NCBI GenBank assembly: GCA_002633005.1
Contig: NMRA01000186.1
Location: 351,479 to 415,478, forward strand
Origin: Phoronis australis
Lineage: Eukaryota; Animalia; Phoronida
Length of the DNA stretch: 64,000 nt
Direction of reading: 5' to 3'
In this document: positions 1-64,000 of the stretch, in pieces
Layout of the letters: each line of letters starts with the position of its first letter
Numbering within the stretch: the stretch's first letter is position 1
Translations under genes and position numbers: made by a program
The notes under the pieces: generated by a model
What the model saw: only the letters and a program-made list of their open reading frames with translations
What the model was told of the DNA's origin: nothing
Database searches by the model: none

Positions 1-1285
1 ATCTCAATGATGGCTCTATGAATACGATGCATTAATTTGTTGCGCTATTCATTTTAAATGTTCATATAAATTGGCCATGTTTCATTCAGCAATCGCTCTC
101 TAATGATTTAGGTTCTACAAACCGAGAACTAATTTTCACATAGATGTCTATCCCAGTGAACGTGGTTAAGAATTCGCAACGTGTCAAAAGTAAACAAAAT
201 TAAAATATAGTGCGCCATGAAATATTGCGTCACCTATTAAGCAGCTACTTTTACGCCGATTCTTCAATCAACTGTTCTTCTTTCACGAGTTTGCGTACAT
301 GTCACAGCAAATTATCGGGACTGGTTTCATTTAGTTAACTGTTTTTAGCATTTTAATTCCTGCAAAGAGAATTTCAGAACAAATTTTGCTGCTGTCAGGC
401 TGCCATCATCTCCTGAGAGATGTCGCAAATTTTTAGGAAATGGCGCGTGTGTGCCGGTTGGCATGAGCGTACTATTTCGAGACGATGCAACGGGCAAGGT
501 GTCGGTTGACTCCCAGATATTGCATGCACCACCGCTCATCGTTAGCTTAATGTTTTGAAGTACATTTCACGACGAGGCCTAGATTACATTATTTTAGCAT
601 GGGAACAATGCATACGAGCGTTTTCGATGACTGTCAATGAAAAACTCCTATTTGCGATTAAAAAGCTAAGCGAGAACTTCTATCGATACGTCGTCATTTT
701 GTAGAGGCTCGCGAACGCACAGCCTCTTTGCAAAGCGAGTACGTATTTCAAATTAAAATAGAATAGTGGTAATCTAATCAAAATACATTAGTCATAGTGT
801 GTTTACGAGACTGGAGGGTAGGCTGACGCTTCCACACATAAAATCGGCTTGAGCGACGAAAACGAGGTTGGGATCATTTTTCGTTAAAGTGCTTAGCGCC
901 TTTTTACCAAGACACACCTTGTATAACGTCTGGTTAGGCTATTTTGAAAGCCAGAGAGTGAACGCGAGCGTTTCCTATGACTGTCGATCAGAAACTTTCC
1001 TATATTGTGACTGAAATTTTGAAATAAGCGAAACTTTTTGCTGAAGTGTCGACATTTTATCACCGACCAAAATTTTCGTTAGTGTCGAAAGAGGACGATG
1101 CAAAGGAATGTAAAATCCTGTAGGTTGACTCTCGGATTTTGGATGCACCCCAACCCGTCCGGTGGTTAGCTACAAATGTTGATATATGATTCGAAGTGCA
1201 ACAACACTAAGCGTGATCCGGCAAGCCTTGCACTCAGGCTATAGATCGCATTATGACTTGGTCATTTTCATTCTTTATCATGCCA

Positions 1286-2203
1286 CTACTTGACATTACA
1301 ACCAAAAACTGACGAACCTTGAGACAGAATTTTCGACTTTTCAATTCTAAATAGTGCTTCTGGACGATGTGGTAGAGTTAGTCCAACCATTGACGGTATC
1401 GTGTCCAGTTGCCAAGTTCGACTTACACCACCGTCTTTCAATGCCCCAGCTTCTAGTTCCGGCGACGATTCCGTGCAGAAGTCTGATCCTACGTTCACGA
1501 GATTACCATTCTCATTGAAATGACTACATACTTTTAGTGGAAGAGCTGTATCCACGCGGCATATGAAACTGATTTGTGAAGAGATGTGAGAAAATACTTT
1601 GAACATGTTCTGGTGTGGTAAACCGTCCACTTTGAATAATCCATCAACACCAACATTTCTCAATGCCTCAATCATCTCTGCACTTAAGTAAACTTTATAC
1701 GGCTGAAAATGCAATAAAAACCGCAGAACTCTGACGCCTTTAATTTGAAGTCCATCTATTCTACGTTTCTCAGCAGCAATCTGACTAACATTTAAACTCG
1801 GTGGTCCAACAGTCACTAAAAAGAAAACCCTTTTGCCAGCTTGCATTCGAAAGAGAACAGATTCTCTAAAGTGTTTTAACGCTCCCAAAACATTAGTCTC
1901 ATTCGAAGCTTCACGCGTAATCTGGAGAAAACTGTCCATGGTGTTTTTAAGTTCGTAATGAAGCTTAATAGAAGTGATCTCTCGGAAATCTCCATTAAGA
2001 GTATACACAGCAAAACGCGTTCCCCGATCACCAATGTCCATTGCAAATCTACCAATAGCGGACTTCAGCGCCTCCCAATCTTTGTTACTCCAGGAGTACG
2101 TGCATTCAATAAAAAGTGCCCAGTCAGCTGGGCATGACCAAACAGTGAACGACTTGCAGGCACAAATAATAAAAAACGTACATGATCCTACGTGACAGAA
2201 CAT
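1286..2203 (-). CDS. Single-exon secreted-type protein with a divergent von Willebrand factor A (VWA) domain, 305 aa
   Basis: Open 918-nt ORF with a hydrophobic/Cys-rich N-terminus. It has VWA-like spacing: CPADWALFIECTYSW (beta-A, MIDAS position), WEALKSAIGRFA, GTRFAVYTL, TNVLGALKHF and RVFFLVTVGPP (TDG position), closing at a Cys in SFICR. A TATATA element lies about 60 nt upstream on the minus strand (2265-2270). Confidence 0.75.
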   Translation of the reverse strand: MFCHVGSCTFFIICACKSFTVWSCPADWALFIECTYSWSNKDWEALKSAIGRFAMDIGDRGTRFAVYTLNGDFREITSIKLHYELKNTMDSFLQITREASNETNVLGALKHFRESVLFRMQAGKRVFFLVTVGPPSLNVSQIAAEKRRIDGLQIKGVRVLRFLLHFQPYKVYLSAEMIEALRNVGVDGLFKVDGLPHQNMFKVFSHISSQISFICRVDTALPLKVCSHFNENGNLVNVGSDFCTESSPELEAGALKDGGVSRTWQLDTIPSMVGLTLPHRPEALFRIEKSKILSQGSSVFGCNVK

Positions 2204-2337
2204 GCTATGGACTGACAGTGAATGCTAGAAGCTCGTGGTATGAAATAACGCGCCGTTTCAATCATATATAAAAGTTAATGCTCGCATTCGCTTTAGAAAA
2301 AAAGGAACAACTTGAAATTAACCATGTTACAAAGTAT

Positions 2338-3453
2338 CACAGGCGCTTGGGTTTATTGCAAATGACGTCACTCAATAATATATATAAGAAAACTTAAAGG
2401 TTGGACACTTAAACTTTGCCAAGCCGAGGCTCCCAACTTCAACCGTCCAAAATCCAAATAAAATCTGCGTGCACCTCCCTCAGTCTGGTGTTGCATAAAC
2501 CTTCGAAGCCTTATCTTTCCTAGATCCCATTAACTGTCTTCGTGAGTGGTGAATTGGCGATGGAATTTCCAAAACAATCTCAAAACTCTGAATTCAAGGA
2601 CCTGAAATAGTAAACATGGCGGATTTCAGTTGTGCTTCAACTTGTACGCCTGTCGTAGGTGAAACTTCGAGTTTGAGCAAGCAACCTATATTTCAAATTC
2701 AATAATTCTAATCCAAAACTCAACTAATTGAGAATGTTAAAGTTAGTATTTTAATGATTATTTGTAACTTTATTCCACTGACGGCTCATTTTAGCCCTTA
2801 ACTTAGAATTTTATTGCATAAACTGGCGTATCTTGTTTTTCATCTTGACATCACGCACTTTTTTGATTGAAGCACAACACACACTCGGCCAGGAAACGCA
2901 GTCCGTGCAAGTATTACAATGCGCGTGGCCGACGAGTTAACTCAATGGTTTTGGCCAAAAGTAAAACCTTCATAAGAAATCACAGTACACAAAAAACTTC
3001 GCATATCAATACAGTATCAGGATAATTTATATTTGACACAAATATGTGAGTAATTACATTTATTTGGCAATAAAGTGCTCTCTGCTTCTCATGATCAAGT
3101 AGTCGATGGATTGACGGCGAAAGCCGCGCGAAATTAGACTTTCGGATTTAGCTCGGGAGCGTCTGTCAAAACCCGGATGTGCGAAGACCGTCTGCCATGA
3201 CATCACGGAATTAGGTCCTTGAATTTGTGATTTTGGCATTCTTTTGGCATTTTTGTCGCCAAACTACCACTTGAAGGCAATTGGAAGAGATCGAATGAAA
3301 GAAAGTATTCTAAGAGTTGTTCGATGCTAGTTTCGTGGAGTTCCATGCACATTTGAGTAGAAAATTCTGAGCAAACAGATTTCGAGTGTCCAACCTTTAT
3401 GTTTTCTTATATATTATGAGTGACGTCATTTGCGACAAACCCAAGCGCCTGTG
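2338..3453. mobile_element. Non-autonomous DNA transposon (MITE-like) with ~70-bp TIRs and a perfect 8-bp TSD (hAT- or P-like)
   Basis: The left end CACAGGCGCTTGGGTTTATTGCAAATGACGTCACTCA...AAAGGTTGGACACT is the reverse complement of the right end (...AGTGTCCAACCTTT...TGACGTCATTTGCGACAAACCCAAGCGCCTGTG). CAAAGTAT flanks both sides (2330-2337, 3454-3461). No transposase ORF. Confidence 0.92.
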
Positions 3454-4017
3454 CAAAGTATTTAGTTACAGGTAGACAATAGCTAATAGCATTTACTGTT
3501 AAAGAGTTCCCATAATGCATTTTCTTAGTTTTTGAAGTTTCAGTTAGCTAATATGAAACGAATACTATTAAATCTTTTTAAATAAGCAGTTTTCATGTCA
3601 AATATTCGCAATATTTTAATTTTGAAAAAAAGTTAGTTATTTCCAAGTTTCCCGCCAAATGATATAATGGATGGAAGACATTTGCTAAGAACTAGACAAT
3701 TATTATGCAGACAGAGAGAAGAGTGGATACGGGCATCACACTCAAGTACATGTACTTGAAGAATCAGACAATGAATTCAATTTCTCACTCAGAGAACTTT
3801 TATCGGCTTTGAAGCCACATGATTTCGATCCACTTGCACGAGAAATGTTGCAGACATATGTGAGCCACAACTAACTGAAAAGGAAAGAAACAATGTTCCG
3901 ACAACGTTCGGATCTAGGATGTCGCAAGGTGATAACCGTAGCTTTGGAAATCAAATTTTATAGGTACGTCCTCCAAACGGATGTTGGCAGCACTGATTTT
4001 CATTTTCTCGTTTGCCA

Positions 4018-4145
4018 TGTTTGACAAGATCCCTCTGACTGGTTGCTGTGTTTGCGGGATCCTTGTGCCCCATTGCAATGTTAAGCGGGATCCCTGTGGT
4101 CGTTTGCTACATGTATGTTTGGCGAGATCCCTGCACCCTGTTGGC
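4018..4145. repeat. Degenerate ~30-bp minisatellite, about 4 units
   Basis: Recurring TGTTTG(G)CGGGATCCCTGTG...TTGC-like core with a GATCC motif about every 30-40 nt. Confidence 0.55.
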
Positions 4146-6239
4146 TAGTGTCCTGTAAAAACGTTATGGCTACTTACAGGATACTACTGATTTCTCAATT
4201 GAATCACAAGCATCAAAGAGCTGGTTCCACCAGTTTCATTACAGCAAACCAATCACTGAGCTCAAGAGGTAGTTGAAAGTACCGAGACAACCCAACGAAA
4301 ATTTTCTGATTTGGAATTCTGTTGTTTTGAGCAAAGAAACTCGCCAGGATTGACGCCCTGTTGAGACTTCACATTGATTAATATATATCATGAAACCTGT
4401 GAAAGAAGTAGATTAATTTTCGATCTGAGTTTTGGTTTTATCTGTACTTTATTTGGTACGATCCGGTTCTTACGGCTGTGAACACCATGTTCCACCAAGC
4501 CTAGGGAGGACATATCGAACGCAACCATCTACTGAGACAGTTCCTCGTCAAAGTTTGGATTCGCCCATGCCTTTAATGATGGCACCCTTCATATAGTATC
4601 GCGTAGTACCCCATGCATACAAGAGCACATACATACATGTACAATGAAGCAAAAGCTAATTGCTTTTAGGGAGCGAAAGATGACTGTGTGTGCTATCACA
4701 ATACGACACACATATCGCTATAAACTCGACGCGTATGGGCGATAATACTGCCGGGTGCGACAACACCCCACTCCAACGCCCCTCCGCTATTAATGAAACT
4801 GGTTTGTGATAAGAAAAGGAAATACATCATTTTGCTAGTGTCAACAAATACCGCAACACTGTGCCGATTATCAGAAATTTCCAAAGAATGGCCTAGATCA
4901 GAAATAACAATGTTGACTAAATGGCAATAACTGAAGCGAAAGGAGTATCTTTAAAGAATGTCATGCATAAAGCGCAGAATGTTGTCACGGAATGTGTTTA
5001 TGGCGGATACGTTATGTCGTGAAAACGAGGAAAGAAATAGATTGGGAAGCTACATTTCCTTCAATTACATGTCCGACGAGATGACACGAGATTAAGTGCG
5101 CTAGTTTGATACCTTTGACAGGAAGTTGTGGCAGCTTGAGCACCTACCGCGCACGCTAGCGATCGTCAGGAGATTGCAAACCGCGAAAGCGTTCCGATTT
5201 AGCATCCGTAATAGCGCGGAATCTCAATCTGTTTTCGTGCTGCGCAGTTTCTTTGAGGTGTTAAGTGAAGCTGTGGGGTAGGGAATCTTTAACGCCTCGT
5301 TTTGCACTTACTTTTATACAATTATCAACTTAGGTCAAAACGTTGTTTTTTCGGACCCCAAATTGAGATAGTGACGTGAATATGGAAAACAACAGAACAC
5401 TATCACTAACTTTTTGCTCTTGCAAGTCTGACGAGCTGAAGAGGGGGTGCGTGAAGTATTTAGTAAAAATACATCACCAACTTGTCCTCTCGTCAGCCGC
5501 TTTGCACTTCCAACTTGAAAATGAAAACCAGGATAACGCCGTACTCCGGGATAGGTTAATCATTGTACTGTTCGGACGATGATCGAAACAATAACACTTA
5601 AAGGGGTGCTTAGGCGTGAATGTGGAGTTTTTACGGGGTGCTTTTATTTACATGGTTGACGGGATTAAAAAGTTCATACATGTCAATCCTAAATGACCAG
5701 TGGTCAGTGACGTGCACTGAATTATTTGGCATTAGTATTCTTGTGAAAGACCTCCTCGAACGTTTGAGCTAATTCGAATTAGATTCCTGCGAACCTTTCC
5801 TATGTCATTTTAAACCCTTTTTGGCCGGTACCTCTAATATCTAATTTAGCTTTCAACAGCATTCCGTGGTGACATTTTGGAAATTTCTGTCGGGTCCAGC
5901 CCAGCGTGTAAATTTGCCTGTCGCCATTGTGTAAGTTTTCTGTCTGGATATGCATGTACAGATTAAATCAATTTGTTCTCTGCTTTCTGTAATTTCCCAC
6001 GATATTAACTTTACTACGGTTGTCAATGACAATGTTATTGTAAAATAAGAGGAAACAGACATGTCTAATCTTGAGAGTCTGCTCATAAATGCTGAAGCTG
6101 TATTTGTATTCGATCACAATTGGTTGATCGTCAGGCCTCAGCAGAATTTATAACTTCTTTTCGAAAGACCTTTCATTATTTTTGTCCGATGTTTTAATAA
6201 TAGATTCTATTTAAGCGGTAAGTCTAAAAGTAAAATGAG

Positions 6240-6960
6240 ACCCAAGGAATACTTCCCCTTCTGCCAAAGAGCAATTAGCCTAGAAAACGTCTTACCAACT
6301 GGCGTCCTAGTTCACTTTTAAATGCATGTCAAACTTTTGTCTGGATGCCCTGCACCGCGGTCATGGGATTGTTAATCCCCAATTATCAGACACATTAAGG
6401 GTAGATATAGTGAGCACAGTATCAGTAGTATCCATGATTTAATGCAGCATGCCGAAGAAGCTAAGATCCATAGTCTAGTTGTTCTATTGGACTTTGATAA
6501 GCATTCGACTCAGTCTCTTCTCAGAAGTTTATGCATGAATATCGTATCTTTTTAAATTGTGGATAACGCGAGTACTTGGAAATCGGACGTGGAAGTCGAC
6601 AGGGTGACCAGACCTCACAATACTTATCCATAATGTGTGCTGAAATGATGGGCGTGATGTTTAGTCGAAGAGATAAAAAGGCATTTGCATTGGTACCAGA
6701 TCCTATGATACCATGCAGTATGCAGACTAAACAGTCATAAGCCTTGATGGATCTATCGAATCTCTCAAGATGCTTCTGATTTTCCAGACAGTTTCTACAA
6801 ATTCCCTGGGTTGAATCTTAATTGATAAAAACTGAATGCGTGTCATAGGTACTAGGAAATTTAGTGATTTATATCTAAGTTATAAAAAAATCTAAAGTGA
6901 ACAAAATTCAATTCAAGGCCTTTGGAATAAGATTTAATCTTGACCTATCTGAAATAATGT
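6240..6960 (+). mobile_element. Highly decayed L1/Tx1-like LINE reverse transcriptase fragment
   Basis: Broken motifs in the right order: TGGCGTCCT..TCACTTTTAAAT (WRP.SLLN), CTATTGGACTTTGATAAGCATTCGACTCA (LLDFDKAFDS), CAGTATGCAGAC (QYAD) and CTGGGTTGAATCTTAATTGATAAAACTGAA (SGL.LN..KTE). Many stops and frameshifts. Confidence 0.7.
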
Positions 6961-7479
6961 TTAGCTGAGTTCTGAAGAATTTTTGTTTAAACTCCATCTT
7001 CAGTTGGGTAATTCGGTGCTTAGTCAGGCACGAATCATCGTTTTCTAAAACTGATTTAAAATCAGTTTAGACCGATAGCTTGAATTTCGAATCCAGCTCA
7101 ACTCTAAACAACATTCCGTGGAGGACAACCCAGATTGTACTTTGTTCGTCATGGTGACCAGTGTTATGTACACTAGCATACAGAATTGTTTTTGTGGTGC
7201 CCAGAATGTTTGAGGTACCTCAAAATTTCGGATGACAGCTTGTGTTAAGAATCGTCTTATCAGCAGCCATACGATTTGGTTTATGACTCTACTTTACATA
7301 TTTGGTCAAATACATGCACAACTAAAACAAATTTACGTAATTGGTAAACTATGCAAGTGAGTAACCTGACAACTAGCTGCATGGCGACTAACATCAAAAA
7401 AGCTGTGCAGAAGGTGACTTTATCCGTACAGTCACAAGCCGAGCACTTAAAGCCGGTGCCCCCATATTGAAAATCAATT

Positions 7480-8075
7480 TCTGTCACAATCCCACATACC
7501 TTGCGTACAAAGATGGGTTTTACTGAAAATAACATGGTGCAGCGATGGGGCCACCTAATGGTCCCATAGTAGCCAATCTGTATATGGAAACGTTTGAGCG
7601 CAAGGCTATTGAAGAGGCTCCTACGCAAAATCTTACAGTAGATGTTACGTGGGTGACACCTTTGTACGCATTAAGGAATGTTTTGTTGAAAAATTCAAAA
7701 GATCACATTAACAATGCTGATCATAACATTCATCATAGAGCACCCTATTGATGGTCACTTAACTTTCTTCCGTATACACTTGCATCAACATCAAAGATGA
7801 CGGTAGTGTCAAGATTACTATCTACCAAAAATCCACAGAATCTAATCAAAATTTGAATTTCGATTCAAATCATCATCTACAGCACAAACGATATGTTTCC
7901 AGAGAAACTCCATCATCGGTTACGGAGTGGGTACCTACCAAAACCAATTAATAACATTGGGAGCTTACCAGTCCACCCTACGGACAAAACATCTAAATTA
8001 AAAAAATGTGGCGTGATCTACGAATTCAACTGTCCGGAATGCCCGGCATATTATATTGGGGAGACTTCGCGTCTT
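7480..8075 (+). mobile_element. Penelope-like retroelement remnant (RT plus GIY-YIG endonuclease)
   Basis: GAAMGPPNGPIVANLYMETFERKA matches the PLE RT motif G.AMGSP.SP..AN.YME. It is followed by IYQKSTESNQ.LNFDSNH and by CGVIYEFNCPECPAYYIGETSR (GIY-YIG with CxxC). Confidence 0.85.
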
Positions 8076-8760
8076 TGTGTGTATATGGACTATAATTCCA
8101 TGTTTATAAGAAGACGGATACATACCTAGCTGAAGAAGTCTGTTAAATAAGTTGGTTAAAGATATAGTAATTTCGTTGACAATCCTTTGGATCATCCTGC
8201 TGGTGATAAATGCTGCGCCATCATTCTTAATAGAGTCAATTTCATGGAGATATTTGCATACGCAGGTTTGAGTAGCCAGGGTATCAGAAATTTGATCGAG
8301 ACATTGCTCATGGAGAAAGGGAAAGTTATCTACATCAGTTGGTGTAATGTGGCTTTTGTTCGCGAAAAAAATGAGGAATAGCTCACACTTGTCAACTCTA
8401 CTTAGGTTGGAAGGTTACTCTTGTGGTTCTAACTGGGTAAGAGGATTGTTGTTGACGGTAGCTCATATTGATGATATCCCAGTATTTTGGAGTTCATGCT
8501 TACACGTACATTGCTTTTTGTGGTGATCGGCTTTGGCTTGATTTACTAAAGTCCCTACCAAGAGTGACTGCTTCAAAGTATCTGTTGTAGACTACAGTGT
8601 TTTATGATTTTCTGAAGGAGCTGTAAAGTCAAGTTCTAGTGCAGATTGTCCGCTTAACATCTCCTAAAGAAGAACTCCTGGTTGTATAACACATAGCACA
8701 TGCACAAAATACAACAGGCCTAATGATCGCTGCTAGCCCAGTACATTTAGACAAAATGTC
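8075..8760 (-). mobile_element. CR1/L2-group LINE ORF2 fragment (EN-RT linker)
   Basis: ITISLTNLFNRLLQLGMYPSSYKHGII resembles the pre-RT motif I..PL..LFN.SL..G..P..WK.A.V. The rest is heavily degenerate. Confidence 0.55.
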
Positions 8761-9439
8761 TCGAGTCATCCCATTCACAATAGCAAGACGTCTTGCAAAC
8801 TGTAGTATGTGGATTCCATGTGTATCGTGTAAACTGGAGTGCTTGGGGTGGAGCATGATGAACTAAACTCGCTTGATCGGGACAGCATGAAACGAGTCGA
8901 CTTACGGTTGCGCACACACCAAGAGAACTGGCTCGAATTTATTTTTTCACAATACAAGGTGTGAGTTTTCAAACCGAAGTTCATAGATTTTCGGCTTGAG
9001 CGCGAGCGCGATCATCTTTGCCACAAGGAGGTCTGGAAGTCTCATAAACATAAATATTTTTGTCCACTGGTCAGATATTGCAAAAATTGATAGGCTGTTA
9101 CACAATTAACGTCGGTCGTTAACAGGTATCAACGTATTCGCAGCAGTCCTTTTATGGACTACCAGTTCACCCAGAAGGGCTGTTAAACTTACAAAAATAT
9201 ATATCGCGCTTCATGCTGGCATTTGCGTAGCCAACACTATAACTTTCCGTTCACACGCACCCTTTTCCGTGTTACTAAAACGCCCGAAAATTTCCGAATA
9301 CACGCCCATGGCGATATCTACGGAAACTCCCGGTAACTCAATCTTATTTCTGGTAAATGACATTCGTTTCCATCTTGCCTTTTCCAAAATTACTGTGCTG
9401 CGTTGACGGCCGGAATCAAATTAGGGATCGCTCAATATG

Positions 9440-9774
9440 TGCCTGAAAACCACGTTCCCACAAATGGTACATCACTGTTTTTGTCCATCGAATGCACTTA
9501 CACGTTGGAGAAACCTTCATCAAATATTCGTTTCTGTGACGGAACGAAGCACGATTTTTTAAAAATGAGCTGCCGCGATCCCACTTTGGCTTCTGAACTG
9601 AGCGCTTGAGTCCACCGTGCACTGCCATACCCTGCGTGTGCGATGCACAAACCCGTGCCATTTCTCAATGATCTTAGGGTCTTTTGGAAACACAAAAACT
9701 GAAATATCGTCTGTCCAAGTGTGATTACTGCGTCCTCCGCCCGCGCACCTTTTCATAACACTCACGTGAGGCAA
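9440..9774 (-). pseudogene. THAP-domain remnant, probably from a DNA transposon
   Basis: MKRCAGGGRSN...ISVFVFPKDPKIIEKWHGFVHRTRRVW follows the THAP pattern C-x4-C-S-N...F-P-K-D-x5-W. The second Cys is mutated and frameshifts follow. Confidence 0.6.
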
Positions 9775-10339
9775 TATTCAACACTCCGACTCACACGCAA
9801 CACAATGGCGGAATATCGGAAAAAGACTTCCACTGATGACATCACACAATTTTAATTTTTTTAACTTTGCGTTTATTTCATATTACAAGTACACAAATTG
9901 AAGAAGAAATACTTAAAATATCATACCAAAATTGTTGGTAAGCGAATTAAAACACTTATGATCATGATGTGAACGATTTGACATGTCATCACTACTGAGT
10001 TTTAGTGGCTTGACAACAGATAACTAAAAGTCATTTTCTGAGTCAGGGCAGCGAACTAAGGATCAAGAAATCTCAGTCTACAATTTCAATAAAGATTTAG
10101 ACATACATTTTATGCCATTCTATATTAAACGATATTGTAGCTTATTGCCAACATGGTACACTAAGCCTTAATTGAAGGCAAAGCTAGTTTTATCTTCAGT
10201 TTGAAATCATGCACTTGTGTTATGTTTACTAATATACTCAAATTGATTAAACAGTTTGGAAAAGAAAGTTCAAGCAACACAACTCTAACGCTTACAATAA
10301 CTAAAATAACAATATAATTCATATAATTAAAAGTGACGT

Positions 10340-10590
10340 TGAAGATGGTGCTGGTGCTGTTGGGACTGTGGCAGTGATGTTACTGGCTGTGATGGTGGTG
10401 GTGGTTTTAGAGGCTGTTTTTAGTAGTGTGGGTGGCAGTGGTGGTGTGGAATGTTAGCGTCTGTGTTGTAGGCGGTGTTACTGGCTATGGTGCGGTGNTG
10501 TTCGTGGTGGAGCGGTGTTCGTGGTGGAGCGGTGTTCGTGGTGTAGCGGTGTTCGTGGTGGAGCGGTGTTCGTGGTTTAGCGCTGGTGTT
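10340..10590. repeat. GT/GGT-rich low-complexity tract with a 17-bp minisatellite (TTCGTGGTGGAGCGGTG, about 4.5 units, ~10499-10577)
   Basis: Tandem units read directly; one ambiguous base (n) at 10498. Confidence 0.85.
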
Positions 10591-11347
10591 GTAGCATGTA
10601 GCATAGGTTTACTGATGACTGCTGTTTAGTGTGTTGGGCACCAAAAATGAAACAAGTGTTCTTCCAATAAAACCCCTTCACATAGGTACTGTTCAATCCC
10701 AAGGTTACAGGAGTCCACACTGGGCTGAACATCATTAAGAGTGACCGCTCTTCAGCGGGAAGGTTTAGTTTTTACCGGTAATTCTGTCTATAAAAATTTA
10801 ATCATTCAATCTGAAAACTTCAACATTGATCGCGAATATGACCTGTTCACCTTACGAGCAAACAAAGCAATGTTTGTACGATTGATACCCTATGCTGTGT
10901 CCTCAATGATTTACGTATGGCGACTCACCAGAACGTGCGTGTGTACGCATCTTACGTCAGCAACATACTAGTATTAACCGTCTTTAGTTAAATTTGAGTT
11001 AATGACCCAAATACATGTCCATCTCCTTATTTAAGGTTGTTGTAAGCACTACGCATTCTGCTGGTTGAGCCTATAACGCGCATTCTCACCTGAATACTTA
11101 CAACTCAAGGGTCTAATGCAAAATGATCAACTACAATCACTAAGGATAATTTTATGCTTGTAAGACTTGATTAGCATCCAGAATAGCACATCGACAGTTC
11201 AACAGCTATACATTCTTACTTTTTATTTTAGATGAGCTAAATACAAACACTTTAGTGTTATCAGTTACTTTTTGAGTGAAATTTGTATGTCCGTCTTAGA
11301 ACTGACTGACAATTAATTTATCAATCCGTAGGACTATCTTTCACCTC

Positions 11348-14119
11348 TTACGTCGTTATCAACCGCTTGATGTAACCAACAACCAGAACGAGCCCAACGG
11401 AGGAAACCACAAAACCAGTTGCGCAGACGATGAGTGCAATTTCGACTCCTTCCACGTCTTCTGGATTCTTGTGAAACGATTGAGACTTTCCCAATTTGAA
11501 AGCGGCATGACCCATCATATTTTCTGCCTCGCACAAATACTCGTTAACGCGAGACAACTGCATGTCAGGTGCTCTGACAGCGACTTTTCTTGAGCTATAT
11601 GGATAGGAAGAATGACTGGAAACACTTAAGACTGATTCGGGCAAGTTTCGAATTTGAATTTTGGGCGCTGGGTCTCCAGAAAAGACACACTCGACAGTAG
11701 CAACCTCGGCCACCGTCATTATTGCTAATCTGGTTAAAACTGGTTTCTGGCACGTTAGTTTGAAAGAGGTAAAATTCCGCATGGTTACAGTGGCTGGTGT
11801 GGAACAAACCCGATGGGTGTTTCGTAGTAACATCAGAGATCCATTCTTTAAAAGTTCCTGAAGAGGCTGCAAACGACAATTACAATGGAGAGGGTTTCCC
11901 GTAAACAAAAGCTCCATCGGTTTCGTTGACTTCGTGTCGGCCATTTTCTGGAAACTATCAATAGAAATCGATCGCAGTTTGTTGTAAGATATATCTACTT
12001 GCATAGCTTGTGGTAACGCGTTTTCGGCTATAAATTCAATTTGGTTATGACCAAGTTGAATTGATACAAGTTTCTTCAAGTTGCCGAACAGCTTGGCCTG
12101 GATGGTTATTAACCGGTTGTTTGTAAGTGACAATTCCTTGAGATTCTCAAGGTTGTTAAAGGAACCACGTTCTATTTGTTCAATCATATTGTGTCCCAGG
12201 TTAAGGTGACGAAGTGATCGCGAAGCGTTCTTGAACATTGCTAAATCAACGTAGTGCAATCGATTGCCGTTCAACCTTAATACCTCCAAGCTCGAAAGCC
12301 TTTGGAAACCAGCCTCTTCCACGTGTTCGATCAAATTTGATTCAAAGGAGGCCACTGTCAGAGAGCTAGACGTCAGTATATGTTGATCAAGTATCCTCAG
12401 TTTATTATTTTTTAATTCCAGTGACGTAAGATTAGGTAGAGCTTCCAGAGTACCAGGCTTTATCAGGTGTATGCTGTTTTTGGACAGATCAATTCTTTTG
12501 AGGTTTCCAAGTCCAAAAAACATCGTTGCAGAAACGGTTTTTAGCTTATTTGACACCAGACTGAGAGAATACGTCTTAGTTTGATGGGAAAACGCATGAC
12601 TTTCTATGCGCCGAATCTTCATCCTGTTCAAGCTGATAATCCGACCTCGAATGTTTTTTAGAAGAGTTCGACCAACAGTCACGTCTCTTCTTCCAAGGTA
12701 GTGGATGTGAATAATGGGTGCCGAAACTAGCTTTTGAAAGGTACTATTGTCGTTTAGTGCGCGTACAGAGATCTCCAGACTTGAGCTCACACGTATGGCC
12801 GAGGACAAAACCCCTGGATTTCTCACCTCTATTCTTAAACACTCCAAACTTCGATTGAAAATTACGTCCCGTGGGATAATAGACAAAGCATTGCCGTGAA
12901 TAATCAACTCTCTTAAACTTTCTGGCAAATGGAACATTGTCGTTAAATTGTTCTTAGAAATATCCAGACTTTTGAGATTCTCTGTTTGTTGAAATGTATT
13001 GAAGTCCACGTATGATAAACCGCCATCGCTGACGTCTAATTGGGTTAAGCTCGATAGTCCATTTAGCATGCCACTAGTCAAGTTAGTTAGATTATTTTCA
13101 CCGAGAGCAATAAAGTTCAAAGAAGCAAGGTTTTCGAAAATCCCTTCTGGTAACTCATAAATATTGCTCGAGTATAAGAACAGTTGTTCAAGGTGACGAA
13201 CAGCCTCGAATGTTGATTTGGACAACGAGTTCATAAAATTATTAAGCTCTAGACGTAAAACGTTCAAATTGACTACAGAACTCAAGGCAGAGTCATGTAT
13301 CTTCGTCATGCCATTTGCTGCAATACTAAGCCTTTCCAGGACGTCAAGACCCGACAGACTGTCTTGTTCTAATTCGTCTATACGATTGCCATTCAGTATC
13401 AGGGTGATTAAAGAGCTGCACTTCAGGAATGGCGACCGTGGAAGCGATCGTATTTGGTTATTACCCAGACCTAGTGAACGCAGGTTCGGTAAATCATGAC
13501 AAAAATCAGACTGAATAGAAAATAAACTATTATGTGACAGATCAAGCTCGACAAGCTCCTTCGTGTCTTCAAAAGCGCCCTGCTCGATGTGAGACACGTC
13601 ATTAAAAGATAGCGACAATGTATGCAGCTCTCTTAACCCTTTAAAATGCGAACGGCGTAGACTCTTTAACTTGTTTCTTTGAACTTCAAGGAATTTTAGA
13701 GACGTCAGTGGAGAAAAGACGTGATCTGGAATAAAGCTTATTTTGTTGTTTCTGAGATCCAGAGAGAGTAGAGAAGTAAGACCTTCAAACGATCTTCTTG
13801 AGAGGTGGATGATGGCGTTACTGCTCAAACGAAAAAATTGTAGATTTGTTAACTGCTCGAAGGATCCATCATTGAGAGTGGTCAAGTTGTTCATTGAAAT
13901 AGTTAGGCTTACCGTATAGTCTCGCACAGGTGAGAATGCACCTTCTTGAATTTTCTGAATTCCACAGTTGTGCAAAACGATAAATTTTCTACCCCAATAA
14001 TTTTCCATAACATCTTCGGTCAATACGGGAAGAGGTTTCTCGCATCCGGATGAAGAAACAATGCTCATTCGCACGGCCATGCAGCTTAGCAACATAGGCA
14101 AACTGTTTAAGTACATCAT
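11348..14119 (-). CDS. Single-exon LRR + LRRCT + Ig-like + transmembrane receptor (LIG/LRRIG-type), ~923 aa, 6-aa cytoplasmic tail
   Basis: The first in-frame ATG is at 14119 (the track's 14131 start is GTG). There is a signal-peptide-like N-terminus, more than 20 LxxLxLxxNxI repeats in two blocks, LRRCT NPLHCNCRL...C...C, an Ig domain ECVFSGDPAPKI...YLCEAENMMG, TM IALIVCATGFVVSSVGLVLVVGYI, then KRLITT and stop. Confidence 0.93.
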   Translation of the reverse strand: MMYLNSLPMLLSCMAVRMSIVSSSGCEKPLPVLTEDVMENYWGRKFIVLHNCGIQKIQEGAFSPVRDYTVSLTISMNNLTTLNDGSFEQLTNLQFFRLSSNAIIHLSRRSFEGLTSLLSLDLRNNKISFIPDHVFSPLTSLKFLEVQRNKLKSLRRSHFKGLRELHTLSLSFNDVSHIEQGAFEDTKELVELDLSHNSLFSIQSDFCHDLPNLRSLGLGNNQIRSLPRSPFLKCSSLITLILNGNRIDELEQDSLSGLDVLERLSIAANGMTKIHDSALSSVVNLNVLRLELNNFMNSLSKSTFEAVRHLEQLFLYSSNIYELPEGIFENLASLNFIALGENNLTNLTSGMLNGLSSLTQLDVSDGGLSYVDFNTFQQTENLKSLDISKNNLTTMFHLPESLRELIIHGNALSIIPRDVIFNRSLECLRIEVRNPGVLSSAIRVSSSLEISVRALNDNSTFQKLVSAPIIHIHYLGRRDVTVGRTLLKNIRGRIISLNRMKIRRIESHAFSHQTKTYSLSLVSNKLKTVSATMFFGLGNLKRIDLSKNSIHLIKPGTLEALPNLTSLELKNNKLRILDQHILTSSSLTVASFESNLIEHVEEAGFQRLSSLEVLRLNGNRLHYVDLAMFKNASRSLRHLNLGHNMIEQIERGSFNNLENLKELSLTNNRLITIQAKLFGNLKKLVSIQLGHNQIEFIAENALPQAMQVDISYNKLRSISIDSFQKMADTKSTKPMELLFTGNPLHCNCRLQPLQELLKNGSLMLLRNTHRVCSTPATVTMRNFTSFKLTCQKPVLTRLAIMTVAEVATVECVFSGDPAPKIQIRNLPESVLSVSSHSSYPYSSRKVAVRAPDMQLSRVNEYLCEAENMMGHAAFKLGKSQSFHKNPEDVEGVEIALIVCATGFVVSSVGLVLVVGYIKRLITT

Positions 14120-14292
14120 GAAATGTCGCACAATGTTAGCATTCCATGCGATGCTACTGTGAGCGATTACCTGCGGTTGATATGTGTTACGGTATATATC
14201 TTTACTTACAGAGGGGAAGGAAACAATACAGCGACTCGTGAGCAGCTGTCATTGGATCACGACGTCAGCTGACACTCCGAGTGGAAACAAGC

Positions 14293-14300
14293 TTTTTATA
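14293..14300 (-). promoter_or_regulatory. Candidate TATA box of the LRR-Ig gene
   Basis: TATAAAAA on the minus strand about 175 nt upstream of the ATG, with a TGACGTC CRE-like motif about 30 nt downstream of it. Confidence 0.4.
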
Positions 14301-14890
14301 GGCAAACGATATACAATTGCCCGATACTCACTGTGGGACGAAGAGCACATATGCATAAATACACGAAAACAAAATGTACACATTTAATCCTGGGTCTTCT
14401 ATCGGAACTTATCTTTGTCTACTCGAAGGAAAGAAACAAATAATGTTCTTACATGAACTGGAATGCTTTACGACACGACTGGTTAATAGCACCGAGTACA
14501 TAATTTTTTATATTAGATTGGCGAATCACAAAGTTGTGCAAAGTAGAACTCCATACGCCTTACAGTTTATAGTCTGCAAACACTAATACCAACGACCAAA
14601 CAGTGCCGGAATTCCATAAGGTGACAAGGTTATGACTGACAAATCCGAAACGCTTCAATATGACACCCAAAGCAACAGCAACATGTATTCATGTACGTAC
14701 TCATTGTTTGAAGGACATGCAGACAATTTCAACGGGCCGATCTTTGGCTGCGGATTCGATATCCACGTTCATTCCAACGTAGACGAACCTCAACTCAAGA
14801 AACCACGCGCTGAAACTGAAAACGTGTGCTGTCTTAAGGTCAATCCAGTGCTCAAGCGCGGGAAGCCCTGCTGACTGTGTTACTTATAAA

Positions 14891-15118
14891 CATGCGGGCA
14901 CCCAGGAGGGGATCGTCCGAGCTGCCCGCCATTTGGCGAAATGGGCAAAAAGGTCCGCCTCAGAGAGACAAAAAGTCCGAGAAAATGAGGCAAAAGTCCA
15001 CTAAATATGCGCAAAAACGTGCGAAAGTACCGAGGTGCTCCCGTTTTTTTTAGTCCGTCAAAGGGTCCACAAAGTCAGGAATTCGAGCCCCCCATATTGA
15101 AGGCTGGGTGCGCGCATG
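14891..15118. mobile_element. 228-bp MITE with 15-bp TIRs and a 5-bp TSD (hAT5-like)
   Basis: CATGCGGGCACCCAG (14891-14905) pairs with CTGGGTGCGCGCATG (15104-15118), one mismatch. ATAAA lies on both sides (14886-14890, 15119-15123). Confidence 0.8.
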
Positions 15119-16316
15119 ATAAATGTTATAAACATAGACATCTTAATACTATGATGTCTATAGTTACAAACCTGCCAGTCGTGTAGGATTCTACATCAGT
15201 GACTCAACTGGCGAACCATACATCTTATTACTATAGACCGGGCGCACGCGCTACTGCAGCTGACAACTAGTCACGTGACACGGCTAATTGCCGTGTAAAC
15301 GAACGAGGTAAATATTGTCTTTTTCAAAGCGCGATATGTAACAAATAAAGAAGCCGAAGAGTGTGATTTTTTCCAGAAACATACGAGAACGTGATGTAAC
15401 ACTTACATGCGTTTTTTAAGAGTTAATCAGTCGATATAGAAAATATCAAACTATTAGAAGATTGCAACCAGTGCCAGATTTTTGAGTGACCTGAGCGGCT
15501 GCACGTCTGTCAATCCTCTGCGAGCGTTTTATTACTTGTTCTTTTTTTCAAGAGAAACCACTCGGATCACGCAAATTTATCATTTAATCTGTGTGACTCG
15601 ATGCAAATACATTATGTCCAGGAGACGTGCCGCTCACTAGGGACGCTTCGTGGTGCCCCAATAAGCCTTTTCACTGAGTGTTGAACAATGACCCCGGGTA
15701 ACTTTGTTCAATTAAAATATGACCCGGGCCGCTTTTAATGGGGTCTAAATATATTTAATGTGTACTACTGTGAAAAATGACCTCATTGGGGCCATATTAA
15801 TGAATGAAAGTTCATTAGGGAGTTCTCCCGTTCAGTACAGCGGCTGTGAGCTTGTGATAACACTGACCTAACTCCTTTGTTAACTGCCGAGAATAGTCTT
15901 TTGTCTGGTAAGACAACAAGCAGATAAATTATCTACCAGGCTTTTATCCGATCACATGACTTTGTGAACACAGAGAAACCCAGTACGTTGGTACGTTCGG
16001 ACAAAATAGATTGTCTTAACTTCGATTGCAGTTGGGCAATTTTGTTGATTCCAAAACTATAAGCTTGATCAGTATGTGATGGGCAATTCAGAAATGTCAC
16101 TGGTTTATGTTCAAACATTTTTAATTTAATTGTTTTTAACAGCACAGTCCAGTGAGGATATAAGATACGATTTTATCGGGGATTAGAGCAATTATCGAAC
16201 AAAAGAGAGCTTACCCTCCAACCCTAATTGCCAGAATGGACTTAATCAGTCGTCAGTGAAAGATATTGGCTACAGCGGTCATTCGTCTAACTTGTTTGGA
16301 TATACAACTTAACAAG

Positions 16317-17780
16317 TTTTTTTGTTTTTTTTAACATTTTATTTCTAAATACACTAATATTTACAAACAATAAGATCTTTGGAAATGAAACACAGGCACA
16401 CACACACACACGCACACACACATATCTAAATAATAGAAATTCTCGACTGGTCTAAAATATATAGGCATTGATGGTTTCCCAAAAGGCAGTTTTAAGGGGT
16501 TGTGTATTCCTTACTTTGCAATAATTATAAAAGAAACATTGAAATTGTGAATATCTACATGTAGGAATAATCTGGTTTTTAGAACATTTATGGATGAAAT
16601 ACTGGCAAATAGTTAATATGGTATTGTTATCTTTAAAATTACATCCAAAATACGCTGTCAAAATAACATTTTTATCTAATATTAAATCGTGTTGTGCAGT
16701 TACGTAAATTAAAAGTTTCTGAATTTCACACCACAAAGTTTTCACAGAACCACATTCCACAAACACATGGTTAAAAGTCTCAACAGTTCCAAAAGATGCA
16801 CACTTGTCATCACTTACTAAGTTCATCTTTTTCAAAATAAGTTTTGTAAACACTTTTCTATGAATATACATGTAGAAGTACTTAAAAGTTTTAACATAAG
16901 GAGGTGACAAGAGTTTGTGTGGAAGAGCATAAATTTGTTTAATTCGTTGTCTAGAGTAAATGTCAGTTAAGCTGTACTCTATATCAGGAGGCAAACAATT
17001 TTGGAAAGCAAAATATTTCTAGAAAACACATTAGTAATTTGGCTTGACTGGGGATGTATGCATTTTAAAATCGAAGGATCAGCTTTCAACTTAATCGCAC
17101 GTCTCAAAGCAGCATAATGAATCCAATTTGAAAACTTATATATATTTTTCAAAACCTCCCATGTCAGAAATTTATTTTCAAAATTCAAAAGATCCTTCAC
17201 AAAAGTAATACTAGCCTCGAAGAAACTATTAAAGAATACAGTCCTTCTATTAATCAATATGTTTTTGTTATTCCACACTACCTGGTTTACAATTGTTATG
17301 TCCTTATGTAAATGAGCACTAATTTCTTCCCAAGCAATCAATACGTCAAGATAGAAGGTATTTATATTTGCAAGAGACAGCAATTTACAATCATAAATTG
17401 ATTTAAAGATCAAAATACCTCCATATGTTTTAAAAACATACCCTGGAAACACTTTGAAAACTTCATTGTTTCCATCTAAGCAACGCGTAAGCCACTTAAC
17501 TAATAATGACTTGTACATAATATTTATATAAGGAACTGACAAACCACATATTTTAATTCTAGGTGGTTTATTTTGCCAAACAAAATTTTTAATCATTGGT
17601 AGTATTTCTCTTAGCTCTACGTTCGTTGTCAATTCCTAAATTGCTCATCACATAAATTATTTTAGACAGCGCAAATGTTTTGATTACATTGATCCTTCCT
17701 AACAATGAAATATTGCGACTTTTCCAGATGTCAAGAGACTTTTCAAAGGACTTAATTTTGAGTTCAAGATTTAAAAAATG
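16317..17780 (-). mobile_element. L1/Tx1-clade LINE A, 3' part (ORF2 C-terminus, 3'UTR with (TG)n, poly(A) tail)
   Basis: WKSRNISLLGRINVIKTFALSK, QVVWNNKNILINRRTVF and the C-terminal Cys/His motif DKCASFGTVETFNHVFVEC. A (CA)n tract at ~16391-16422 and a T-rich tail at 16317-16332 on the plus strand. Confidence 0.9.
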
Positions 17781-20700
17781 CCTCATGGCGGGAAGTTTGG
17801 TTTTCTGACTTGTGCGGACTCTCCCATCTAACAATAACAAAATTTATATAGTTTGAAGACAGAACCGACAGTAAACCATCTCATATGATTAGAAATAACG
17901 ACCAGACCCTGACGAGTGGCAGAAAAAGAACACCAAGCCGAAACCCTAGGGAACTCCGAGCCTCGACAATGGACGCCATATTGACAGGGAACGTACAGAA
18001 TTTCACCAAGAAGACTCGGTCACTGAAAGATGAACTAAAAGAGGCACTCATTGACTCAGATATCCAGTCACTGTTTACAAACATGATAAAGCCCTTAATT
18101 GACGCTGGTTTGTCTGAAATGTATAAAGCACTAGAGCTTCTATACGATCAAAAATGGGTGATAAGTATAAAAAATAACTTGAAAATCAACTCGACAAGCT
18201 GAAGCAAGAAAGTGGCTCTCAAATACACAGGTTGGAATCTGATTTGGATGAGCTTGAGCAGTACAGCCGCCGAAACTGTGTTGTAATAACAGAATCTGAC
18301 AAGGAGTGCACAGACGACATTGCTATTGGTCTAGCAAAAAGAATTGGTGCTACCGTTGAGAAGTCTGATATATGTCGCAGTCACCGCCTAGGTAAAAAAA
18401 ATCCAAGGTAATGCCAAGACGAGGTCAATTATAGTTAAATTTACGAATTCCAATGCAAGAGCCGACTTCATGAGAAATAAAAAGAAATCGGAAGCTGAAG
18501 CTGGCAAGATCTACGTTAACGAATTCAAAATCTGACCAAAAACGAACACAGTTGTACAAGGCTTGTAGAGACCTGGGCGCCTGGATTTAGAGTTGCTGGA
18601 CATATGGTGGAAGAATTTATTACAAGAACTGGGCCAATGAAATTAAACCGGTGAGCAGCATGGAAGATTTACAGGGCATCTAACTCTCTCTCAGCTAAAC
18701 ATTATACACGCAAGCCAGAATATAATACAGTAGTGCAATAGTATCCAACGTCTTGTATTCAGCTTTTGGTAAGATTACTCACTTTTGTTCTATAGTCTTC
18801 ATGAAAGACAGCTGAATTTCCTTTTTCCGTCAAGTTGATTGAGTTTTACGGTAATTCCAATACTTCACATTATACATTTAACCTTTAACTGCTCCTGTAC
18901 TCCATGTGCAATTGCCAAACTACAAGTGTAGCGTACCGTAATTGTCAGGTTCTTGGGACCCTTTTGAGAGACCTCAGTACAAACGTACTTCCCGTACTTC
19001 CGGTAGTCAATACTGTGTATATGATTAGCCTATTTTTTTCTTCACGTTAGCCGTTGTGTCCAACGTATCGTTTTCACAGCTAACATACATGTATACCTGC
19101 TACTCAGGCTATGTCAAAGTCCGTGACAACCGTGTTTCGTAGTTTTATTGTTGTAGCTGTGTTCTGTTTTGTTCTATTTTGGTCTAAGCGTCATATAGCT
19201 TCATGCTGGGCAATCCATCTGGGGGGCTATTTATGAGAGGGCTCTGTATTGCTAAGAAAGATGGAAACAATATTAGATCAATGTGAGGATATAAAAGTTT
19301 TTTCAATTCAAATACCTCAAACTCCCGTGGAGTGGCGATCCTCTTTAAGAACACTTTTGAGTATAAATTACATAACATTAGGCAATACTACAATGGTAAT
19401 AAATTAATTTTTGATATTACTATTAATGAGACAAGAATTACGTTAATTAATACGTATTGTCCAAATAGGGACTCGCCGTCCTTTGTTGAAAGAATAAAAC
19501 AAGATATTCAAGATATAGGAAATTACTCGGTTATTTGGGCAGGCGATTTTAATCTTGCTCTCGATCAGTCTAAGGACACGCTTAATTATCGTTAGGTTAA
19601 TAACCAGAAGTCACGGATTAAGCTGATGGAGATTTGTACAGAATTGTCTATTGTTGATGTGTGGCGGGAACTAAACCCCAGTAGTAAAGAATATACTTGG
19701 AGAGCTGGAAGTAAACGATCCAGACTAGATTTTTTTTCTAATTTCTGAAAACCTTTTAGCTGATATTGACGACTTCATAATATAATTCGGTTACCGGTCC
19801 GATCATTCAAGGGTAACGTTTTAAAGTGATGTTTCCAGGAGGAGAAAATCATTTTGGAAGTTTAATAATTCTCTCCTAAAAAACTCTGAGTATATTGCTG
19901 CAGTCAAGAATACTATTAAATTAGTTAAGCAACAGTATATGACTGACGACATTCAGACATTTGATAGTACAATTAATTCAGATTTACAATTGTCTATAAA
20001 TGATCAACTTTTTTTGGAAACGTTGTCGATGCAGATTCGCGACAAAACAATTTCCTTTGCTACTTACTCAAAAAGAACAAAGTGATAGAGTTGAACAGCA
20101 ACTTATCAAAGAAATAAGCTTGTTGGAAAAAAGTCTAAGCCTTGACAGGGAACTACCGGAACAAAAAAATAATATACTTGCCGAACTAAAGCAAAATAAG
20201 TTAAGAGGTCTTATGACTAGGTCGAGAGCAAGATGGATTGAACAAGGTGAAAAGCCTTCCAAATACCTTCTTCACTTGGAACATAGGCATTACACAAGTA
20301 AGTTTATGTCTTTTTTGTGGAAATCTGACAATGCTAAAACCAATAATGATGAAGAGGTTATTCAGGAAACCAAAACTTTTTATGAAAATCTATACAAAAA
20401 TAGACAGTCTAACAATACTTCTTTAAAAACTCTTCTTGATAATGTTTTTGTCTCCAAGCTGAGTGAGACAGAAAAAAATTAGAAGGTCTTCTTACATATG
20501 AAGAAGTCACACAATGCTTGAAAAAATGAAAAACAACAAGAGCCCAGGCTCTGATGGCTTTTCAGTGGAATTTTTGAAATTTTTTTGGGCTGACATTGGA
20601 CATTTTGTTGTTCGCTCACTTAATACTGGTTTTGCTGTTGGTCAGTTATCAACACAGAAAGAGGGAGTGATCACCTGCATCCCTAAGGGAGCAGATAAAA

Positions 20701-22374
20701 GTAAACATTATCTGAAAAACTGGAGACCCATATCCTTACTCAATGTAACATATAAATTGGATTTTTCGGCAGTGGCTGAATGGTTAAAATCCGTTTTGGG
20801 AAAAGTTATCAGTAAGGACCAGACAGGTTTCGTTTCTGGAAAAAATATGAACGAAAATATCCGAGTGCTATACGATTTAATGTTTTATGCCCAGGCAGCT
20901 AACAAACCTGGATTGCTTTTAATGATTGATATTGATAAAGGGTTTGATTCATTGTCGTGGAATTTTATTAAAAAAATAACAGAATTACATGTACTTACTG
21001 GAGTTTTCCGCGTGGCCCAGCTAATAATCTCTCTACAGTGCATCACAACATGTTGAAACCAATATTCGAAATGAACGCTGTAAATGATTGCTGAAGCTAA
21101 AAACCATCAAAACTGCACTGTGATTGGTTATATTACAATGGTAGCATCTATTTAGCCAATAAACAATTATCTAGGAGCGGGGATAGACAGCCATTACAAT
21201 GCACTCTGGAAACTCCCTAAGGCGTACATACAACGCCTCTAGTGGACATAAAGATCTTAAACAAAAGACTAATGCTCCTACATCAACAGGGAGTATGTCA
21301 TCTTTCTACAAGAAAATAATTGTTGCGAGTAAACAGGACTTTTCGAATCAACCTTTGTGGTTTAATAGTAACTTGGCGGTCGGAGGCACAGGTGTTTTTA
21401 TAAGGCTTGGTTTGTAAAAGGCTTAATATTTATTAGAGATATGTATACCTCTAATGATGATTTTGTTAGTTTAAACAATATGAAAAATAGGTTCGATTTG
21501 AAAACCAACTTTGTAGAACATAATGGTGTTGTTCCTGTTCTAAGAAGGTTTCAAATAGTCTATTTCAAAGTAAATTTAAAAGTGTTAATGTCTACTCTCC
21601 TTGCATGCCTTTAGCAATTACTCACTTACGGAAAGATTTGAAGGGTTATAGACATATTTGTTCAGTCTTTAATGACGTTAAAAACCTGAGTCAGAGTGTA
21701 AATTGGAAATAGAGCTAGGAGATAGTTTAGATTGGTAGAAAATATATGCTTTACCTTACAAAATTACAAAGGATCCCCATATTAGATGGTTCCAATTTAG
21801 AATACTACACAGGATTATTGCAACAAATACCTTTTTAGTCAAAATATGTGTTAGGCATTCTGATTTATGTTCCTTTTGTAATAAAGCTCTACAGACGCTG
21901 TCACACCTTTTTGAGAATGTAGCTTTGTACAAGATTTCTGGAAGGAATTCGGAAAGCTACTTCAAAAGTGTGGCATTCAGCTTCCCAACAGTCTGTCTTA
22001 CGATAGTGTTATTCTTGGACTTTACAAGACGCATGATTTTGTATTTAAAATTTTGCTTCTACTAGCTAAACAGTACATTTACAAGGAGAGATGTCACAAA
22101 AATATACCTAATTTTCACGAGTTCGTTAAAAAAACTTATGAGTACTATAATGCTGAAAAATTAATTGCATATAAAAACTTTGTATATGACAGCTTCTATG
22201 CGAAATGGGAAAATTTTATTGTTCATGTTAACTACATGCAGAAGATATTTTCTTTAACCGCGATACGAGAATGGTCTTCCTGAGGTGTGCATGCGTGAAT
22301 GAATGGTGTAATTATTTATTTGTTTGTTTTGTAATTGTTTGTAAATGATAATAAATGCATAAAAAAGAAAGAAA
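17781..22374 (+). mobile_element. Near full-length L1/Tx1-clade LINE B nested inside LINE A (ORF1 ~17885-18683; ORF2 ~19200-22283; disrupted)
   Basis: ORF1 has LEQYSRRNCVVI and DICRSHRLG. The APE domain has SRGVAILF, LINTYCPN, IWAGDFN and SDHS. The RT has KSPGSDG, NWRPISLLNVTYK and IDKGFDS. The C-terminus has WFQFRILHRIIATN, then an A-rich tail at 22351-22380. Confidence 0.92.
20976..21320. mobile_element. Foreign insert replacing the central RT of LINE B; contains a ~215-bp element with short inverted ends
   Basis: LINE homology stops after SLSWNFIKK and resumes at QPLWFNSNL. GGAGTTTTCCGCGTG (~21000) is roughly the reverse complement of CACTCTGGAAACTCC (~21202-21216). Confidence 0.5.
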
Positions 22375-22382
22375 AAGAAATG

Positions 22383-25300
22383 TGACATTTTCAAAAAATA
22401 TATATATGACTAAAAATATTCCCAGACTCTTGATTGGTTTGCCAGTCCACTTGAAGCCACAAAGTGGTTCAGAACAATCTTTTTCTCAACCTAAATATAA
22501 CCCTTCACATTTCTTAATATTCAGCTGGAGACCAGAGAGTAAACCAAAATGTTCTAAAAATTTGAGACAATACATGCCAGAATTTTTTTCAGGAAGAAAT
22601 AAGGTAGTGTCATCTGCGTACTGGAGAATTTTAACTTCAGTTTTTTCAACACTTATACCTTTAATTAAATTACTCTTTCGTATATAATTGGCCATAACTT
22701 CAACAACTAGGCAAATAATGGACCTGACAATGAATCACCCTGTCTTACACCCCTTTCTAAACGAAAATAATCTGTTGTAAAACCATTATTGACAACACAA
22801 CCTCTTGGTTTGTTATAGATTATTTCTACCCATCGTGTTAAACCCTGTCCAAAATTAAAAGCCTTCAAAGCTTGAAAAATAAACTACCATTTCATTGTAT
22901 CATACGCCTTGCAAAAATCCAAAAATAAAATGTGTCCTTGACCATCAGTAATATTTGTATAAGAAATTATATCCTGAATGATACGAATATTGTATCCTAC
23001 ATATCGTCCTTTAACAGCTGTTTGACCTGGGTGAACCAGTTTTCCCATGATATTATTTATACAGGCTGTAAGAACTTTATACTTCGTGATCAATAGAGAC
23101 ATTGGACGTTAATTATCCAAGGACTGGAGCTCGAACTCATCTTTTGACTTGGGTAGGAGCGTTATTGCTCCTTGCCTCTGTGACGTAGATATTTCCCCCA
23201 CTGAAAAACTATATTCAAAAGCTTCAAGTAAAGAGTTTTGAACTTCATGCCAGAAACATTTATAAAATTCGTAAGTTAGCCCGTGATTTCCTGGAGACTT
23301 ATTGTTTTTACAAGTCTTTAAAACTTCATAAAATTCACCCTCTCTTAAAGGTTCATCCAGTTCTTCAAAATCACTGGGTGGTACATAGCTGGCGATATTA
23401 AAAAGATCTGGTATAGTGATGGTGTTTCCATTTGACGATCTGTGAAAACAGAGGAGTAATAATGAGTCAATTCTGAACTCTTATCAAGTGGCCATCATTA
23501 TTTTTAAGGATACTTATACACTTTTTAAAATTTCTTTTCTCCAATGAGGCAAAAACTTTTGGGCTAGTCTCCCCTTCCTCAATTACTTCTTAACATTTGT
23601 CCACCTACATGTACTCTATGATTTTGTATACGTTGCAAATTGGACTTGGCTCTTTCCAAATTCTGTACAATTCCATCATCAATTCTACCATCATTTAGTT
23701 CGTTTTCCTGTCAAGTTGTTGATAATTTCAATCAATTTCTCTTCCTCAGCATATTCAAATTTCATTGATCTTTTCGAGTATCTCATAGTATATTTCCTTA
23801 TTTTCATTTTAACCATTTCCCATTTGGTATGTTTATTACTTAGATAAACATACTCTTCAACACAGGTATTTATAATTATTTTCAAGTTAGTTACATAATC
23901 TTCATCTTCGAAAAGACTAATATTAATTTTCCATAATCCAGGCCCTCTCGGTACAGAATCTTTAAGTGAGCAATGAAGTTTGACTACCGAGTGATCCGAA
24001 AAATTATAATCACTTTTAATGAAACAATCGAGATGATCTTTGAAGTTCTTTGAAACCAACCAATAGTCAACTTTGCTTTGTAATCTGTAGGAACTATTAT
24101 GCCATGTACATTGTTTTTTGCCTGGATTCTGAAATCTCCACATGTTAAATAGATGGAAAGACTCCGCAAAACCTTTAAGCTTGTCAATGACTGTTTGTTT
24201 ATCTCTAATATCTCTTATTCCTTGTTTATCAATTTTGCCTAATGGGCAATTAAAATCACCAGCACAAAAATATTATCGTTATTTACATATCTTTGGAAAG
24301 TATTATTTAATTTGTTCAAAAACATTAATTGAGATCTATTTTCATTTGGAAAATAAACGTCTATGAAAATATAGTTATGATCATCCACATCTGCGTCAAT
24401 GCACAAATAACGACCATCAGGATCTTCGATACATCTTTTAACTGTAACATTTAAGTTGTTGTTAAACATGATGGCAACACCCCTGCTGTGCTCTGACCCA
24501 TGAGCAGCAAAGATTCTACTTCCCCACTCATGTCCCCATTACTTAATGTTAGTTATTGTACTGTATCTTTCTTGTAAAAAGGCAATATCAACCCTCTTCT
24601 TCTTCAAAAAGAAAACAAATGCTGCCCTTTCAATTCATGATTTAAACCCCTGCAATTTAACGATACTAAGTTTAAGCTAATCATTGTCATCAATTGGGAA
24701 ACGACAAAACCTATCATTAGATAAACCCCTACAAAACCTTTCAACAAAAAATAAATGAACCGTGATCACGGGAATATAGAAAGCATTCACTCCGACAAAC
24801 ACACACCTACGAAACAACAAAAATATATATATAACTGAAAGAATTCAGGTAAATGTCGATCTGTCCGTCTTCGCCATCTGGCTAGCCACTTGTAGTCGCA
24901 AATTAAATATTTTCTGTATTCTTGATCCCCTTTATAGTTCCGTTTGTCAACTGTACATAGATACTGCCATCGCTGGACCATCTACTTTTGACTTTATCAT
25001 TCTTGAGTGCAGACTTGAGTAAATTATAGTTCAGCGATGTTAGGTCTTCTACAATATAATAGCCAGTATCTTTTAGAACCTTCTTCTGTTTAAACACATT
25101 TTCTCTAGTTTGATAAGAAATAAATTTCACAATCATCGGTCTCGGAGTCGTTGATTGGACAGAGTGTCTTGACACTCTATCTGTAGTTTTACGTTTTCCA
25201 ATTCGGTGCATACGGTCAGTCTCTGCAGGTTTAGATTTTACTTTAAGAGATTTTTCCAAGAACTCTGTCACTGTTTGAATACATACTTCAGATTCCTCTT

Positions 25301-25860
25301 CTTTCAAACCATAGATGCGTAGACTATTCCTTCTTGAATACTGCTCAAGAGAATTCACCTTTTCCTTCAAGACCTCGTTTTCCCTTTTAAGCTTGACCAG
25401 TTCTTCATTCAACTTCAAAACCTAATCCTTGATGATGAGTTTCACAGATTTTGCAATCCTCTCATCGAGTTTAGCAAATCTTTCCTATAACTGTTTTGCA
25501 TCTATCTTGACCAGCAAGGGTTATTTACACTGAGTGACTAACCTAGATTCCTTTCAGTCATCCATGGTGGTTTTGAATGGTGACCTTTCACCACCAACAG
25601 CAGGGTTCTAGTTCATATAGCAGTAATGTTGGTCAGTGAGTTGCCACTGAACACAGCTGTATCAGTCATAGGAGGACAAGCCCATTACAAACAGCAACTT
25701 TCTCTATGTGGTGAGAGTATTCTAAAACCTCAAAACAAGTTCATCAAAATCTCTGACACAAATTTCACCTCTCTGCAACTTTCTGCCTGCTCCTGTACTT
25801 TCGTTTGCAAAATATTTGATGTACTGTTGAGAGCAATTTTACACACCACTTGAGGAGCTG
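22383..25860 (-). mobile_element. L1/Tx1-clade LINE A, 5' part (ORF1 ~24903-25560; ORF2 from ~24690)
   Basis: ORF1 has LEQYSRRNSLRIYG, DRMHRIG, PRPMIVKF and YIVEDLT. ORF2 begins MISLNLVSLNCRG and has GRYL, SDHSVV, GPGLWKIN, LDFCKAYD and QYADDTT. The frame joins the 16317-17780 piece once LINE B is removed. Confidence 0.9.
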
Positions 25861-28800
25861 CAGCAGCGCCTCCTCAACACGTTAGACTCAACGGGGGAAC
25901 GCCGTAAAGTAAAAAGCAAAGAACACACACTCAGTTCCCAAGTTTCCTGTGCTTGGCTCGGGATTGCCAACGTACAAATATTCTTCTCACACACACGATA
26001 TTCCTCTCTCACGGATCTGAAGTCCCCCCGATATCAAGCACCAAGCACTTGTTGGCGTTTTTTTAGAATCATCACACCGTGTAATTGTGTGCTCACAAAG
26101 AGATCAGCCTCGCTCTCACACATTATTTCGGTTCCTATCCATCCCTGCCCTTAATCTGATAGACGTACTGCGCGATCCTCAGCCGAAAATTTTAAAATAA
26201 ATTCTTCAGTATAATTTTTCAGTATAAGTAGAAATACATACAATTGTCATTAATACCTAATATTTACTTAAATATAATTAGCAAACAGCACCATCATTGG
26301 ATAACAGCATATGGTGGTCAATAATTATCTTTTTAATTGATCTTCTATGGTCTCAGTCACCAAGATTGATGTGGAAACAACGCATATAGTGGCTCCGCTT
26401 AAACTATGGTGGTAGCACATAAAAACCTAGTTGCAGCACTACTAAACTCCATGGCAGAACCAAAAAAAAACATATGACTCAGTGACAGGACGAAAAAACT
26501 TATCTCTTTGACTGCAGGCATAACACTGAGAGCCCCCGCATTTCCTGACAGATGCCGTAGGGCTCCTACTGTTTTCCGCCATTTTTGTCCTGTGTAGCAC
26601 TCTCCAATATGGCGTCATATTGACAACGCGAGCTGCATGTATCAACTGGGTAATAGTGCCAATCCTGACAAGACGAGCGCCATACGATAATTAATGCATC
26701 CGTAGATGAATTCATCGACGGCATGATGAATCAATTTAATGAATTTCTACTCAAACTTGCTTCGATCAAACATTACCAGCGTAATAAATTGCGGGCAAAC
26801 GATGTCGGTCGTAAGACACGAGCGAAGTTTCGGTTCTAATTAATAGCGACACTTACCCCGAACGGTCAACGATAGTTACACAAAGACAACGAGTGAATCT
26901 GTGGTCCAGTGGCGACTAACTCGAAGCCATCTTATCTTAAGTTCACCTTAAGTTCTTAGCGATTCACAATAACCATGTAATAATAAATGATGACTTCATA
27001 AAAACACGTCTGTATTTTTACCGGACAAGAGCTGGAAGGAAGTAACAAAACTACTGTATGCGCACGAATAAAGTACGTAAACAGATAATGTCCCAATGTC
27101 TTTTAAAATTTAATGGAAATAGTCCGTATTCACTCTTCAGCTATAATGGGGAAAGCCCATAGTTCTTAAGAATGACTCCATATAGAGACCAACAGGCAGA
27201 GTCTATACCCAAAATCACAGATTGTTTTGGGACGTAGCACATAATTTTGGTTTGGTGAGATGTAGAAAATATCGATTTTTAAGAATTTTTATTCATTATT
27301 TCTCTTTTTATGTCACGTACCTCCATTTCACAACACAATTGAGCGCATAAGTAGATGTGTTTTAAATGCAATTCACTAGCATGTATAGCTAACTGGTAAC
27401 AGATGAGTGATACAGTTTCAAAAGGCCATGATTGAATAATTAAATGGCATAACTTTCAAAATTTATTTTCAAATTTGTACATGTATGTTTTGATTTTGTG
27501 TGACAAAACGGCTATTTTGCAGGTTTTCACAGAAGCTTGCACCTTTTCAAAAACTGACCTTGTAATAATTTGTTTAGCCATTCCTTACCTCTTCATAATC
27601 TATAATAAAAACTTGCCTCTCTCGTAGTTTTCGCTTACGAAGCATTACACCAACTACAGTTCGTGCTATTTGCCTGTTCTCAGTTGCCTCAACCAGCAAT
27701 AGGGGGACTCTTGAAACGTGTAATTAGCTTGCAGAAACGACATAAAAAGCTTGTATTTTAGAGAAAAAGCAGGCAGCACTACTAATTACCGTTCTCTCTA
27801 ATCCACACTAATGATTATTGTTTATTACAAAAATTATGTACACAAATTGTGAGTGGCGTGATTCGTCTAAACGATAGATGGCGTCGCTGTTTGTTTACGT
27901 ATGGAGCGTGAGGACGCGACTACTAGCCGAATCTGCCTTACTCATGTTTTTTAACTTCGTTGTAAGAGTCACTGGCATAGGGAGGGGGGGGGGGCACCTA
28001 AGTGGTTTATGGCCCTCTGTTCAGTGCAAAAAAATCTTCAACTCGGTCAAAACTCATTGTAATTTTGCGTTCATATTGCAATGCAGGTTGCTACCAGACC
28101 GGTCGCCGGCCACCCCACCGTTGAGTATTTCTGAAAGTACGAACATTAACGGTATGAAAAGGCATACATTCAAGGTCAAGCGAAAACAGTTCACGAAAGA
28201 CAATTTTATTAATGACTCAGTTCAGACATTAGGTGAACACAGTTCAACACAACGGTCTGATCTTCCTAGAAAACATACTGAGTGACTGATTCTGGGCCGT
28301 AGCAAGTAGAGGGGGGGGGGTCAGATGCCACCGGGTGCCTGAGGAAGGGGAGAGGGGATGCTCTACTAGTGTCATACAAGGGAGGCATCTGTTAACTGAG
28401 GGGTTACAAGATACACAGCTACCAATCGGGGATGTGGAGCGCGCCACTTCGTGAGGTGTCGACGGGGCAAGGAGGTGCACGCTACGCCACTACTAGGAAA
28501 GCAAAGTTGGGTCATTTAACTCCAACTTTGACACAATTGGTGTTTTGACTCTTGACGTTGAAGGTTCCGGGTGGTACCGGCCAACTCTGAGCATGTCCAA
28601 ACTGAACCAATATCCACCGTGAAATGTTTAAGTCAATACCTCGTTCAGAATTTGTTCTGGAAGATCTTGGGTATTCAGGGTACATACACTTTCTGTTTGG
28701 GTGAAAACCGGAACCAAATTCTCTTTGGTGAACATCACATATGCTTTGACTCCACGACTGGTCCTGCTCAGTCACAAATTTACCTATTCTGCCTTGTGCG

Positions 28801-29159
28801 AGCCCATACTCCCACTGGCCTTGATTTATGCGGTACTTTCCAGCATCTCAGATATTCTGAAGGGTCTTAGCATGACTGACCAAAGTCACAAAGTTTTTGT
28901 GATCGCACTTGTTTGATGAATAATCTCTAAACGAGCAGAAATGGCCTTCATTCTTCATTTTGTCTTTAAGAAAATGAGAGCCTCAAAACCAGTTTTTAAA
29001 AATAACAATTCTTACAAATTCAAACTTCAAAGGGATTTATTTCCATTTAATTGACTTGAAATTGGACTAGGACCATTTCAAGGACTTTTTTGCACACCGT
29101 ATCTTTCACACGATATGATGTAGAACGAAGTTCGTTCTTATAAATTTCTGAGTGCTGAG

Positions 29160-31530
29160 TCAAGAGCCGTCTCGATTAACCACGAGATAGCGTGGACGAG
29201 AGCTGGTCTTATCTCGAACACCATAGAGATAAACTTTATCACCAGTTGTAGCGTTGCTTGTGGGAGGAAGTCTAGCCATAAGAGTCTTAGATCTTAAGCT
29301 GGGTTCATGGCTTCTTTCACATTTGAGTTGCTGCTCCTCGATCAGGGTGAGGTCGGTGACGGGTATATAGTCACAGGTAAATTGGTCACGTTGGAATGGC
29401 ATCTCTCAGGCAGGTGGTCATTTTGAACGTAGCCGACAGTTAAGCTGTGCAACTGTGAGTGAAAGCTGCAAAGACGTCAAGTTGCCATGGACCACGTGTT
29501 CATGGAGTAACTCATCGGAAAGCTCTAAAATAGCCCTTTTTCAACGACTGGGTTGTGACTGGGGCTATTAACCCGGCAAAATTCAACAGTAATCCTATGT
29601 CGTTTATCGTCCTTCAATGCACTGAAACCGGAGAACCTGATCTGTGCGGATAACTGCAGGAGGGCTATCCAAACGACGAAGTTCTGAACATTTGAAAAAG
29701 ACAATCAATGTAGGAGGACACATTCCTGCAACACGAGGACCAATTGGCGATCACGTTTCATGACATCTGCAGCGAATGAAAGATAGGGGGAGGGTCAGAC
29801 GATTCTTGAGTGACCAAAGTCTTGGGGAATGTTTGAAGCGAGCAGCACTTGTTGCAAGATTTGGAAAATCTGCCACTGGAGTCCAAGTCGAGGGCGTAGA
29901 AGTAACGTTGGGTAACTAGCCTCAGCTGATTGGATGAGGGATGATCCAAGAGGAGGTGAAGAGCCATGAGTAGACCAACTAAGACAGAACCAGGAACAAA
30001 TATGCATTCGAAAATCGGAGCTAAGGGTGCTTTTCTGCGGACAACTAGTAAACCATCACTAGCACCCTTGACAATGTTTAGGTAACGCTTCACATCTCGA
30101 ACATCAGTCAGCTTATTACTGAGACACATACCTTGAGTAATAAGAGCGTGGGTACAGCGTAGGTCTGGGCACTCAGTTTGGATACTGTGCCGAGCATAAC
30201 GGGTATTTAACAAAATCCTCGACAACCAGATAAGATGTCTTCTGTGGATGAACGAAAGACCACACAATCTTTGGCAGATACCACGAAGGCGTATACCTGG
30301 CACGACATCTCTGAACACTCAATACTACGTCGGCTTCCAAAATCTGACACTATGTTGGCGACTCCTGAAACATGGCGAACAGTAGTTAGAAGCCGAGACA
30401 GAGCTGACAAAAAGTAGACACTTTAGTGTTCATAGAAAATTCACCTCTACACAAGCGATCAAAATCGGGTACACATGGCTTACTGTCAGTGAGGACTGAA
30501 GCACGATGTTTGGACTGGGTGAGCTATGGGTTGAAGTGTTGCAAAGCCACGGCAACGGCCAAAGCTTCAACCTCGCAAGGGAGCTAAAGTACTTGGCTGG
30601 ACTTACATGTACGCATGGCACTGAAGAAGAAATAAATCTTGGATTTCCTTCCCTAGTAACATATAGGGTATCTGCTATCCCTGAGTGCTTGGCATAGAAG
30701 TCAGTCACAATCCACAGGTTATCCACAGAATACAGTAGTGTGATGACCTTGTTAGACGAGAGTGCTTTCTGGGCGACAGAAAATGCACTGACTAACTCAT
30801 CAGACCATGTGAATGGACACTTGGAATCGCAGCATCATTCAGTGGAGACATATATTATAGAAAAAAATTGAAATATATATAGTAGGAGCAATGAGGGAAA
30901 ACCCTAGACAGAACCTTGAAGGCACCGATGAATGAACGCATACGACTCACGGCTGTAGGCTTATTGCACGTTGCAAGTGCACCGAAGCTACGATTGCTAG
31001 CCTAGGACAGTCGTGCGCTTGGGAGCAATGGCTGTTTCTGTAGGTGACACATGTAGACCAGACTTAGCAAGGACAGAAGGTACCCGTTCCCAATTGGTAA
31101 GTAGCTTAGATGGGTTCTTGCCACCACAGTACAACTTGCTTTCGATGCCTTGTTCGAGGAGATTACCTAGGACATGGCAGGTAAGCTCTTCCAATGCTGT
31201 TTCTGAGCATTCCCATAACACACCTGGCATAGACACGAATGGCATGGAAGGGGCTACCACGCTGCAGTACTTCATGGATTCACAAGACGAGGGAATTTGA
31301 TAAAAAGCACTCGTGAGGTCCGTTTTGGCTATAAATCGCCACAGAGCAATTTTGCGTATTACGGAATTGAAATTGGGCATGAGTGATGGTTGGGGTTTGG
31401 TTCATCTTCCAAACTCCGCAAAGGCAGTTACGAGTCGAAATTGACCGCTGGGCTTATTAATTACGAAGGATGGGTTCAGATATTCAATAAGTACATCCAC
31501 ATCATTGAGACGAACTAAGACACCGAATGC
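29160..31530 (-). mobile_element. Decayed Ty3/Gypsy LTR retrotransposon pol (RT-RNaseH-integrase)
   Basis: FIAKTDLTSAFYQIP (RT), LWIVTD and VRHVSGVANIVSDFGSR (RNase H), and HLLLDHPSSNQL...CNKCCS (integrase HHCC), followed by integrase core remnants. The domain order is RT-RH-IN. LTRs were not identified. Confidence 0.88.
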
Positions 31531-32018
31531 TAGTCACTTACCACATGCCAAATGGATCTCATATGCAGAGGACTATTTAGTTGTGCAAAATAAAAAAGAA
31601 TTATCAAAACTGGATAGTGTTTGAGAAATTTATGCATTTTCTGTGTCTGTGTTTCATGAATTTTTAGCTTTACGAATGGCCATTTTAAAAATTTCAACTT
31701 TCAAACGTCAACAGTAGAAAAGAAATTTATCTTATTAAGTAAGCAATTGTTTTGATATGAATAGGAATAACTTGAGTCACTTTCAGAACCACTTAGATGA
31801 AGTTGTGCTTAATCATCGAGAAATAGTAGGGTTCATCCTAAAACGGGACCTTGTTACGAAATTCGTTTTTTCTGTGTTTCTGTGTAGCAGCAGTTTGCAC
31901 CTGGTCTAAGTCAGTTTTAATTTCACCAACGACATCTAATAAACCTTAGACCTTTATTATGATCTTAAACCAGGCTTAAATTTAGATTTGGTCAGACCCA
32001 GGTTTAACAATGTTAAAT

Positions 32019-32330
32019 ATGGAATGTGTGTGCATGTCGTGGAGCTTCGTTCAGGAACTAAGAAATCCACTTAGTAACATGACAATAAAACCCAGTGACA
32101 CTACAGCAAGCAAGACCTTTACCAACCCTGTGATTGACGCGTTGCGTGCCTCAAGAGTTTCTTACCGATAGAAGAAAACACAAGATGAATCATATAAATG
32201 TGCCCAAGAACCAAGTCGATTCAGTGTCCTATCTGTGGTCAATGTTTCACGGAAAGAGTGAACCTGACGCGACACATTGCGTTACAACACGAGGACACTC
32301 CTTTCTGTGGTGAATGTATGCCTCCTTCTA
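32019..32330 (+). pseudogene. C2H2 zinc-finger remnant, probably inside a DNA transposon that truncates the Gypsy element at ~31530
   Basis: CAGTGTCCTATCTGTGGTCAATGTTTCACG...CACATTGCGTTACAACAC encodes QCPICGQCFTERVNLTRHIALQH. Upstream sequence is frameshifted. Confidence 0.6.
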
Positions 32331-35300
32331 CAGGCATATGAAGCAGAAACGTCATTAATGAAATCATTAACTACAGTGGTGAAGCTTGTTAAGACAGTAT
32401 AGTTTGGTCAAATTTGCAGAGTTCATGGTTGGTACAGTAGTTGTCTGATGTGATATTATTTTGCCGTTTTGTTTTTAATCTTTTTCCTCAATTTCTTTCT
32501 ATATTTGTGTTATTTCAACAGGATCTTTAAAAGAACCAGTGCATTTTTGTAGTGTTTAGGTAGATTTAAATGGCCATACTAAGTGTCATTGGGCAATACT
32601 TACATACAATTGTTCTGACCAATGAGTATTTTGAAAGAAAATATATGTCTATGATTATTGTAGAAATTGCTTTCATATTGTTGTTGATTTCCTGTGAGAG
32701 ACTTTTATACTATCAACCAGTCTGAAATACATTGTCTATGAGTCAGTGATGATTTAGTCTAATACATTCCACAAGTATTTCGTAGGAAAAGTTCAATGGA
32801 TTTGTAATGTTGATTTTCCTAAAGCAATATTTTATATATTTTTGTATGTCCAATTTTGAGGTATGTGTGATAAAATAAGAATATTATAATATAAATGCTA
32901 TAATATTGTTGTTGATTTCCAGTGTAAATCAATACAGTGTGTAGTTGAAGTGACGTTAAAGACTACATGTTGACTGCGTTTTGAGAAAATCACAATATAG
33001 TACGTGTGTTATAACTGTCTCACACTTTTTCAATGTCACAGTAAACTGGAGATCATGAAATGAAGATGCACGGTGAACTTAGGATCAAGACCATGAAACA
33101 GAAGAGTCAAACACAAGGTGCATTGAAGGCACATGGGTGCCACAAGTCAATCTGTTCAGCTCTTTATCGATGTTGTCAGTAAAACATCAAGTAAAGTCCC
33201 ACCCGTTTTATCAGCACATCAGTTTACACAACCTCTGGCAATTTTTTAAATCCCAGACGTTTATGAGTGGGAATCTTTGACTCATCTCGTGAATGGTGTT
33301 ATCGCATTCCCCTCTCTCCCCATGGGCAAGCTCATCATCATTCGTTGACTTCACTGGCTATTTGTTTTTTTTCCTTTTGCTGTCACAATTTGCAAGCAAA
33401 TTCGACACTCGCTTTCATCTGCTGCAACAATTTGTTAACCGCTGGCTTACACGCCGCATGGAACAACTCTTGGGTGAGTCTCCAATTTAGAACCCATTTT
33501 TCCCAGCGGTTTCGTCTAAAAGTAGATGTCTGTATTTCAAAACCCTCGTAGGGTGTACCTTCACGTCGTGGGTAACATATTCGCTAAAGCTCATCTCACT
33601 ATAACAGTGCACTTGTTTCCTGAAATGAAAATAAATTCATTTATGAAAAAATTTTTAAATAAAACAGTATGCTTTATGTAAACGTAGCGCTTATGGCGAT
33701 TTAATGGAAAATATGCCGACTGTGCTATTATTTAGTTTTAATACAAAAGTAACACAATAATGACACAAAATGTGATTAATTCATTACACATCACTTATTT
33801 TGTAACCTTTTTCACGTTTTATAGGTAAAAAGTTCATTATTGTTCGACACATAACGATGCGTTCCCGATCGCATAAACAAAACGCAAATTTGCGTTTCCG
33901 ATCTCCTACATGTATCTCTGCGTTCTCGTTCCAAAATTAATAGAAAATGCCTTCAAAATGTATTGCAACCAGTTAGCGAATGTTTGGTTCACCATGTGAT
34001 CTTTTGTAAAGCAGAAATTGAATTATTCCAAGTTAAAACAAGGGTGTATCTTGCTTAAACTTGGAATTTACGGGGTAGAATAAACTCGACCAGAAGTCTT
34101 CTGAAATTAATAGAAAATGCATATAAAGTGTATTGCAACCAGTTAGTGAATGTTTAATTCACGTCTTGATCAACATCAACCAGGCACTAATTTCAAACAT
34201 CAAGCTTTATTTTTATATTGGTATAGGCAGCAACACAGCAATAATACGACTCAAATGGCCACCGCAGCCGTAGGGTTATGACCTTGAATGCCGGTGCATT
34301 ACTGAGGGAACATGTAATCACAATACAGTCCTTAAATGATTTTTTATTCCAGTCCCTCGGTACTAACCAGTATACATGACCAGGCCACGGGAGCTTTAAT
34401 TCGATTTTTAGAAATCTTTTATCTCCGTAGCCTATCGGTTCAGTTACGATTTCAGCTCAAGTGCCTTGTTCTGTGATTGTGTGCCAGGCAACCGCTTAAT
34501 TCCAAGTTCACACAAGATTCCAAGTTCACGTACGGGGTTTGGCAGTTTGCTTAGCCTCAAGATCACTTCCGTGATCTAGGAACTCCAAGTTCACGCAACA
34601 CTCACTTCCGCTTATTCTTGAGATTAAAATCAGGATTCCAAGTTCACGTACAACATGACCACTCTAACTGATTGGCTTCTGAAAACAGACGTAGTCTTGA
34701 CTCACGACTCCATCAATAGACGACGCTCCCATCACAGTCAGGTTTAATGTACTTTGTTCATAGATTAAAATCGTGAGTGAAAATAAAAAACATATAGCAA
34801 GTTACCAAACACATAAGTCATGCGCACTACATAATACACAGAATACACCAAACATAATGCACAATTTAGAATACAATTAAATAATATGTAAAAACTGTTC
34901 CAACAACAGTAAACTGATCCTAAACATAACCAATGATATAAAAAACTATGTTAGCGATGCACACACAGACCGGTTGTATGGCCGTAACCCGTCGGACGTA
35001 GCACGGAATACTTTTCCCTTACAAAAAAGTTAAAACAATCTTAGTTACATTGTGGACAACTAAATGTAATCCATTATTTAATGGAATCGGGAACGGATGC
35101 TGCGAACGGCGTCGATTGGTCCACAGTGAAACGCTTGACGTATTCTCTCCTTGAAAGTATGTTGTTAAGTAGCCTCTCGGTATTGATCGCTTCGGAAGGG
35201 GATCTCTAACTGTTCATACTAATGTAGTCTACCATTTCAGCTGTGAAAATTGTGAGTTTTATATCAACATGGCAACCAGAATGAACATAAGAAGAATAAC

Positions 35301-36006
35301 AACGCTCTGTTGACTCACTCTATTGCCACTGGTCATGAAATAGTCAACTCGGGTGTGACAATCCTTGATCAACATCATGCAGAGAGCTCACTCAACCGCA
35401 ACATTGAGGCATACAAAGCTAGTGCTGAGGTAGAAATTAGATTTTCAGTACTGTGATATGCACTCTGGTGTGAAGTACGGGAATATGGATTTGTCTCGCC
35501 TTCGTAAATATATAAGTTATTGAATCTGTGTATACAGATGGTAGGCCTATTGAGGGTTATCGAAGCGTCCTCACTATGGAGCACGACGTCTTGTTTTTGT
35601 TCAGATTATCGATAGAAATTTCGCATCTACGTAGTATTAAAGCGTGTTTTTGCATTTTATGCAAGTGTTGAAAGTTAATAACTTCACTTTATGTCGTTCA
35701 AAAGACCGATTAAAAGGCGCTAGAAAGTACTCTTTTATGTAAAAATCATCCTACGGTCTTTAATGCTAGACCGATCCCGCCACTGATTGGCGAGTTCCAT
35801 GCAGATGCCTCCCCACTCCTACTTTTTTCACGTTCATCTTGAACTAGAAATGTGCGAGTAGACAAAGCGGTGCCGTGGCCGTGAAACGATGAGATTAGCT
35901 GTGCGCGACGTTCGCTTGAAAAAAGCGTTGTATATTATACATGTTCCGTGTTTTCCTAAGCTGTTGCCCGGAGTAGGTTGAACTTTAATGTCCGTTGAAT
36001 TCAGTC

Positions 36007-36099
36007 AGAATTTCCCGTCTTAATGAAAAATTCCCATCTCACTGCGCGAAGGAGGAATGGCTTTAAATAGGTTCGTTTGCTTTGAAAATTCACACTTGC
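36007..36099 (+). promoter_or_regulatory. Core promoter of ZnF-coil gene 1: two kappaB-like motifs, TTTAAATAG box, TTCACACTTGC initiator-like motif
   Basis: AGAATTTCCC 36007-36016, AAAAATTCCC 36026-36035, TTTAAATAG 36062-36070 and TTCACACTTGC 36089-36099. The same order recurs upstream of genes 2 and 3. Confidence 0.6.
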
Positions 36100-36128
36100 A
36101 GGCCTACAGTACTTGACATACGATCGAC

Positions 36129-37099
36129 ATGGCAGAACTGTGCATAATTTGCCAAACAACATGTGCAGACGAACGAAGTTTGATGGAGCACTACATGCAA
36201 CAACACAAGTGCATCCCCAGCAGTAAGTAGATCACGTGGTAGCTCGCCGAGAATTTGAGGAAAGCTGTCCTCGCCTAAGATTCGTACATTATGACTGGCA
36301 TCTGCATTATGATGAAATTCGATTTTGCTTTAACATAAATTGTTGACTAAATAGTAGCTTTCATTAATTATTAAATATAAGTCTACACTAAAAAGTATCA
36401 ATCTTATGCAGTCAACTATAAGAGCTGCCGTTTATGCTGTCATTGCCCCACTTTTTCATACATGATGTGCATAATATCTCTTTACATGCAGTAAAATAGT
36501 TGGGACGTTGGCGTTTCCAAGTTCAACACATGAGAGCACATGTATACCAATTAGTTCAATGAAGTCTACCGATCGTGGGTAGATGACTACGAGCTCAAGT
36601 CCAGCATTAGGCACGTGCTATGAGGGGAACCGTTATATACGCACCACGTACTGATACATACGTATAAGTCTGTGTGCGTTGAGCTACAATTTAAGTATAG
36701 TACCCAAATACACAAACACCGGTGTATTTTACAATATCATGTATTATAATTACAGCGTACAATGACGCGCAGAAGATGCTGATGCTGCAGTTGCAACTGC
36801 AATTAGCACAAGAGAAAACGAAGCAGTTGCAAATTGAAAAAGACCACGAGTTACGCATGCAGGAACGAGAGCTGGCACATCAAGAAGAAATGCAGGCAGC
36901 AGAGAACCAACGACGCCGGGACGACCACAAAATGGAGATGATCAGAACGTACATGAAACCGAAAGTAACAGAAAGAACCACAGTGAAGGAAGGATGGTTC
37001 TCCACAACTAGGACGACCGATAGATCGGAGACAGTTCCCGACATTGCAAGTGTCCTTGAGAAATTCAACAACGGCGGAAGGCTCGCTCTAACTCAATGA
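36129..37099 (+). CDS. ZnF-coil family gene 1, join(36129..36222,36756..37099), 145 aa: C2H2 finger + 1 helical repeat + conserved C-terminal module
   Basis: Exon 1 encodes MAELCIICQTTCADERSLMEHYMQQHKCIPS (C-x2-C-x12-H-x4-H). Donor A|GTAAGT and acceptor TTACAG| form a phase-1 intron that joins in frame to YNDAQKML...EKTKQLQIEKDHELR...KPKVTERTTVKEGWFST...ETVPDI. Confidence 0.85.
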
Positions 37100-37559
37100 A
37101 TGTAAGAACACAATCAGTTTTAAAGCCTAACTTCAACGGAATTTTGTTATTTTAGATGTACTTGGCTAACCAGGTAGCAAAACCTTGGCAAAATAAGAAA
37201 ACGCAACTGTAAGCCTGTCAAATGATAAGTGAAGCTCATTTCGTGTCCTATTGCGTCACAACAACAAAAGACCGATAACAGCTGTATTTAATAGGGGTCT
37301 GGATAGAACGTCATTGCGCGCGGGTGTTTCTCGCAGTTGTGATTCTCACGGTGACGTAAGCAAAGCAAGTCAATACACCTAACAGTTCATTACATGTGAT
37401 AATTGATAATTTTTGGCACTAGTTGGCTCAGAGCGATGCTCTTAACATATTACAGGCACTCAGAAATTTACTGGTGTTATCTTTTAAGCTAGGCCTTAAG
37501 ACATGCCTTAATTTGAAACCAGCATTGCTTTCTGATTTAGCTAGCAGCAGTAATACATC

Positions 37560-40500
37560 AAATGAAAAAGAACAAAGAGCAGACAAAAATACCGTTGTTT
37601 CCATGACATACACAACTCAATTCATGGGTAGCATTTTGCATGTAAGGATGGTCGATCGAAACTTGAAAAAGTTGCCATAATGAAATGTTAAGGCGAAGTG
37701 AGTTAAAAACAAGCCAGATTTCCTGTGAATATGAATTTATTCATGTTCAGAACAAAATTCGCTGTTCTTAAGATTTTGATTACAACCGACTGACGTTGCG
37801 TGTGAGACACGTATTGAAACCATGGCCGTTAAAATACGCTTGATATTCTGCCATTTAGTGCTGGCTGCCAGCAAAGCGAAGAGGGTGAGTTTGATTCCGC
37901 GTTTAGCCGGCGCTGATCTCAGCAAACCATTTTTCTCACTGATACTGTTGCTTTGACACTTTGAATAAATTTAGAAGTCAGTATATTTAACACATTTAGA
38001 CACTACATTGTTTATCACGTACGGCAAGAGTACCGTTCATTCTGGTAGAAGAAAGCAATGTTAATACCTCCGCCGACAAGACGAAGGTCAGGTTCTGCTT
38101 TAGCCCAAAATGAAAAGGAAAACCATGTATTTTGGAAATTCCAGAAAAACCAATATTGATTTTTCGTGGAATGCGTAACCACAATCTTATTTCTTGCGTT
38201 TAATAATAGATCATTCATCCACGCCCTGCGTCATGGGATTTTTATCGGAGGTCATGTGAAACTTTTTCATACCTTTCAGACCGAATTAATTATTTATACA
38301 GGGAAGTTTTCAGACGTTTCAAACTCAAACAACCGTGAATGAACTTCGCTTGGTACAATAGCTTCACGAACCAATTCATTTCTGCGCTATAAACTCAAGG
38401 AGAAATAAAATATGTTGCTGGGTCACCAATATTTTTATTTGGTGAAAAGAAAGAAATTTCTCCATGTTCGTTGCTTTGTTGTACATTTCTAAGCACGAAA
38501 TGGCATCATGTACGGTAGACCTGAATCGCCAAGAGCTTTCGTAAGTGAGTTACCCGTTCCTCCGTAACATTCTCGAGATTTCACTATGACTATTTTTTAT
38601 TTTAAGACTTCTTCCAGTGACAGATTTAGGGATTCGGAAGTGCCTGGTAATTCGGAAGTGCCTGTGTTTAACGGGCACAATCCTGGCTAATACTCTGCCC
38701 TGGCCCCCCTAACTCAAAATCCTGGATCCGCTGCGGCGAGTCTTGTATTGTACATGTAGCTCCGGCGTCATTTGACCAATCTGTCTGCAGTACATCTTTT
38801 TTGAGTGCTAAAAAATTAACAATAATCGTTTTTTGGTTCCGACTTAATCATTCTAGAGTTGTCAGATAATTTTACAGACACTCTCACTTCACTTGTTAAA
38901 AGCGCAATGCTAGTCGCAGTTTTGTGACTGCATTTATTATTTAAAATGCCTATTAAATTCTCATTCAATCAGAACCAAAATGATGTAGACCAATTGACTG
39001 TTTTAAAAGGTTCATCTTGGTTTCTGGTCGTTCTTGCTTCCAAAAGCAATATTTTTTATGACAGGACGTGAAGCTAGACTTCCAAATCTGGGGCGATATT
39101 TATGACAGTTCAAAATGTGAAAATAGAACCCTTGTTTATACCAAAAGCTAGATTATTTTGTCCCACGTCAATGCCTGTGCGCTCTAAAACATGACTTATA
39201 TTTATCAGTCCGAAACAAGCAAAGATAGTGATCTTCAATCACACCTACCCACGTCCGTTAACCGAAACAGATACCACAATGTATTGCCAAAAAAACCCGT
39301 GGCAGGCCCGCCACACAATCGGTGCCGATAGATAAGAACTTACACAGTAGGATATAGGACAACCCCTGGAAGGCCAACTTCGATCTCGCGCTACTGAGGC
39401 TGCGCCGAGCACACGTGGAATTAATTTGCTTTCCTTTGTTCCAGTGCACGTGTTATTGCTTTGGAATTTATTATCACTACAACATTTCGCTACTCCGCCG
39501 TTTTTCAACCGAATTGCACGTATGATTGCATCAGAGGCGAAAGGCAAATGATTTAATTCATAAATAATTTCGTATACTTGACAAGTTTAAAAGTATTTTT
39601 GATGTGAAAACCAAGACTGTTTACCAAAATGAGAAAAACAACCGAATGCTCTAGATTGATTTACGCCAGGCGTTTGATATGATTCATAGCCGTTTATGGC
39701 AACCGCTAAAGTCATATTATGTTTGCCATGTAATTTCTATGATGTAAATTTCTACGAGTCATTGTCACAAGAAAGCATTCCAAAAACATGGGCGCACTCG
39801 ATATTGGACTTGCCAATGAGCCACTTTTCACTTTCCATAACTTTTCCATCTTGAACGTGAGTTGAAGACCAATAATGATGTCGGTGTTATTTGCAGATGA
39901 TCCGGTTGTATTCTGTGAGAATTGAATTGCAACGGCCGATAAAGAAAGTTAAAGTGTATTGCATAAAATGGAAGCTAGGCATCAACATGTCAAAAACCAG
40001 AATTGTGGTATTCAGAAGAGGACACTTACGTAATTATGAAAAATGGTTCATTAATAAAGAACAAATCATTGTTGAGGCTGTACCTATTTTGCTACTAAAG
40101 GTGTCTAGACAAAAACTCAATCCAATTTAGCTGATGAGGCTGGAAAAATCTTGTTTTTGTTGAAAAAGTATATGTGATAATTGGGAAGTGTTCCTGTAAA
40201 TGTTTGGTTGCAATTGTTTGATACAAAAATACGCCCTATAATTTAATAGTCGATATCGTGTCAACCACTTTGCTAATTACGCACTTGTATTTGTTACTTC
40301 CATACTTGTATATGGGCCGGAGGTCTGAATTCTGAAATAAATTGACTTTATCCACGCATCGTCTTTACTGTCGTCGGTTCCAGCGTTGTCCTCATTATCA
40401 GTAACTACATATCAGTAACTAAAAGATTATTACAAGTTCATGTACTATACAGATAAAAAAATCATCATTGTCTTCAGCACTGAGCAGCAGTTGTGTTTAT

Positions 40501-41165
40501 CGCTTACCAAACTCATATTTCATCTAAAGACTTAAATTGATTTGTTGGCCTGTTCGAAGGCCGGCAACTGCGGGCTTCCGAATTGCACATAAAATGAAAG
40601 GTTCCCTGTCAAAACAAAACTCACTAACTTCACAAATTTATGTCATGTATCAATGACCAATTGCTATTTTAGAAATGTCAAATCAGCATTTATTTGTCTA
40701 GTCCCAATGGTGAACAATACAAAAATAAATTTGTTTACCATTGTGGCATCTAGTTGAATAATCTTTGATCATAAGACTTAACAGCACTTGTCAACTTCAC
40801 ATCAAATCAATATGGTTTCAAGACATACACTCGCCATGAGTATATCCTAAGTTTGGTGAAAATCCGTGACTCACTTTTTCAGTAGTTCCCCAGAGCCCAC
40901 ATGGCAAATCCTGAAAACGATGGCCAGAAAAGCTGGAAAAACCAATAACTGAGCTGAACGCACTGACACCGGGCATAGTCCACTAACTGAAAACGACCAT
41001 TATGTAGAATACAATTCAAGGAAACGTTTTGTAGATATAATACACATGGGAGTAAAGTTAGCATGTTTGAGTTGAAACGCATATCTCAAGAAGACTTGCA
41101 AGATTCCAATTTCTCACAGTAAACCTACACAACAGTATACAGCCTAGGTTGCATTCCATACCAAG
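37560..41165 (+). repeat. Duplicated intergenic spacer, unit A
   Basis: Collinear blocks are shared with 42082-45330, 46130-47070, 51170-54330 and 58040-60390, for example CAAAATGAAAAGGAAAACC, GGGGCGATATTTATGACAGTTCAAA and TACCCACGTCCGTTAA. Confidence 0.88.
39870..40350 (+). mobile_element. CR1/L2-group LINE 3' fragment inside unit A
   Basis: LFADDPVVF, YCIKWKLGINMSKTRIVVFRRG and LQLFDTKIRPI, ending at AATAAA near 40336. Confidence 0.65.
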
Positions 41166-41196
41166 AAAGAGAGAGGGGGAGGGAGAGGGAGAGAGA

Positions 41197-42008
41197 NNNN
41201 NNNNNNNNNNNNNNNNNNNNNNNNNNNNNNNNNNNNNNNNNNNNNNNNNNNNNNNNNNNNNNNNNNNNNNNNNNNNNNNNNNNNNNNNNNNNNNNNNNNN
41301 NNNNNNNNNNNNNNNNNNNNNNNNNNNNNNNNNNNNNNNNNNNNNNNNNNNNNNNNNNNNNNNNNNNNNNNNNNNNNNNNNNNNNNNNNNNNNNNNNNNN
41401 NNNNNNNNNNNNNNNNNNNNNNNNNNNNNNNNNNNNNNNNNNNNNNNNNNNNNNNNNNNNNNNNNNNNNNNNNNNNNNNNNNNNNNNNNNNNNNNNNNNN
41501 NNNNNNNNNNNNNNNNNNNNNNNNNNNNNNNNNNNNNNNNNNNNNNNNNNNNNNNNNNNNNNNNNNNNNNNNNNNNNNNNNNNNNNNNNNNNNNNNNNNN
41601 NNNNNNNNNNNNNNNNNNNNNNNNNNNNNNNNNNNNNNNNNNNNNNNNNNNNNNNNNNNNNNNNNNNNNNNNNNNNNNNNNNNNNNNNNNNNNNNNNNNN
41701 NNNNNNNNNNNNNNNNNNNNNNNNNNNNNNNNNNNNNNNNNNNNNNNNNNNNNNNNNNNNNNNNNNNNNNNNNNNNNNNNNNNNNNNNNNNNNNNNNNNN
41801 NNNNNNNNNNNNNNNNNNNNNNNNNNNNNNNNNNNNNNNNNNNNNNNNNNNNNNNNNNNNNNNNNNNNNNNNNNNNNNNNNNNNNNNNNNNNNNNNNNNN
41901 NNNNNNNNNNNNNNNNNNNNNNNNNNNNNNNNNNNNNNNNNNNNNNNNNNNNNNNNNNNNNNNNNNNNNNNNNNNNNNNNNNNNNNNNNNNNNNNNNNNN
42001 NNNNNNNN
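41197..42008. other. Assembly gap (812 N) flanked by (GA)n microsatellite
   Basis: Run of n; GA-rich sequence at 41165-41196 and perfect (AG)n at 42009-42080. Confidence 0.99.
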
Positions 42009-42081
<73 letters not shown>

Positions 42082-42083
<2 letters not shown>

Positions 42084-45000
42084 ACACAATTCATGGGTAG
42101 GATGGTAAATCGAAGCTTGAAAAAGATGCCATAATGAAATGTTAAGGTGAAGTGAGCTAAAAACAAACCAAATTTCCTCTCAAGATCAATAATTTTTTGC
42201 TCAGAACAAAATTTACTGTTTTTGAGATTTTGTTAAAAATCACCGATTTCCTGTACCATTTAGTGCGGACTAGGGTTTATGACCGCCAGCAAAGCTGAGG
42301 TACATAGATTTCGCGTTTGGTTGGCTCTTATTTCAGCAAACTATTTTTCTCACTGGTAATGTTGCTTTAACACTTGAATTAATTTAGAAGTCAGTGTATT
42401 TAACCCATTTCGACCCACTATAGTTTATCACATACATGTACGGCAAGAGTGCCGTTCATTGGTAGTTTTCTAGCAATGTTAATACCTCCGCGGACAAGAA
42501 AATTTTCAGAGTGCTTTACCCCAAAATGAAAAGGAAAACCATCTTGCAACAATGAACAATAGGCTAGTCACATTTTGGAAGCTCCAGAAAAACAACACTG
42601 ATTCGCGGAATAGACCAATCATCCATGTACCGCGTGGGATTTTTGTCTACTTGGTTTTCCCGTGGTCATGTAAAAACCCTTACAAACCGGATTAGTTCTT
42701 TATATTGTCAAGTTGCCACAGCAAATGATTCAAGCTCAACAACCGTGAATGAACCTGGTATAATGGGATCACGACCCAATTTATTTCTGCTCTATAAACA
42801 GAAAGACAAATATGTAGCTGTAATCGATATTCTTACTGGGTAAAACGAAATTTCTCCATAACGGACGTTTTGTTGTAAATTTTGTTTTTTTAGCTTTTAT
42901 TGTAAGTTCCCTTCGTACAGACGAAATGGAATCATATAAGGCAGAGCTCGTAAGGGCTGTCATAGGTGATTAATCCGTTCTTCGGTACGACCTACTGTTC
43001 TCGAGCTTTTACGATTACTTTTATATTTTATGACTTCTCGTGCCGTAGCTCCGGCGTCATTTGACTAATCTGTCAGAAATTTGCCACAAGAATAGATCTT
43101 GTTGGGTGCTACGAAAAGTTATCAGTAGCCGATTTTCCGACTTAACCGTTCTAGAGTTATTCGATTATTTGACCTACACTCTCAGGTGTTAAAAACGCAA
43201 TGTGAGTCGCGGTTTTGTGACTGCATTTATTATTTCCGTCAAATGCCTATTAAATTCTCATTCAGTGTCAAAATCATGTAGACGACTTTACAGTTGTAAA
43301 TTCAGGTTCGTCTTGGTTTCTAGCAGTTCTTGCTTTCAAAAGCAACCATCTTTTAATGTCGGGACGTGAAGATGGACTTCCAAATCTGGGGCGATATTTA
43401 TGACAGTTCAAATTGTGAAAACAGAACCCATGTTTAAACCAAGAGCTAAATTATTGTGTCCCACGCCAATGCCCGTGTGCTCTCAAAACATTACCTATTT
43501 TACAGTTCCAAACAAGTAAAGATAATGATCTCCCATCACATTTACCCACGTCCGTTAACCTGCACAGATAACCCAATGCATTGCCAACGAACTCCATGGT
43601 AGGCCTATCACAAAATCGGTGCCCATAGCGAGGTATAGGACACTACCCCTAGAAGCGCAACTAAGATCTCGCGTGTCTGGGGTTGCACCGAGCACGCGTG
43701 CCCCTTATCAATTCTTGGTGTATGATTCCACCAGAAGCAAGAGACAATGAGCTTATAAGTCAATTATTATTATTTCGTATACTTGGCAGGTTCAAAGTAT
43801 GTTTTAATCTGAAAACTAAGATTGTTAACAAAATGGGAAAATAACGGGGTGTAATAGCGAAGTAAAAAACTAAATGAACCAGAGAGGTTATAAACGACTA
43901 GTTAAGCCAACTGGGAAACGATTTCAACGATTCAAATCATTTCTACCCAATAAAGACAAAGATTTTAGAATAAGAGTCCCTCACAATTGCTATGAAGAAT
44001 TTAGTCAGACATTCAGGCAAAATTATACATCTTTATACATTAACTAGAACACTGGTGCCCTTTTATACAGTGACATACTTCAGTAAAAATTCAGGACTCA
44101 TTGAAATTTACAAAAATGTGATCAAATAATTACTCCAGCTATTTATCCAAAATTTGCAGATAAAGGTTTTCTGATAGATGAAAACATGGGCAAATATCTA
44201 CTATGTAGCTTTGAATTGTACTGTGGATAGCTCGTTACATTGGTTGCAGTGTAGGACTTTCCACAGAAGTCTGATGTATGATTCAGCGGGAACTGTGCTG
44301 TGGTGCTCTAGATTGATTTACGCAGGGCGTTTGATACGGTGAATAGCGATTCTTATACGTTTATGGCAACCACTAATGTTCCCCATGTTGCGCATCTGTA
44401 AAAACTCAGTGCCCGGTCATATTATGTTTACCATGTAATTCCTATGGTTTAAATTTCTAACAGTTAATTTTCACGAGAAAGCATAACAGAAAACATGGAC
44501 GTATTCGATATGGGACTTGCCAATAAGCCCCTTTTCACGTTCTATAAGGTTTCCATGCAACGTCTTTACTGTCATCGTTGCCAGACGCGTCCTCACAATT
44601 ATGCATGTATACAAATGTCATCATAGTCCTGAGCAGTGATCGGCTATTGTGTTAATCGCTTAACAAACTCAAATTTCATCTAAATATTTGAATTCATTAT
44701 CAGCCACTTCGAAGGCCGGCCACTGGACCTTCCAAATTACACATTAAATGAAAGGTTTCGTGTCAAAACAAAACTCACACATTGATGACATGTATTGATG
44801 ACCAATTGATACAGTGTATTTCAGAAATGTCAAATCTTCATTGAAATGACGAACCTCAATGCAAAAATGATTTTTTTTTATCTTTGTTGGTGATGAGTAA
44901 TACACGATCGTAAGAAATAGAAGAACTTTACGTTAAGTCAATGTGGTTTCAAGATCTAGACTCGCCTTATGTGTATCCTAAAAGATTTGTGAAAATCTGT

Positions 45001-45330
45001 GACTCACTTTTTCAGTAGTTCCCCAGAGCCCACATGGCAAATCATGAAAACGATTTCCAGAAAATCTTGGCAAATCATGAAAACGATTGCCAGAAAATCT
45101 GGAAAAACCATTAACTGAGCTGAGCGTACTGACACAGGCATTGTCCAGTAACTAAAGACGGCCATTACAGTATGTAGCAGGCATTGGACGGTAAGGTTAC
45201 AAGACATTTGAAAGTAAAGTTAGCATGTTTGGCTTGAAATGCATATCTCAGGAAGACTTGAAAGATCCCAATTTCTCACAGGAAACCTGAACAACACCAC
45301 GCAGCCTCGACTGCGTTCCATTTTTTAACC
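42082..45330 (+). repeat. Duplicated intergenic spacer, unit B
   Basis: Starts CAATTCATGGGTAG...AAAAGATGCCATAATGAAATGTTAAGG like 37618-37693. Ends GACTCACTTTTTCAGTAGTTCCCCAGAGCCCACATGGCAAATC...CAATTTCTCACAG like 40868-41119. Confidence 0.88.
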
Positions 45331-45419
45331 ACATCTTGGAACACCAAGAAATAACAAGAACAACAGACTGAGAGAGAAAGCAAGTCGTGATTTAATTAAA
45401 CATCAACATTCAATATTTA

Positions 45420-46110
45420 CGTTTAAATATGAATTAACGTTTATTCATACTCGAGGCCATCGGCCCACGGTACTTACATATCAAACACAACAATAAAATA
45501 CAGTGAATACGCATACGCATGTGTAGTAGTTTCAATCCTCAAGTAGTTTTTGTTTTAAAACAGAAGTGTGGTATACAATTTGATTAGGTTTCTAAGCACA
45601 CTGGGATCAGAAATTTCCATTAATCTTAACGTAGAAAATATATCTGAAACTAAATAAGGCGATCCAGATCCTCCCAAGGATAATATTGTTTCATGAATTG
45701 AAGAATATAAATCGGAAAATAAAACAACAAGAATGGATCAACTGAAATCCACCATTAGTCGGATTGCTCCAATGTATTCAAGGTAACATTCTACTTCTCT
45801 AATCATCATAACATGGACATATTCAGATAAAGTGATATTCATTCTCAATAAATTTTTAACCAAGGTTCTGTTTACATAAAGAAGAACATATTCGGAGGAC
45901 TTCATCGATTGGTAAGCTTCGACCTACCTCGACCATCAGTCTCTGATTTGAACGACGGAATCTTGCAGCGAGGTAACTCAAAAGAAAAATATGTTTCAAG
46001 AGTAAACGTCGTTTTGAAAAGTGGATATGTACACACTTTCAAGTTATTTTGCACGTCTGTGTTCCATTCTTGCAAAAAGCAATCATTGACTCTTCGTTCA
46101 AGGGTACTTA
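45420..46110 (-). mobile_element. Probable CR1/L2-group LINE 3' end separating units B and C
   Basis: On the minus strand, GGGCCGATGGCCTCGAGTATGAATAAAC resembles the 3' end at 40313-40341. The coding remnants are very degenerate. Confidence 0.4.
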
Positions 46111-46129
46111 GGAATAATTTTTTTCATCC

Positions 46130-47070
46130 GACGCCTTGTTCAAAGCAGCAAACTGTATTTTTTCTCACTGATAATGTCGAGTTAGTATACTTAAACAAGT
46201 TTTTAAATTCCACCACATTCAGAAAATTTAACGAAAAAATATCCAATAGCCTAAACTGCATATTATTACACGCGACCTATTTCTATCAACGTTAATACCT
46301 CTGCGGACAACAAAAAGGTCACACATTCTTTTACCCCAAAATGAAAAAGAAAGCCATCTTGCAAGAGTGAGGAGGCTAGTCACAATTTTGAAATTCCAGA
46401 AAAAGCAATGCTGATACTTGGAAAGTGTAACCACAATCATAAAGGTTTTATAGCCTTTCAGTTTGTGTTTTTCAATACATGTTGATTAATCACCCATGCA
46501 CCGCGTCATGGGATTTTTTCGATTTGTTTTTCCCCCATGTAATGTAAAAAACCCTTACAAACTTTCCAGTTAATTAACGACCTCAATAGGTACCACGTGT
46601 CCATGACTCAATTCACCTCAAGGAAAATAGATATTGTTGAGTGCAACAAAAGGTTAACAGCAACCGTTGTCTGGTTCCGACATAACAGTTCTCGAGTTTA
46701 CTGGATTGCTTGTTAAACGCGGCATGTGAGTCGCGGTTTCGTGGATACATTTGCTATTCAAAATACCTATTAAATTCTCCATCAATGCCAAAATGGTTAA
46801 GACCACTTCACCGTTATAAATCAGGCTAATCTTTGTTTCTAATCGTTCTTGCTTCCAAATGCAATCACATGGTACATGTGGGTCGTAAAGCTGAACTTCC
46901 GAACCTGGGGCGATATTTATGACAGTTCAAAACTTGAAAATAGAACCCATGTTTATAGCTGAGCTAGAACAGTGCGTCCCATGTCAATGCTTCTGAACTC
47001 TAAAACATGACCTATATCCATGCATCCGATACAAATAGAGACCTCCCATCACGTCTGTTAATCTGAACAG
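46130..47070 (+). repeat. Duplicated intergenic spacer, unit C (partial, cut by a LINE)
   Basis: Shares AAATTCC(A/G)CCACATTCAGAAAATTT with unit D (51624), plus CCCAAAATGAAAAAGAAAG and GGGGCGATATTTATGACAGTTCAAA. Confidence 0.82.
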
Positions 47071-50000
47071 TTTTTTGACATTGATGGTAATAATAATAAC
47101 ACAGTGCAAAGACAGAAATTTCCACTGACACATCACACACACACGCACACATTTCACCGAAAACTCAAGTTCACAAACCAATAACACCAAATGTACTTTT
47201 CTCATCTGCATTTCTTATTAAAGAGGAAAAAACACACCATCTTTGGAGAAATATGTCTCCTAATCCATTTTTACCTTAATTATGTTTATCGAATGCTTTC
47301 TGCAGTATATAATTATCTGCTTTTTGGCCAGAAGAACGATCAAATTCAACAGTTCATTCGCTTTTCCAGTTTTACCAAATATAACAATCTGAAATCTATC
47401 GAAATATCGACGTTTTTTGAGTGAATATAATATTCTTTTCCAAAAACGGCCTAACAAAAAGTGCAACTCCAAAATAATAAATGTTCTAAAGTTTCAGGTT
47501 CATTCCTACAAAAGGTACATCGGTCAGTTGGAGAAATACCAATTCGCATTAAAAAGTTATTCTCATTTGAAACCATCTGATTATAACATGTGAAGTACAA
47601 AAAACAGAAGTTTGAAAACATAACTTCCATTCGCTCACTGATCTTGCAAACCAAAAGTATTTTCCCATTTTCTAATCCTTGTGGTTTTTTAAAAAAGTTG
47701 CCAAAATTTATGATATATATCACGAGTACCTTTCGAATTTTTCGCCAAAATTTGCCAGAGTTATGTGATAACTGTTTGAGACACTTTTGAAATTGTCTGC
47801 AAAACTGTGCTGGTACCTACCACTATAAAATTTTATGCATCCAGGTATATTTCGCTATTCAAACGTTTCTTAATAATGACATGTCACGTTTGGTAAAGTT
47901 GAATGCCTGTGCTTTTACTAGAAGGATTTCAATCTATAGAGATGTTCTGACACCCACCATAGGCAGAGCACCAATACCTGCCATGGAGGGAATTGCGTAC
48001 ATATCATGGTCATGCCTGTAAGAACGCTGTTCACCGTGGGTCTATCTAAATAACGAAATAAACAATGCTTGAGTCGCTCCCACTCGTGAAGCCGCATCTG
48101 TGGGTACACCGGTTTAAATAGTGGAAACTGCCAAACTGGGTCCATCTACATATATACACATTTGGAAATGCAGCGATGGGTCCACCTATTGCAGTGACAC
48201 CAGTATGTATTTACATAGGTGGTGGATCCATTTGTATAAACATGAATGGATCCACTAGAGAGGGTTATTTAAATTTATAAAAGTAGACCCTTCATGATGG
48301 GTTTAGTTATATTTTATAGGCTGACCCACCTGGATGGGTCCATCTATATAAATATAACTGGACTCGTCATGATGGCTACAGTTATATTTTTGTTGATTGA
48401 CCCGCCGGGATGAGTCCATCTATATAAATATAACTACCCATCATGACGTGTCATTATATTTATACAGGCAGACTCATCCCGTCTTTGGTGTACTCAGTTA
48501 GAAACAGACTTGGCTGATAAACCTTTACCGACAGGTGCGTCCACTTATAATTATATATAACGTGAAAACACATATATTTATGTGGGTGTCCCCATTTTTT
48601 GTCCATGAAATGCAAAATTTACTAAATAAGAAAAGTTCAAATTAAATACGAAGCTGTTTTGTATGGCAAAAAAAATCCGTTTTCGTCAAGTAAATCGCCT
48701 AATAATTTCCCATTCTTTTCATTCTAAGTAGGGTTAAATATTGGTTTTCCTCCAATTTGAACCTTTGTGTTATGCTATAAATGAATGGACAGGATTCTGT
48801 CATCTTTTTGACCTCGTTTAATATCCACCCAAACTCAAATGTTGAACCAAACACATCCTTCCAAAACGGATTCCTTGTGGACTGGGCAACCATTTTATAA
48901 TAGTTTCCTCCATTGAGCATTTTTTCAATGCCAAATTGACTTGAATTCCATAAAATATCTATCCAGACCGAATTATTTTGTCCATTTATAATATTTTTAA
49001 CCACGTTTCTTAAAGAACTTTTTAAATAAAGGAAACTACATGAACGATGTTGAGGCCGCAAATTTTATAATTCTGAACCATTGTCTTACAATTAATTTCA
49101 TCTTTTTTTACTCCAAATAAACTGAAAAAAAAAAACATTTTCTCCAGGTGTTTGATAACATTGTCCTGTGATGATGCGATGTGTAAGCTCAAGGTCCAAT
49201 TTGAACAAGTCAGACGCCATTTTGAATGACGCAAAGCTGTGAGTTTTCAATTAACATTTTTTCCTTTCACAAAAAATGTATCCAAACCCAAGCAACGTAA
49301 GAAAATTAAACAGAAAATCCCAAGACAATGAATCTAATGCTTTTTCAAAATCCATTATTGTCACAAAACCGGGAAGTTTACGCGAATCCGTATAATGCAA
49401 AATGTCAAAAAGATTTCTGGTGTTCTCATCAATAAATCGCCCAGATAAAAAACCTGTCTAGAAGAATTAATTTTTCAAGAATTTTTTCAGTCTTTGTTCT
49501 AAACACGATGACAAAAATTTGTAGTTTATATTTAACAAGGAAATTTGACGCCAATTTTTAAAAAAATCTGTGTGAGTACTGGGTTTTGACAGAACTTTAA
49601 TTACCCCTTGCAGTTGTGAAGCTGGGGAGTATTCACTTCAAAACTAAAGTTAAAAGACTTAAAAAGAAAGGCGATAATTCCTTTCAAAAGTATTTATAAA
49701 ATTCAACAGTAAAACCGTCAATTCCTGGATTTTTGTTATTTTTCATTGTTTTCAATGCAATTTCTAATTCTTGCGGATCAATATCTGCACCTAAACTTGC
49801 TCGATCAACTTCTTTTACTTTTTGAAACTTTGAATTTCCACCATATCCTTGATATTCCTAATTCCACATGCGTTGTCTCTCTACAAGCATATCGTTTTTC
49901 GTAAAAAGATGTTAATTCAATTAAATTTCTTTTTGATTTGTCAAAGTTTCATCCATTTTATCTTTAATAGCTTAAAAAATTCACGACATCGGCGTTTGGC

Positions 50001-50340
50001 TCATAAAAAATCACAAGAAATATTTCCTACTTTTGAAACCGAAGTTCCAAGGCCAAACAACTGCCAACTGAGACCTTATGAATACCTTTAACTTCATATT
50101 CAAAATTGCTGTTAAATAAAATGCACACACCCCTAGAGTTTCCAGTCCCATGACTGAAATGACATTCTAACCCCCCCCCCTCAGTTCTCACTATGCTTTC
50201 AATATCCCTAGTAAAGTGAGTGTATTGACGAAAAAACATTGAATGTTATAGTTGCTTAATATAGTTAAACACATCTTTGCGTCTCAAAAGGAAACCCAAA
50301 CCTCTGCAATTCACTGAGAAAATACTAATCATTGCGTTGT
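47070..50340 (-). mobile_element. Decayed, internally deleted L1/Tx1-clade LINE C
   Basis: ORF2 starts MISIFSVNCRGLG at ~50333. It has FSHGTGNSRGVCILF, KNNKNPGIDGFTVEFYK, NWRQISLLNINYK, NPFWKDV and C-terminal DRCTFCRNEPETLEHL. A (CA)n 3'UTR lies at ~47126-47150. Confidence 0.85.
47885..48537. mobile_element. Foldback/MITE-like insert with alternating-orientation ~38-bp subrepeats
   Basis: Ends CACGTTTGGTAAAG and CTTTACCGACAGGTG are imperfect TIRs. Internal GATGGGTCCATCTATATAAATATAACT units alternate with their reverse complement over 48290-48480. Confidence 0.6.
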
Positions 50341-53300
50341 GTAAGGGACTGGAATTACCTGCAAGTACGATACACCGAAACATAGAGCTAAAAGGAGGAA
50401 CCAAGCTGGTCGCATAGAGATGGTTCTGGCAAGTTAAACAATAACTTGCGAACTACGTACTACATCATTTTCCGTGAGATATCTTACACTATGAACTGGG
50501 TCGAGGACTTGAATTATTCTATGGAAATTTTAACCCAGTGAGAGATTTGTGAGTCCAATAATTTGGAATCAGTCTTGAGGGCTTGTTTCTTGCGCGAAGG
50601 TCAGGACGAAATCTTTGCACAAAAATAAGAAAAAGCTTCAGAAAGCAAGCTACAAGGACTACGTAAAATCGAGTGTCACACCCTTATTTCAGATTATGGA
50701 TGTTCGCAGTGATAAATTAACGCTAGCAACAAGAGAACGTGTACATGTAGCTGTCCAGTTTTACCATATCAATTTTTTACGTTACTTCGTCTCGAAACAC
50801 GGAGTTAATTTTCCAATAAAAGGACCAGTCCTATTGTCATTGACGGATAGCTAGGGTTTACACGAGGCAGAAAAGGGAGCCTAGTACTACCAGCATAGCT
50901 TGTCAGCCGGTAATGTAATGATTACAACAAAGTTGTCTTGGATTTTTTCTAGAATCTTGTTTGCCTTTTGCAGGTGCAAATAAAAGACTTACCTTCTAAG
51001 GAAATGCTATCACGTTTACAGGAAATAAAGTTGACCATCGAGCACTGTCTAAGTTTGCTCCTTTTTTCTCTGGCAAATAGACAAGACCAACATATCCGAT
51101 TAACATTACGTCATCGTTCTACTCCTACCCATTGCAAACTTTGTGATATATTCTGCATGTATATCAACATTTTATGGTACAATTGAAAAATAATAAAGAA
51201 CAGTTAAAAATACCCTCGTTTTTATGGTAAACACATCACAATTCCTGGGTAACATTTTGCATGTAAGGATTGCAAAAAAAACTGCAATTTTATACTGATA
51301 AGTCGATGAACTGATTCAAAAACAAGCCGGATTTGCTGTCAACGTAACGAGTAATTTTTTACTCGAAACAAAATTCTCTGTTTTTACGATTTTGTCAGGA
51401 ACCACCAATTTCCACCTTTGCCTGGCAGACACTTATTAAAATCAAGGGCGATAACTATAATATGCTTAAAACGTCAATTTCATGTGTAGGGCAACACCGC
51501 TAGAAGAGGTGGGGTTGTGAGTTAGCGTTTAGTAGGCACTGATCTCAGCAAACTGTTTTTTAGCAGAATAATGTCGCTTTAGCATTTTACACAATTTTAT
51601 AAGTCAGTGTATTTAAAATTAATAAATTCCGCCACATTCAGAAAATTTTGCGAAAGAAATACCCAACAGCCTAAATTACATATTATTACACACAGGTTTT
51701 GCTAGCAATGTATAATACCTCACGGACACACACTCTTTTACACGAAAATGAAAAGGAAAACCAAAAGTGAGAAAGTAGTCACATTTTGGAAATTCCAGGT
51801 GTGTCAACACTGATTCGTGGAATGTGTAACCACAATATTATTTCTGGCGTTTATTAATAGATCAGTCGATTGCTTTTCCCTGATGTCTTAAGAAACTTGT
51901 TTATTTAATTAACTACAGTGAATGAACCTTAATAGGTACAATGGGTTCACCACCCAAATCAAACTCAAGAAAAATGAATAGATGCTGTTGGGTGCTACGA
52001 AAAATTAACAGTAACCGTTTTTTGATTGCGACTTAATCGTTCTCGAGTTATTCGATTATTTGACCGTCACTCTCATGGTGAGTAGCGGCTTTGTGACTGC
52101 ATATTCTATTTAAAAGGAAAATTGAATTCTCATCCAATCAGTGTCAAAATGACGTAGCCCACTTTACATTTGTAAATTTAGGTTAATCTTGGTTTCTAGT
52201 AGTTCTTGCTTCCAAAGGCAATTAATTTTATACGACCGGGCTTGAAGCTGGACAAATTTGGGGCGATATTTATGACAGTTCAAAATGTGAAAATAGATTC
52301 GATGTTTATACCAAGACGTCCAATTGTGTCCCATGTCAGAGCCATGACCTCGCAAAACATGAACTTAATCTATCCTTCCGAAGTAAAGATAGTGATCTAA
52401 CATCATATTTAACCTACCCACGTCCGTTAATGCATTGCCAACGTACTCCATAGTAGGACTCCCACACAATCGGTGTCGATAGCGAGGTAGTCAGGATCAC
52501 AGGACACTACCCCTAGAAAGTCAACTTAGGTCTTGCGCTGATGAGGTTGCACCGCACACAAGCGCGATTTGTTTGCATTCGTTTGTTCTGGTGCTGGTTC
52601 CTGCTTTGGAATTTATTGGCACTAACTTTTCGCTACTCCGCCGTTTTTCAACTAATTTTAATAAGAGTCATATCATTAAAATGACGCTTACCAGTTATTG
52701 ATGTATGATTACATTAGGAGTAAAAGACAAATAATTTAACTTATAAATTATTATAATTTCACGTACCAGAGAGGTTTAGTGGTATTTTTTCAATCTGAAA
52801 TCCATGAGTGTCACCAAAATGCGAAAAATAACTGGTGTAGTAGTAAAATAAAAAATGAACCAGAGATGTTTAAAACGATTGGAAAAACCAGCTGGGAATG
52901 ATTTAAAACATTTCTACTCAATAAAGAAAAAGACCATCCCTAAAACTTGCTGTGAAGAACTTAGTCATGCAAAATTATTCATCTTCATATTCATGTATTA
53001 GTTGGACCACGCCGTTTGATACAATTGTTCTTCATCGAAAAATACAAAATATGTGATAAAATAAATACTCCAGCTATTTACAAGGAAATTTGCAGATGTA
53101 GTTTTTCTGATAGATGAACACCAAACATCTATTATGTAGCTTTGAATTGTACCGTGGATAGAAGTTTGATGAACAGAAAACAATTTCGTATAATTCAACG
53201 GGAAATGCTATCGATTCATTTACGCCAGGCATTTAATAGGATGGATAGCCGTTTCATGTGGAAACAGTACTTTCCATACACCTGTAAAAGCCTAGTGTCC

Positions 53301-54560
53301 ACTCATATTATGTATTTCACGTTATTTCTATGGTGTAAAATTCAACGAGTCATTTTGCCATGGGACTTGACAATGAGCCCCTTTCCACTTTTCATAAGTT
53401 TTCCAAGCACTGCATTTACTGTCATCGTTGCCAAGGTGGTTATCAGTATCAGTAAGTGAGAAATTCTTCAGATGCATGTACACTAAAGATAAAATTCATC
53501 ATTCTCTTCAGTAGTGATCGACAATTGCGTTAATCTCTTACGAAAGCTAACTCTCGTCTAAAAATTTGGATTGATTTGCCAGCCTGTTGGAAAGCCGATC
53601 ACTGGGGCTTTCCCAATTGCGCATAAAATGAAAGGTTTGATGTCTGAACAAAACCCACCGATTTTACGGAGTTATGACGTGAATTCATGACCAATTTTAA
53701 TTTTTGAAATGCCAAATCTAAATTTTGCTGTTGAGTCCAACGCGCTACACTTCTGCCTTTAATGAAAGGGTGAGGGGTTGTAATCAAGGTTGTAATTTTA
53801 GTACTAACTGGAACTAAACGAATTGATACAGTGATAACGTTTACAGTGCAAATAGTGTCTTAATAACCCCTTAATAACTTTCGTCTTTAAAAATCCTATA
53901 CTACAAGCACTGACAACAAAAACGATATTTTACCTCACTCCTCAATTTCCCATTAACGATCGTTGGTTTTAAATGCGCTTCATACCTGGTTTCTTCACTT
54001 TGCTTTTAGTACTCCAGTCTATTTTTTGTTTCCTGTTGTGTGGCAACATGTTTTGTGGCAGATTTTCATCCTCAGGAAAACATAGAAGTCACCTTTCGCT
54101 CACCGACCCACCTCATCTCATTGATTTGATTTCCCAGACTTTTGGTTTTAGCTTATTAAGTCATCCATATTTAAAAACCAAAAACCATACCTATGCTGTT
54201 CTTTCCAAATGAATTCCTTCATGTTTATTTTTAACGAAAATTATTGGTGTCTGCATTTTGAAATTTCTCCATTACGAGATGATTACTACAGATTGGGGCC
54301 GGTAATTACATATTGGGTCTTGCTTGCACTAGACAATGCGGTCGTCACAACTGTGGGCGATTCTGGCACCGCGCCCCGGCACTGATTCTCAGGTGAAAGC
54401 CGCTCAGAACAACGTTGAAAGAGCAGCGGTGAAAATTTCACGTTTTTATTTAGAAGTGCTTGTTTTCTTTGTAAGCGAATCAAATTTCACGGCATTTAGT
54501 AGAAAAAATCGTTGCCAGTTTCGTATTTACCCATGCCGTTGCTGTTACTAGAGAGTGCTT

Positions 54561-54643
54561 TGGCCTTTGACCTTCATAGTGTTAGTTGGAATTTCCCATC
54601 GGTCCTTAAATAGATTTCTTTTCTTAGGATATTTCACACTTGC
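54561..54643 (+). promoter_or_regulatory. Core promoter of gene 2: DR1-type element, consensus kappaB site, TTAAATAG box, initiator-like motif
   Basis: TGGCCT-T-TGACCT 54561-54573, GGAATTTCCC 54588-54597 (reverse complement GGGAAATTCC), TTAAATAG 54606-54613 and TTCACACTTGC 54633-54643. Confidence 0.7.
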
Positions 54644-54664
54644 CTTGTGAGCCTTCTGATCAAG

Positions 54665-55587
54665 ATGGAGAAAAAATGCCTAGCATGTGGACAAACCTTT
54701 GAAAACCTACAAACATGGACTGAACACTGTAAAGAAACACACGGTGAGTGTATTTCTAGCAGTAAGTACTAAAGTTGAGGCTCATCGAGAACTTGCGGAA
54801 AGCGATCTTCGGCCTAAAATTGTGCATAGCGACTGGCATGCATTACCATGAAATTCACGTTTCTTTTAATATAAGTTACTGACTAAAAGTAGCTTTCAAT
54901 TCCTTAATTATCAAATATAAGCCTGCACTAAAGTACAGTGTACCAGTCCCAAGTTATGCAGTCAACGAAAAGAGCGTACAGTGTACGAGCCTGCGTGCGT
55001 TCATAAAGACAAATGTTGAGCTATACGTGTGTATATTAGTCAAACGCACAAACGCCAGTATAATTTACAATATCAAATTTTCGATTGCAGGGTTAAATGA
55101 CATGGTTCTTTTAATGCAAATGGAGATGCAAATGCAAATGCACAAGGAGGAGGAGAAAACCAAACAGTTGCAAATGGAGAATGATCACGAGTACCGCATG
55201 CAGGTGGAAACGAAGGCGGAAGAACAGAAAACCAAAAAGTTCCAATTTGAGAAAGAACGCGAGTACAATATGCAGATGCAACAGCAGCAGGAAAAAGAGG
55301 CAACCAGACAGTTAGAAATTAACAAAGAACACGAGTACCGCATTCTCCAAGCAAACCAGGAACATGACGTAAAAATGAAGGCAGAAGCGAACCGACGACA
55401 TATGATGGACATCCAAAATGACCTCTATCAATCCTATTTACGACCAAAAAAAGTAACAAGAACCATGGAGAACAGAGGTTGGCTCTCTACAGAAGTGAAG
55501 ACCGAAACATCGGAAGAACTTCCCGACATTAGGGGTCTCATTGCAATTGGCGGGTTCAGCAAGGGTAATTTGGCCATTACTCAGTGA
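54665..55587 (+). CDS. ZnF-coil family gene 2, join(54665..54761,55091..55587), 197 aa: C2H2 finger + 3 x 24-aa repeats + C-terminal module
   Basis: Exon 1 encodes MEKKCLACGQTFENLQTWTEHCKETHGECISS. A GTAAGT donor and TTGCAG acceptor (phase 1) join it in frame with LNDMVLLMQ...RPKKVTRTMENRGWLST...EELPDI. AATAAA at 55684-55689. Confidence 0.88.
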
Positions 55588-55829
55588 ACGTAAGCACAGA
55601 ATCAGTCTTAATGCCTCAGTTTTGAAACCAATATATTTTTCTTTTTCCTTCAGCCGGTTATCGTACTACATCAAATGAAAAGCAATAAACAATTCATTCC
55701 TGGTAACATTATATTGGCCGTCGCTTAATATCTTCTGAAAATGTAGAATAGAGAAATATATTTGTGATATTGGTGATACTGATGCAGATCAACCTTTGTG
55801 GTATAACCACTTAATTTCAACAGGAAATA

Positions 55830-56565
55830 AGTGTATGTTCTACAGACAGTGATGTAAACGAGGAAGTACTTAATATGTCCTCGATCTGTTTGTCAGCTCT
55901 AGTAATACTTTGTCCTATCAAGATTTATGCAGGAGGAATGATTTTTCTCCACCAACAACACTTTATTATGATATTAAAATATCAAGCTCATCGACATGGA
56001 AAAGAATGAAAAACGCTACTTTCAATTTGCTACCACCTCATACATTGTATAAGGAAGTATTTGCAAGGGAGCAAAAAAGGATAAACAATCTCAGATTTCA
56101 TGGGAGAGTCGAATAGATATTCACAATACTGTTTATTGGTGGAATATGACCCATGCCTCGTGCATGAATTTTTTTATATTATATTACACTTCGGTGGTCT
56201 CAAATTCGATTGCACATACGATTATAACAACAAATGTTTAGCTTCATAAGATGAATATTATTGATACTGACTTAATTCTGTCCTCAGGAAAGAGAGACTA
56301 ACTTGCAAGATACCACAAGTCCCTATCAAATGCGTTTTTCAGGTATCAAAGACAGAAGTAGTAAACTAATAAAAATTGAAACATTGCAACTTTTTAAGAC
56401 TGATGGGGAGCTATTCTCCCTCTACTGGAAGTTTAATGACACGAATAATTTTGAGTGTGCTTGTGCGTGTACTGTACATGTACTTGTATATGTGTGTAGT
56501 ATAAGACGGTATAAGTATGGAATGCAACTATGTTTGAGATATGAAAATAAACGTATTAAAAAGAA
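55830..56565 (+). mobile_element. 5'-truncated L1/Tx1-like LINE 3' fragment
   Basis: Remnants such as HTIITTNV.LHKMNIIDTDL, a TG-rich 3'UTR, AATAAA and an A-rich end at ~56546-56563, as in the other L1/Tx1 3' ends here. Confidence 0.6.
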
Positions 56566-56574
56566 CTGACGAAG

Positions 56575-57080
56575 AGTTTTGTAGAGATGCAGCTTCTGTG
56601 TTTGCTTGGTCGACACTAACCGATGGCGGAAAGAACTCGCAAATTGCCAAGAATTTATCTCCTGTAGGGATTGCAAGAAGTGGTTGAAATAATTTAGCTA
56701 GACCGTTCAATATGGGAAAGGCAGCGTCTTACATGTACATGTATGTTGTCTCTGTACTCGCTGGCAACGTATCGAGCATCAGGAACCTCAATCATCAATT
56801 TTCGGTATGTTTCGTGGAAACCCAGAGCTGTTGAAGTTGAAGTGCACTGCCTTTTTGGTATACGCCTTTTGTCCGCAAATTCTTTCCCGGGATTAGCGCT
56901 TAAAGATCTGGCAAATCGGACGTTTGCATAAATCTGACTCGTGAGCATTCATTTCCTCGGTGGAATTCCTGATTTTCTCGAACGATGAAACAGTTCCAAC
57001 GATTAGACTCAATACATCCAGAATATTAAGCTCTTCATTCTGTAAGCGAATTTTTGCCTTTTTCTCGATCACGCGCACGC
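56575..57080 (-). mobile_element. Possible hAT-like transposase C-terminal remnant
   Basis: Frameshifted segments LQNEELNILDVLSLIVGTVSSFEKIRN, EFADKRRIPKR and YRKLMIEV.DA...EYRDNI resemble the region before the hAT dimerization domain. Recognised from memory only. Confidence 0.4.
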
Positions 57081-60000
57081 ATATAAAAGCAAACTAAGAA
57101 GAAATCGTAATTCAGCGTGACAGCGTCAAAAAATAAAAATTAAATCTTGATTTCCGTCGGTTTAGCATTTCTTGCGAATAAAAAAGAACAGCAGAACCCA
57201 GTGACACAAACCATATTATGAAGTGCATGTAGGAAAAACGAATCAAAAAAAGTCCGCATGGTACAGCTATGAACGCAAAACAAAACAAAACAAAACAAAA
57301 CTAGGAGGGGCCACAGCAGTCGAAGTCGCCGTCAACCGTTCTCTTCACACTGAGAACGTAAACGCCAATTATCAAAATCATCCTTAGAATGGTTTAGTTG
57401 ATACAGGGACGGACGCCAAAAAAACAGACTCGAAAACAGCAAAAAATGCCCTCTTGGTGGCGCAAAATATCTCGAATCCATTCGAAAATAGGAGGATAGT
57501 ATCATCTCACAAAGACGAAAACCCGGCACAGAAATAAGTAAAAGCTTCAGAAAGCAAGCTACAAGGATTGCGTTACACCGAGTGTCACATCATTGCTTCA
57601 GATTATAAAAGTCTGTCGGTTTAAACTAACGCTAGCAACAAAAGAACGTGTACATGTACATGTAGCTATCCAGTTTTAACATATTTACGTTATTTCGTCT
57701 CGAAACCCGGAGTTAATTTTCCAGTAAGAGAACCTGTCCTATTGTCGTTAACGGAATGGTAGCGTCTACACGAGGCAGAGAAGGGAGCCTAGTACTACCA
57801 GCATAGCTTGTCCGCCGGTAACGTAATGATTACGACAAAATTGTCTTTGGTCTTTTCCAGACTTTTGTTTTCCTATCTCAGGAGCAAATAATAGACTTAT
57901 CTTTTGAGAAAATGCTATTAAAGTTTACCATCACTGTCAAAGTTGGCTCCATCTTCTGTGGCAAATAGACAAGACCAACACATCCTACACCATTGCAAAC
58001 TTTGTGATATATTCTACAAGCATATCAACTGTTACATTTTATGGGATAATTGGGAAATAACAAAGAACAGTTAAAAATACCGTCGTTTTTATGGTAAACA
58101 GAGCACAGTTCCTGGGTAGCATTTTGCATATAATAGGGATTTCCAACAAAAACTCTGCGATACTGAAAAGTCGAGGAACTGATTTAAAAACAAGCCGAAT
58201 TTTCTCTCAACGTAACGAGTAATTTTGTGCTCCAAACAAAATTCGCTGTATTTACGATTTTGCAATAAACCACCAATTCCCATCGTTGCCTGGCAGACAC
58301 TTGTTAAAACCAACAGTCTAACTTTCATATTATTACACAAGGCTTTTTTCTAGCAATGTATAATACCTCAGCGGAGACACACTCTTTTACACAAAAATGA
58401 AAAGGAAAACCAAAAATGAGCAAGTAGTCACATTTTGGAAATTCCAGGAAAGTCAGCACTGATTCGTGGAATTTGTAACCACAATATTATTCCTTGCCTT
58501 TTTTTTAGTAATAGATCAATGACACGTGGGATTTTTCTATTTCCTTTTCCCCGACGTCATGTAAAAACCCATAAAAGCCTTTCAAAACCACTCAAGTAAC
58601 TTGTTTATTTTTCAACGACAGTGAATGAACCTTAATAGGTACAATGGGTTCACGACCCAATTCAAACTCAAGAAAACTCTGATTAGATCCTGTTGGGTGC
58701 TACGAAATGTTAACCGTTTTTTTTTTTTTGGTTGCCGCTTAACCGTTCTCGAGTTATTCGATTTTTTGAGTAGCGGCTTTTGACTGCCTTTACTATTTAA
58801 ATGAATATTAAATTCTTATTCAATCAGTGTCAAAATGACGTAGCCTAGTTTACCGTTGTAAATTTAGGTTAATCTTGGTTTCTAGTCGTTCTTGCTTCCA
58901 AAGACAATTAACTTTATACGGTAGGGGTGAAGCTGAACTTCCAAAATTTGGGGCGATCTTTATGACAGTTCAATATGTTTATACCAAGAGATAGAATTGT
59001 GCCCCATGTCAATGCCATGAGCTCTCAAAACATGACTATAATCTATCCGTCCGAAACAAGCCAAGGAAGTGACCTCCCATCGCATTTACCCACGTCCGTT
59101 AATCTTAACATAAGCCACATATGCATTACCAACGTACTCCATAGTAGGACTCCCACACAATCGGTGCCGATAGCGAGGTAGTTAGGATCTCAGAACACAA
59201 CTACTGGATAGTCAACTTCGATCTAGCGCTGATAATGTTGCGCCGCGCACAAGCTTGATTTGTTTGCATTTGGTTGTTCCGGTGCTGGTTCCTGCTTGGA
59301 ATTTATAGGCACTAACTTTTCGTTACTCCGCCGTTTTTCAACTAATTTTAATAAGAGTCATATCATTAAAATGCCTCTTACCAATTATTGATGTATGATT
59401 AAATCAGAAGTAAAAGACAAATAATTTAACTCATAAATTATTATAATTTCACGTACTAGAGAGTTTTAGAGGTATTGTTTTCGATCTGAAAACCAAGAGC
59501 GTCACCAAAATGTTAAAACTAACGGGTGGAGTAGTAAAATAAAAATGAACCAGAGAGGTTATAAACGATTAGTAAAACCAGCTAGGAAACGATTTCAATG
59601 ATTGAAACATATCCCTACACAATGAAGACAAAAATTAGTGAACAAAAGTCGCCGTGAAGAATTTAGTCAGGCATTCATGCAAAATTATACGTCTTCATAT
59701 ACATGTATTAGTTGGACCACGCCGTTTGATACAATTGTTCTTCATCAAAAATTCAGGGTGCAGTGACATTTACAAAAAATGTGAAAAATAATTACTCCAA
59801 AAATAAGGAAATTTTGCTGATGAAGTTTTTCTGATGGATGAAAAATGGACAAACATCTACTATGTAGCTTTGAATTGTGTGGTGTATAGAAGTTTGATGA
59901 ACAACACAAAACAACCCCATATGATTCATTTACGCCAGGCATTTAATACGATGGATAAGCGTTGCTTATGGAAACGGTAGATTCCATGCAGTGCACCTGT

Positions 60001-60598
60001 AAAACCAGTGTCAACTCATGATATATTTTCACGTTATTTCTATGGTGTAAAATTCCACCAGTCATTTCGCCATGGGACTTGCCATTGAGACCCGTTTCAC
60101 TTTCCATTAGTTTTTCACGCACCGCCTTTATAGTCATCGTTGCCAGCCAGGGTCGTCCTCCCGAGAAATTGTTACTAGTTCCTTTGGGTGTATACCACAT
60201 CATTCTCTTCAGTATTGATCGACAATTGCGTTAATCCCTTACGAAAACCAAATATCGTCTGAATATTAAAAATTGTTTTGTCAGCCCTTTTGAATGCCGG
60301 TGACTGGGGAATTCCTCATAAAATGAAACGTTCGCTGGCTAAACTAAACCAACCAAAGTCATAGATTGATGACGTGGTTCATGACCATGCGGTCGTTACA
60401 ACTGTACGCGATTCTGGAACCGCGCCCCACACTGATTCTCAAGTGAAAGCCGCTCAGAACAACGTTGAAAGAGCAGCGGTGAAAATTTTCACGTTTTCAG
60501 AAGTGCCTGTTTTCCCTGATCGAATTGATTACGGCATTTAGTAGGAGCTTCGCCTGTTTCGTGTTTACCCAAGCTGCTGCAGCTACTAGGGAGTGCTT

Positions 60599-60681
60599 TG
60601 GCCTTTGACCTTCATAGTGTTAGTTGGAATTTCCCATCGGTCCTTAAATAGATTTCTTTTCTTAGGAAATTTCACACTTGC
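60599..60681 (+). promoter_or_regulatory. Core promoter of gene 3: DR1-type element, consensus kappaB site, TTAAATAG box
   Basis: TGGCCTTTGACCT 60599-60611, GGAATTTCCC 60626-60635, TTAAATAG 60644-60651 and TTCACACTTGC 60671-60681. Confidence 0.7.
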
Positions 60682-60702
60682 CTTGTGAGCCTTCTGATCA
60701 AG

Positions 60703-61546
60703 ATGGAAAAAAAATGCCTAGTATGTGGACAAACCTTTGAAAACCTACAAACATGGACTGAACACTGTAAAGAAACACACGGTGAGTGTATTTCTAGCAG
60801 TAAGTACTTAAGTTGAGGCTCATCGAGAACTTGCGGAAAGCGATCTTCTGCCTAAAATCGTGCATAGCGACTGGCATGCATTACCATGAAATTCGTTTTT
60901 ATTTTCATATAAGTTGCTGACTAAAAGTAGCTTTCAAATAGAGCGTACGAGCCTGCGTGCGTCCATAAATACAAATGTTGAGCTATACTGTAGGTGTGTA
61001 TATTAATCAAGCGCACAAACGCCGGTTTAATTTAATAACAAATTTTCGATTACAGGGTTTGATGACGTGTTTCTTTTAATGCAAATGGAGATGCAAAGGC
61101 AAATGAAGCAGGAAGAAGAGAAAACCAAACAGTTGGAAATTGAGAAAGAAGACGAGTTCCGCATGAAGATGCAAATGAAACAGGAAGAAGAGAAAACCAA
61201 ACAGTTGGAAATTGAGAAAGAATACGAGTACCGCATGCTGAGGCAAATGAAGTGGGAAGAAAAGAAAACCAAACAGTTGCAAAATGAGAAAGAATACGAG
61301 TTCCGCATGCATAAAAGAAAACTGGCACTTGCAGAAAAAATGAAGGCAGAAGAGAACCAACGACACCTTATGGACATCAAAGAGGAAATAATTAAACCCT
61401 ATTTACAACCAAGAAAAATAGAAATAACCACGGAGAGCAGAGGTTTGTTCACTACAGACGTGAAGACCGAAACCAGAGAAATACATCCCGACATTGCGAG
61501 TGTCTATAAGAAGTTCAACATCGCGGGTTCTTTGCCAATTACTTAG
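60703..61546 (+). CDS. ZnF-coil family gene 3, join(60703..60799,61056..61546), 195 aa: C2H2 finger + 3 x 24-aa repeats + C-terminal module
   Basis: Exon 1 encodes MEKKCLVCGQTFENLQTWTEHCKETHGECISS. A GTAAGT donor and TTACAG acceptor (phase 1) join it in frame with FDDVFLLMQ...QPRKIEITTESRGLFTT...EIHPDI. Confidence 0.88.
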
Positions 61547-63769
61547 TGAACCACACAGAATCAGTTTTGGAACCAATATATTTCTTTTTGCTTTAGCTGG
61601 TAGTTGTATGAAAAACAATACAGAGCAGACAAAAATTAATTATTTTCTATGATTCACGCTACCCAATTATTTCTGGTAACATTATATGGGCCGTCGTTTA
61701 AGATCCTCTGGAGATGTAGAATGGAGAAATATATTGCTACAAAATGAAGCACGTCTCATTCGAGCGAGTGCATAGAACAGGAGTGAAAAAAATGGAAAAC
61801 CTCGGGCTATCACTGCGAAATTCATCTTTTTCGATCAAAGAGAAAAAATTTAGTCGGGGCGTAAGAATTTCAAGGGTATAGAATTCTTTGTCAATGAATA
61901 TTTCCCCTGGCTAATGGTACACAGGAGAAAGCCGCTCATATCGATTTTGAAGGCTGCAAAGGCGTGTCCTTCAGTGAAATCTGTTTTCCTAAGTAGAGAC
62001 ACACTTTATGAAAATCTGTTGAGAACCTTTGAAGATACAGACTGGTAAACGTAAAAATTAAAATTGCCACTTGGGGGCACACCAGTAATCAGGTCCGTAC
62101 GAAAGTCCTCGTCGTCGGTTGTCAGCATCATATTAATGCACGTGCTAAATTAAAGTCTTAGTCTCAAAATGCCAATGTGGTTCCAGTATCCGAAAATACT
62201 TACCAAACAAAATCTTATTTTCAACACCCTTTCGTTATATTCTTTTCGCCTTTCGTGCCAAAAGCGATTTTTTAACAGTATTTGATCCTTCTCTGTGAGC
62301 GTATAATTACCGGCTATCATCGGTTATTTCCGTACTAACATTTCCGGCTTGTCAGTTCAGGAACTTGTCCTGAACGCCGCCATTTTTCCTTATAACTGAA
62401 TGTGCTATCGCTTGCTCGAAAAGTCTTCATTATTTTGTTTTATTAGTAATATCTCGTGATTCGTTTGCATATGTAGTGTATTTATAATTTGTAGTTAGTG
62501 TCGTTTTGAAAAAGTACTTTGCTATCATCGGAAAGGTAGTGCATTCTACTTTGTTTGGATCGCGTCGGCCATATTGGAGGTCAGCGGGATAAGTTACGAG
62601 TTTAAAACTTTGTCTAAATTGTTTTCGCAAGCAAATTTAATAATCTTAATTTGAGAAATAAGCTATGTTGGATTGTGAAGCTTCAAGCCTCCAATTCTTG
62701 TTCCTTGCAACTTCATATTTAATCATGCTTGTCAAATTCTGGTGTAAGGAAACACTATTCGGTCACCATGGTAATAGCTACATGTATGTCCACTTCCATA
62801 TCATGGAAACTTTTGCTGTTGAATAGTGTTTGTAATGCTAAATGTTGTTAAGTATTGTGCATTTTAAGTTACTTATTATGTTAAAAGGTTGCATCAGTTT
62901 GGCTTAATTAATAAAAAATTATAACATTTTGTATTGGACTTGTCATACTTATGTGCTCGAACAAGCCCCCTATTTGGAGAAATGGAAAAAGGTCTGCCTC
63001 AATCAGAGAAGCACGAACTCCAAAAAAAGTAGAAAACGAGACAATATTCCACTAGAAGACAGGAAGTACCAACATTTAGCGTCTGCATTCATAGCTCTGA
63101 ACATACCCAATGAATCTTATAGTAAAATGTAGACATTCCCAAAAATTCCATCCCCCCATTTCACTTAGGCTTGGTGCCCTCATACAAAGTCTGGGAAAAT
63201 CTCTGTTGGGCCAACAACTTTGCACAGTTCGCCAGAAGTACCCAAGTTCTAAATAAACCTCGTTTGAGCGAGCGCTGTGGTCAGCGACCAGGTAGGCCTA
63301 AGGGTAGCCTTGACGCAAAGCTGTATATGCCTACTAACAAGCTGTAGTTAGTCTTCATACTGGTAGCTGGCACTGAGGATAGCTAAGGGCTGCCGCGACA
63401 GTGTGACTCAGGACTAACCAGCCTGTATGATTTCATGCAAGTGTCTAAAACTACCTTTTGATATATGCGGCATTTATGATTTGAACAGTACTTAGACAAA
63501 ACAGCTTGCAACCGCATGCCTTTAAAGGAGAATGCCACCCGATTTAATTAGTTTTTTTTACCGTCTTAATCGGTCTATATCCACATCGCCTCTTATACGG
63601 TCGACCTCACCTTGCCGAGAGGTGTCGCTTTAACCTGTGACACACCTGTAGTCAGATCGTCCTTCGTCATTAACACCATATAAATACACTAACGAAATTT
63701 ATAATAAAGATCCCACGACGGTTTATGAGATACAGCGGCGTAGGCGCAAAAAACCAAACTGCTACTAGG

Positions 63770-63985
63770 AGGCGCCAGTGGTCGAAATCGTCGGAAAATC
63801 ATCGTCAGCCGTCCTCTTCATAATAAGACCATACACGCCAATTTTAACAATCACTCTTTGAGCGGTTTGGTTGATAGAAAGTGGGAGCAAAAACAGACTC
63901 GAAAACTGTAAAAATGGCCACTAGGTGGCGCAAAGTACGTCGAATCCATCCAAAAACGGGATCGAGGTAGCGTCATCTCACTGAA
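63770..63985 (+). repeat. Dispersed repeat, also at ~57300-57515 (likely a DNA-transposon terminus), containing a CTCF-like motif
   Basis: GGTTT(A/G)GTTGATA...AAAAACAGACTCGAAAAC...GGTGGCGCAAA...CGAATCCAT...TCATCTCAC is shared by both loci. Confidence 0.7.
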
Positions 63986-64000
63986 TTAATACCAAGTTTT

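Follow-up and report, generated by a model that had tools for sequence, protein, structure and literature searches.

The SpTransformer (Sp185/333) genes of sea urchins are small clustered two-exon genes with a short conserved exon 1 and a diverse repeat-bearing exon 2, and the available part of one report describes codons under positive selection and immune induction for them (PMC5491942); the available part of another describes segmental duplications (PMC10887614). Invertebrate clustered diversifying immune families such as this one are mostly secreted or surface proteins. The 64,000-nucleotide stretch of Phoronis australis DNA analyzed here (the window) contains three genes, designated g1, g2 and g3, which resemble SpTransformer in being clustered, in having two exons, a short conserved exon 1 and a diverse repeat-bearing exon 2, and in the segmental duplications around them. 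However, exon 1 of SpTransformer encodes a hydrophobic leader and exon 1 of g1-g3 a C2H2 finger, the Gly-rich, RGD and His-rich regions of SpTransformer are absent from g1-g3, and the g1-g3 proteins are predicted to be helical and to have no export signal. Immune induction has been demonstrated in the sea urchin, whereas for g1-g3 it is what we infer. The family is organized like SpTransformer, yet it is no member of SpTransformer. If the immune reading is true, a zinc finger that replaces the leader under the same genomic logic would indicate an intracellular diversifying arm; if that reading fails, g1-g3 still stand as an orphan family with good support, although of modest interest.

Coiled-coil plus UBZ adaptors such as NEMO, optineurin and TAX1BP1 carry a finger and a long helix in one protein, a combination that the small g1-g3 proteins share, but without a heptad coiled coil. 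Finger spacing is shared with C2H2 proteins such as ZNF423 and Kaiso, the best solved match being a pair of ZNF423 fingers (E 7.8e-5 as the sum of two stretches), but g1-g3 have one N-terminal finger with no linker to a second and stay below all Pfam gathering scores. The oligomerization core of the phage small terminase (PDB 3zqm, 3zqp) likewise consists of a helix, a long beta-hairpin and a helix, and these entries headed the fold search with the tail alone (Z 2.7, rmsd 4.0, 47 aligned; Z 2.4, rmsd 6.8, 54 aligned), but at a background-level Z tied with unrelated entries, and with no sequence match among viral contigs and none at E <= 0.001 among viral structures. The flotillin wall has an alternating pattern without heptads and a beta-barrel end, according to the available part of its description (10.1101/2024.05.09.593390). 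The flotillin/SPFH cage wall is comparable to g1-g3 in its long charged non-heptad helix with an every-second-residue pattern followed by C-terminal beta structure, but only as an analogy of how the proteins might work: the flotillin pattern is, in that part of the description, one of small A/G and E, and that of g1-g3 is one of large M/L/I/Y/F and charged residues; g1-g3 also have a hairpin instead of one strand and are much shorter. No SPFH (Band 7) domain was matched in g1-g3 by Pfam at E <= 1, and the 26-aa finger before the helix leaves no room for one.

Gene structure and expression

A first-pass annotation of this DNA had proposed a functional, unrecognized family of three two-exon genes at 36129-37099, 54665-55587 and 60703-61546. 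The genes were located at these positions, their models translate without internal stops, and DNA and protein profile scans found exactly three coding copies in the window. Spliced reads in two of the three genes and sequence searches that returned no homologue agree with the proposal, and g1, g2 and g3 are almost certainly a genuine protein family.

The proposed splicing was correct in part. Reads showed phase-1 splicing of g2 and g3 from a GTGAGT donor that lies 18 nt upstream of the suggested GTAAGT, and they joined 54743|55091 and 60781|61056 instead of 54761/55091 and 60799/61056. The g2 joint (ACG|GTGAGT...AG) was represented by 28 reads with 20 starts in RNA run X4 and by one read each in X2 and X3, and the g3 joint (ACG|GTGAGT...AG) by 23 reads with 19 starts in X4; donors 54761 and 60799 had no joint in the joint table, in which joints with at least three reads were included. 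Because the upstream donor is used, exon 1 of g2 and g3 has 79 coding nt and not the 94-97 nt proposed, which gives protein lengths of 191 and 189 aa, respectively. For g1, the predicted exon 1 remains 94 nt, with a protein of 145 aa under predicted splicing: five GTs occur 60-125 nt past its ATG, and the sole phase-1 one is the suggested GTAAGT after 36222. Since g1 lacks the GTGAGT donor, the intron position, claimed to be the same in all three genes, is identical in g2 and g3 and predicted to differ in g1.

Table 1. Positions in the window of the g1-g3 genes, their putative promoters and the duplicated segments.
Feature	Position	Strand	Basis
g1 promoter: two degenerate kappaB-type sites (36008, 36027), TATA-like TTAAATAG (36063), initiator-like TCACACTTGC (36090)	36008-36099	+	Consensus (putative function)
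g1 exon 1 (predicted, 94 nt): C2H2 finger, donor GCA|GTAAGT	36129-36222	+	Sequence model
g1 exon 2, coding part: helix, one 24-aa unit (~36782-36853), beta-hairpin (~36962-37033), PDI helix, stop	36756-37099	+	Sequence, predicted structure
Two non-coding duplicated segments (37559-41159, 42099-45321) flanking an 812-N gap (41197-42008)	37559-45321		Self-comparison
Duplicated non-coding segment upstream of g2	50605-53718		~88% identity (aligned bases) to 57514-60387
g2 promoter: kappaB-type GGAATTTCCC (GGGAAATTCC on minus strand) at 54588, TATA-like 54606, initiator-like 54634	54588-54643	+	Motif scan
g2 exon 1, coding part (79 nt): C2H2 finger up to second His, donor ACG|GTGAGT	54665-54743	+	Junction reads
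g2 intron, 347 nt, GT..AG, phase 1	54744-55090	+	Junction reads
g2 exon 2, coding part: three diverged 24-aa units (~55123-55338), stalk, hairpin (~55447-55518), PDI tail	55091-55587	+	Reads, alignment
g2 3' UTR, ~1 kb, AATAAA at 56546, approximate end	55588-56570	+	Read depth to 56255-56671 bin; X1 contig to 56446
Duplicated non-coding segment upstream of g3	57514-60387		Self-comparison
g3 promoter: kappaB-type site 60626, TATA-like 60644, initiator-like 60672	60626-60681	+	Motif scan
g3 exon 1, coding part (79 nt): C2H2 finger; 76/78 nt as in g2	60703-60781	+	23 reads, X4
g3 intron, 274 nt, GT..AG, phase 1	60782-61055	+	Junction reads
g3 exon 2, coding part: stalk, hairpin (~61412-61483), PDI tail	61056-61546	+	Reads, alignment

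Read depth in X4 was 36.6 and 34.6 over g2 and g3 versus 0.7-1.3 in X2 and X3 (about 30-fold), based on 1.6-1.8 Gb read per run and on runs chosen by species label or small share, and a repeat-derived pile-up at 57089-57505 was even across X2, X3 and X4 (13.5-15.7). Differences in tissue, stage or individual fit the gap between X4 and the other two runs as well as induction does.

Divergence of exon 2

Up to the PDI motif, g2 and g3 exon 2 differ by 99 mismatches and 0 gaps over 438 nt. Adjacent duplicated intergenic DNA contains 53 frame-shifting gaps in 1911 nt, and because of this rate about 12 gaps would be expected in exon 2, with a probability of about 6e-6 for none; the probability of no stop is about 0.002. 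The changes comprise 88 nonsynonymous and 11 synonymous ones (pN 0.24-0.25, pS 0.13-0.15), and the flanking intergenic mismatch is 0.124. The amino-acid excess between g2 and g3 has a one-sided p of 0.074, which falls to 0.006 if a transition bias of 2 is assumed, and the variant X1 contig differs from g2 by 22 nonsynonymous and 1 synonymous changes with 0 stops (p 0.066 or 0.029), where both tests share the g2 lineage, are borderline without the transition correction, and may be affected by repeats out of register. The tail alone gave 17 to 2 for g2 and g3 (p 0.15), and comparisons with g1 gave an omega of 0.5-0.9 for exon 2. Exon 1 is 97% identical between g2 and g3. Exon 2 keeps its frame, yet the counts suggest that it has undergone more amino-acid than silent change.

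Promoter elements

A kappaB-type site, a TATA-like box and an initiator are kept in all three promoters. GGGRNNYYCC, given as the NF-kB site consensus in the available part of a recent report (10.1101/2024.07.03.601930), has an exact match near the start of g2 and g3 and a degenerate one in g1. The 10-mer GGGAAATTCC, which the same part of that report describes as the strong reference kappaB site of IFN-beta1 and Cxcl1/2, is located at about -48/-47 in both g2 and g3 and 8 nt ahead of the TATA-like box, with a chance of about 1% per 100-nt window; the two promoters are 94% identical, as one recent duplicate, and hence count as a single observation. Six strict kappaB-type sites occur in 63 kb, and four of these lie no more than 1.1 kb upstream of g2 or g3; apart from the promoter sites, a strict one was found at 60306, inside the duplicated segment upstream of g3. 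Although its synonymous sites differ from those of g2 and g3 by 44-49%, g1 retains TTCCCATC, TTAAATAG and TCACACTTGC with the same spacing, together with the second degenerate site. The family may well be induced by immune challenge or stress.

Predicted protein architecture

The C-x2-C-x12-H-x4-H finger noted in the first-pass annotation is present in all three proteins, and the tail, Y(M/L)xP..G(W/L)(F/L)(S/T)T..E..PDI..L(A/P)(L/I)T, can be aligned in all three. The layout is one C2H2 finger, a charged helix, a predicted beta-hairpin with a GW/LF/L tip, and a PDI helix; with a single finger per protein, the tandem fingers of poly-C2H2 DNA-binding proteins are absent. The long charged helix includes one (g1) or three (g2, g3) of the 24-aa units, seen in g3 exon 2 as a 72-nt tandem repeat (x3.1) at 61091-61311 with 88% matches. 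Judged by hydropathy alone, the proteins have neither a hydrophobic leader nor a membrane span (best 19-residue value 0.31-0.71), in line with the proposed lack of a signal peptide. Glycine makes up 2-4%, histidine 3-4% and charged residues 36-49% of the proteins, and no RGD occurs in the three translations. No UBZ family appeared among the weak Pfam matches of two exon-1 peptides or among 12 PDB matches, for short queries of 26-32 residues.

The helical middle that had been proposed was also predicted by AlphaFold (pLDDT 83.7), with a helix at 2-66, strands at 69-78 and 83-92, and a helix at 96-104, and a tail-only model had the same elements (pLDDT 66); pTM was 0.40 and 0.30, with an input alignment of three sequences. 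A heptad coiled coil was ruled out: hydrophobic power at period 3.5 was 0.02-0.04 in the three proteins, and lag-7 hydrophobic pairs numbered 3, 4 and 5 against shuffled means of 3.5, 7.9 and 9.6. Lag-2 pairs were in excess (8, 17 and 17 versus 3.9, 8.3 and 10.0; P 0.008, <0.001 and 0.001), with repeated units counted several times in g2 and g3.

Searches for related sequences

Homologue searches were carried out with exon-2 frames, rather than spliced proteins, as queries. No relatives were found in collections of 5.8 billion and 1.84 billion sequences as searched: word-indexed searches, covering near lengths, retained 0 of 7 candidates for g1 exon 2 and 0 of 3919 for the three-sequence alignment, and the three phmmer matches at E <= 0.001 among 1.84 billion representatives were discarded as long tandem-repeat proteins in which 5-20 weak stretches were summed. 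Of the pattern matches, 0 of 599 and 0 of 592 were retained from metagenome contigs, 0 of 359 from viral contigs and 0 of 75 from prokaryote genomes. In Pfam no family reached its gathering score and the tails matched none, the ATAD3_N match (E 0.008) being one of helix composition; NCBIfam returned TolB only (E 0.069), and PDB sequences gave 0 matches. OspA matches of the tail profile were discarded as sums across engineered repeats. The best ESM Atlas scores (0.77 and 0.78) are leads only; two clusters there, of 67 and 192 aa, are mostly molluscan where known. Foldseek returned nothing at E <= 0.001 from PDB and viral structures, and the VIA fold search returned generic long helices for exon 2 (best Z 6.7) and a best Z of 2.7 for the tail alone. 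A lone C2H2 finger with 24-aa repeats and a PDI tail was not described in the titles or abstract starts of the papers listed outside subscription journals.

Possible function and alternative explanations

We tentatively propose that these tandemly duplicated two-exon genes are induced through NF-kB in infection and encode a diversifying intracellular defence whose subunits pack into rings, a reading that we consider possible. Infection would switch the genes on via NF-kB, with Rel/NF-kB binding the -47 site and the TATA promoter then firing. Hydrophobic residues at every second position would form two seams on opposite helix faces, and therefore subunits would line up side by side, like those of the flotillin wall; hairpins of stacked subunits would form a barrel, and the variable number of repeats would set length. 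The fast-changing stalk and hairpin would meet the pathogen or its membrane, and a host partner would be held by the conserved finger. A ring-type oligomer is in itself doubtful. The most specific version is improbable: an NF-kB-fired, zinc-finger-capped subunit of alpha-helical barrels of tunable length, with a crown of aromatic-tipped hairpins that engages or perforates pathogen or vacuole membranes, diversifying through positive selection and the gain of repeats while promoter and exon 1 are homogenized, would represent a kind of intracellular immune effector new to invertebrates. Because the protein is small and the promoter and predicted shape are clear, induction, oligomer state and membrane binding would be simple to test.

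It is rather unlikely that the genes encode tissue- or stage-specific proteins, for instance of gametes or of a structural secretion-free cell type, which evolve fast for non-immune reasons, with a kappaB-type site that is there by coincidence. Reproductive proteins, too, typically show positive selection, tissue-specific genes can also have TATA-initiator promoters, and a tissue difference would explain high depth in one of three sister runs; however, a strong kappaB 10-mer without mismatch so close to the TATA-like box is rare by chance, and kappaB-type sites have been retained in the diverged g1. An inducible adaptor without a ring, in which a monomeric charged single alpha-helix is an adjustable spacer between a host-binding finger and a target-binding hairpin, appears unlikely. 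Known single alpha-helices are charged monomeric spacers according to the available parts of their descriptions, and the high charge, the lack of a 3.5-residue hydrophobic period and the ratios of opposite- to like-charge pairs at i+3/i+4 (12:4, 23:8 and 34:16) all suit one, but large hydrophobics make up about one quarter of the helix and alternate non-randomly, and a lone coreless hairpin of 10+10 residues would probably be unstable without partners.

The same alternation could reflect beta-strands, with the 24-aa units forming amyloid-like fibres or a membrane beta-barrel upon activation. This is very improbable: hydrophobicity in g2 and g3 is most strongly periodic at period 2 and Q/M-rich alternating runs occur in all three proteins, but AlphaFold models the region as helix with a pLDDT of 88-95, and the units are Gly-poor (2-4% overall) with a heavily charged polar face. 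Least probable of all is a domesticated or captured transposon piece (a gag-like helix with a finger) that multiplied along with its flanks. Some Gypsy gag proteins have alternating L/E helices, the genes lie among 4-7 kb duplicated segments, and decayed retroelements occur elsewhere in the window (RVT_1 at 20502-21053), but the genes have a spliceosomal intron and a ~1-kb 3' UTR, no inverted repeats of at least 30 nt surround them, exon 2 is the sole long ORF in 33-64 kb, and the protein libraries searched gave no match.

Duplicated segments and surroundings

No Rfam family was detected in 33-64 kb. The neighbouring LRR protein has no close relative, with 23-34% identity among the best 120 of 229 matches. 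The segmental duplications had been overlooked in the first-pass annotation, as had the promoter motifs, the uneven expression and the exon-2 amino-acid excess. The duplication between g1 and g2 has a further partial copy at 46180-47069, and a further gene copy might be hidden in the 812-N gap.

Gene structure and splicing

The tandem gene family comprising g1, g2 and g3 is real and expressed, an orphan whose splice sites are corrected here. All three first-pass gene models translate cleanly, and each protein carries, as that annotation had proposed, a single C-x2-C-x12-H-x4-H finger, which is nearest to classical C2H2 fingers yet falls under Pfam cut-offs. Reads from four sequencing runs (X1 to X4) were aligned to 50000-62500. 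In X4, 28 reads join 54743 to 55091 in g2 and 23 reads join 60781 to 61056 in g3, both across GT..AG introns, while its sister runs X2 and X3 yielded one g2 junction read apiece and no g3 junction reads. The first mate was on the minus strand in all X4 junction reads of both genes, an orientation that indicates plus-strand RNA in most stranded libraries. The g2 and g3 donor, ACG/GTGAGT, lies immediately 3' of the second His of the finger, 18 nt upstream of the GTAAGT chosen in the first-pass annotation; the phase-1 intron proposed there holds at the read-defined donor as well, and the spliced products are 191 aa (g2) and 189 aa (g3). The g1 gene has no GTGAGT donor, and its sole phase-1 GT between 60 and 125 nt after the ATG is the originally annotated one, giving a predicted product of 145 aa. 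X4 also contains cross-joints pairing exon 1 of g2 or g3 with exon 2 of its partner gene, at 8 and 5 reads, as expected from the identity of the two first exons at 76/78 nt.

Depth across the two g2/g3 coding exons was ~35 in X4 versus ~1 in X2 and X3, the three runs being from one study, with comparable read amounts and an equal repeat pile-up at 57.1-57.5 kb. X1, from a different study and only tentatively taken to be RNA, contained three distinct exon 1-exon 2 junction contigs at 399-802-fold depth; a further contig differs at 41 letters across 55098-56446. In g3, a joint running back 216 nt was supported by 3, 1 and 1 reads, pointing to a form with three additional 72-nt units. At 55759, in the g2 3' UTR, 9 additional letters were present in 30/31 X4 reads and in the X1 contig, reflecting either allelic variation or an error in the assembly.

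Locus organization

The window is animal DNA, presumably from an invertebrate, of ~38% GC; it includes an LRR-Ig gene, and both introns and the remains of decayed retroelements are present. The 36-62 kb region is a series of segmental duplicates with mutual identity of 65-90%, three of which carry or flank a family gene. DNA and protein profiles detected three coding copies and no decayed copy in the window; the 812-N gap could conceal one more. An AG microsatellite adjoins this gap between duplicated units, and the sea-urchin SpTransformer (SpTrf) genes are likewise reported to be surrounded by short tandem repeats. Short repeats downstream of g2 and g3, respectively, are transcribed multi-copy elements: in each of the three raw runs they drew numerous reads that aligned over part of their length.

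Coordinates of features in the window
Feature	Position	Strand	Details
Family gene g1	36129-37099		
Family gene g2	54665-55587		
Family gene g3	60703-61546		
Segmental duplicate	37559-41159		
Segmental duplicate	42099-45321		
Segmental duplicate	46180-47069		
Segmental duplicate	50605-53718		
Segmental duplicate	57514-60387		
Assembly gap	41197-42008		812 N
Gap region with bordering AG microsatellite	41180-42081		
Multi-copy repeat	57089-57510		
Multi-copy repeat	61990-62500		
VWA-domain open frame	1286-2224	minus	312 codons; E 2.2e-6
Probable non-autonomous DNA transposon	2338-3453		arms 2338-2418 / 3376-3453, 87-95% complementary
Tandem repeat	10499-10576		17-nt unit, 4.6 copies, 96% matches
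Predicted LRR-Ig receptor-like gene	11348-14248	minus	966 codons
LINE-type fragments	16400-25400; 47400-49100	both	RVT_1 at 20502-21053
Presumed LTR-retrotransposon pol pieces	29758-31401	minus	broken frames

Putative promoter elements

With the transcription start placed by motif spacing, TTAAATAG at -29/-30, TCACACTTGC at the putative +1 and an upstream kappaB-type site (resembling the NF-kB consensus) are kept in g1, g2 and g3, and the three copies of TCACACTTGC are the only ones in the window. The g2/g3 site is GGGAAATTCC on the minus strand, described in 10.1101/2024.07.03.601930 as the strong IFN-beta1 and Cxcl1/2 site; the two g1 sites are both degenerate. Of the six strict kappaB sites in the window, four are located in the 1.1 kb preceding g2 or g3, whose promoters were scored as a single observation.

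Divergence of exon 2

Identity between g2 and g3 is 77% in exon 2 up to the PDI motif, 88% in the flanking duplicate and 97% in exon 1 plus the intron's first 100 nt. Exon 2 to PDI contains 0 gaps and 0 stops versus ~12 frame-shifting gaps expected, and 88 nonsynonymous versus 11 synonymous changes. In exon 2, pS (0.13-0.15) approximates the intergenic rate of 0.124, and pN (0.24-0.25) is about twice that rate. The amino-acid excess has a one-sided p of 0.074, which becomes 0.006 when a transition bias of 2 is applied, and the X1 contig compared with g2 has 22 nonsynonymous changes, 1 synonymous change and 0 stops (p 0.066 or 0.029), both tests including g2 and repeats that are possibly out of register. 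The repeat-free tail of g2/g3 has 17 nonsynonymous to 2 synonymous changes (p 0.15), and exon 2 omega against g1 is 0.5-0.9. The pattern is suggestive, short of proof, of diversifying selection on exon 2 beside a homogenized promoter and finger.

Protein architecture and possible function

An AlphaFold model of g1 exon 2 (3 input sequences; mean pLDDT 83.7, pTM 0.40) predicts a helix of 65 residues, a hairpin of 10+10 residues that turns at GWFS, and a short helix following PD, and the same elements reappeared when the tail was modeled by itself (pLDDT 66). The helix contains one 24-aa unit in g1 and three each in g2 and g3. In the helix, recurrence of hydrophobic residues was found at lag 2 in each of g1-g3 (P <=0.008 per gene) and not at lag 3, 4 or 7, which rules out a heptad coil; by geometry, such a pattern in the predicted helix would place two seams on opposite faces. 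No hydrophobic leader or membrane span was found in the three proteins.

No sequence relatives were found in the databases searched with the exon-2 frames, no fold relatives by structure searches, and no description of the family in literature judged by titles and abstract openings. In the ESM Atlas, two unnamed clusters, molluscan for the most part, emerged as weak leads (scores 0.78 and 0.75), and resemblance to small terminase was at background level (Z 2.7). Fast-evolving, lineage-restricted families are frequent among invertebrates. The gene layout resembles that of SpTransformer in being small, clustered and two-exon, with a conserved exon 1 and a diverse, repeat-containing exon 2, as outlined in PMC5491942; membership was rejected since the family has no leader and no Gly-rich, RGD or His-rich region. 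The alternating, non-heptad helix pattern of g1-g3 is shared with the flotillin barrel wall, which, according to 10.1101/2024.05.09.593390, ends in a beta-barrel; identity as an SPFH protein was rejected because the SPFH domain is absent.

The best single reading, held tentatively as a whole, is of an NF-kB-inducible, diversifying intracellular defence protein with lateral assembly, in which subunits would associate through helix and hairpin. Immune or stress induction, taken separately, is somewhat favored, and a tissue-specific role is a less likely alternative to the best reading; a protein acting as a monomeric spacer-adaptor is slightly less likely again. The genes represent a new sequence family whose anatomy can be tested.

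Other features of the window

The predicted LRR-Ig receptor-like gene encodes numerous LRRs (LRR_8 E 3.6e-88), matches Ig I-set weakly and has a hydrophobic end; none of the database matches listed for it is a close relative. Apart from the RVT_1 match, we take the LINE-type fragments to be such by eye, on motifs. Neither of the two frames tested from the presumed pol pieces had a Pfam match at E <= 0.01. The ~1.1-kb element that is probably a transposon has long terminal inverted repeats.

Follow-up and report, generated by a model that had tools for sequence, protein, structure and literature searches.

Why should a short exon, predicted to encode a zinc finger, have diverged further between tandem paralogues than the intron that follows it? 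The question arises in 64,000 nucleotides of the phoronid Phoronis australis (contig NMRA01000186.1; this whole stretch is hereafter the window), where a first-pass annotation attributed the pattern to diversifying selection on the finger surface around fixed metal ligands, or alternatively to a constrained element in the intron. The window is animal-type DNA (GC 33–45%, spliced genes, LINE- and LTR-like fragments).

Self-BLAST and tblastn recovered three paralogues arranged in tandem on the + strand, namely genes 1 (36129), 2 (54665) and 3 (60703) (Table 1), and no copies beyond these three were found by tblastn inside the window. All three have two exons, and splicing is visible in RNA reads (two sets of four runs each were mapped, using about one-fifth of every raw-read run), and when spliced at the RNA-supported sites they yield intact frames of 145, 191 and 189 aa, respectively. 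Self-BLAST also showed that a repeated spacer unit of 3–4 kb stands between the three genes. Two more copies of this unit (42099–47069) have no gene between them, which could reflect gene loss or partial duplication, and an assembly gap (N) between GA repeats in mid-cluster (41198–42008) could hide further gene copies. Directly behind the gene 1 stop lies a repeat (37120–37330) that occurs on both strands, in many transcripts and in all three raw-read RNA runs, while at 48277–48481 a short tandem unit forms a 38-nt inverted repeat without a spacer (48406–48481).

Table 1. Features of the three-gene cluster, in positions of the window; X5, X6 and X8 are sequencing runs.
Feature	Position	Strand	Remarks
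Gene 1 exon 1, coding part	36129..36222	+	94 nt, phase 1; C2H2-like finger plus 5 extra residues; RNA depth 65–88 (run X8)
Gene 1 donor-shift segment	36207..36222	+	Coding in gene 1; counterpart is the first intron bases in genes 2 and 3
Gene 1 intron	36223..36755	+	533 nt, GT..AG; 77% identity to gene 2 over the 5' half; devoid of RNA depth; Rfam search negative
Gene 1 exon 2 (coding)	36756..37099	+	Predicted to form a long helix (one 24-residue repeat), a hairpin of beta type with a G-W-F tip and a short helix
Duplicated spacer unit behind gene 1	37559..41159	.	Copies at 42099–45321, 46180–47069, 51180–53718 and 58055–60387; 74–86% identity; non-coding background
Likely gene-conversion tract, genes 2 and 3	54546..54845	.	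Promoter, exon 1 and intron start; 7 of 300 aligned sites differ
Gene 2 exon 1, coding part	54665..54743	+	79 nt; probable donor GTGAGT at 54744; a further donor at 54762 goes unused
Gene 2 exon 2 (coding)	55091..55587	+	Three 24-residue repeats plus hairpin module; branch dN/dS ~7.5
Gene 3 exon 1, coding part	60703..60781	+	79 nt; donor GTGAGT at 60782 used (64 reads in X8, 2 reads in X6, X5 contigs)
Gene 3 exon 2 (coding)	61056..61546	+	Three 24-residue repeats plus hairpin module

Elsewhere in the window, an uninterrupted frame of 966 codons (11348–14248, − strand) resembles a single-exon LRR-Ig receptor-like gene: it carries about 25 leucine-rich repeats together with an Ig-like domain, and its tail is hydrophobic. 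Part of this frame, used as a query, returned no match at E ≤ 1e-10. A second frame (1286–2224, − strand) carries a von Willebrand A domain (E 2e-6). Mobile elements include a MITE-like element with 72-nt terminal inverted repeats that are 92% identical (2338–3453) and, at 16452–25421 and 29758–31401, broken frames on both strands that by eye resemble L1/Tx1-type LINEs and LTR-type pol.

The extent of the finger exon needed one correction. In gene 1 the joint 36222>36756 (GT..AG) is covered by 80 reads with 36 starts in run X8, and by one contig of run X5, which may be RNA. The upstream GT donor is missing from gene 1 (a 3-nt gap), and the donor used sits 18 nt further downstream, within an 11-mer that is identical in the alignment of all three genes; RNA reads gave no sign that gene 3 uses its own downstream donor (60800). 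For gene 2 we infer use of the donor at 54744, because reads and an X5 contig bearing gene 2 letters map onto the gene 3 exon, and the joints listed include none at the downstream donor. Since gene 1 splices 18 nt downstream, the first bases of what had been annotated as intron are coding in this gene: its coding exon has 94 nt, not 78, and the 16 nt past codon 26 are intronic only in genes 2 and 3. In the alignment of this segment 11 of the 16 nt are identical, and all five differences are transitions. A change of this kind, in which one intron boundary differs in frame from paralogue to paralogue and falls on a GT close by, resembles a splice-donor shift or intron sliding (compare PMC2891723). 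Here, however, it is the donor alone that moves (by 18 nt), and genes 2 and 3 carry both sites.

The putative finger has the same ligand spacing in all three genes (C5-x2-C8-x12-H21-x4-H26), which fits the pattern C-x2-4-C-x12-H-x3-5-H and is that of C2H2 families such as Pfam zf-met, zf-C2H2_2, zf-C2H2_4, zf-LYAR and others. In a Pfam scan, the one homology search made with this exon, all scores nevertheless stayed below the curated cut-offs, the best being 18.8 bits against 20.7 (zf-LYAR, gene 2), with gene 1 at 16.2 bits against 21.2 for zf-met. The hydrophobic core of C2H2 fingers typically consists of F three residues after the second Cys and L three before the first His. At these core positions F12 and W18 stand in genes 2 and 3, whereas gene 1 has L18 and, at the usual Phe position, C12. 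Each spliced frame contains a single finger and no linker, so we rejected a tandem-finger transcription factor.

Exon 2, modelled from an alignment of the three sequences (pLDDT 84, pTM 0.40), is predicted to form a helix (residues 2–66), a hairpin (69–92) whose tip reads G-W-F, G-W-L or G-L-F, and a further helix (96–104); a four-copy complex model reached a median of 0.26 (mark 0.32). The 24-residue repeat occurs once in gene 1 and three times each in genes 2 and 3. Searches for relatives of exon 2 returned nothing usable: none of 2104 candidates matched gene 3 exon 2 at E ≤ 0.01 (lengths 89–284), the C-terminal part of gene 1 had no candidate (lengths 62–198), and three matches of gene 1 exon 2 among 1.84 billion representatives (E 8e-7 to 7e-4) were all to long tandem-repeat sequences and were set aside as repeat artefacts. 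Nor was there a match to the sequences of solved structures at E ≤ 1, to the PDB or viral libraries with Foldseek at E ≤ 0.001, or for the locus in 359 viral stretches and 599 metagenome contigs. The best atlas scores (0.77 and 0.78) were below noise, and a 192-aa atlas cluster, most commonly from Mollusca (0.75), is a lead only. With VIA-align the matches were generic coiled coils, reaching Z 6.7 at most, and the hairpin module, whose model has a pLDDT of 66, scored no higher than Z 2.6 against anything, a result that does not by itself imply a new fold. In a literature search on lineage-specific zinc-finger/coiled-coil families in marine invertebrates no paper matched five of the six terms, which is no proof of absence; the family is apparently undescribed. 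Because the frames start directly with the finger and have no signal peptide by inspection, the proteins are likely to be intracellular.

The divergence of gene 1 exon 1 from genes 2 and 3 exceeds that of non-coding DNA. Aligned without gaps, genes 1 and 2 share 43 of 78 nt and seven of 26 residues (36129–36206 versus 54665–54742), exactly as first reported; the common residues are M1, C5, C8, T11, E20, H21 and H26, and the differences fall at 10, 15 and 10 of the 26 first, second and third codon positions, the second being highest. Genes 1 and 3 share 45 of 78 nt and again seven of 26 residues. The intron motifs quoted in the first-pass annotation are all present in the gene 1/2 alignment, and the piece it described as alignable (36229–36365 versus 54768–54900) is indeed identical at 101 of 132 aligned sites (76.5%), with four gaps. 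Without its ATG the exon is identical at 40 of 75 sites, against 238 of 318 over the intron as far as it aligns (Fisher p=0.0004). The contrast weakens (p=0.03) when the comparison is restricted to the remaining non-coding parts, namely upstream DNA, 3' intron end and 3' UTR (198 of 293). Gapped alignment does not cause it, because in simulations with indels at the exon's distance (K 0.6–0.7) the intron piece reached 76.5% identity in at most two of 300 runs, whereas at K 0.3, to which its identity roughly corresponds, it did so in 52%. At K 0.4 a simulated neutral exon shows an identity of 43/78 or less with p 0.001; at K 0.45 and K 0.5 the corresponding values are 0.008 and 0.027.

How strong the excess is depends on the neutral distance chosen. 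Intron identity (0.77) falls inside the background of the flanks (0.74–0.86), and the 10 duplicated non-coding blocks measured are 74–91% identical. Yet the 5' half of the intron (159 of 206, 77%) is more alike than the other non-coding parts (198 of 293, 68%; p=0.02), and for gene 1 against genes 2 and 3 exon 2 gives a dS of 0.4–0.6 in seven of eight fits and of 0.9 in one model, against 0.31 for the intron. We therefore place the neutral distance at ~0.3–0.5, with the intron piece at the low end. The intron may understate the age of the genes, since its 5' half is less diverged and gene conversion between genes 2 and 3 is likely in that segment.

The proposal of diversifying selection on the finger was upheld in part. 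On the one hand, the exon is over-diverged, most of all at second positions, with non-coding DNA as the clock its dN/K is 2.2–3.0 (p 0.0003–0.005), and positive selection does occur in the family, in exon 2. On the other hand, the finger's own dN/dS (0.32–0.93 in eight fits of four codon models) never differs from 1, and site models (M1a/M2a) across the three genes were not significant (p 0.25 and 0.37). The finger's own dS scatters from 0.7 to 3.1, against an intron K of ~0.3; NG86 gives dN 0.62 and dS 1.08 on 14.6 synonymous sites. Because of this high dS, and because three of the six codons with an unchanged residue differ silently, an older exon with dN/dS ~1 fits as well: its likelihood is slightly better than that of an exon of the same age with dN/dS 3 (lnL −335.8 versus −337.5, with equal numbers of parameters). 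With exon-2 dS as the clock, the ratio is 1.3–1.6 for all 25 finger codons (p 0.19–0.44), and only when the four ligands are set apart does it rise, to 2.2–2.6 for the remaining 21 codons (p 0.018–0.049). These non-ligand codons also outpace exon 2 in the same comparison (p 0.001–0.04), although on their own synonymous sites dN/dS is 1.1–1.5 and not significant; throughout, the tests of gene 1 against gene 2 and of gene 1 against gene 3 are not independent. Between genes 2 and 3 the finger is identical at 76 of 78 nt, inside the likely conversion tract. Since it is near-invariant both there and in another sample, any selection on it would belong to the past, an episode to which we give an even chance or slightly better. 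Overall, the evidence for positive selection on the finger is no more than suggestive.

The clear signal of selection lies outside the region first highlighted, in exon 2 of gene 2 compared with gene 3. Here 73 of 150 residues are identical, codons changed at a single base include 57 non-synonymous and 6 synonymous changes, and differences number 45, 36 and 24 at the three codon positions (bootstrap P(dN ≤ dS)=0.006). Maximum-likelihood dN/dS is 2.7–3.1 in all four models (p 0.001–0.005, or ~0.01–0.03 when corrected for the seven regions tested), 2.9–3.4 with the repeats left out (p 0.01–0.05) and 4.5–4.8 in the last 44 aligned codons (p 0.007–0.018). When gene 1 is included to give three taxa (95 codons), it is gene 2 that carries the significant excess of replacements, with a branch dN/dS of 7.5 (p=0.001), the branches of gene 3 (1.6) and gene 1 (0.7) not differing from 1. 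GC-biased conversion found no support as a cause, there being no significant GC bias (28 versus 42, p=0.12). The more recent pair is that of genes 2 and 3, whose flanks differ by 10–21% per 250 sites; greater age as the full cause of their exon-2 divergence was rejected, because the exon's own dS (0.11–0.15) resembles these flanks. Within gene 3, 72-nt repeats at 61091–61310 are 89% alike and nearer to one another than to those of gene 2, a sign of repeat turnover within the gene.

At the other end of these two genes the picture is the reverse. From 54546 to 54845 gene 2 differs from gene 3 at only seven of 300 sites, non-coding parts included (binomial p 1e-9 against 12%), which is likely to reflect gene conversion across the promoter, the finger and the start of the intron.

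The genes appear to be constrained at present rather than decaying, because the differences in a gene-1-like contig of run X5, from another sample, are mostly silent. This contig, which may be allelic to gene 1, stem from a close paralogue or belong to a related or cryptic species, differs from gene 1 at 24 letters; among the differences listed 14 are coding (11 silent, 3 replacement), and the rest are in UTRs or unlisted. Its exon 1 has three differences in 109 nt, the listed one being silent. The replacement to silent ratio of 3:11 contrasts with the one that separates the finger paralogues, 27:8 (Fisher p 0.0007), and would still do so if five unlisted differences were all replacements (p 0.017). 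Expression is variable: among samples of one study, depth over gene 1 exon 1 is 65–88 in X8 and 0 in both X6 and X7. Another X5 record (record 9; 60689–60779 plus 61063–61473) is a further transcript of the gene-2/3 type, the third of its kind, in which exon 2 starts differently; it has 83 differences in ~411 nt and a gene-2-like tail, and comes either from a paralogue beyond the three or from an allele that has diverged strongly; its sequence was absent among eight listed pieces of the DNA run X1.

We think it somewhat better than an even bet that positive selection came in bursts after each duplication, and that this is why the coding parts outpaced an intron left to drift. The alternative offered at the outset, that the first 130–200 nt of the intron are kept by a constrained element or functional RNA, found no support and now seems quite improbable. 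Its 5' half is, as noted, slightly more conserved, and the 11-mer at the downstream donor is identical in all three genes although use of this donor was not seen in genes 2 and 3. However, Rfam gave no match at E ≤ 1 over 35500–37500, and the consensus fold, from three sequences only, has a covariation term of +0.29 with two-sided changes in two of 33 pairs. Conserved sites do not cluster in blocks (the longest run is 11, against 12.8 in shuffles; runs p 0.08), 18 of the 31 changes between the gene 1 and gene 2 pieces are transitions, with four gaps, identity is in line with that of the flanks, and the intron has no depth in the four RNA or RNA-like runs mapped (in which small RNAs may be lost). 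Nor do we see more than a slight chance that the contrast stems from small numbers and post-hoc choice, in which case 25 codons would have been chosen from among several segments for their high divergence and set against a gap-optimised intron alignment. There are only ~14.6 synonymous sites, bootstrap ranges of pN (0.32–0.57) and pS (0.30–0.87) overlap, and the contrast with other non-coding DNA is uncorrected; but the indel simulation excludes alignment bias as the cause, and p 0.0002–0.001 at K 0.35–0.4 survives correction for about seven segments.

The most serious rival, which we would credit with roughly a quarter of the weight, is that the finger was merely relaxed (dN/dS ~1 outside the ligands), that the 5' intron was homogenised by old conversion or is under the mild constraint common in first introns, that the true age is K ≥ 0.45–0.6 and that selection was real only in gene 2 exon 2. 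The conserved 5' half of the intron, the exon-2 dS above that of the intron, the finger's own dS of at least 0.7 with dN/dS ~1 and the likely conversion tract between genes 2 and 3 over the same segment all fit this reading. Yet even at K 0.45–0.5 the simulated neutral exon, with no residue fixed, seldom falls as low as 43/78; exon identity lies below that of the other non-coding parts as well; both the upstream DNA and the intron, on either side of the exon, are more identical than it is; and the mostly silent differences of the X5 contig fit relaxed constraint badly.

If bursts of selection did follow the duplications, the history would run as follows. After the first duplication, which separated gene 1 from the ancestor of genes 2 and 3, the finger surface would have been remodelled around fixed zinc ligands and the splice donor would have moved by 18 nt. 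After the second, exon 2 of gene 2 would have been remodelled while conversion kept the promoters and fingers of genes 2 and 3 alike, and following both events purifying selection would have returned.

The proposed product would join a C2H2-like finger to a helix predicted to form a coiled coil and to a module predicted to be a beta-hairpin. Adaptors with a single finger and a coiled coil include NEMO, optineurin and DZIP1; here too a finger is joined to a long helix, with no sequence match to these adaptors. From this architecture, the on/off expression and the selection signal we infer, tentatively and as the less probable side of the matter, an intracellular adaptor in host-parasite or other genetic conflict that is switched on in some tissues or states only, whose helix would oligomerise and space two variable binding modules, the finger and the hairpin. 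A bolder and still more doubtful version would see undescribed, lineage-restricted intracellular defence adaptors of invertebrates that diversify module by module in an arms race: the first duplication would have rewritten the finger surface and the donor, the second the coiled coil and hairpin at dN/dS ~7, and conversion would have pinned the promoter and finger, leaving mix-and-match recognition modules.

Exons outrunning introns usually mark genes in conflict (venom, immunity, reproduction), and two known systems offer comparison. In snake venom phospholipase A2 and three-finger genes (PMC7285919, PMC2474615, PMC6062510), introns are more conserved than coding exons, KA is near or above KS, rates are similar at the three codon positions, and structural cysteines are kept while the surface turns over. 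Our genes are alike in being tandem paralogues with an intron more conserved than a coding exon, and exon 2 of gene 2 versus gene 3 likewise has dN/dS above 1, whereas the finger exon on its own, imprecisely estimated synonymous sites gives 0.3–0.9. In contrast to the venom families, to which there is no sequence relation, the conserved residues are C2H2 ligands rather than disulfides, the proteins are likely to be intracellular, and only three copies are in view. The sea urchin SpTransformer (Sp185/333) immune genes are small, clustered two-exon genes with exon-2 repeats and strongly variable expression (PMC5491942). Our genes share this layout and variability, and a GA repeat lies in their cluster. 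Unlike in the sea urchin genes, exon 2 here is without a glycine-rich region, RGD or histidine-rich region, and exon 1 encodes a putative finger.

The family works like an accelerated multigene family and is assigned here to no named protein family. That introns can evolve more slowly than the exons beside them has long been known; what this cluster offers is a compact case in which duplication, conversion, a splice-donor shift and episodic selection occur together. Its occurrence in a small, expressed, apparently intracellular family, for which the searches gave no homologue or fold match, suggests an as yet undescribed recognition system in an invertebrate.

What the first reader, a model, noticed from the sequence alone, without database searches (positions are those of the whole stretch)
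54561..54643. All three genes keep a kappaB - TATA-like - initiator promoter layout
Seen: GGAATTTCCC (reverse complement GGGAAATTCC, a full GGGRNNYYCC match identical to the IFN-beta PRDII site) ends 8 nt before TTAAATAG in genes 2 and 3. The divergent gene 1 has two related motifs (36007-36016, 36026-36035) before TTTAAATAG and the same TTCACACTTGC. A second consensus site lies further upstream at homologous positions, with different sequence but the consensus kept: GGGGCTTTCC (53604-53613) and GGGGAATTCC (60306-60315). Inference: NF-kB/Rel-inducible immune or stress genes.
Basis: partly seen in the sequence, partly recalled or inferred. Interest (0 to 1): 0.8.

Follow-up and report, generated by a model that had tools for sequence, protein, structure and literature searches.

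The report
Co-switched orphan genes, likely NF-kB promoter
Three neighbouring copies of an unnamed animal gene are spliced, transcribed from the same short promoter and go from almost off to strongly on together between RNA samples; a textbook NF-kB site beside the start of two of them likely makes them inducible defence genes, but the motif repeats only because the copies inherited it.

Summary
RNA reads add what sequence could not: genes 1 and 2 are spliced on the + strand, gene 3 letters appear in the same run, and 5' ends pile up 15 and 17 nt behind the A of TTCACAC. In three runs of one study the genes are 29- to 110-fold higher in one run, while a flanking repeat is level. The conditions are unknown, so induction is not shown. 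The 'kept in all three' argument is weak: genes 2 and 3 share a 293/300 tract, likely by gene conversion; gene 1's two motifs are one duplicated 19-mer of the same ancestral element; motif conservation does not exceed the intron's; the distal sites lie in a block whose two gene-less copies lack them. What remains is one perfect kB site at -48..-39 (0.4% of simulated 100-nt stretches). The proteins (C2H2 finger, coiled coil, predicted hairpin) have no relative found; exon 2 of genes 2/3 shows dN/dS 1.8-2.7. Verdict: real promoter, Rel control about even odds, known regulatory design, new gene family.

The parts
36001..36019 (+). Gene 1 promoter, first copy of a tandem 19-mer; holds kB-like motif 36007-36016 (-85..-76)
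   Evidence: 15/19 identical to gene 2's 54582-54600, 13/19 to the next copy
36020..36038 (+). Gene 1 promoter, second copy of the 19-mer; holds kB-like motif 36026-36035 (-66..-57) and the TTCCCATC core shared with genes 2/3
   Evidence: 14/19 to gene 2; aligned to the gene 2/3 site
36062..36070 (+). Gene 1 TATA-like box, at -30 from the A at 36092
36089..36099 (+). Gene 1 initiator-like motif TTCACACTTGC (proposed +1 at 36092)
   Evidence: 10 read ends pile at 36107 in run X4
36129..36222 (+). Gene 1 coding part of exon 1: single C2H2-type finger
   Evidence: joint 36222-36756 GT..AG in 80 X4 reads and one X1 contig
36756..37099 (+). Gene 1 coding part of exon 2: long helix, predicted beta-hairpin, short helix (145-aa protein in all)
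40570..40579 (+). Position homologous to the distal kB site in a gene-less copy of the flanking block; no consensus (GCGGGCTTCC)
44724..44733 (+). Same position in a second gene-less copy; no consensus (TGGACCTTCC)
53604..53613 (+). Distal consensus kB site of gene 2, at -1032
54551..54850 (+). Tract 293/300 identical to gene 3 (60589-60888): core promoter, exon 1 and 107 nt of intron; likely gene conversion
54588..54597 (-). Gene 2 proximal kB site GGGAAATTCC (-48..-39), overlapping an ATGGGAA core
54605..54613 (+). Gene 2 TATA-like box
54633..54643 (+). Gene 2 initiator-like motif (proposed +1 at 54636)
   Evidence: 5 read ends at 54653 in X4; X1 contigs align from 54651 and 54654
54665..54743 (+). 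Gene 2 coding part of exon 1: C2H2-type finger
   Evidence: joint GT..AG in 59 X4, 2 X2 and 3 X3 reads
55091..55587 (+). Gene 2 coding part of exon 2: repeated coiled-coil units and C-terminal domain (191-aa protein)
60306..60315 (+). Distal consensus kB site of gene 3, at -368
60626..60635 (-). Gene 3 proximal kB site, inside the tract shared with gene 2
60643..60681 (+). Gene 3 TATA-like box (60643-60651) and initiator-like motif (60671-60681)
60703..61546 (+).
   Evidence: open frame, GT..AG; gene 3 letters in 15/34 and 19/43 X4 reads laid on gene 2, and gene 3 loose ends

Best explanation
Three tandem two-exon paralogs are transcribed and spliced from a shared short promoter and switch on together, and a Rel/NF-kB dimer likely throws that switch from a kB site just upstream of a TATA-like box. 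Shown: the gene structures, the strand, the 5' edge 15-17 nt behind the TTCACAC motif, the joint on/off pattern. Inferred: TBP sits on the TATA-like box at -30 and RNA starts at or near the A of TTCACAC (ordinary RNA-seq loses the first bases; recalled); after infection or injury IkB is degraded and Rel binds GGGAAATTCC at -48..-39 in genes 2/3 and two weaker sites at -85 and -66 in gene 1; short one-intron genes then rise fast. All proximal sites descend from one ancestral element, duplicated as a 19-mer in gene 1 and kept identical in genes 2/3 by gene conversion, while exon 2 of genes 2/3 diversifies. The products lack a leader peptide and are likely intracellular, coiled-coil proteins with one zinc finger; a defence role is inferred from fast evolution. 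The distal sites are likely secondary or incidental.
For: Perfect IFN-beta-type site 8 nt from the TATA-like box; 0.3-0.4% chance per 100 nt for this motif. 5' pile-ups at +15 and +17 in two diverged genes. Exon-2 depth per 1000 M letters: gene 1 53.7 in X4 against 1.13 and 0.48; gene 2 30.5 against 0.50 and 1.05; control repeat 71, 72, 64; junction reads 80/0/0 and 59/2/3. Gene 2/3 exon 2 dN/dS 1.76-2.67, bootstrap share dN<=dS at most 0.018; X1 against window 23 non-synonymous of 24 changes in gene 2, 4 of 15 in gene 1. The GGGAA half-site is intact in all three separately evolving copies. NF-kB binding preference is similar between a sea anemone and human (PMC3630861, section 21); kB + TATA + Inr is the layout of fly immune genes (PMC12922788, section 22).
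Against: Sample conditions unknown; one high run of three, one study; tissue, stage or individual explain it equally. No window-wide enrichment of kB sites. Promoter motifs are no better conserved than the intron: gene 1/2 promoter 70% with 4 runs of 7 or more in 178 columns, intron 78% with 13 in 331. Gene 1 has no strict site. The strictly shared core reads ATGGGAA, also an RBPJ/CSL-like motif. kB was picked after the fact (17 motif classes scanned, many more exist). Many consensus kB sites are non-functional (PMC5372544, abstract), and a fly gene with kB-TATA-Inr is reported as constitutive (PMC11116330, passages). A minority of reads begins upstream of the sites (depth 11 against 78 next to gene 1, 3 against 43 at gene 2). 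A three-sequence codon model did not favour omega other than 1. Rel was not shown in this genome (none held).
Confidence: 0.5

Rival explanations
1. The promoter is real but the genes are tissue-, cell-type- or stage-specific, driven by another factor that reads the same bases (CSL/RBPJ on TGGGAA, or an NFAT- or Ikaros-like factor); the kB match in genes 2/3 is incidental.
For: TTCCCATC (ATGGGAA on the other strand) is the only run of 7 or more identical bases at the site between gene 1 and gene 2; RBPJ has TGGGAA and NF-kB-like motifs (PMC4291530, passages); gene 1 is as strongly switched as genes 2/3 without a strict kB site; run differences may be tissue.
Against: An RTGRGAA match is common (6% of simulated 100-nt stretches), the first 19-mer copy in gene 1 lacks it but keeps GGGAAATT, and the recalled high-affinity CSL site has a G where these have A. 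Fast protein evolution is more typical of defence genes (own knowledge).
Confidence: 0.28
2. None of the proximal upstream motifs matters; they are inherited neutral sequence, and the joint on/off pattern comes from distal enhancers (for example the duplicated flanking block) or from the chromatin state of the whole cluster.
For: Motif conservation is not above the intron's; simulated neutral change at 22-30% keeps a relaxed site in 13-23% of copies and the distal strict site in 16%; the genes lie within 26 kb; gene-linked copies of the block both carry a strict kB site and TGACGTG that the gene-less copies lack, which would fit distal control.
Against: A perfect kB site within 50 nt of an RNA-supported start is a 0.4% event for this motif; gene 1 has no distal strict site yet switches with the others.
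Confidence: 0.17
3. The main start lies elsewhere (about +10 to +17, or upstream), so the TATA-like and initiator labels are wrong even if the genes are real.
For: No read pile-up at the proposed +1 itself; edges are at +15 to +22; some reads begin upstream, past 35700 for gene 1; the TATA-like octamer has 1-2 mismatches to the recalled TATAWAWR; my search for a paper on 5' loss in RNA-seq gave nothing usable.
Against: The offset is the same in two genes whose 5' UTRs differ in length (37 and 29 nt) and sequence; TATA-like box to initiator spacing is the canonical 29-31 nt in all three.
Confidence: 0.05

Closest known systems
Drosophila antimicrobial peptide promoters (Relish kB sites + TATA + Inr; PMC12922788 section 22, PMC11116330 passages)
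   Same: kB or kB-like site close to a TATA box and initiator in short genes
   Different: No GATA site within -350..+30 in any of the three; products are not secreted peptides; induction and Rel dependence not shown here
Human IFN-beta / IP-10 kB site GGGAAATTCC and IL-8 site GGAATTTCC (PMC9991059 passages)
   Same: Identical 10-mer; the + strand also reads GGAATTTCC
   Different: No IRF or AP-1 consensus site within -350..+30, so no enhanceosome-like neighbours; a 10-nt identity is not homology
Sea urchin SpTransformer (Sp185/333) cluster (PMC8634487 passages, section 18 part 1)
   Same: Tandem two-exon genes, short conserved exon 1, variable repeat-containing exon 2, TATA and Inr, a GA microsatellite in the cluster
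   Different: SpTrf exon 1 is a signal peptide, here a C2H2 finger; SpTrf induction is shown, here inferred; no sequence relative found for these proteins
Coiled-coil + single zinc-finger adaptors of NF-kB signalling (NEMO, optineurin, TAX1BP1; recalled, from no call)
   Same: One zinc finger plus a long coiled coil, no leader
   Different: Finger is N-terminal here; neither Pfam nor PDB sequence hits list these adaptors; PDB hits are ordinary C2H2 fingers

Membership tests
NF-kB/Rel target promoter | Consensus kB site (GGGRNWYYCC) | tested here: met
   Genes 2 and 3 (one shared tract); gene 1 only relaxed matches
NF-kB/Rel target promoter | Site close to a real transcription start | tested here: met
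   -48..-39 from proposed +1; RNA edge at +17
NF-kB/Rel target promoter | Site conserved above neutral background | tested here: not met
   Promoter 70% and 4 runs/178 columns against intron 78% and 13/331; genes 2/3 and gene 1's two motifs are not independent. This removes one line of support; it does not show the site is idle.
NF-kB/Rel target promoter | Induced by immune or stress stimulus | tested here: inconclusive
   29- to 110-fold higher in 1 of 3 runs, conditions unknown
NF-kB/Rel target promoter | Rel binds the site and is needed for induction | not testable with these tools
   Needs ChIP/CUT&Tag, EMSA, knockdown, reporter
NF-kB/Rel target promoter | Organism encodes a Rel-homology factor | not testable with these tools
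   No genome held; taxon not placed; NF-kB is described as pervasive across Holozoa, with none found in ctenophores (PMC13042239, passages)
TATA + initiator core promoter | TATA-like box about 30 nt before an initiator | tested here: met
   TTAAATAG at -29/-30 from the A of TTCACAC in all three; 1-2 mismatches to recalled TATAWAWR
TATA + initiator core promoter | Capped 5' end at the initiator | tested here: inconclusive
   Uncapped RNA-seq edge at +15 and +17; minority upstream reads
CSL/RBPJ-regulated promoter | TGGGAA core near the start | tested here: met
   ATGGGAA at -61 (gene 1) and -43 (genes 2/3); common by chance (6%)
CSL/RBPJ-regulated promoter | CSL binding, Notch dependence | not testable with these tools
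   Needs experiment
C2H2 zinc finger | C-x2-C-x12-H-x3/5-H spacing | tested here: met
   C5, C8, H21, H26 invariant in 3 of 3; best PDB hit Kaiso finger E 0.0011
C2H2 zinc finger | Pfam gathering score | tested here: not met
   Best 18.8 bits against 20.7 (zf-LYAR), 17.1 against 26.9 (zf-C2H2_2); 32-33 aa queries
SpTransformer | Exon 1 encodes a hydrophobic signal peptide | tested here: not met
   Exon 1 encodes a zinc finger; SpTrf feature
SpTransformer | Sequence homology of exon 2 | tested here: inconclusive
   No direct comparison run; general searches found no relative

The most novel reading that the evidence does not exclude
An undescribed lineage-specific family of intracellular defence proteins (single C2H2 finger, expandable coiled coil, hairpin domain) under direct Rel control, in which gene conversion locks the kB-TATA-initiator switch and the finger exon together while the adjacent exon 2 is driven apart by positive selection next to a conserved parent copy.
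Probability: 0.3. Interest if true: 0.62.

Novelty: new member of a known kind. Interest (0 to 1): 0.42.

Why it matters
The promoter design is known. The gain is a testable set of natural Rel target candidates in a little-studied invertebrate, where a review calls for functional work on NF-kB target genes (PMC13042239, passages), and a protein family with no relative found that combines a conserved copy (gene 1, pN/pS 0.09) with two fast-evolving copies sharing one promoter. If induction is confirmed, the cluster is a small, clean case of regulation held fixed while the protein diversifies, and a ready reporter for immune activation in this animal.

Tried and rejected
Protein relatives: none for gene 1 exon 2 (7 candidates, 0 at E<=0.001) or gene 2 exon 2 (7 candidates, 0 at E<=0.1); only lengths near the query were searched, longer forms were not. 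Profile of the three exon-2 products against 1.84 billion representatives: 1 hit, E 3.7e-4, a repeat protein judged spurious. ESM Atlas: best 0.77, no family; no usable hit for the C-terminal part of gene 2. PDB by sequence: 0. Fold searches of the gene 1 exon-2 model: no Foldseek match at E<=0.001; VIA-align rows are generic helices, Z<=6.7, and the hairpin part was barely tested. Full spliced proteins were not searched. Placing the taxon through the LRR protein failed (best 22-33% identity). The run finder listed no RNA holder on record, which is no evidence; the laid reads are. Earlier scan notes: nothing. Rfam on 33000-64000: 0. Idea that the flanking block is a decayed LINE: tblastn with four of the window's LINE frames hit only 49311-49755, not the block. 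A splice acceptor-like TTCTTAG before the gene 2/3 initiator: no listed joint or loose end there (4 loose-end rows not shown) and gene 1 lacks the AG. Heat-shock, AP-1, IRF, STAT, MRE, C/EBP, GATA, ETS patterns: none shared by all three promoters. The composite-layout scan was built from these promoters, so its hits are no test; it gives 0.4 hits per simulated window. Literature: no paper held all six of lineage-specific, tandem, coiled-coil, zinc finger, immune challenge, NF-kappaB; the looser search (listing only) showed no such family; this is not proof of absence from print. No complex prediction was obtained; oligomer state is open. A typing slip for one depth row was corrected. No supplementary files were read.

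Full report
Observation. GGGAAATTCC is named as the IFN-beta kB site in PMC9991059 (passages). Gene 1 is on the + strand like the others. As a count the motif is not enriched: 6 matches against 3.8 +- 2.5, 27 of 100 shuffles reaching 6. As a position it is unusual: a strict site occurs in 10 of 3054 other 100-nt stretches of the window and in 0.4% of 40,000 simulated ones.

The genes are real. Self-comparison and translation give three two-exon paralogs of 145, 191 and 189 aa with open frames and GT..AG introns; no fourth copy lies in the window. Reads of four public runs (three raw stranded RNA runs of one study, 18-19% of each read; one contig set) were laid on gene 2 and gene 1. Both are transcribed from the + strand, introns are empty, and the joints are 54743/55091 and 36222/36756.

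The start. Read ends pile at 36107 (10 molecules) and 54653 (5 molecules), 15 and 17 nt behind the A of TTCACAC; X1 contigs align from +15, +18 and +22. The TATA-like TTAAATAG begins 29-30 nt before that A in all three genes. The same offset in two genes with different 5' UTRs fits initiation at the motif with the usual loss of the first bases in RNA-seq (recalled; one search found no supporting paper). A minority of reads starts upstream: depth 11 over the gene 1 motifs and 2-5 out to 35700, against 78 in exon 1; depth 3 against 43 at gene 2. CAGE is still needed.

The switch. Exon-2 depth per 1000 million letters is 53.7 in X4 against 1.13 and 0.48 for gene 1, and 30.5 against 0.50 and 1.05 for gene 2; a multi-copy repeat behind gene 1, read from other transcripts, is level at 71, 72 and 64. 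Junction reads are 80/0/0 and 59/2/3. So the genes go on and off together. The conditions are not given, and one high run of three cannot tell challenge from tissue, stage or individual.

Why 'all three keep it' is weak evidence. Genes 2 and 3 are 293/300 identical from -85 to +215, including 104/107 intron bases, against 179/203 just upstream, 77% in exon 2 and 123/159 aligned columns behind the stop: a likely conversion tract, so one observation. Gene 1's two motifs sit in adjacent 19-mers that match each other at 13/19 (18 of 63,075 adjacent pairs in the window do) and match gene 2's element at 15/19 and 14/19: one ancestral element duplicated. Between genes 1 and 2 the promoter is 70% identical with 4 runs of 7 or more bases in 178 columns, the intron 78% with 13 in 331, so the conserved boxes do not stand above background. 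The distal sites lie in a block present four times at that position; the two copies with no gene behind them lack the consensus, a 7-nt gap crosses or borders the gene 3 site, and the distances are -1032 and -368. Neutral change at 24% keeps such a site in 16% of simulated copies, so its retention is only suggestive. The one run shared exactly at the proximal site reads ATGGGAA, which also resembles the RBPJ/CSL motif (PMC4291530 passages).

The proteins. Exon 1 encodes C-x2-C-x12-H-x4-H; PDB sequence hits are almost all C2H2 fingers, best E 0.0011, below Pfam cut-offs. AlphaFold2 on a three-row alignment models gene 1 exon 2 as a 65-residue helix, a beta-hairpin (69-92) and a short helix, mean pLDDT 83.7, pTM 0.40; fold searches give only generic helices. 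No relative was found. Against run X1, gene 1 exon 2 has 11 synonymous and 4 non-synonymous listed changes (pN/pS 0.09), gene 2 has 1 and 23 (Fisher p 8e-6; the gene 2 excess alone p 0.11; the X1 contig may be a further paralog). Genes 2 and 3 differ in exon 2 at dN/dS 1.76-2.67 over 162 codons, bootstrap share dN<=dS 0.018 or less; repeats make the alignment uncertain, conversion can lower dS, and a single-omega model over all three genes did not differ from omega fixed at 1 (log-likelihood -736.46 against -736.68; I did not verify the fixed-parameter syntax).

Mechanism. Shown: structure, strand, splicing, 5' edge, co-switching, unequal protein evolution. Inferred (0.5): a Rel dimer released by IKK signalling binds next to the TATA-like box and turns on short one-intron genes that encode intracellular defence proteins. 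Support from papers: NF-kB site preference is similar between Nematostella and human (PMC3630861, section 21); kB, TATA and Inr form the layout of fly antimicrobial genes (PMC12922788, section 22). Caution from papers: many consensus sites do nothing (PMC5372544, abstract), and a fly defensin-derived gene with this layout is constitutive (PMC11116330, passages). Rivals: tissue- or stage-specific control through the same bases by CSL or another factor (0.28); distal or cluster-wide control with idle proximal motifs (0.17); a different main start (0.05).

Comparison and novelty. It works like a fly antimicrobial or mammalian cytokine promoter, if Rel control holds; membership among NF-kB targets is not established. 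The cluster resembles sea urchin SpTransformer in layout (PMC8634487, passages and section 18 part 1) but fails its signal-peptide feature. The regulatory design is known; the gene family appears undescribed within the searches run. The organism is an animal by its spliceosomal genes, LRR-Ig protein and LINE content (inference); it could not be placed further and no genome was held.

Verdict.

Noticed in passing
window 11348-14248 (-): Single long frame for an LRR + Ig + predicted transmembrane protein of about 920 aa (Pfam LRR_8 E 3.6e-88, I-set weak); best relatives only 22-33% identical.
   Followed up: partly
window 15770-15830 (-): Near-palindromic kB-like 12-mer, TATA-like octamer and TCA motif about 1.7 kb upstream of the LRR frame; one such hit per window is near chance (0.4 expected).
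   Followed up: partly
window 37500-47070, 50600-53700, 57500-60390: A 2-3 kb non-coding flanking block repeated four to five times at 64-86% identity; the copies at 38.7-41.2, 43.0-45.3 and 46.2-47.1 kb have no gene behind them, suggesting lost paralogs.
   Followed up: partly
window 36021: 3 of 10 X4 reads carry a 6-nt insertion between gene 1's two kB-like motifs, changing their spacing and leaving both intact.
   Followed up: no
window 54744 and 54758: Genes 2/3 splice at a donor 14 nt upstream of the one gene 1 uses; the gene 1-type donor is still present, and both would keep... the same intron phase by my reading; use of the second donor was not seen.
   Followed up: partly
window 53675-53685 and 60368-60378: TGACGTG (CRE/unfolded-protein-element-like; label recalled) about 60 nt behind each distal kB site in the two gene-linked block copies, absent from the two gene-less copies.
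   Followed up: no
window 37103-37468: A multi-copy repeat right behind gene 1's stop, read from many other transcripts on both strands; used as depth control.
   Followed up: partly
window 1286-2224 (-): 312-aa frame that looks like a von Willebrand A domain by eye; not searched.
   Followed up: no
window 16450-25420, 29750-31400, 49311-49755: Decayed LINE-like and LTR-retroelement-like frames in pieces; described only.
   Followed up: no
window 41170-42080: GA microsatellite around an 812-nt assembly gap inside the cluster; too short to hide a whole further gene of 900 nt or more if the gap size is right.
   Followed up: no
window 63803-63981: Matches 57330-57510, the spacer behind gene 2, so the array may continue beyond the window; X1 holds three distinct exon-1 contigs of the gene 2 type.
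   Followed up: no
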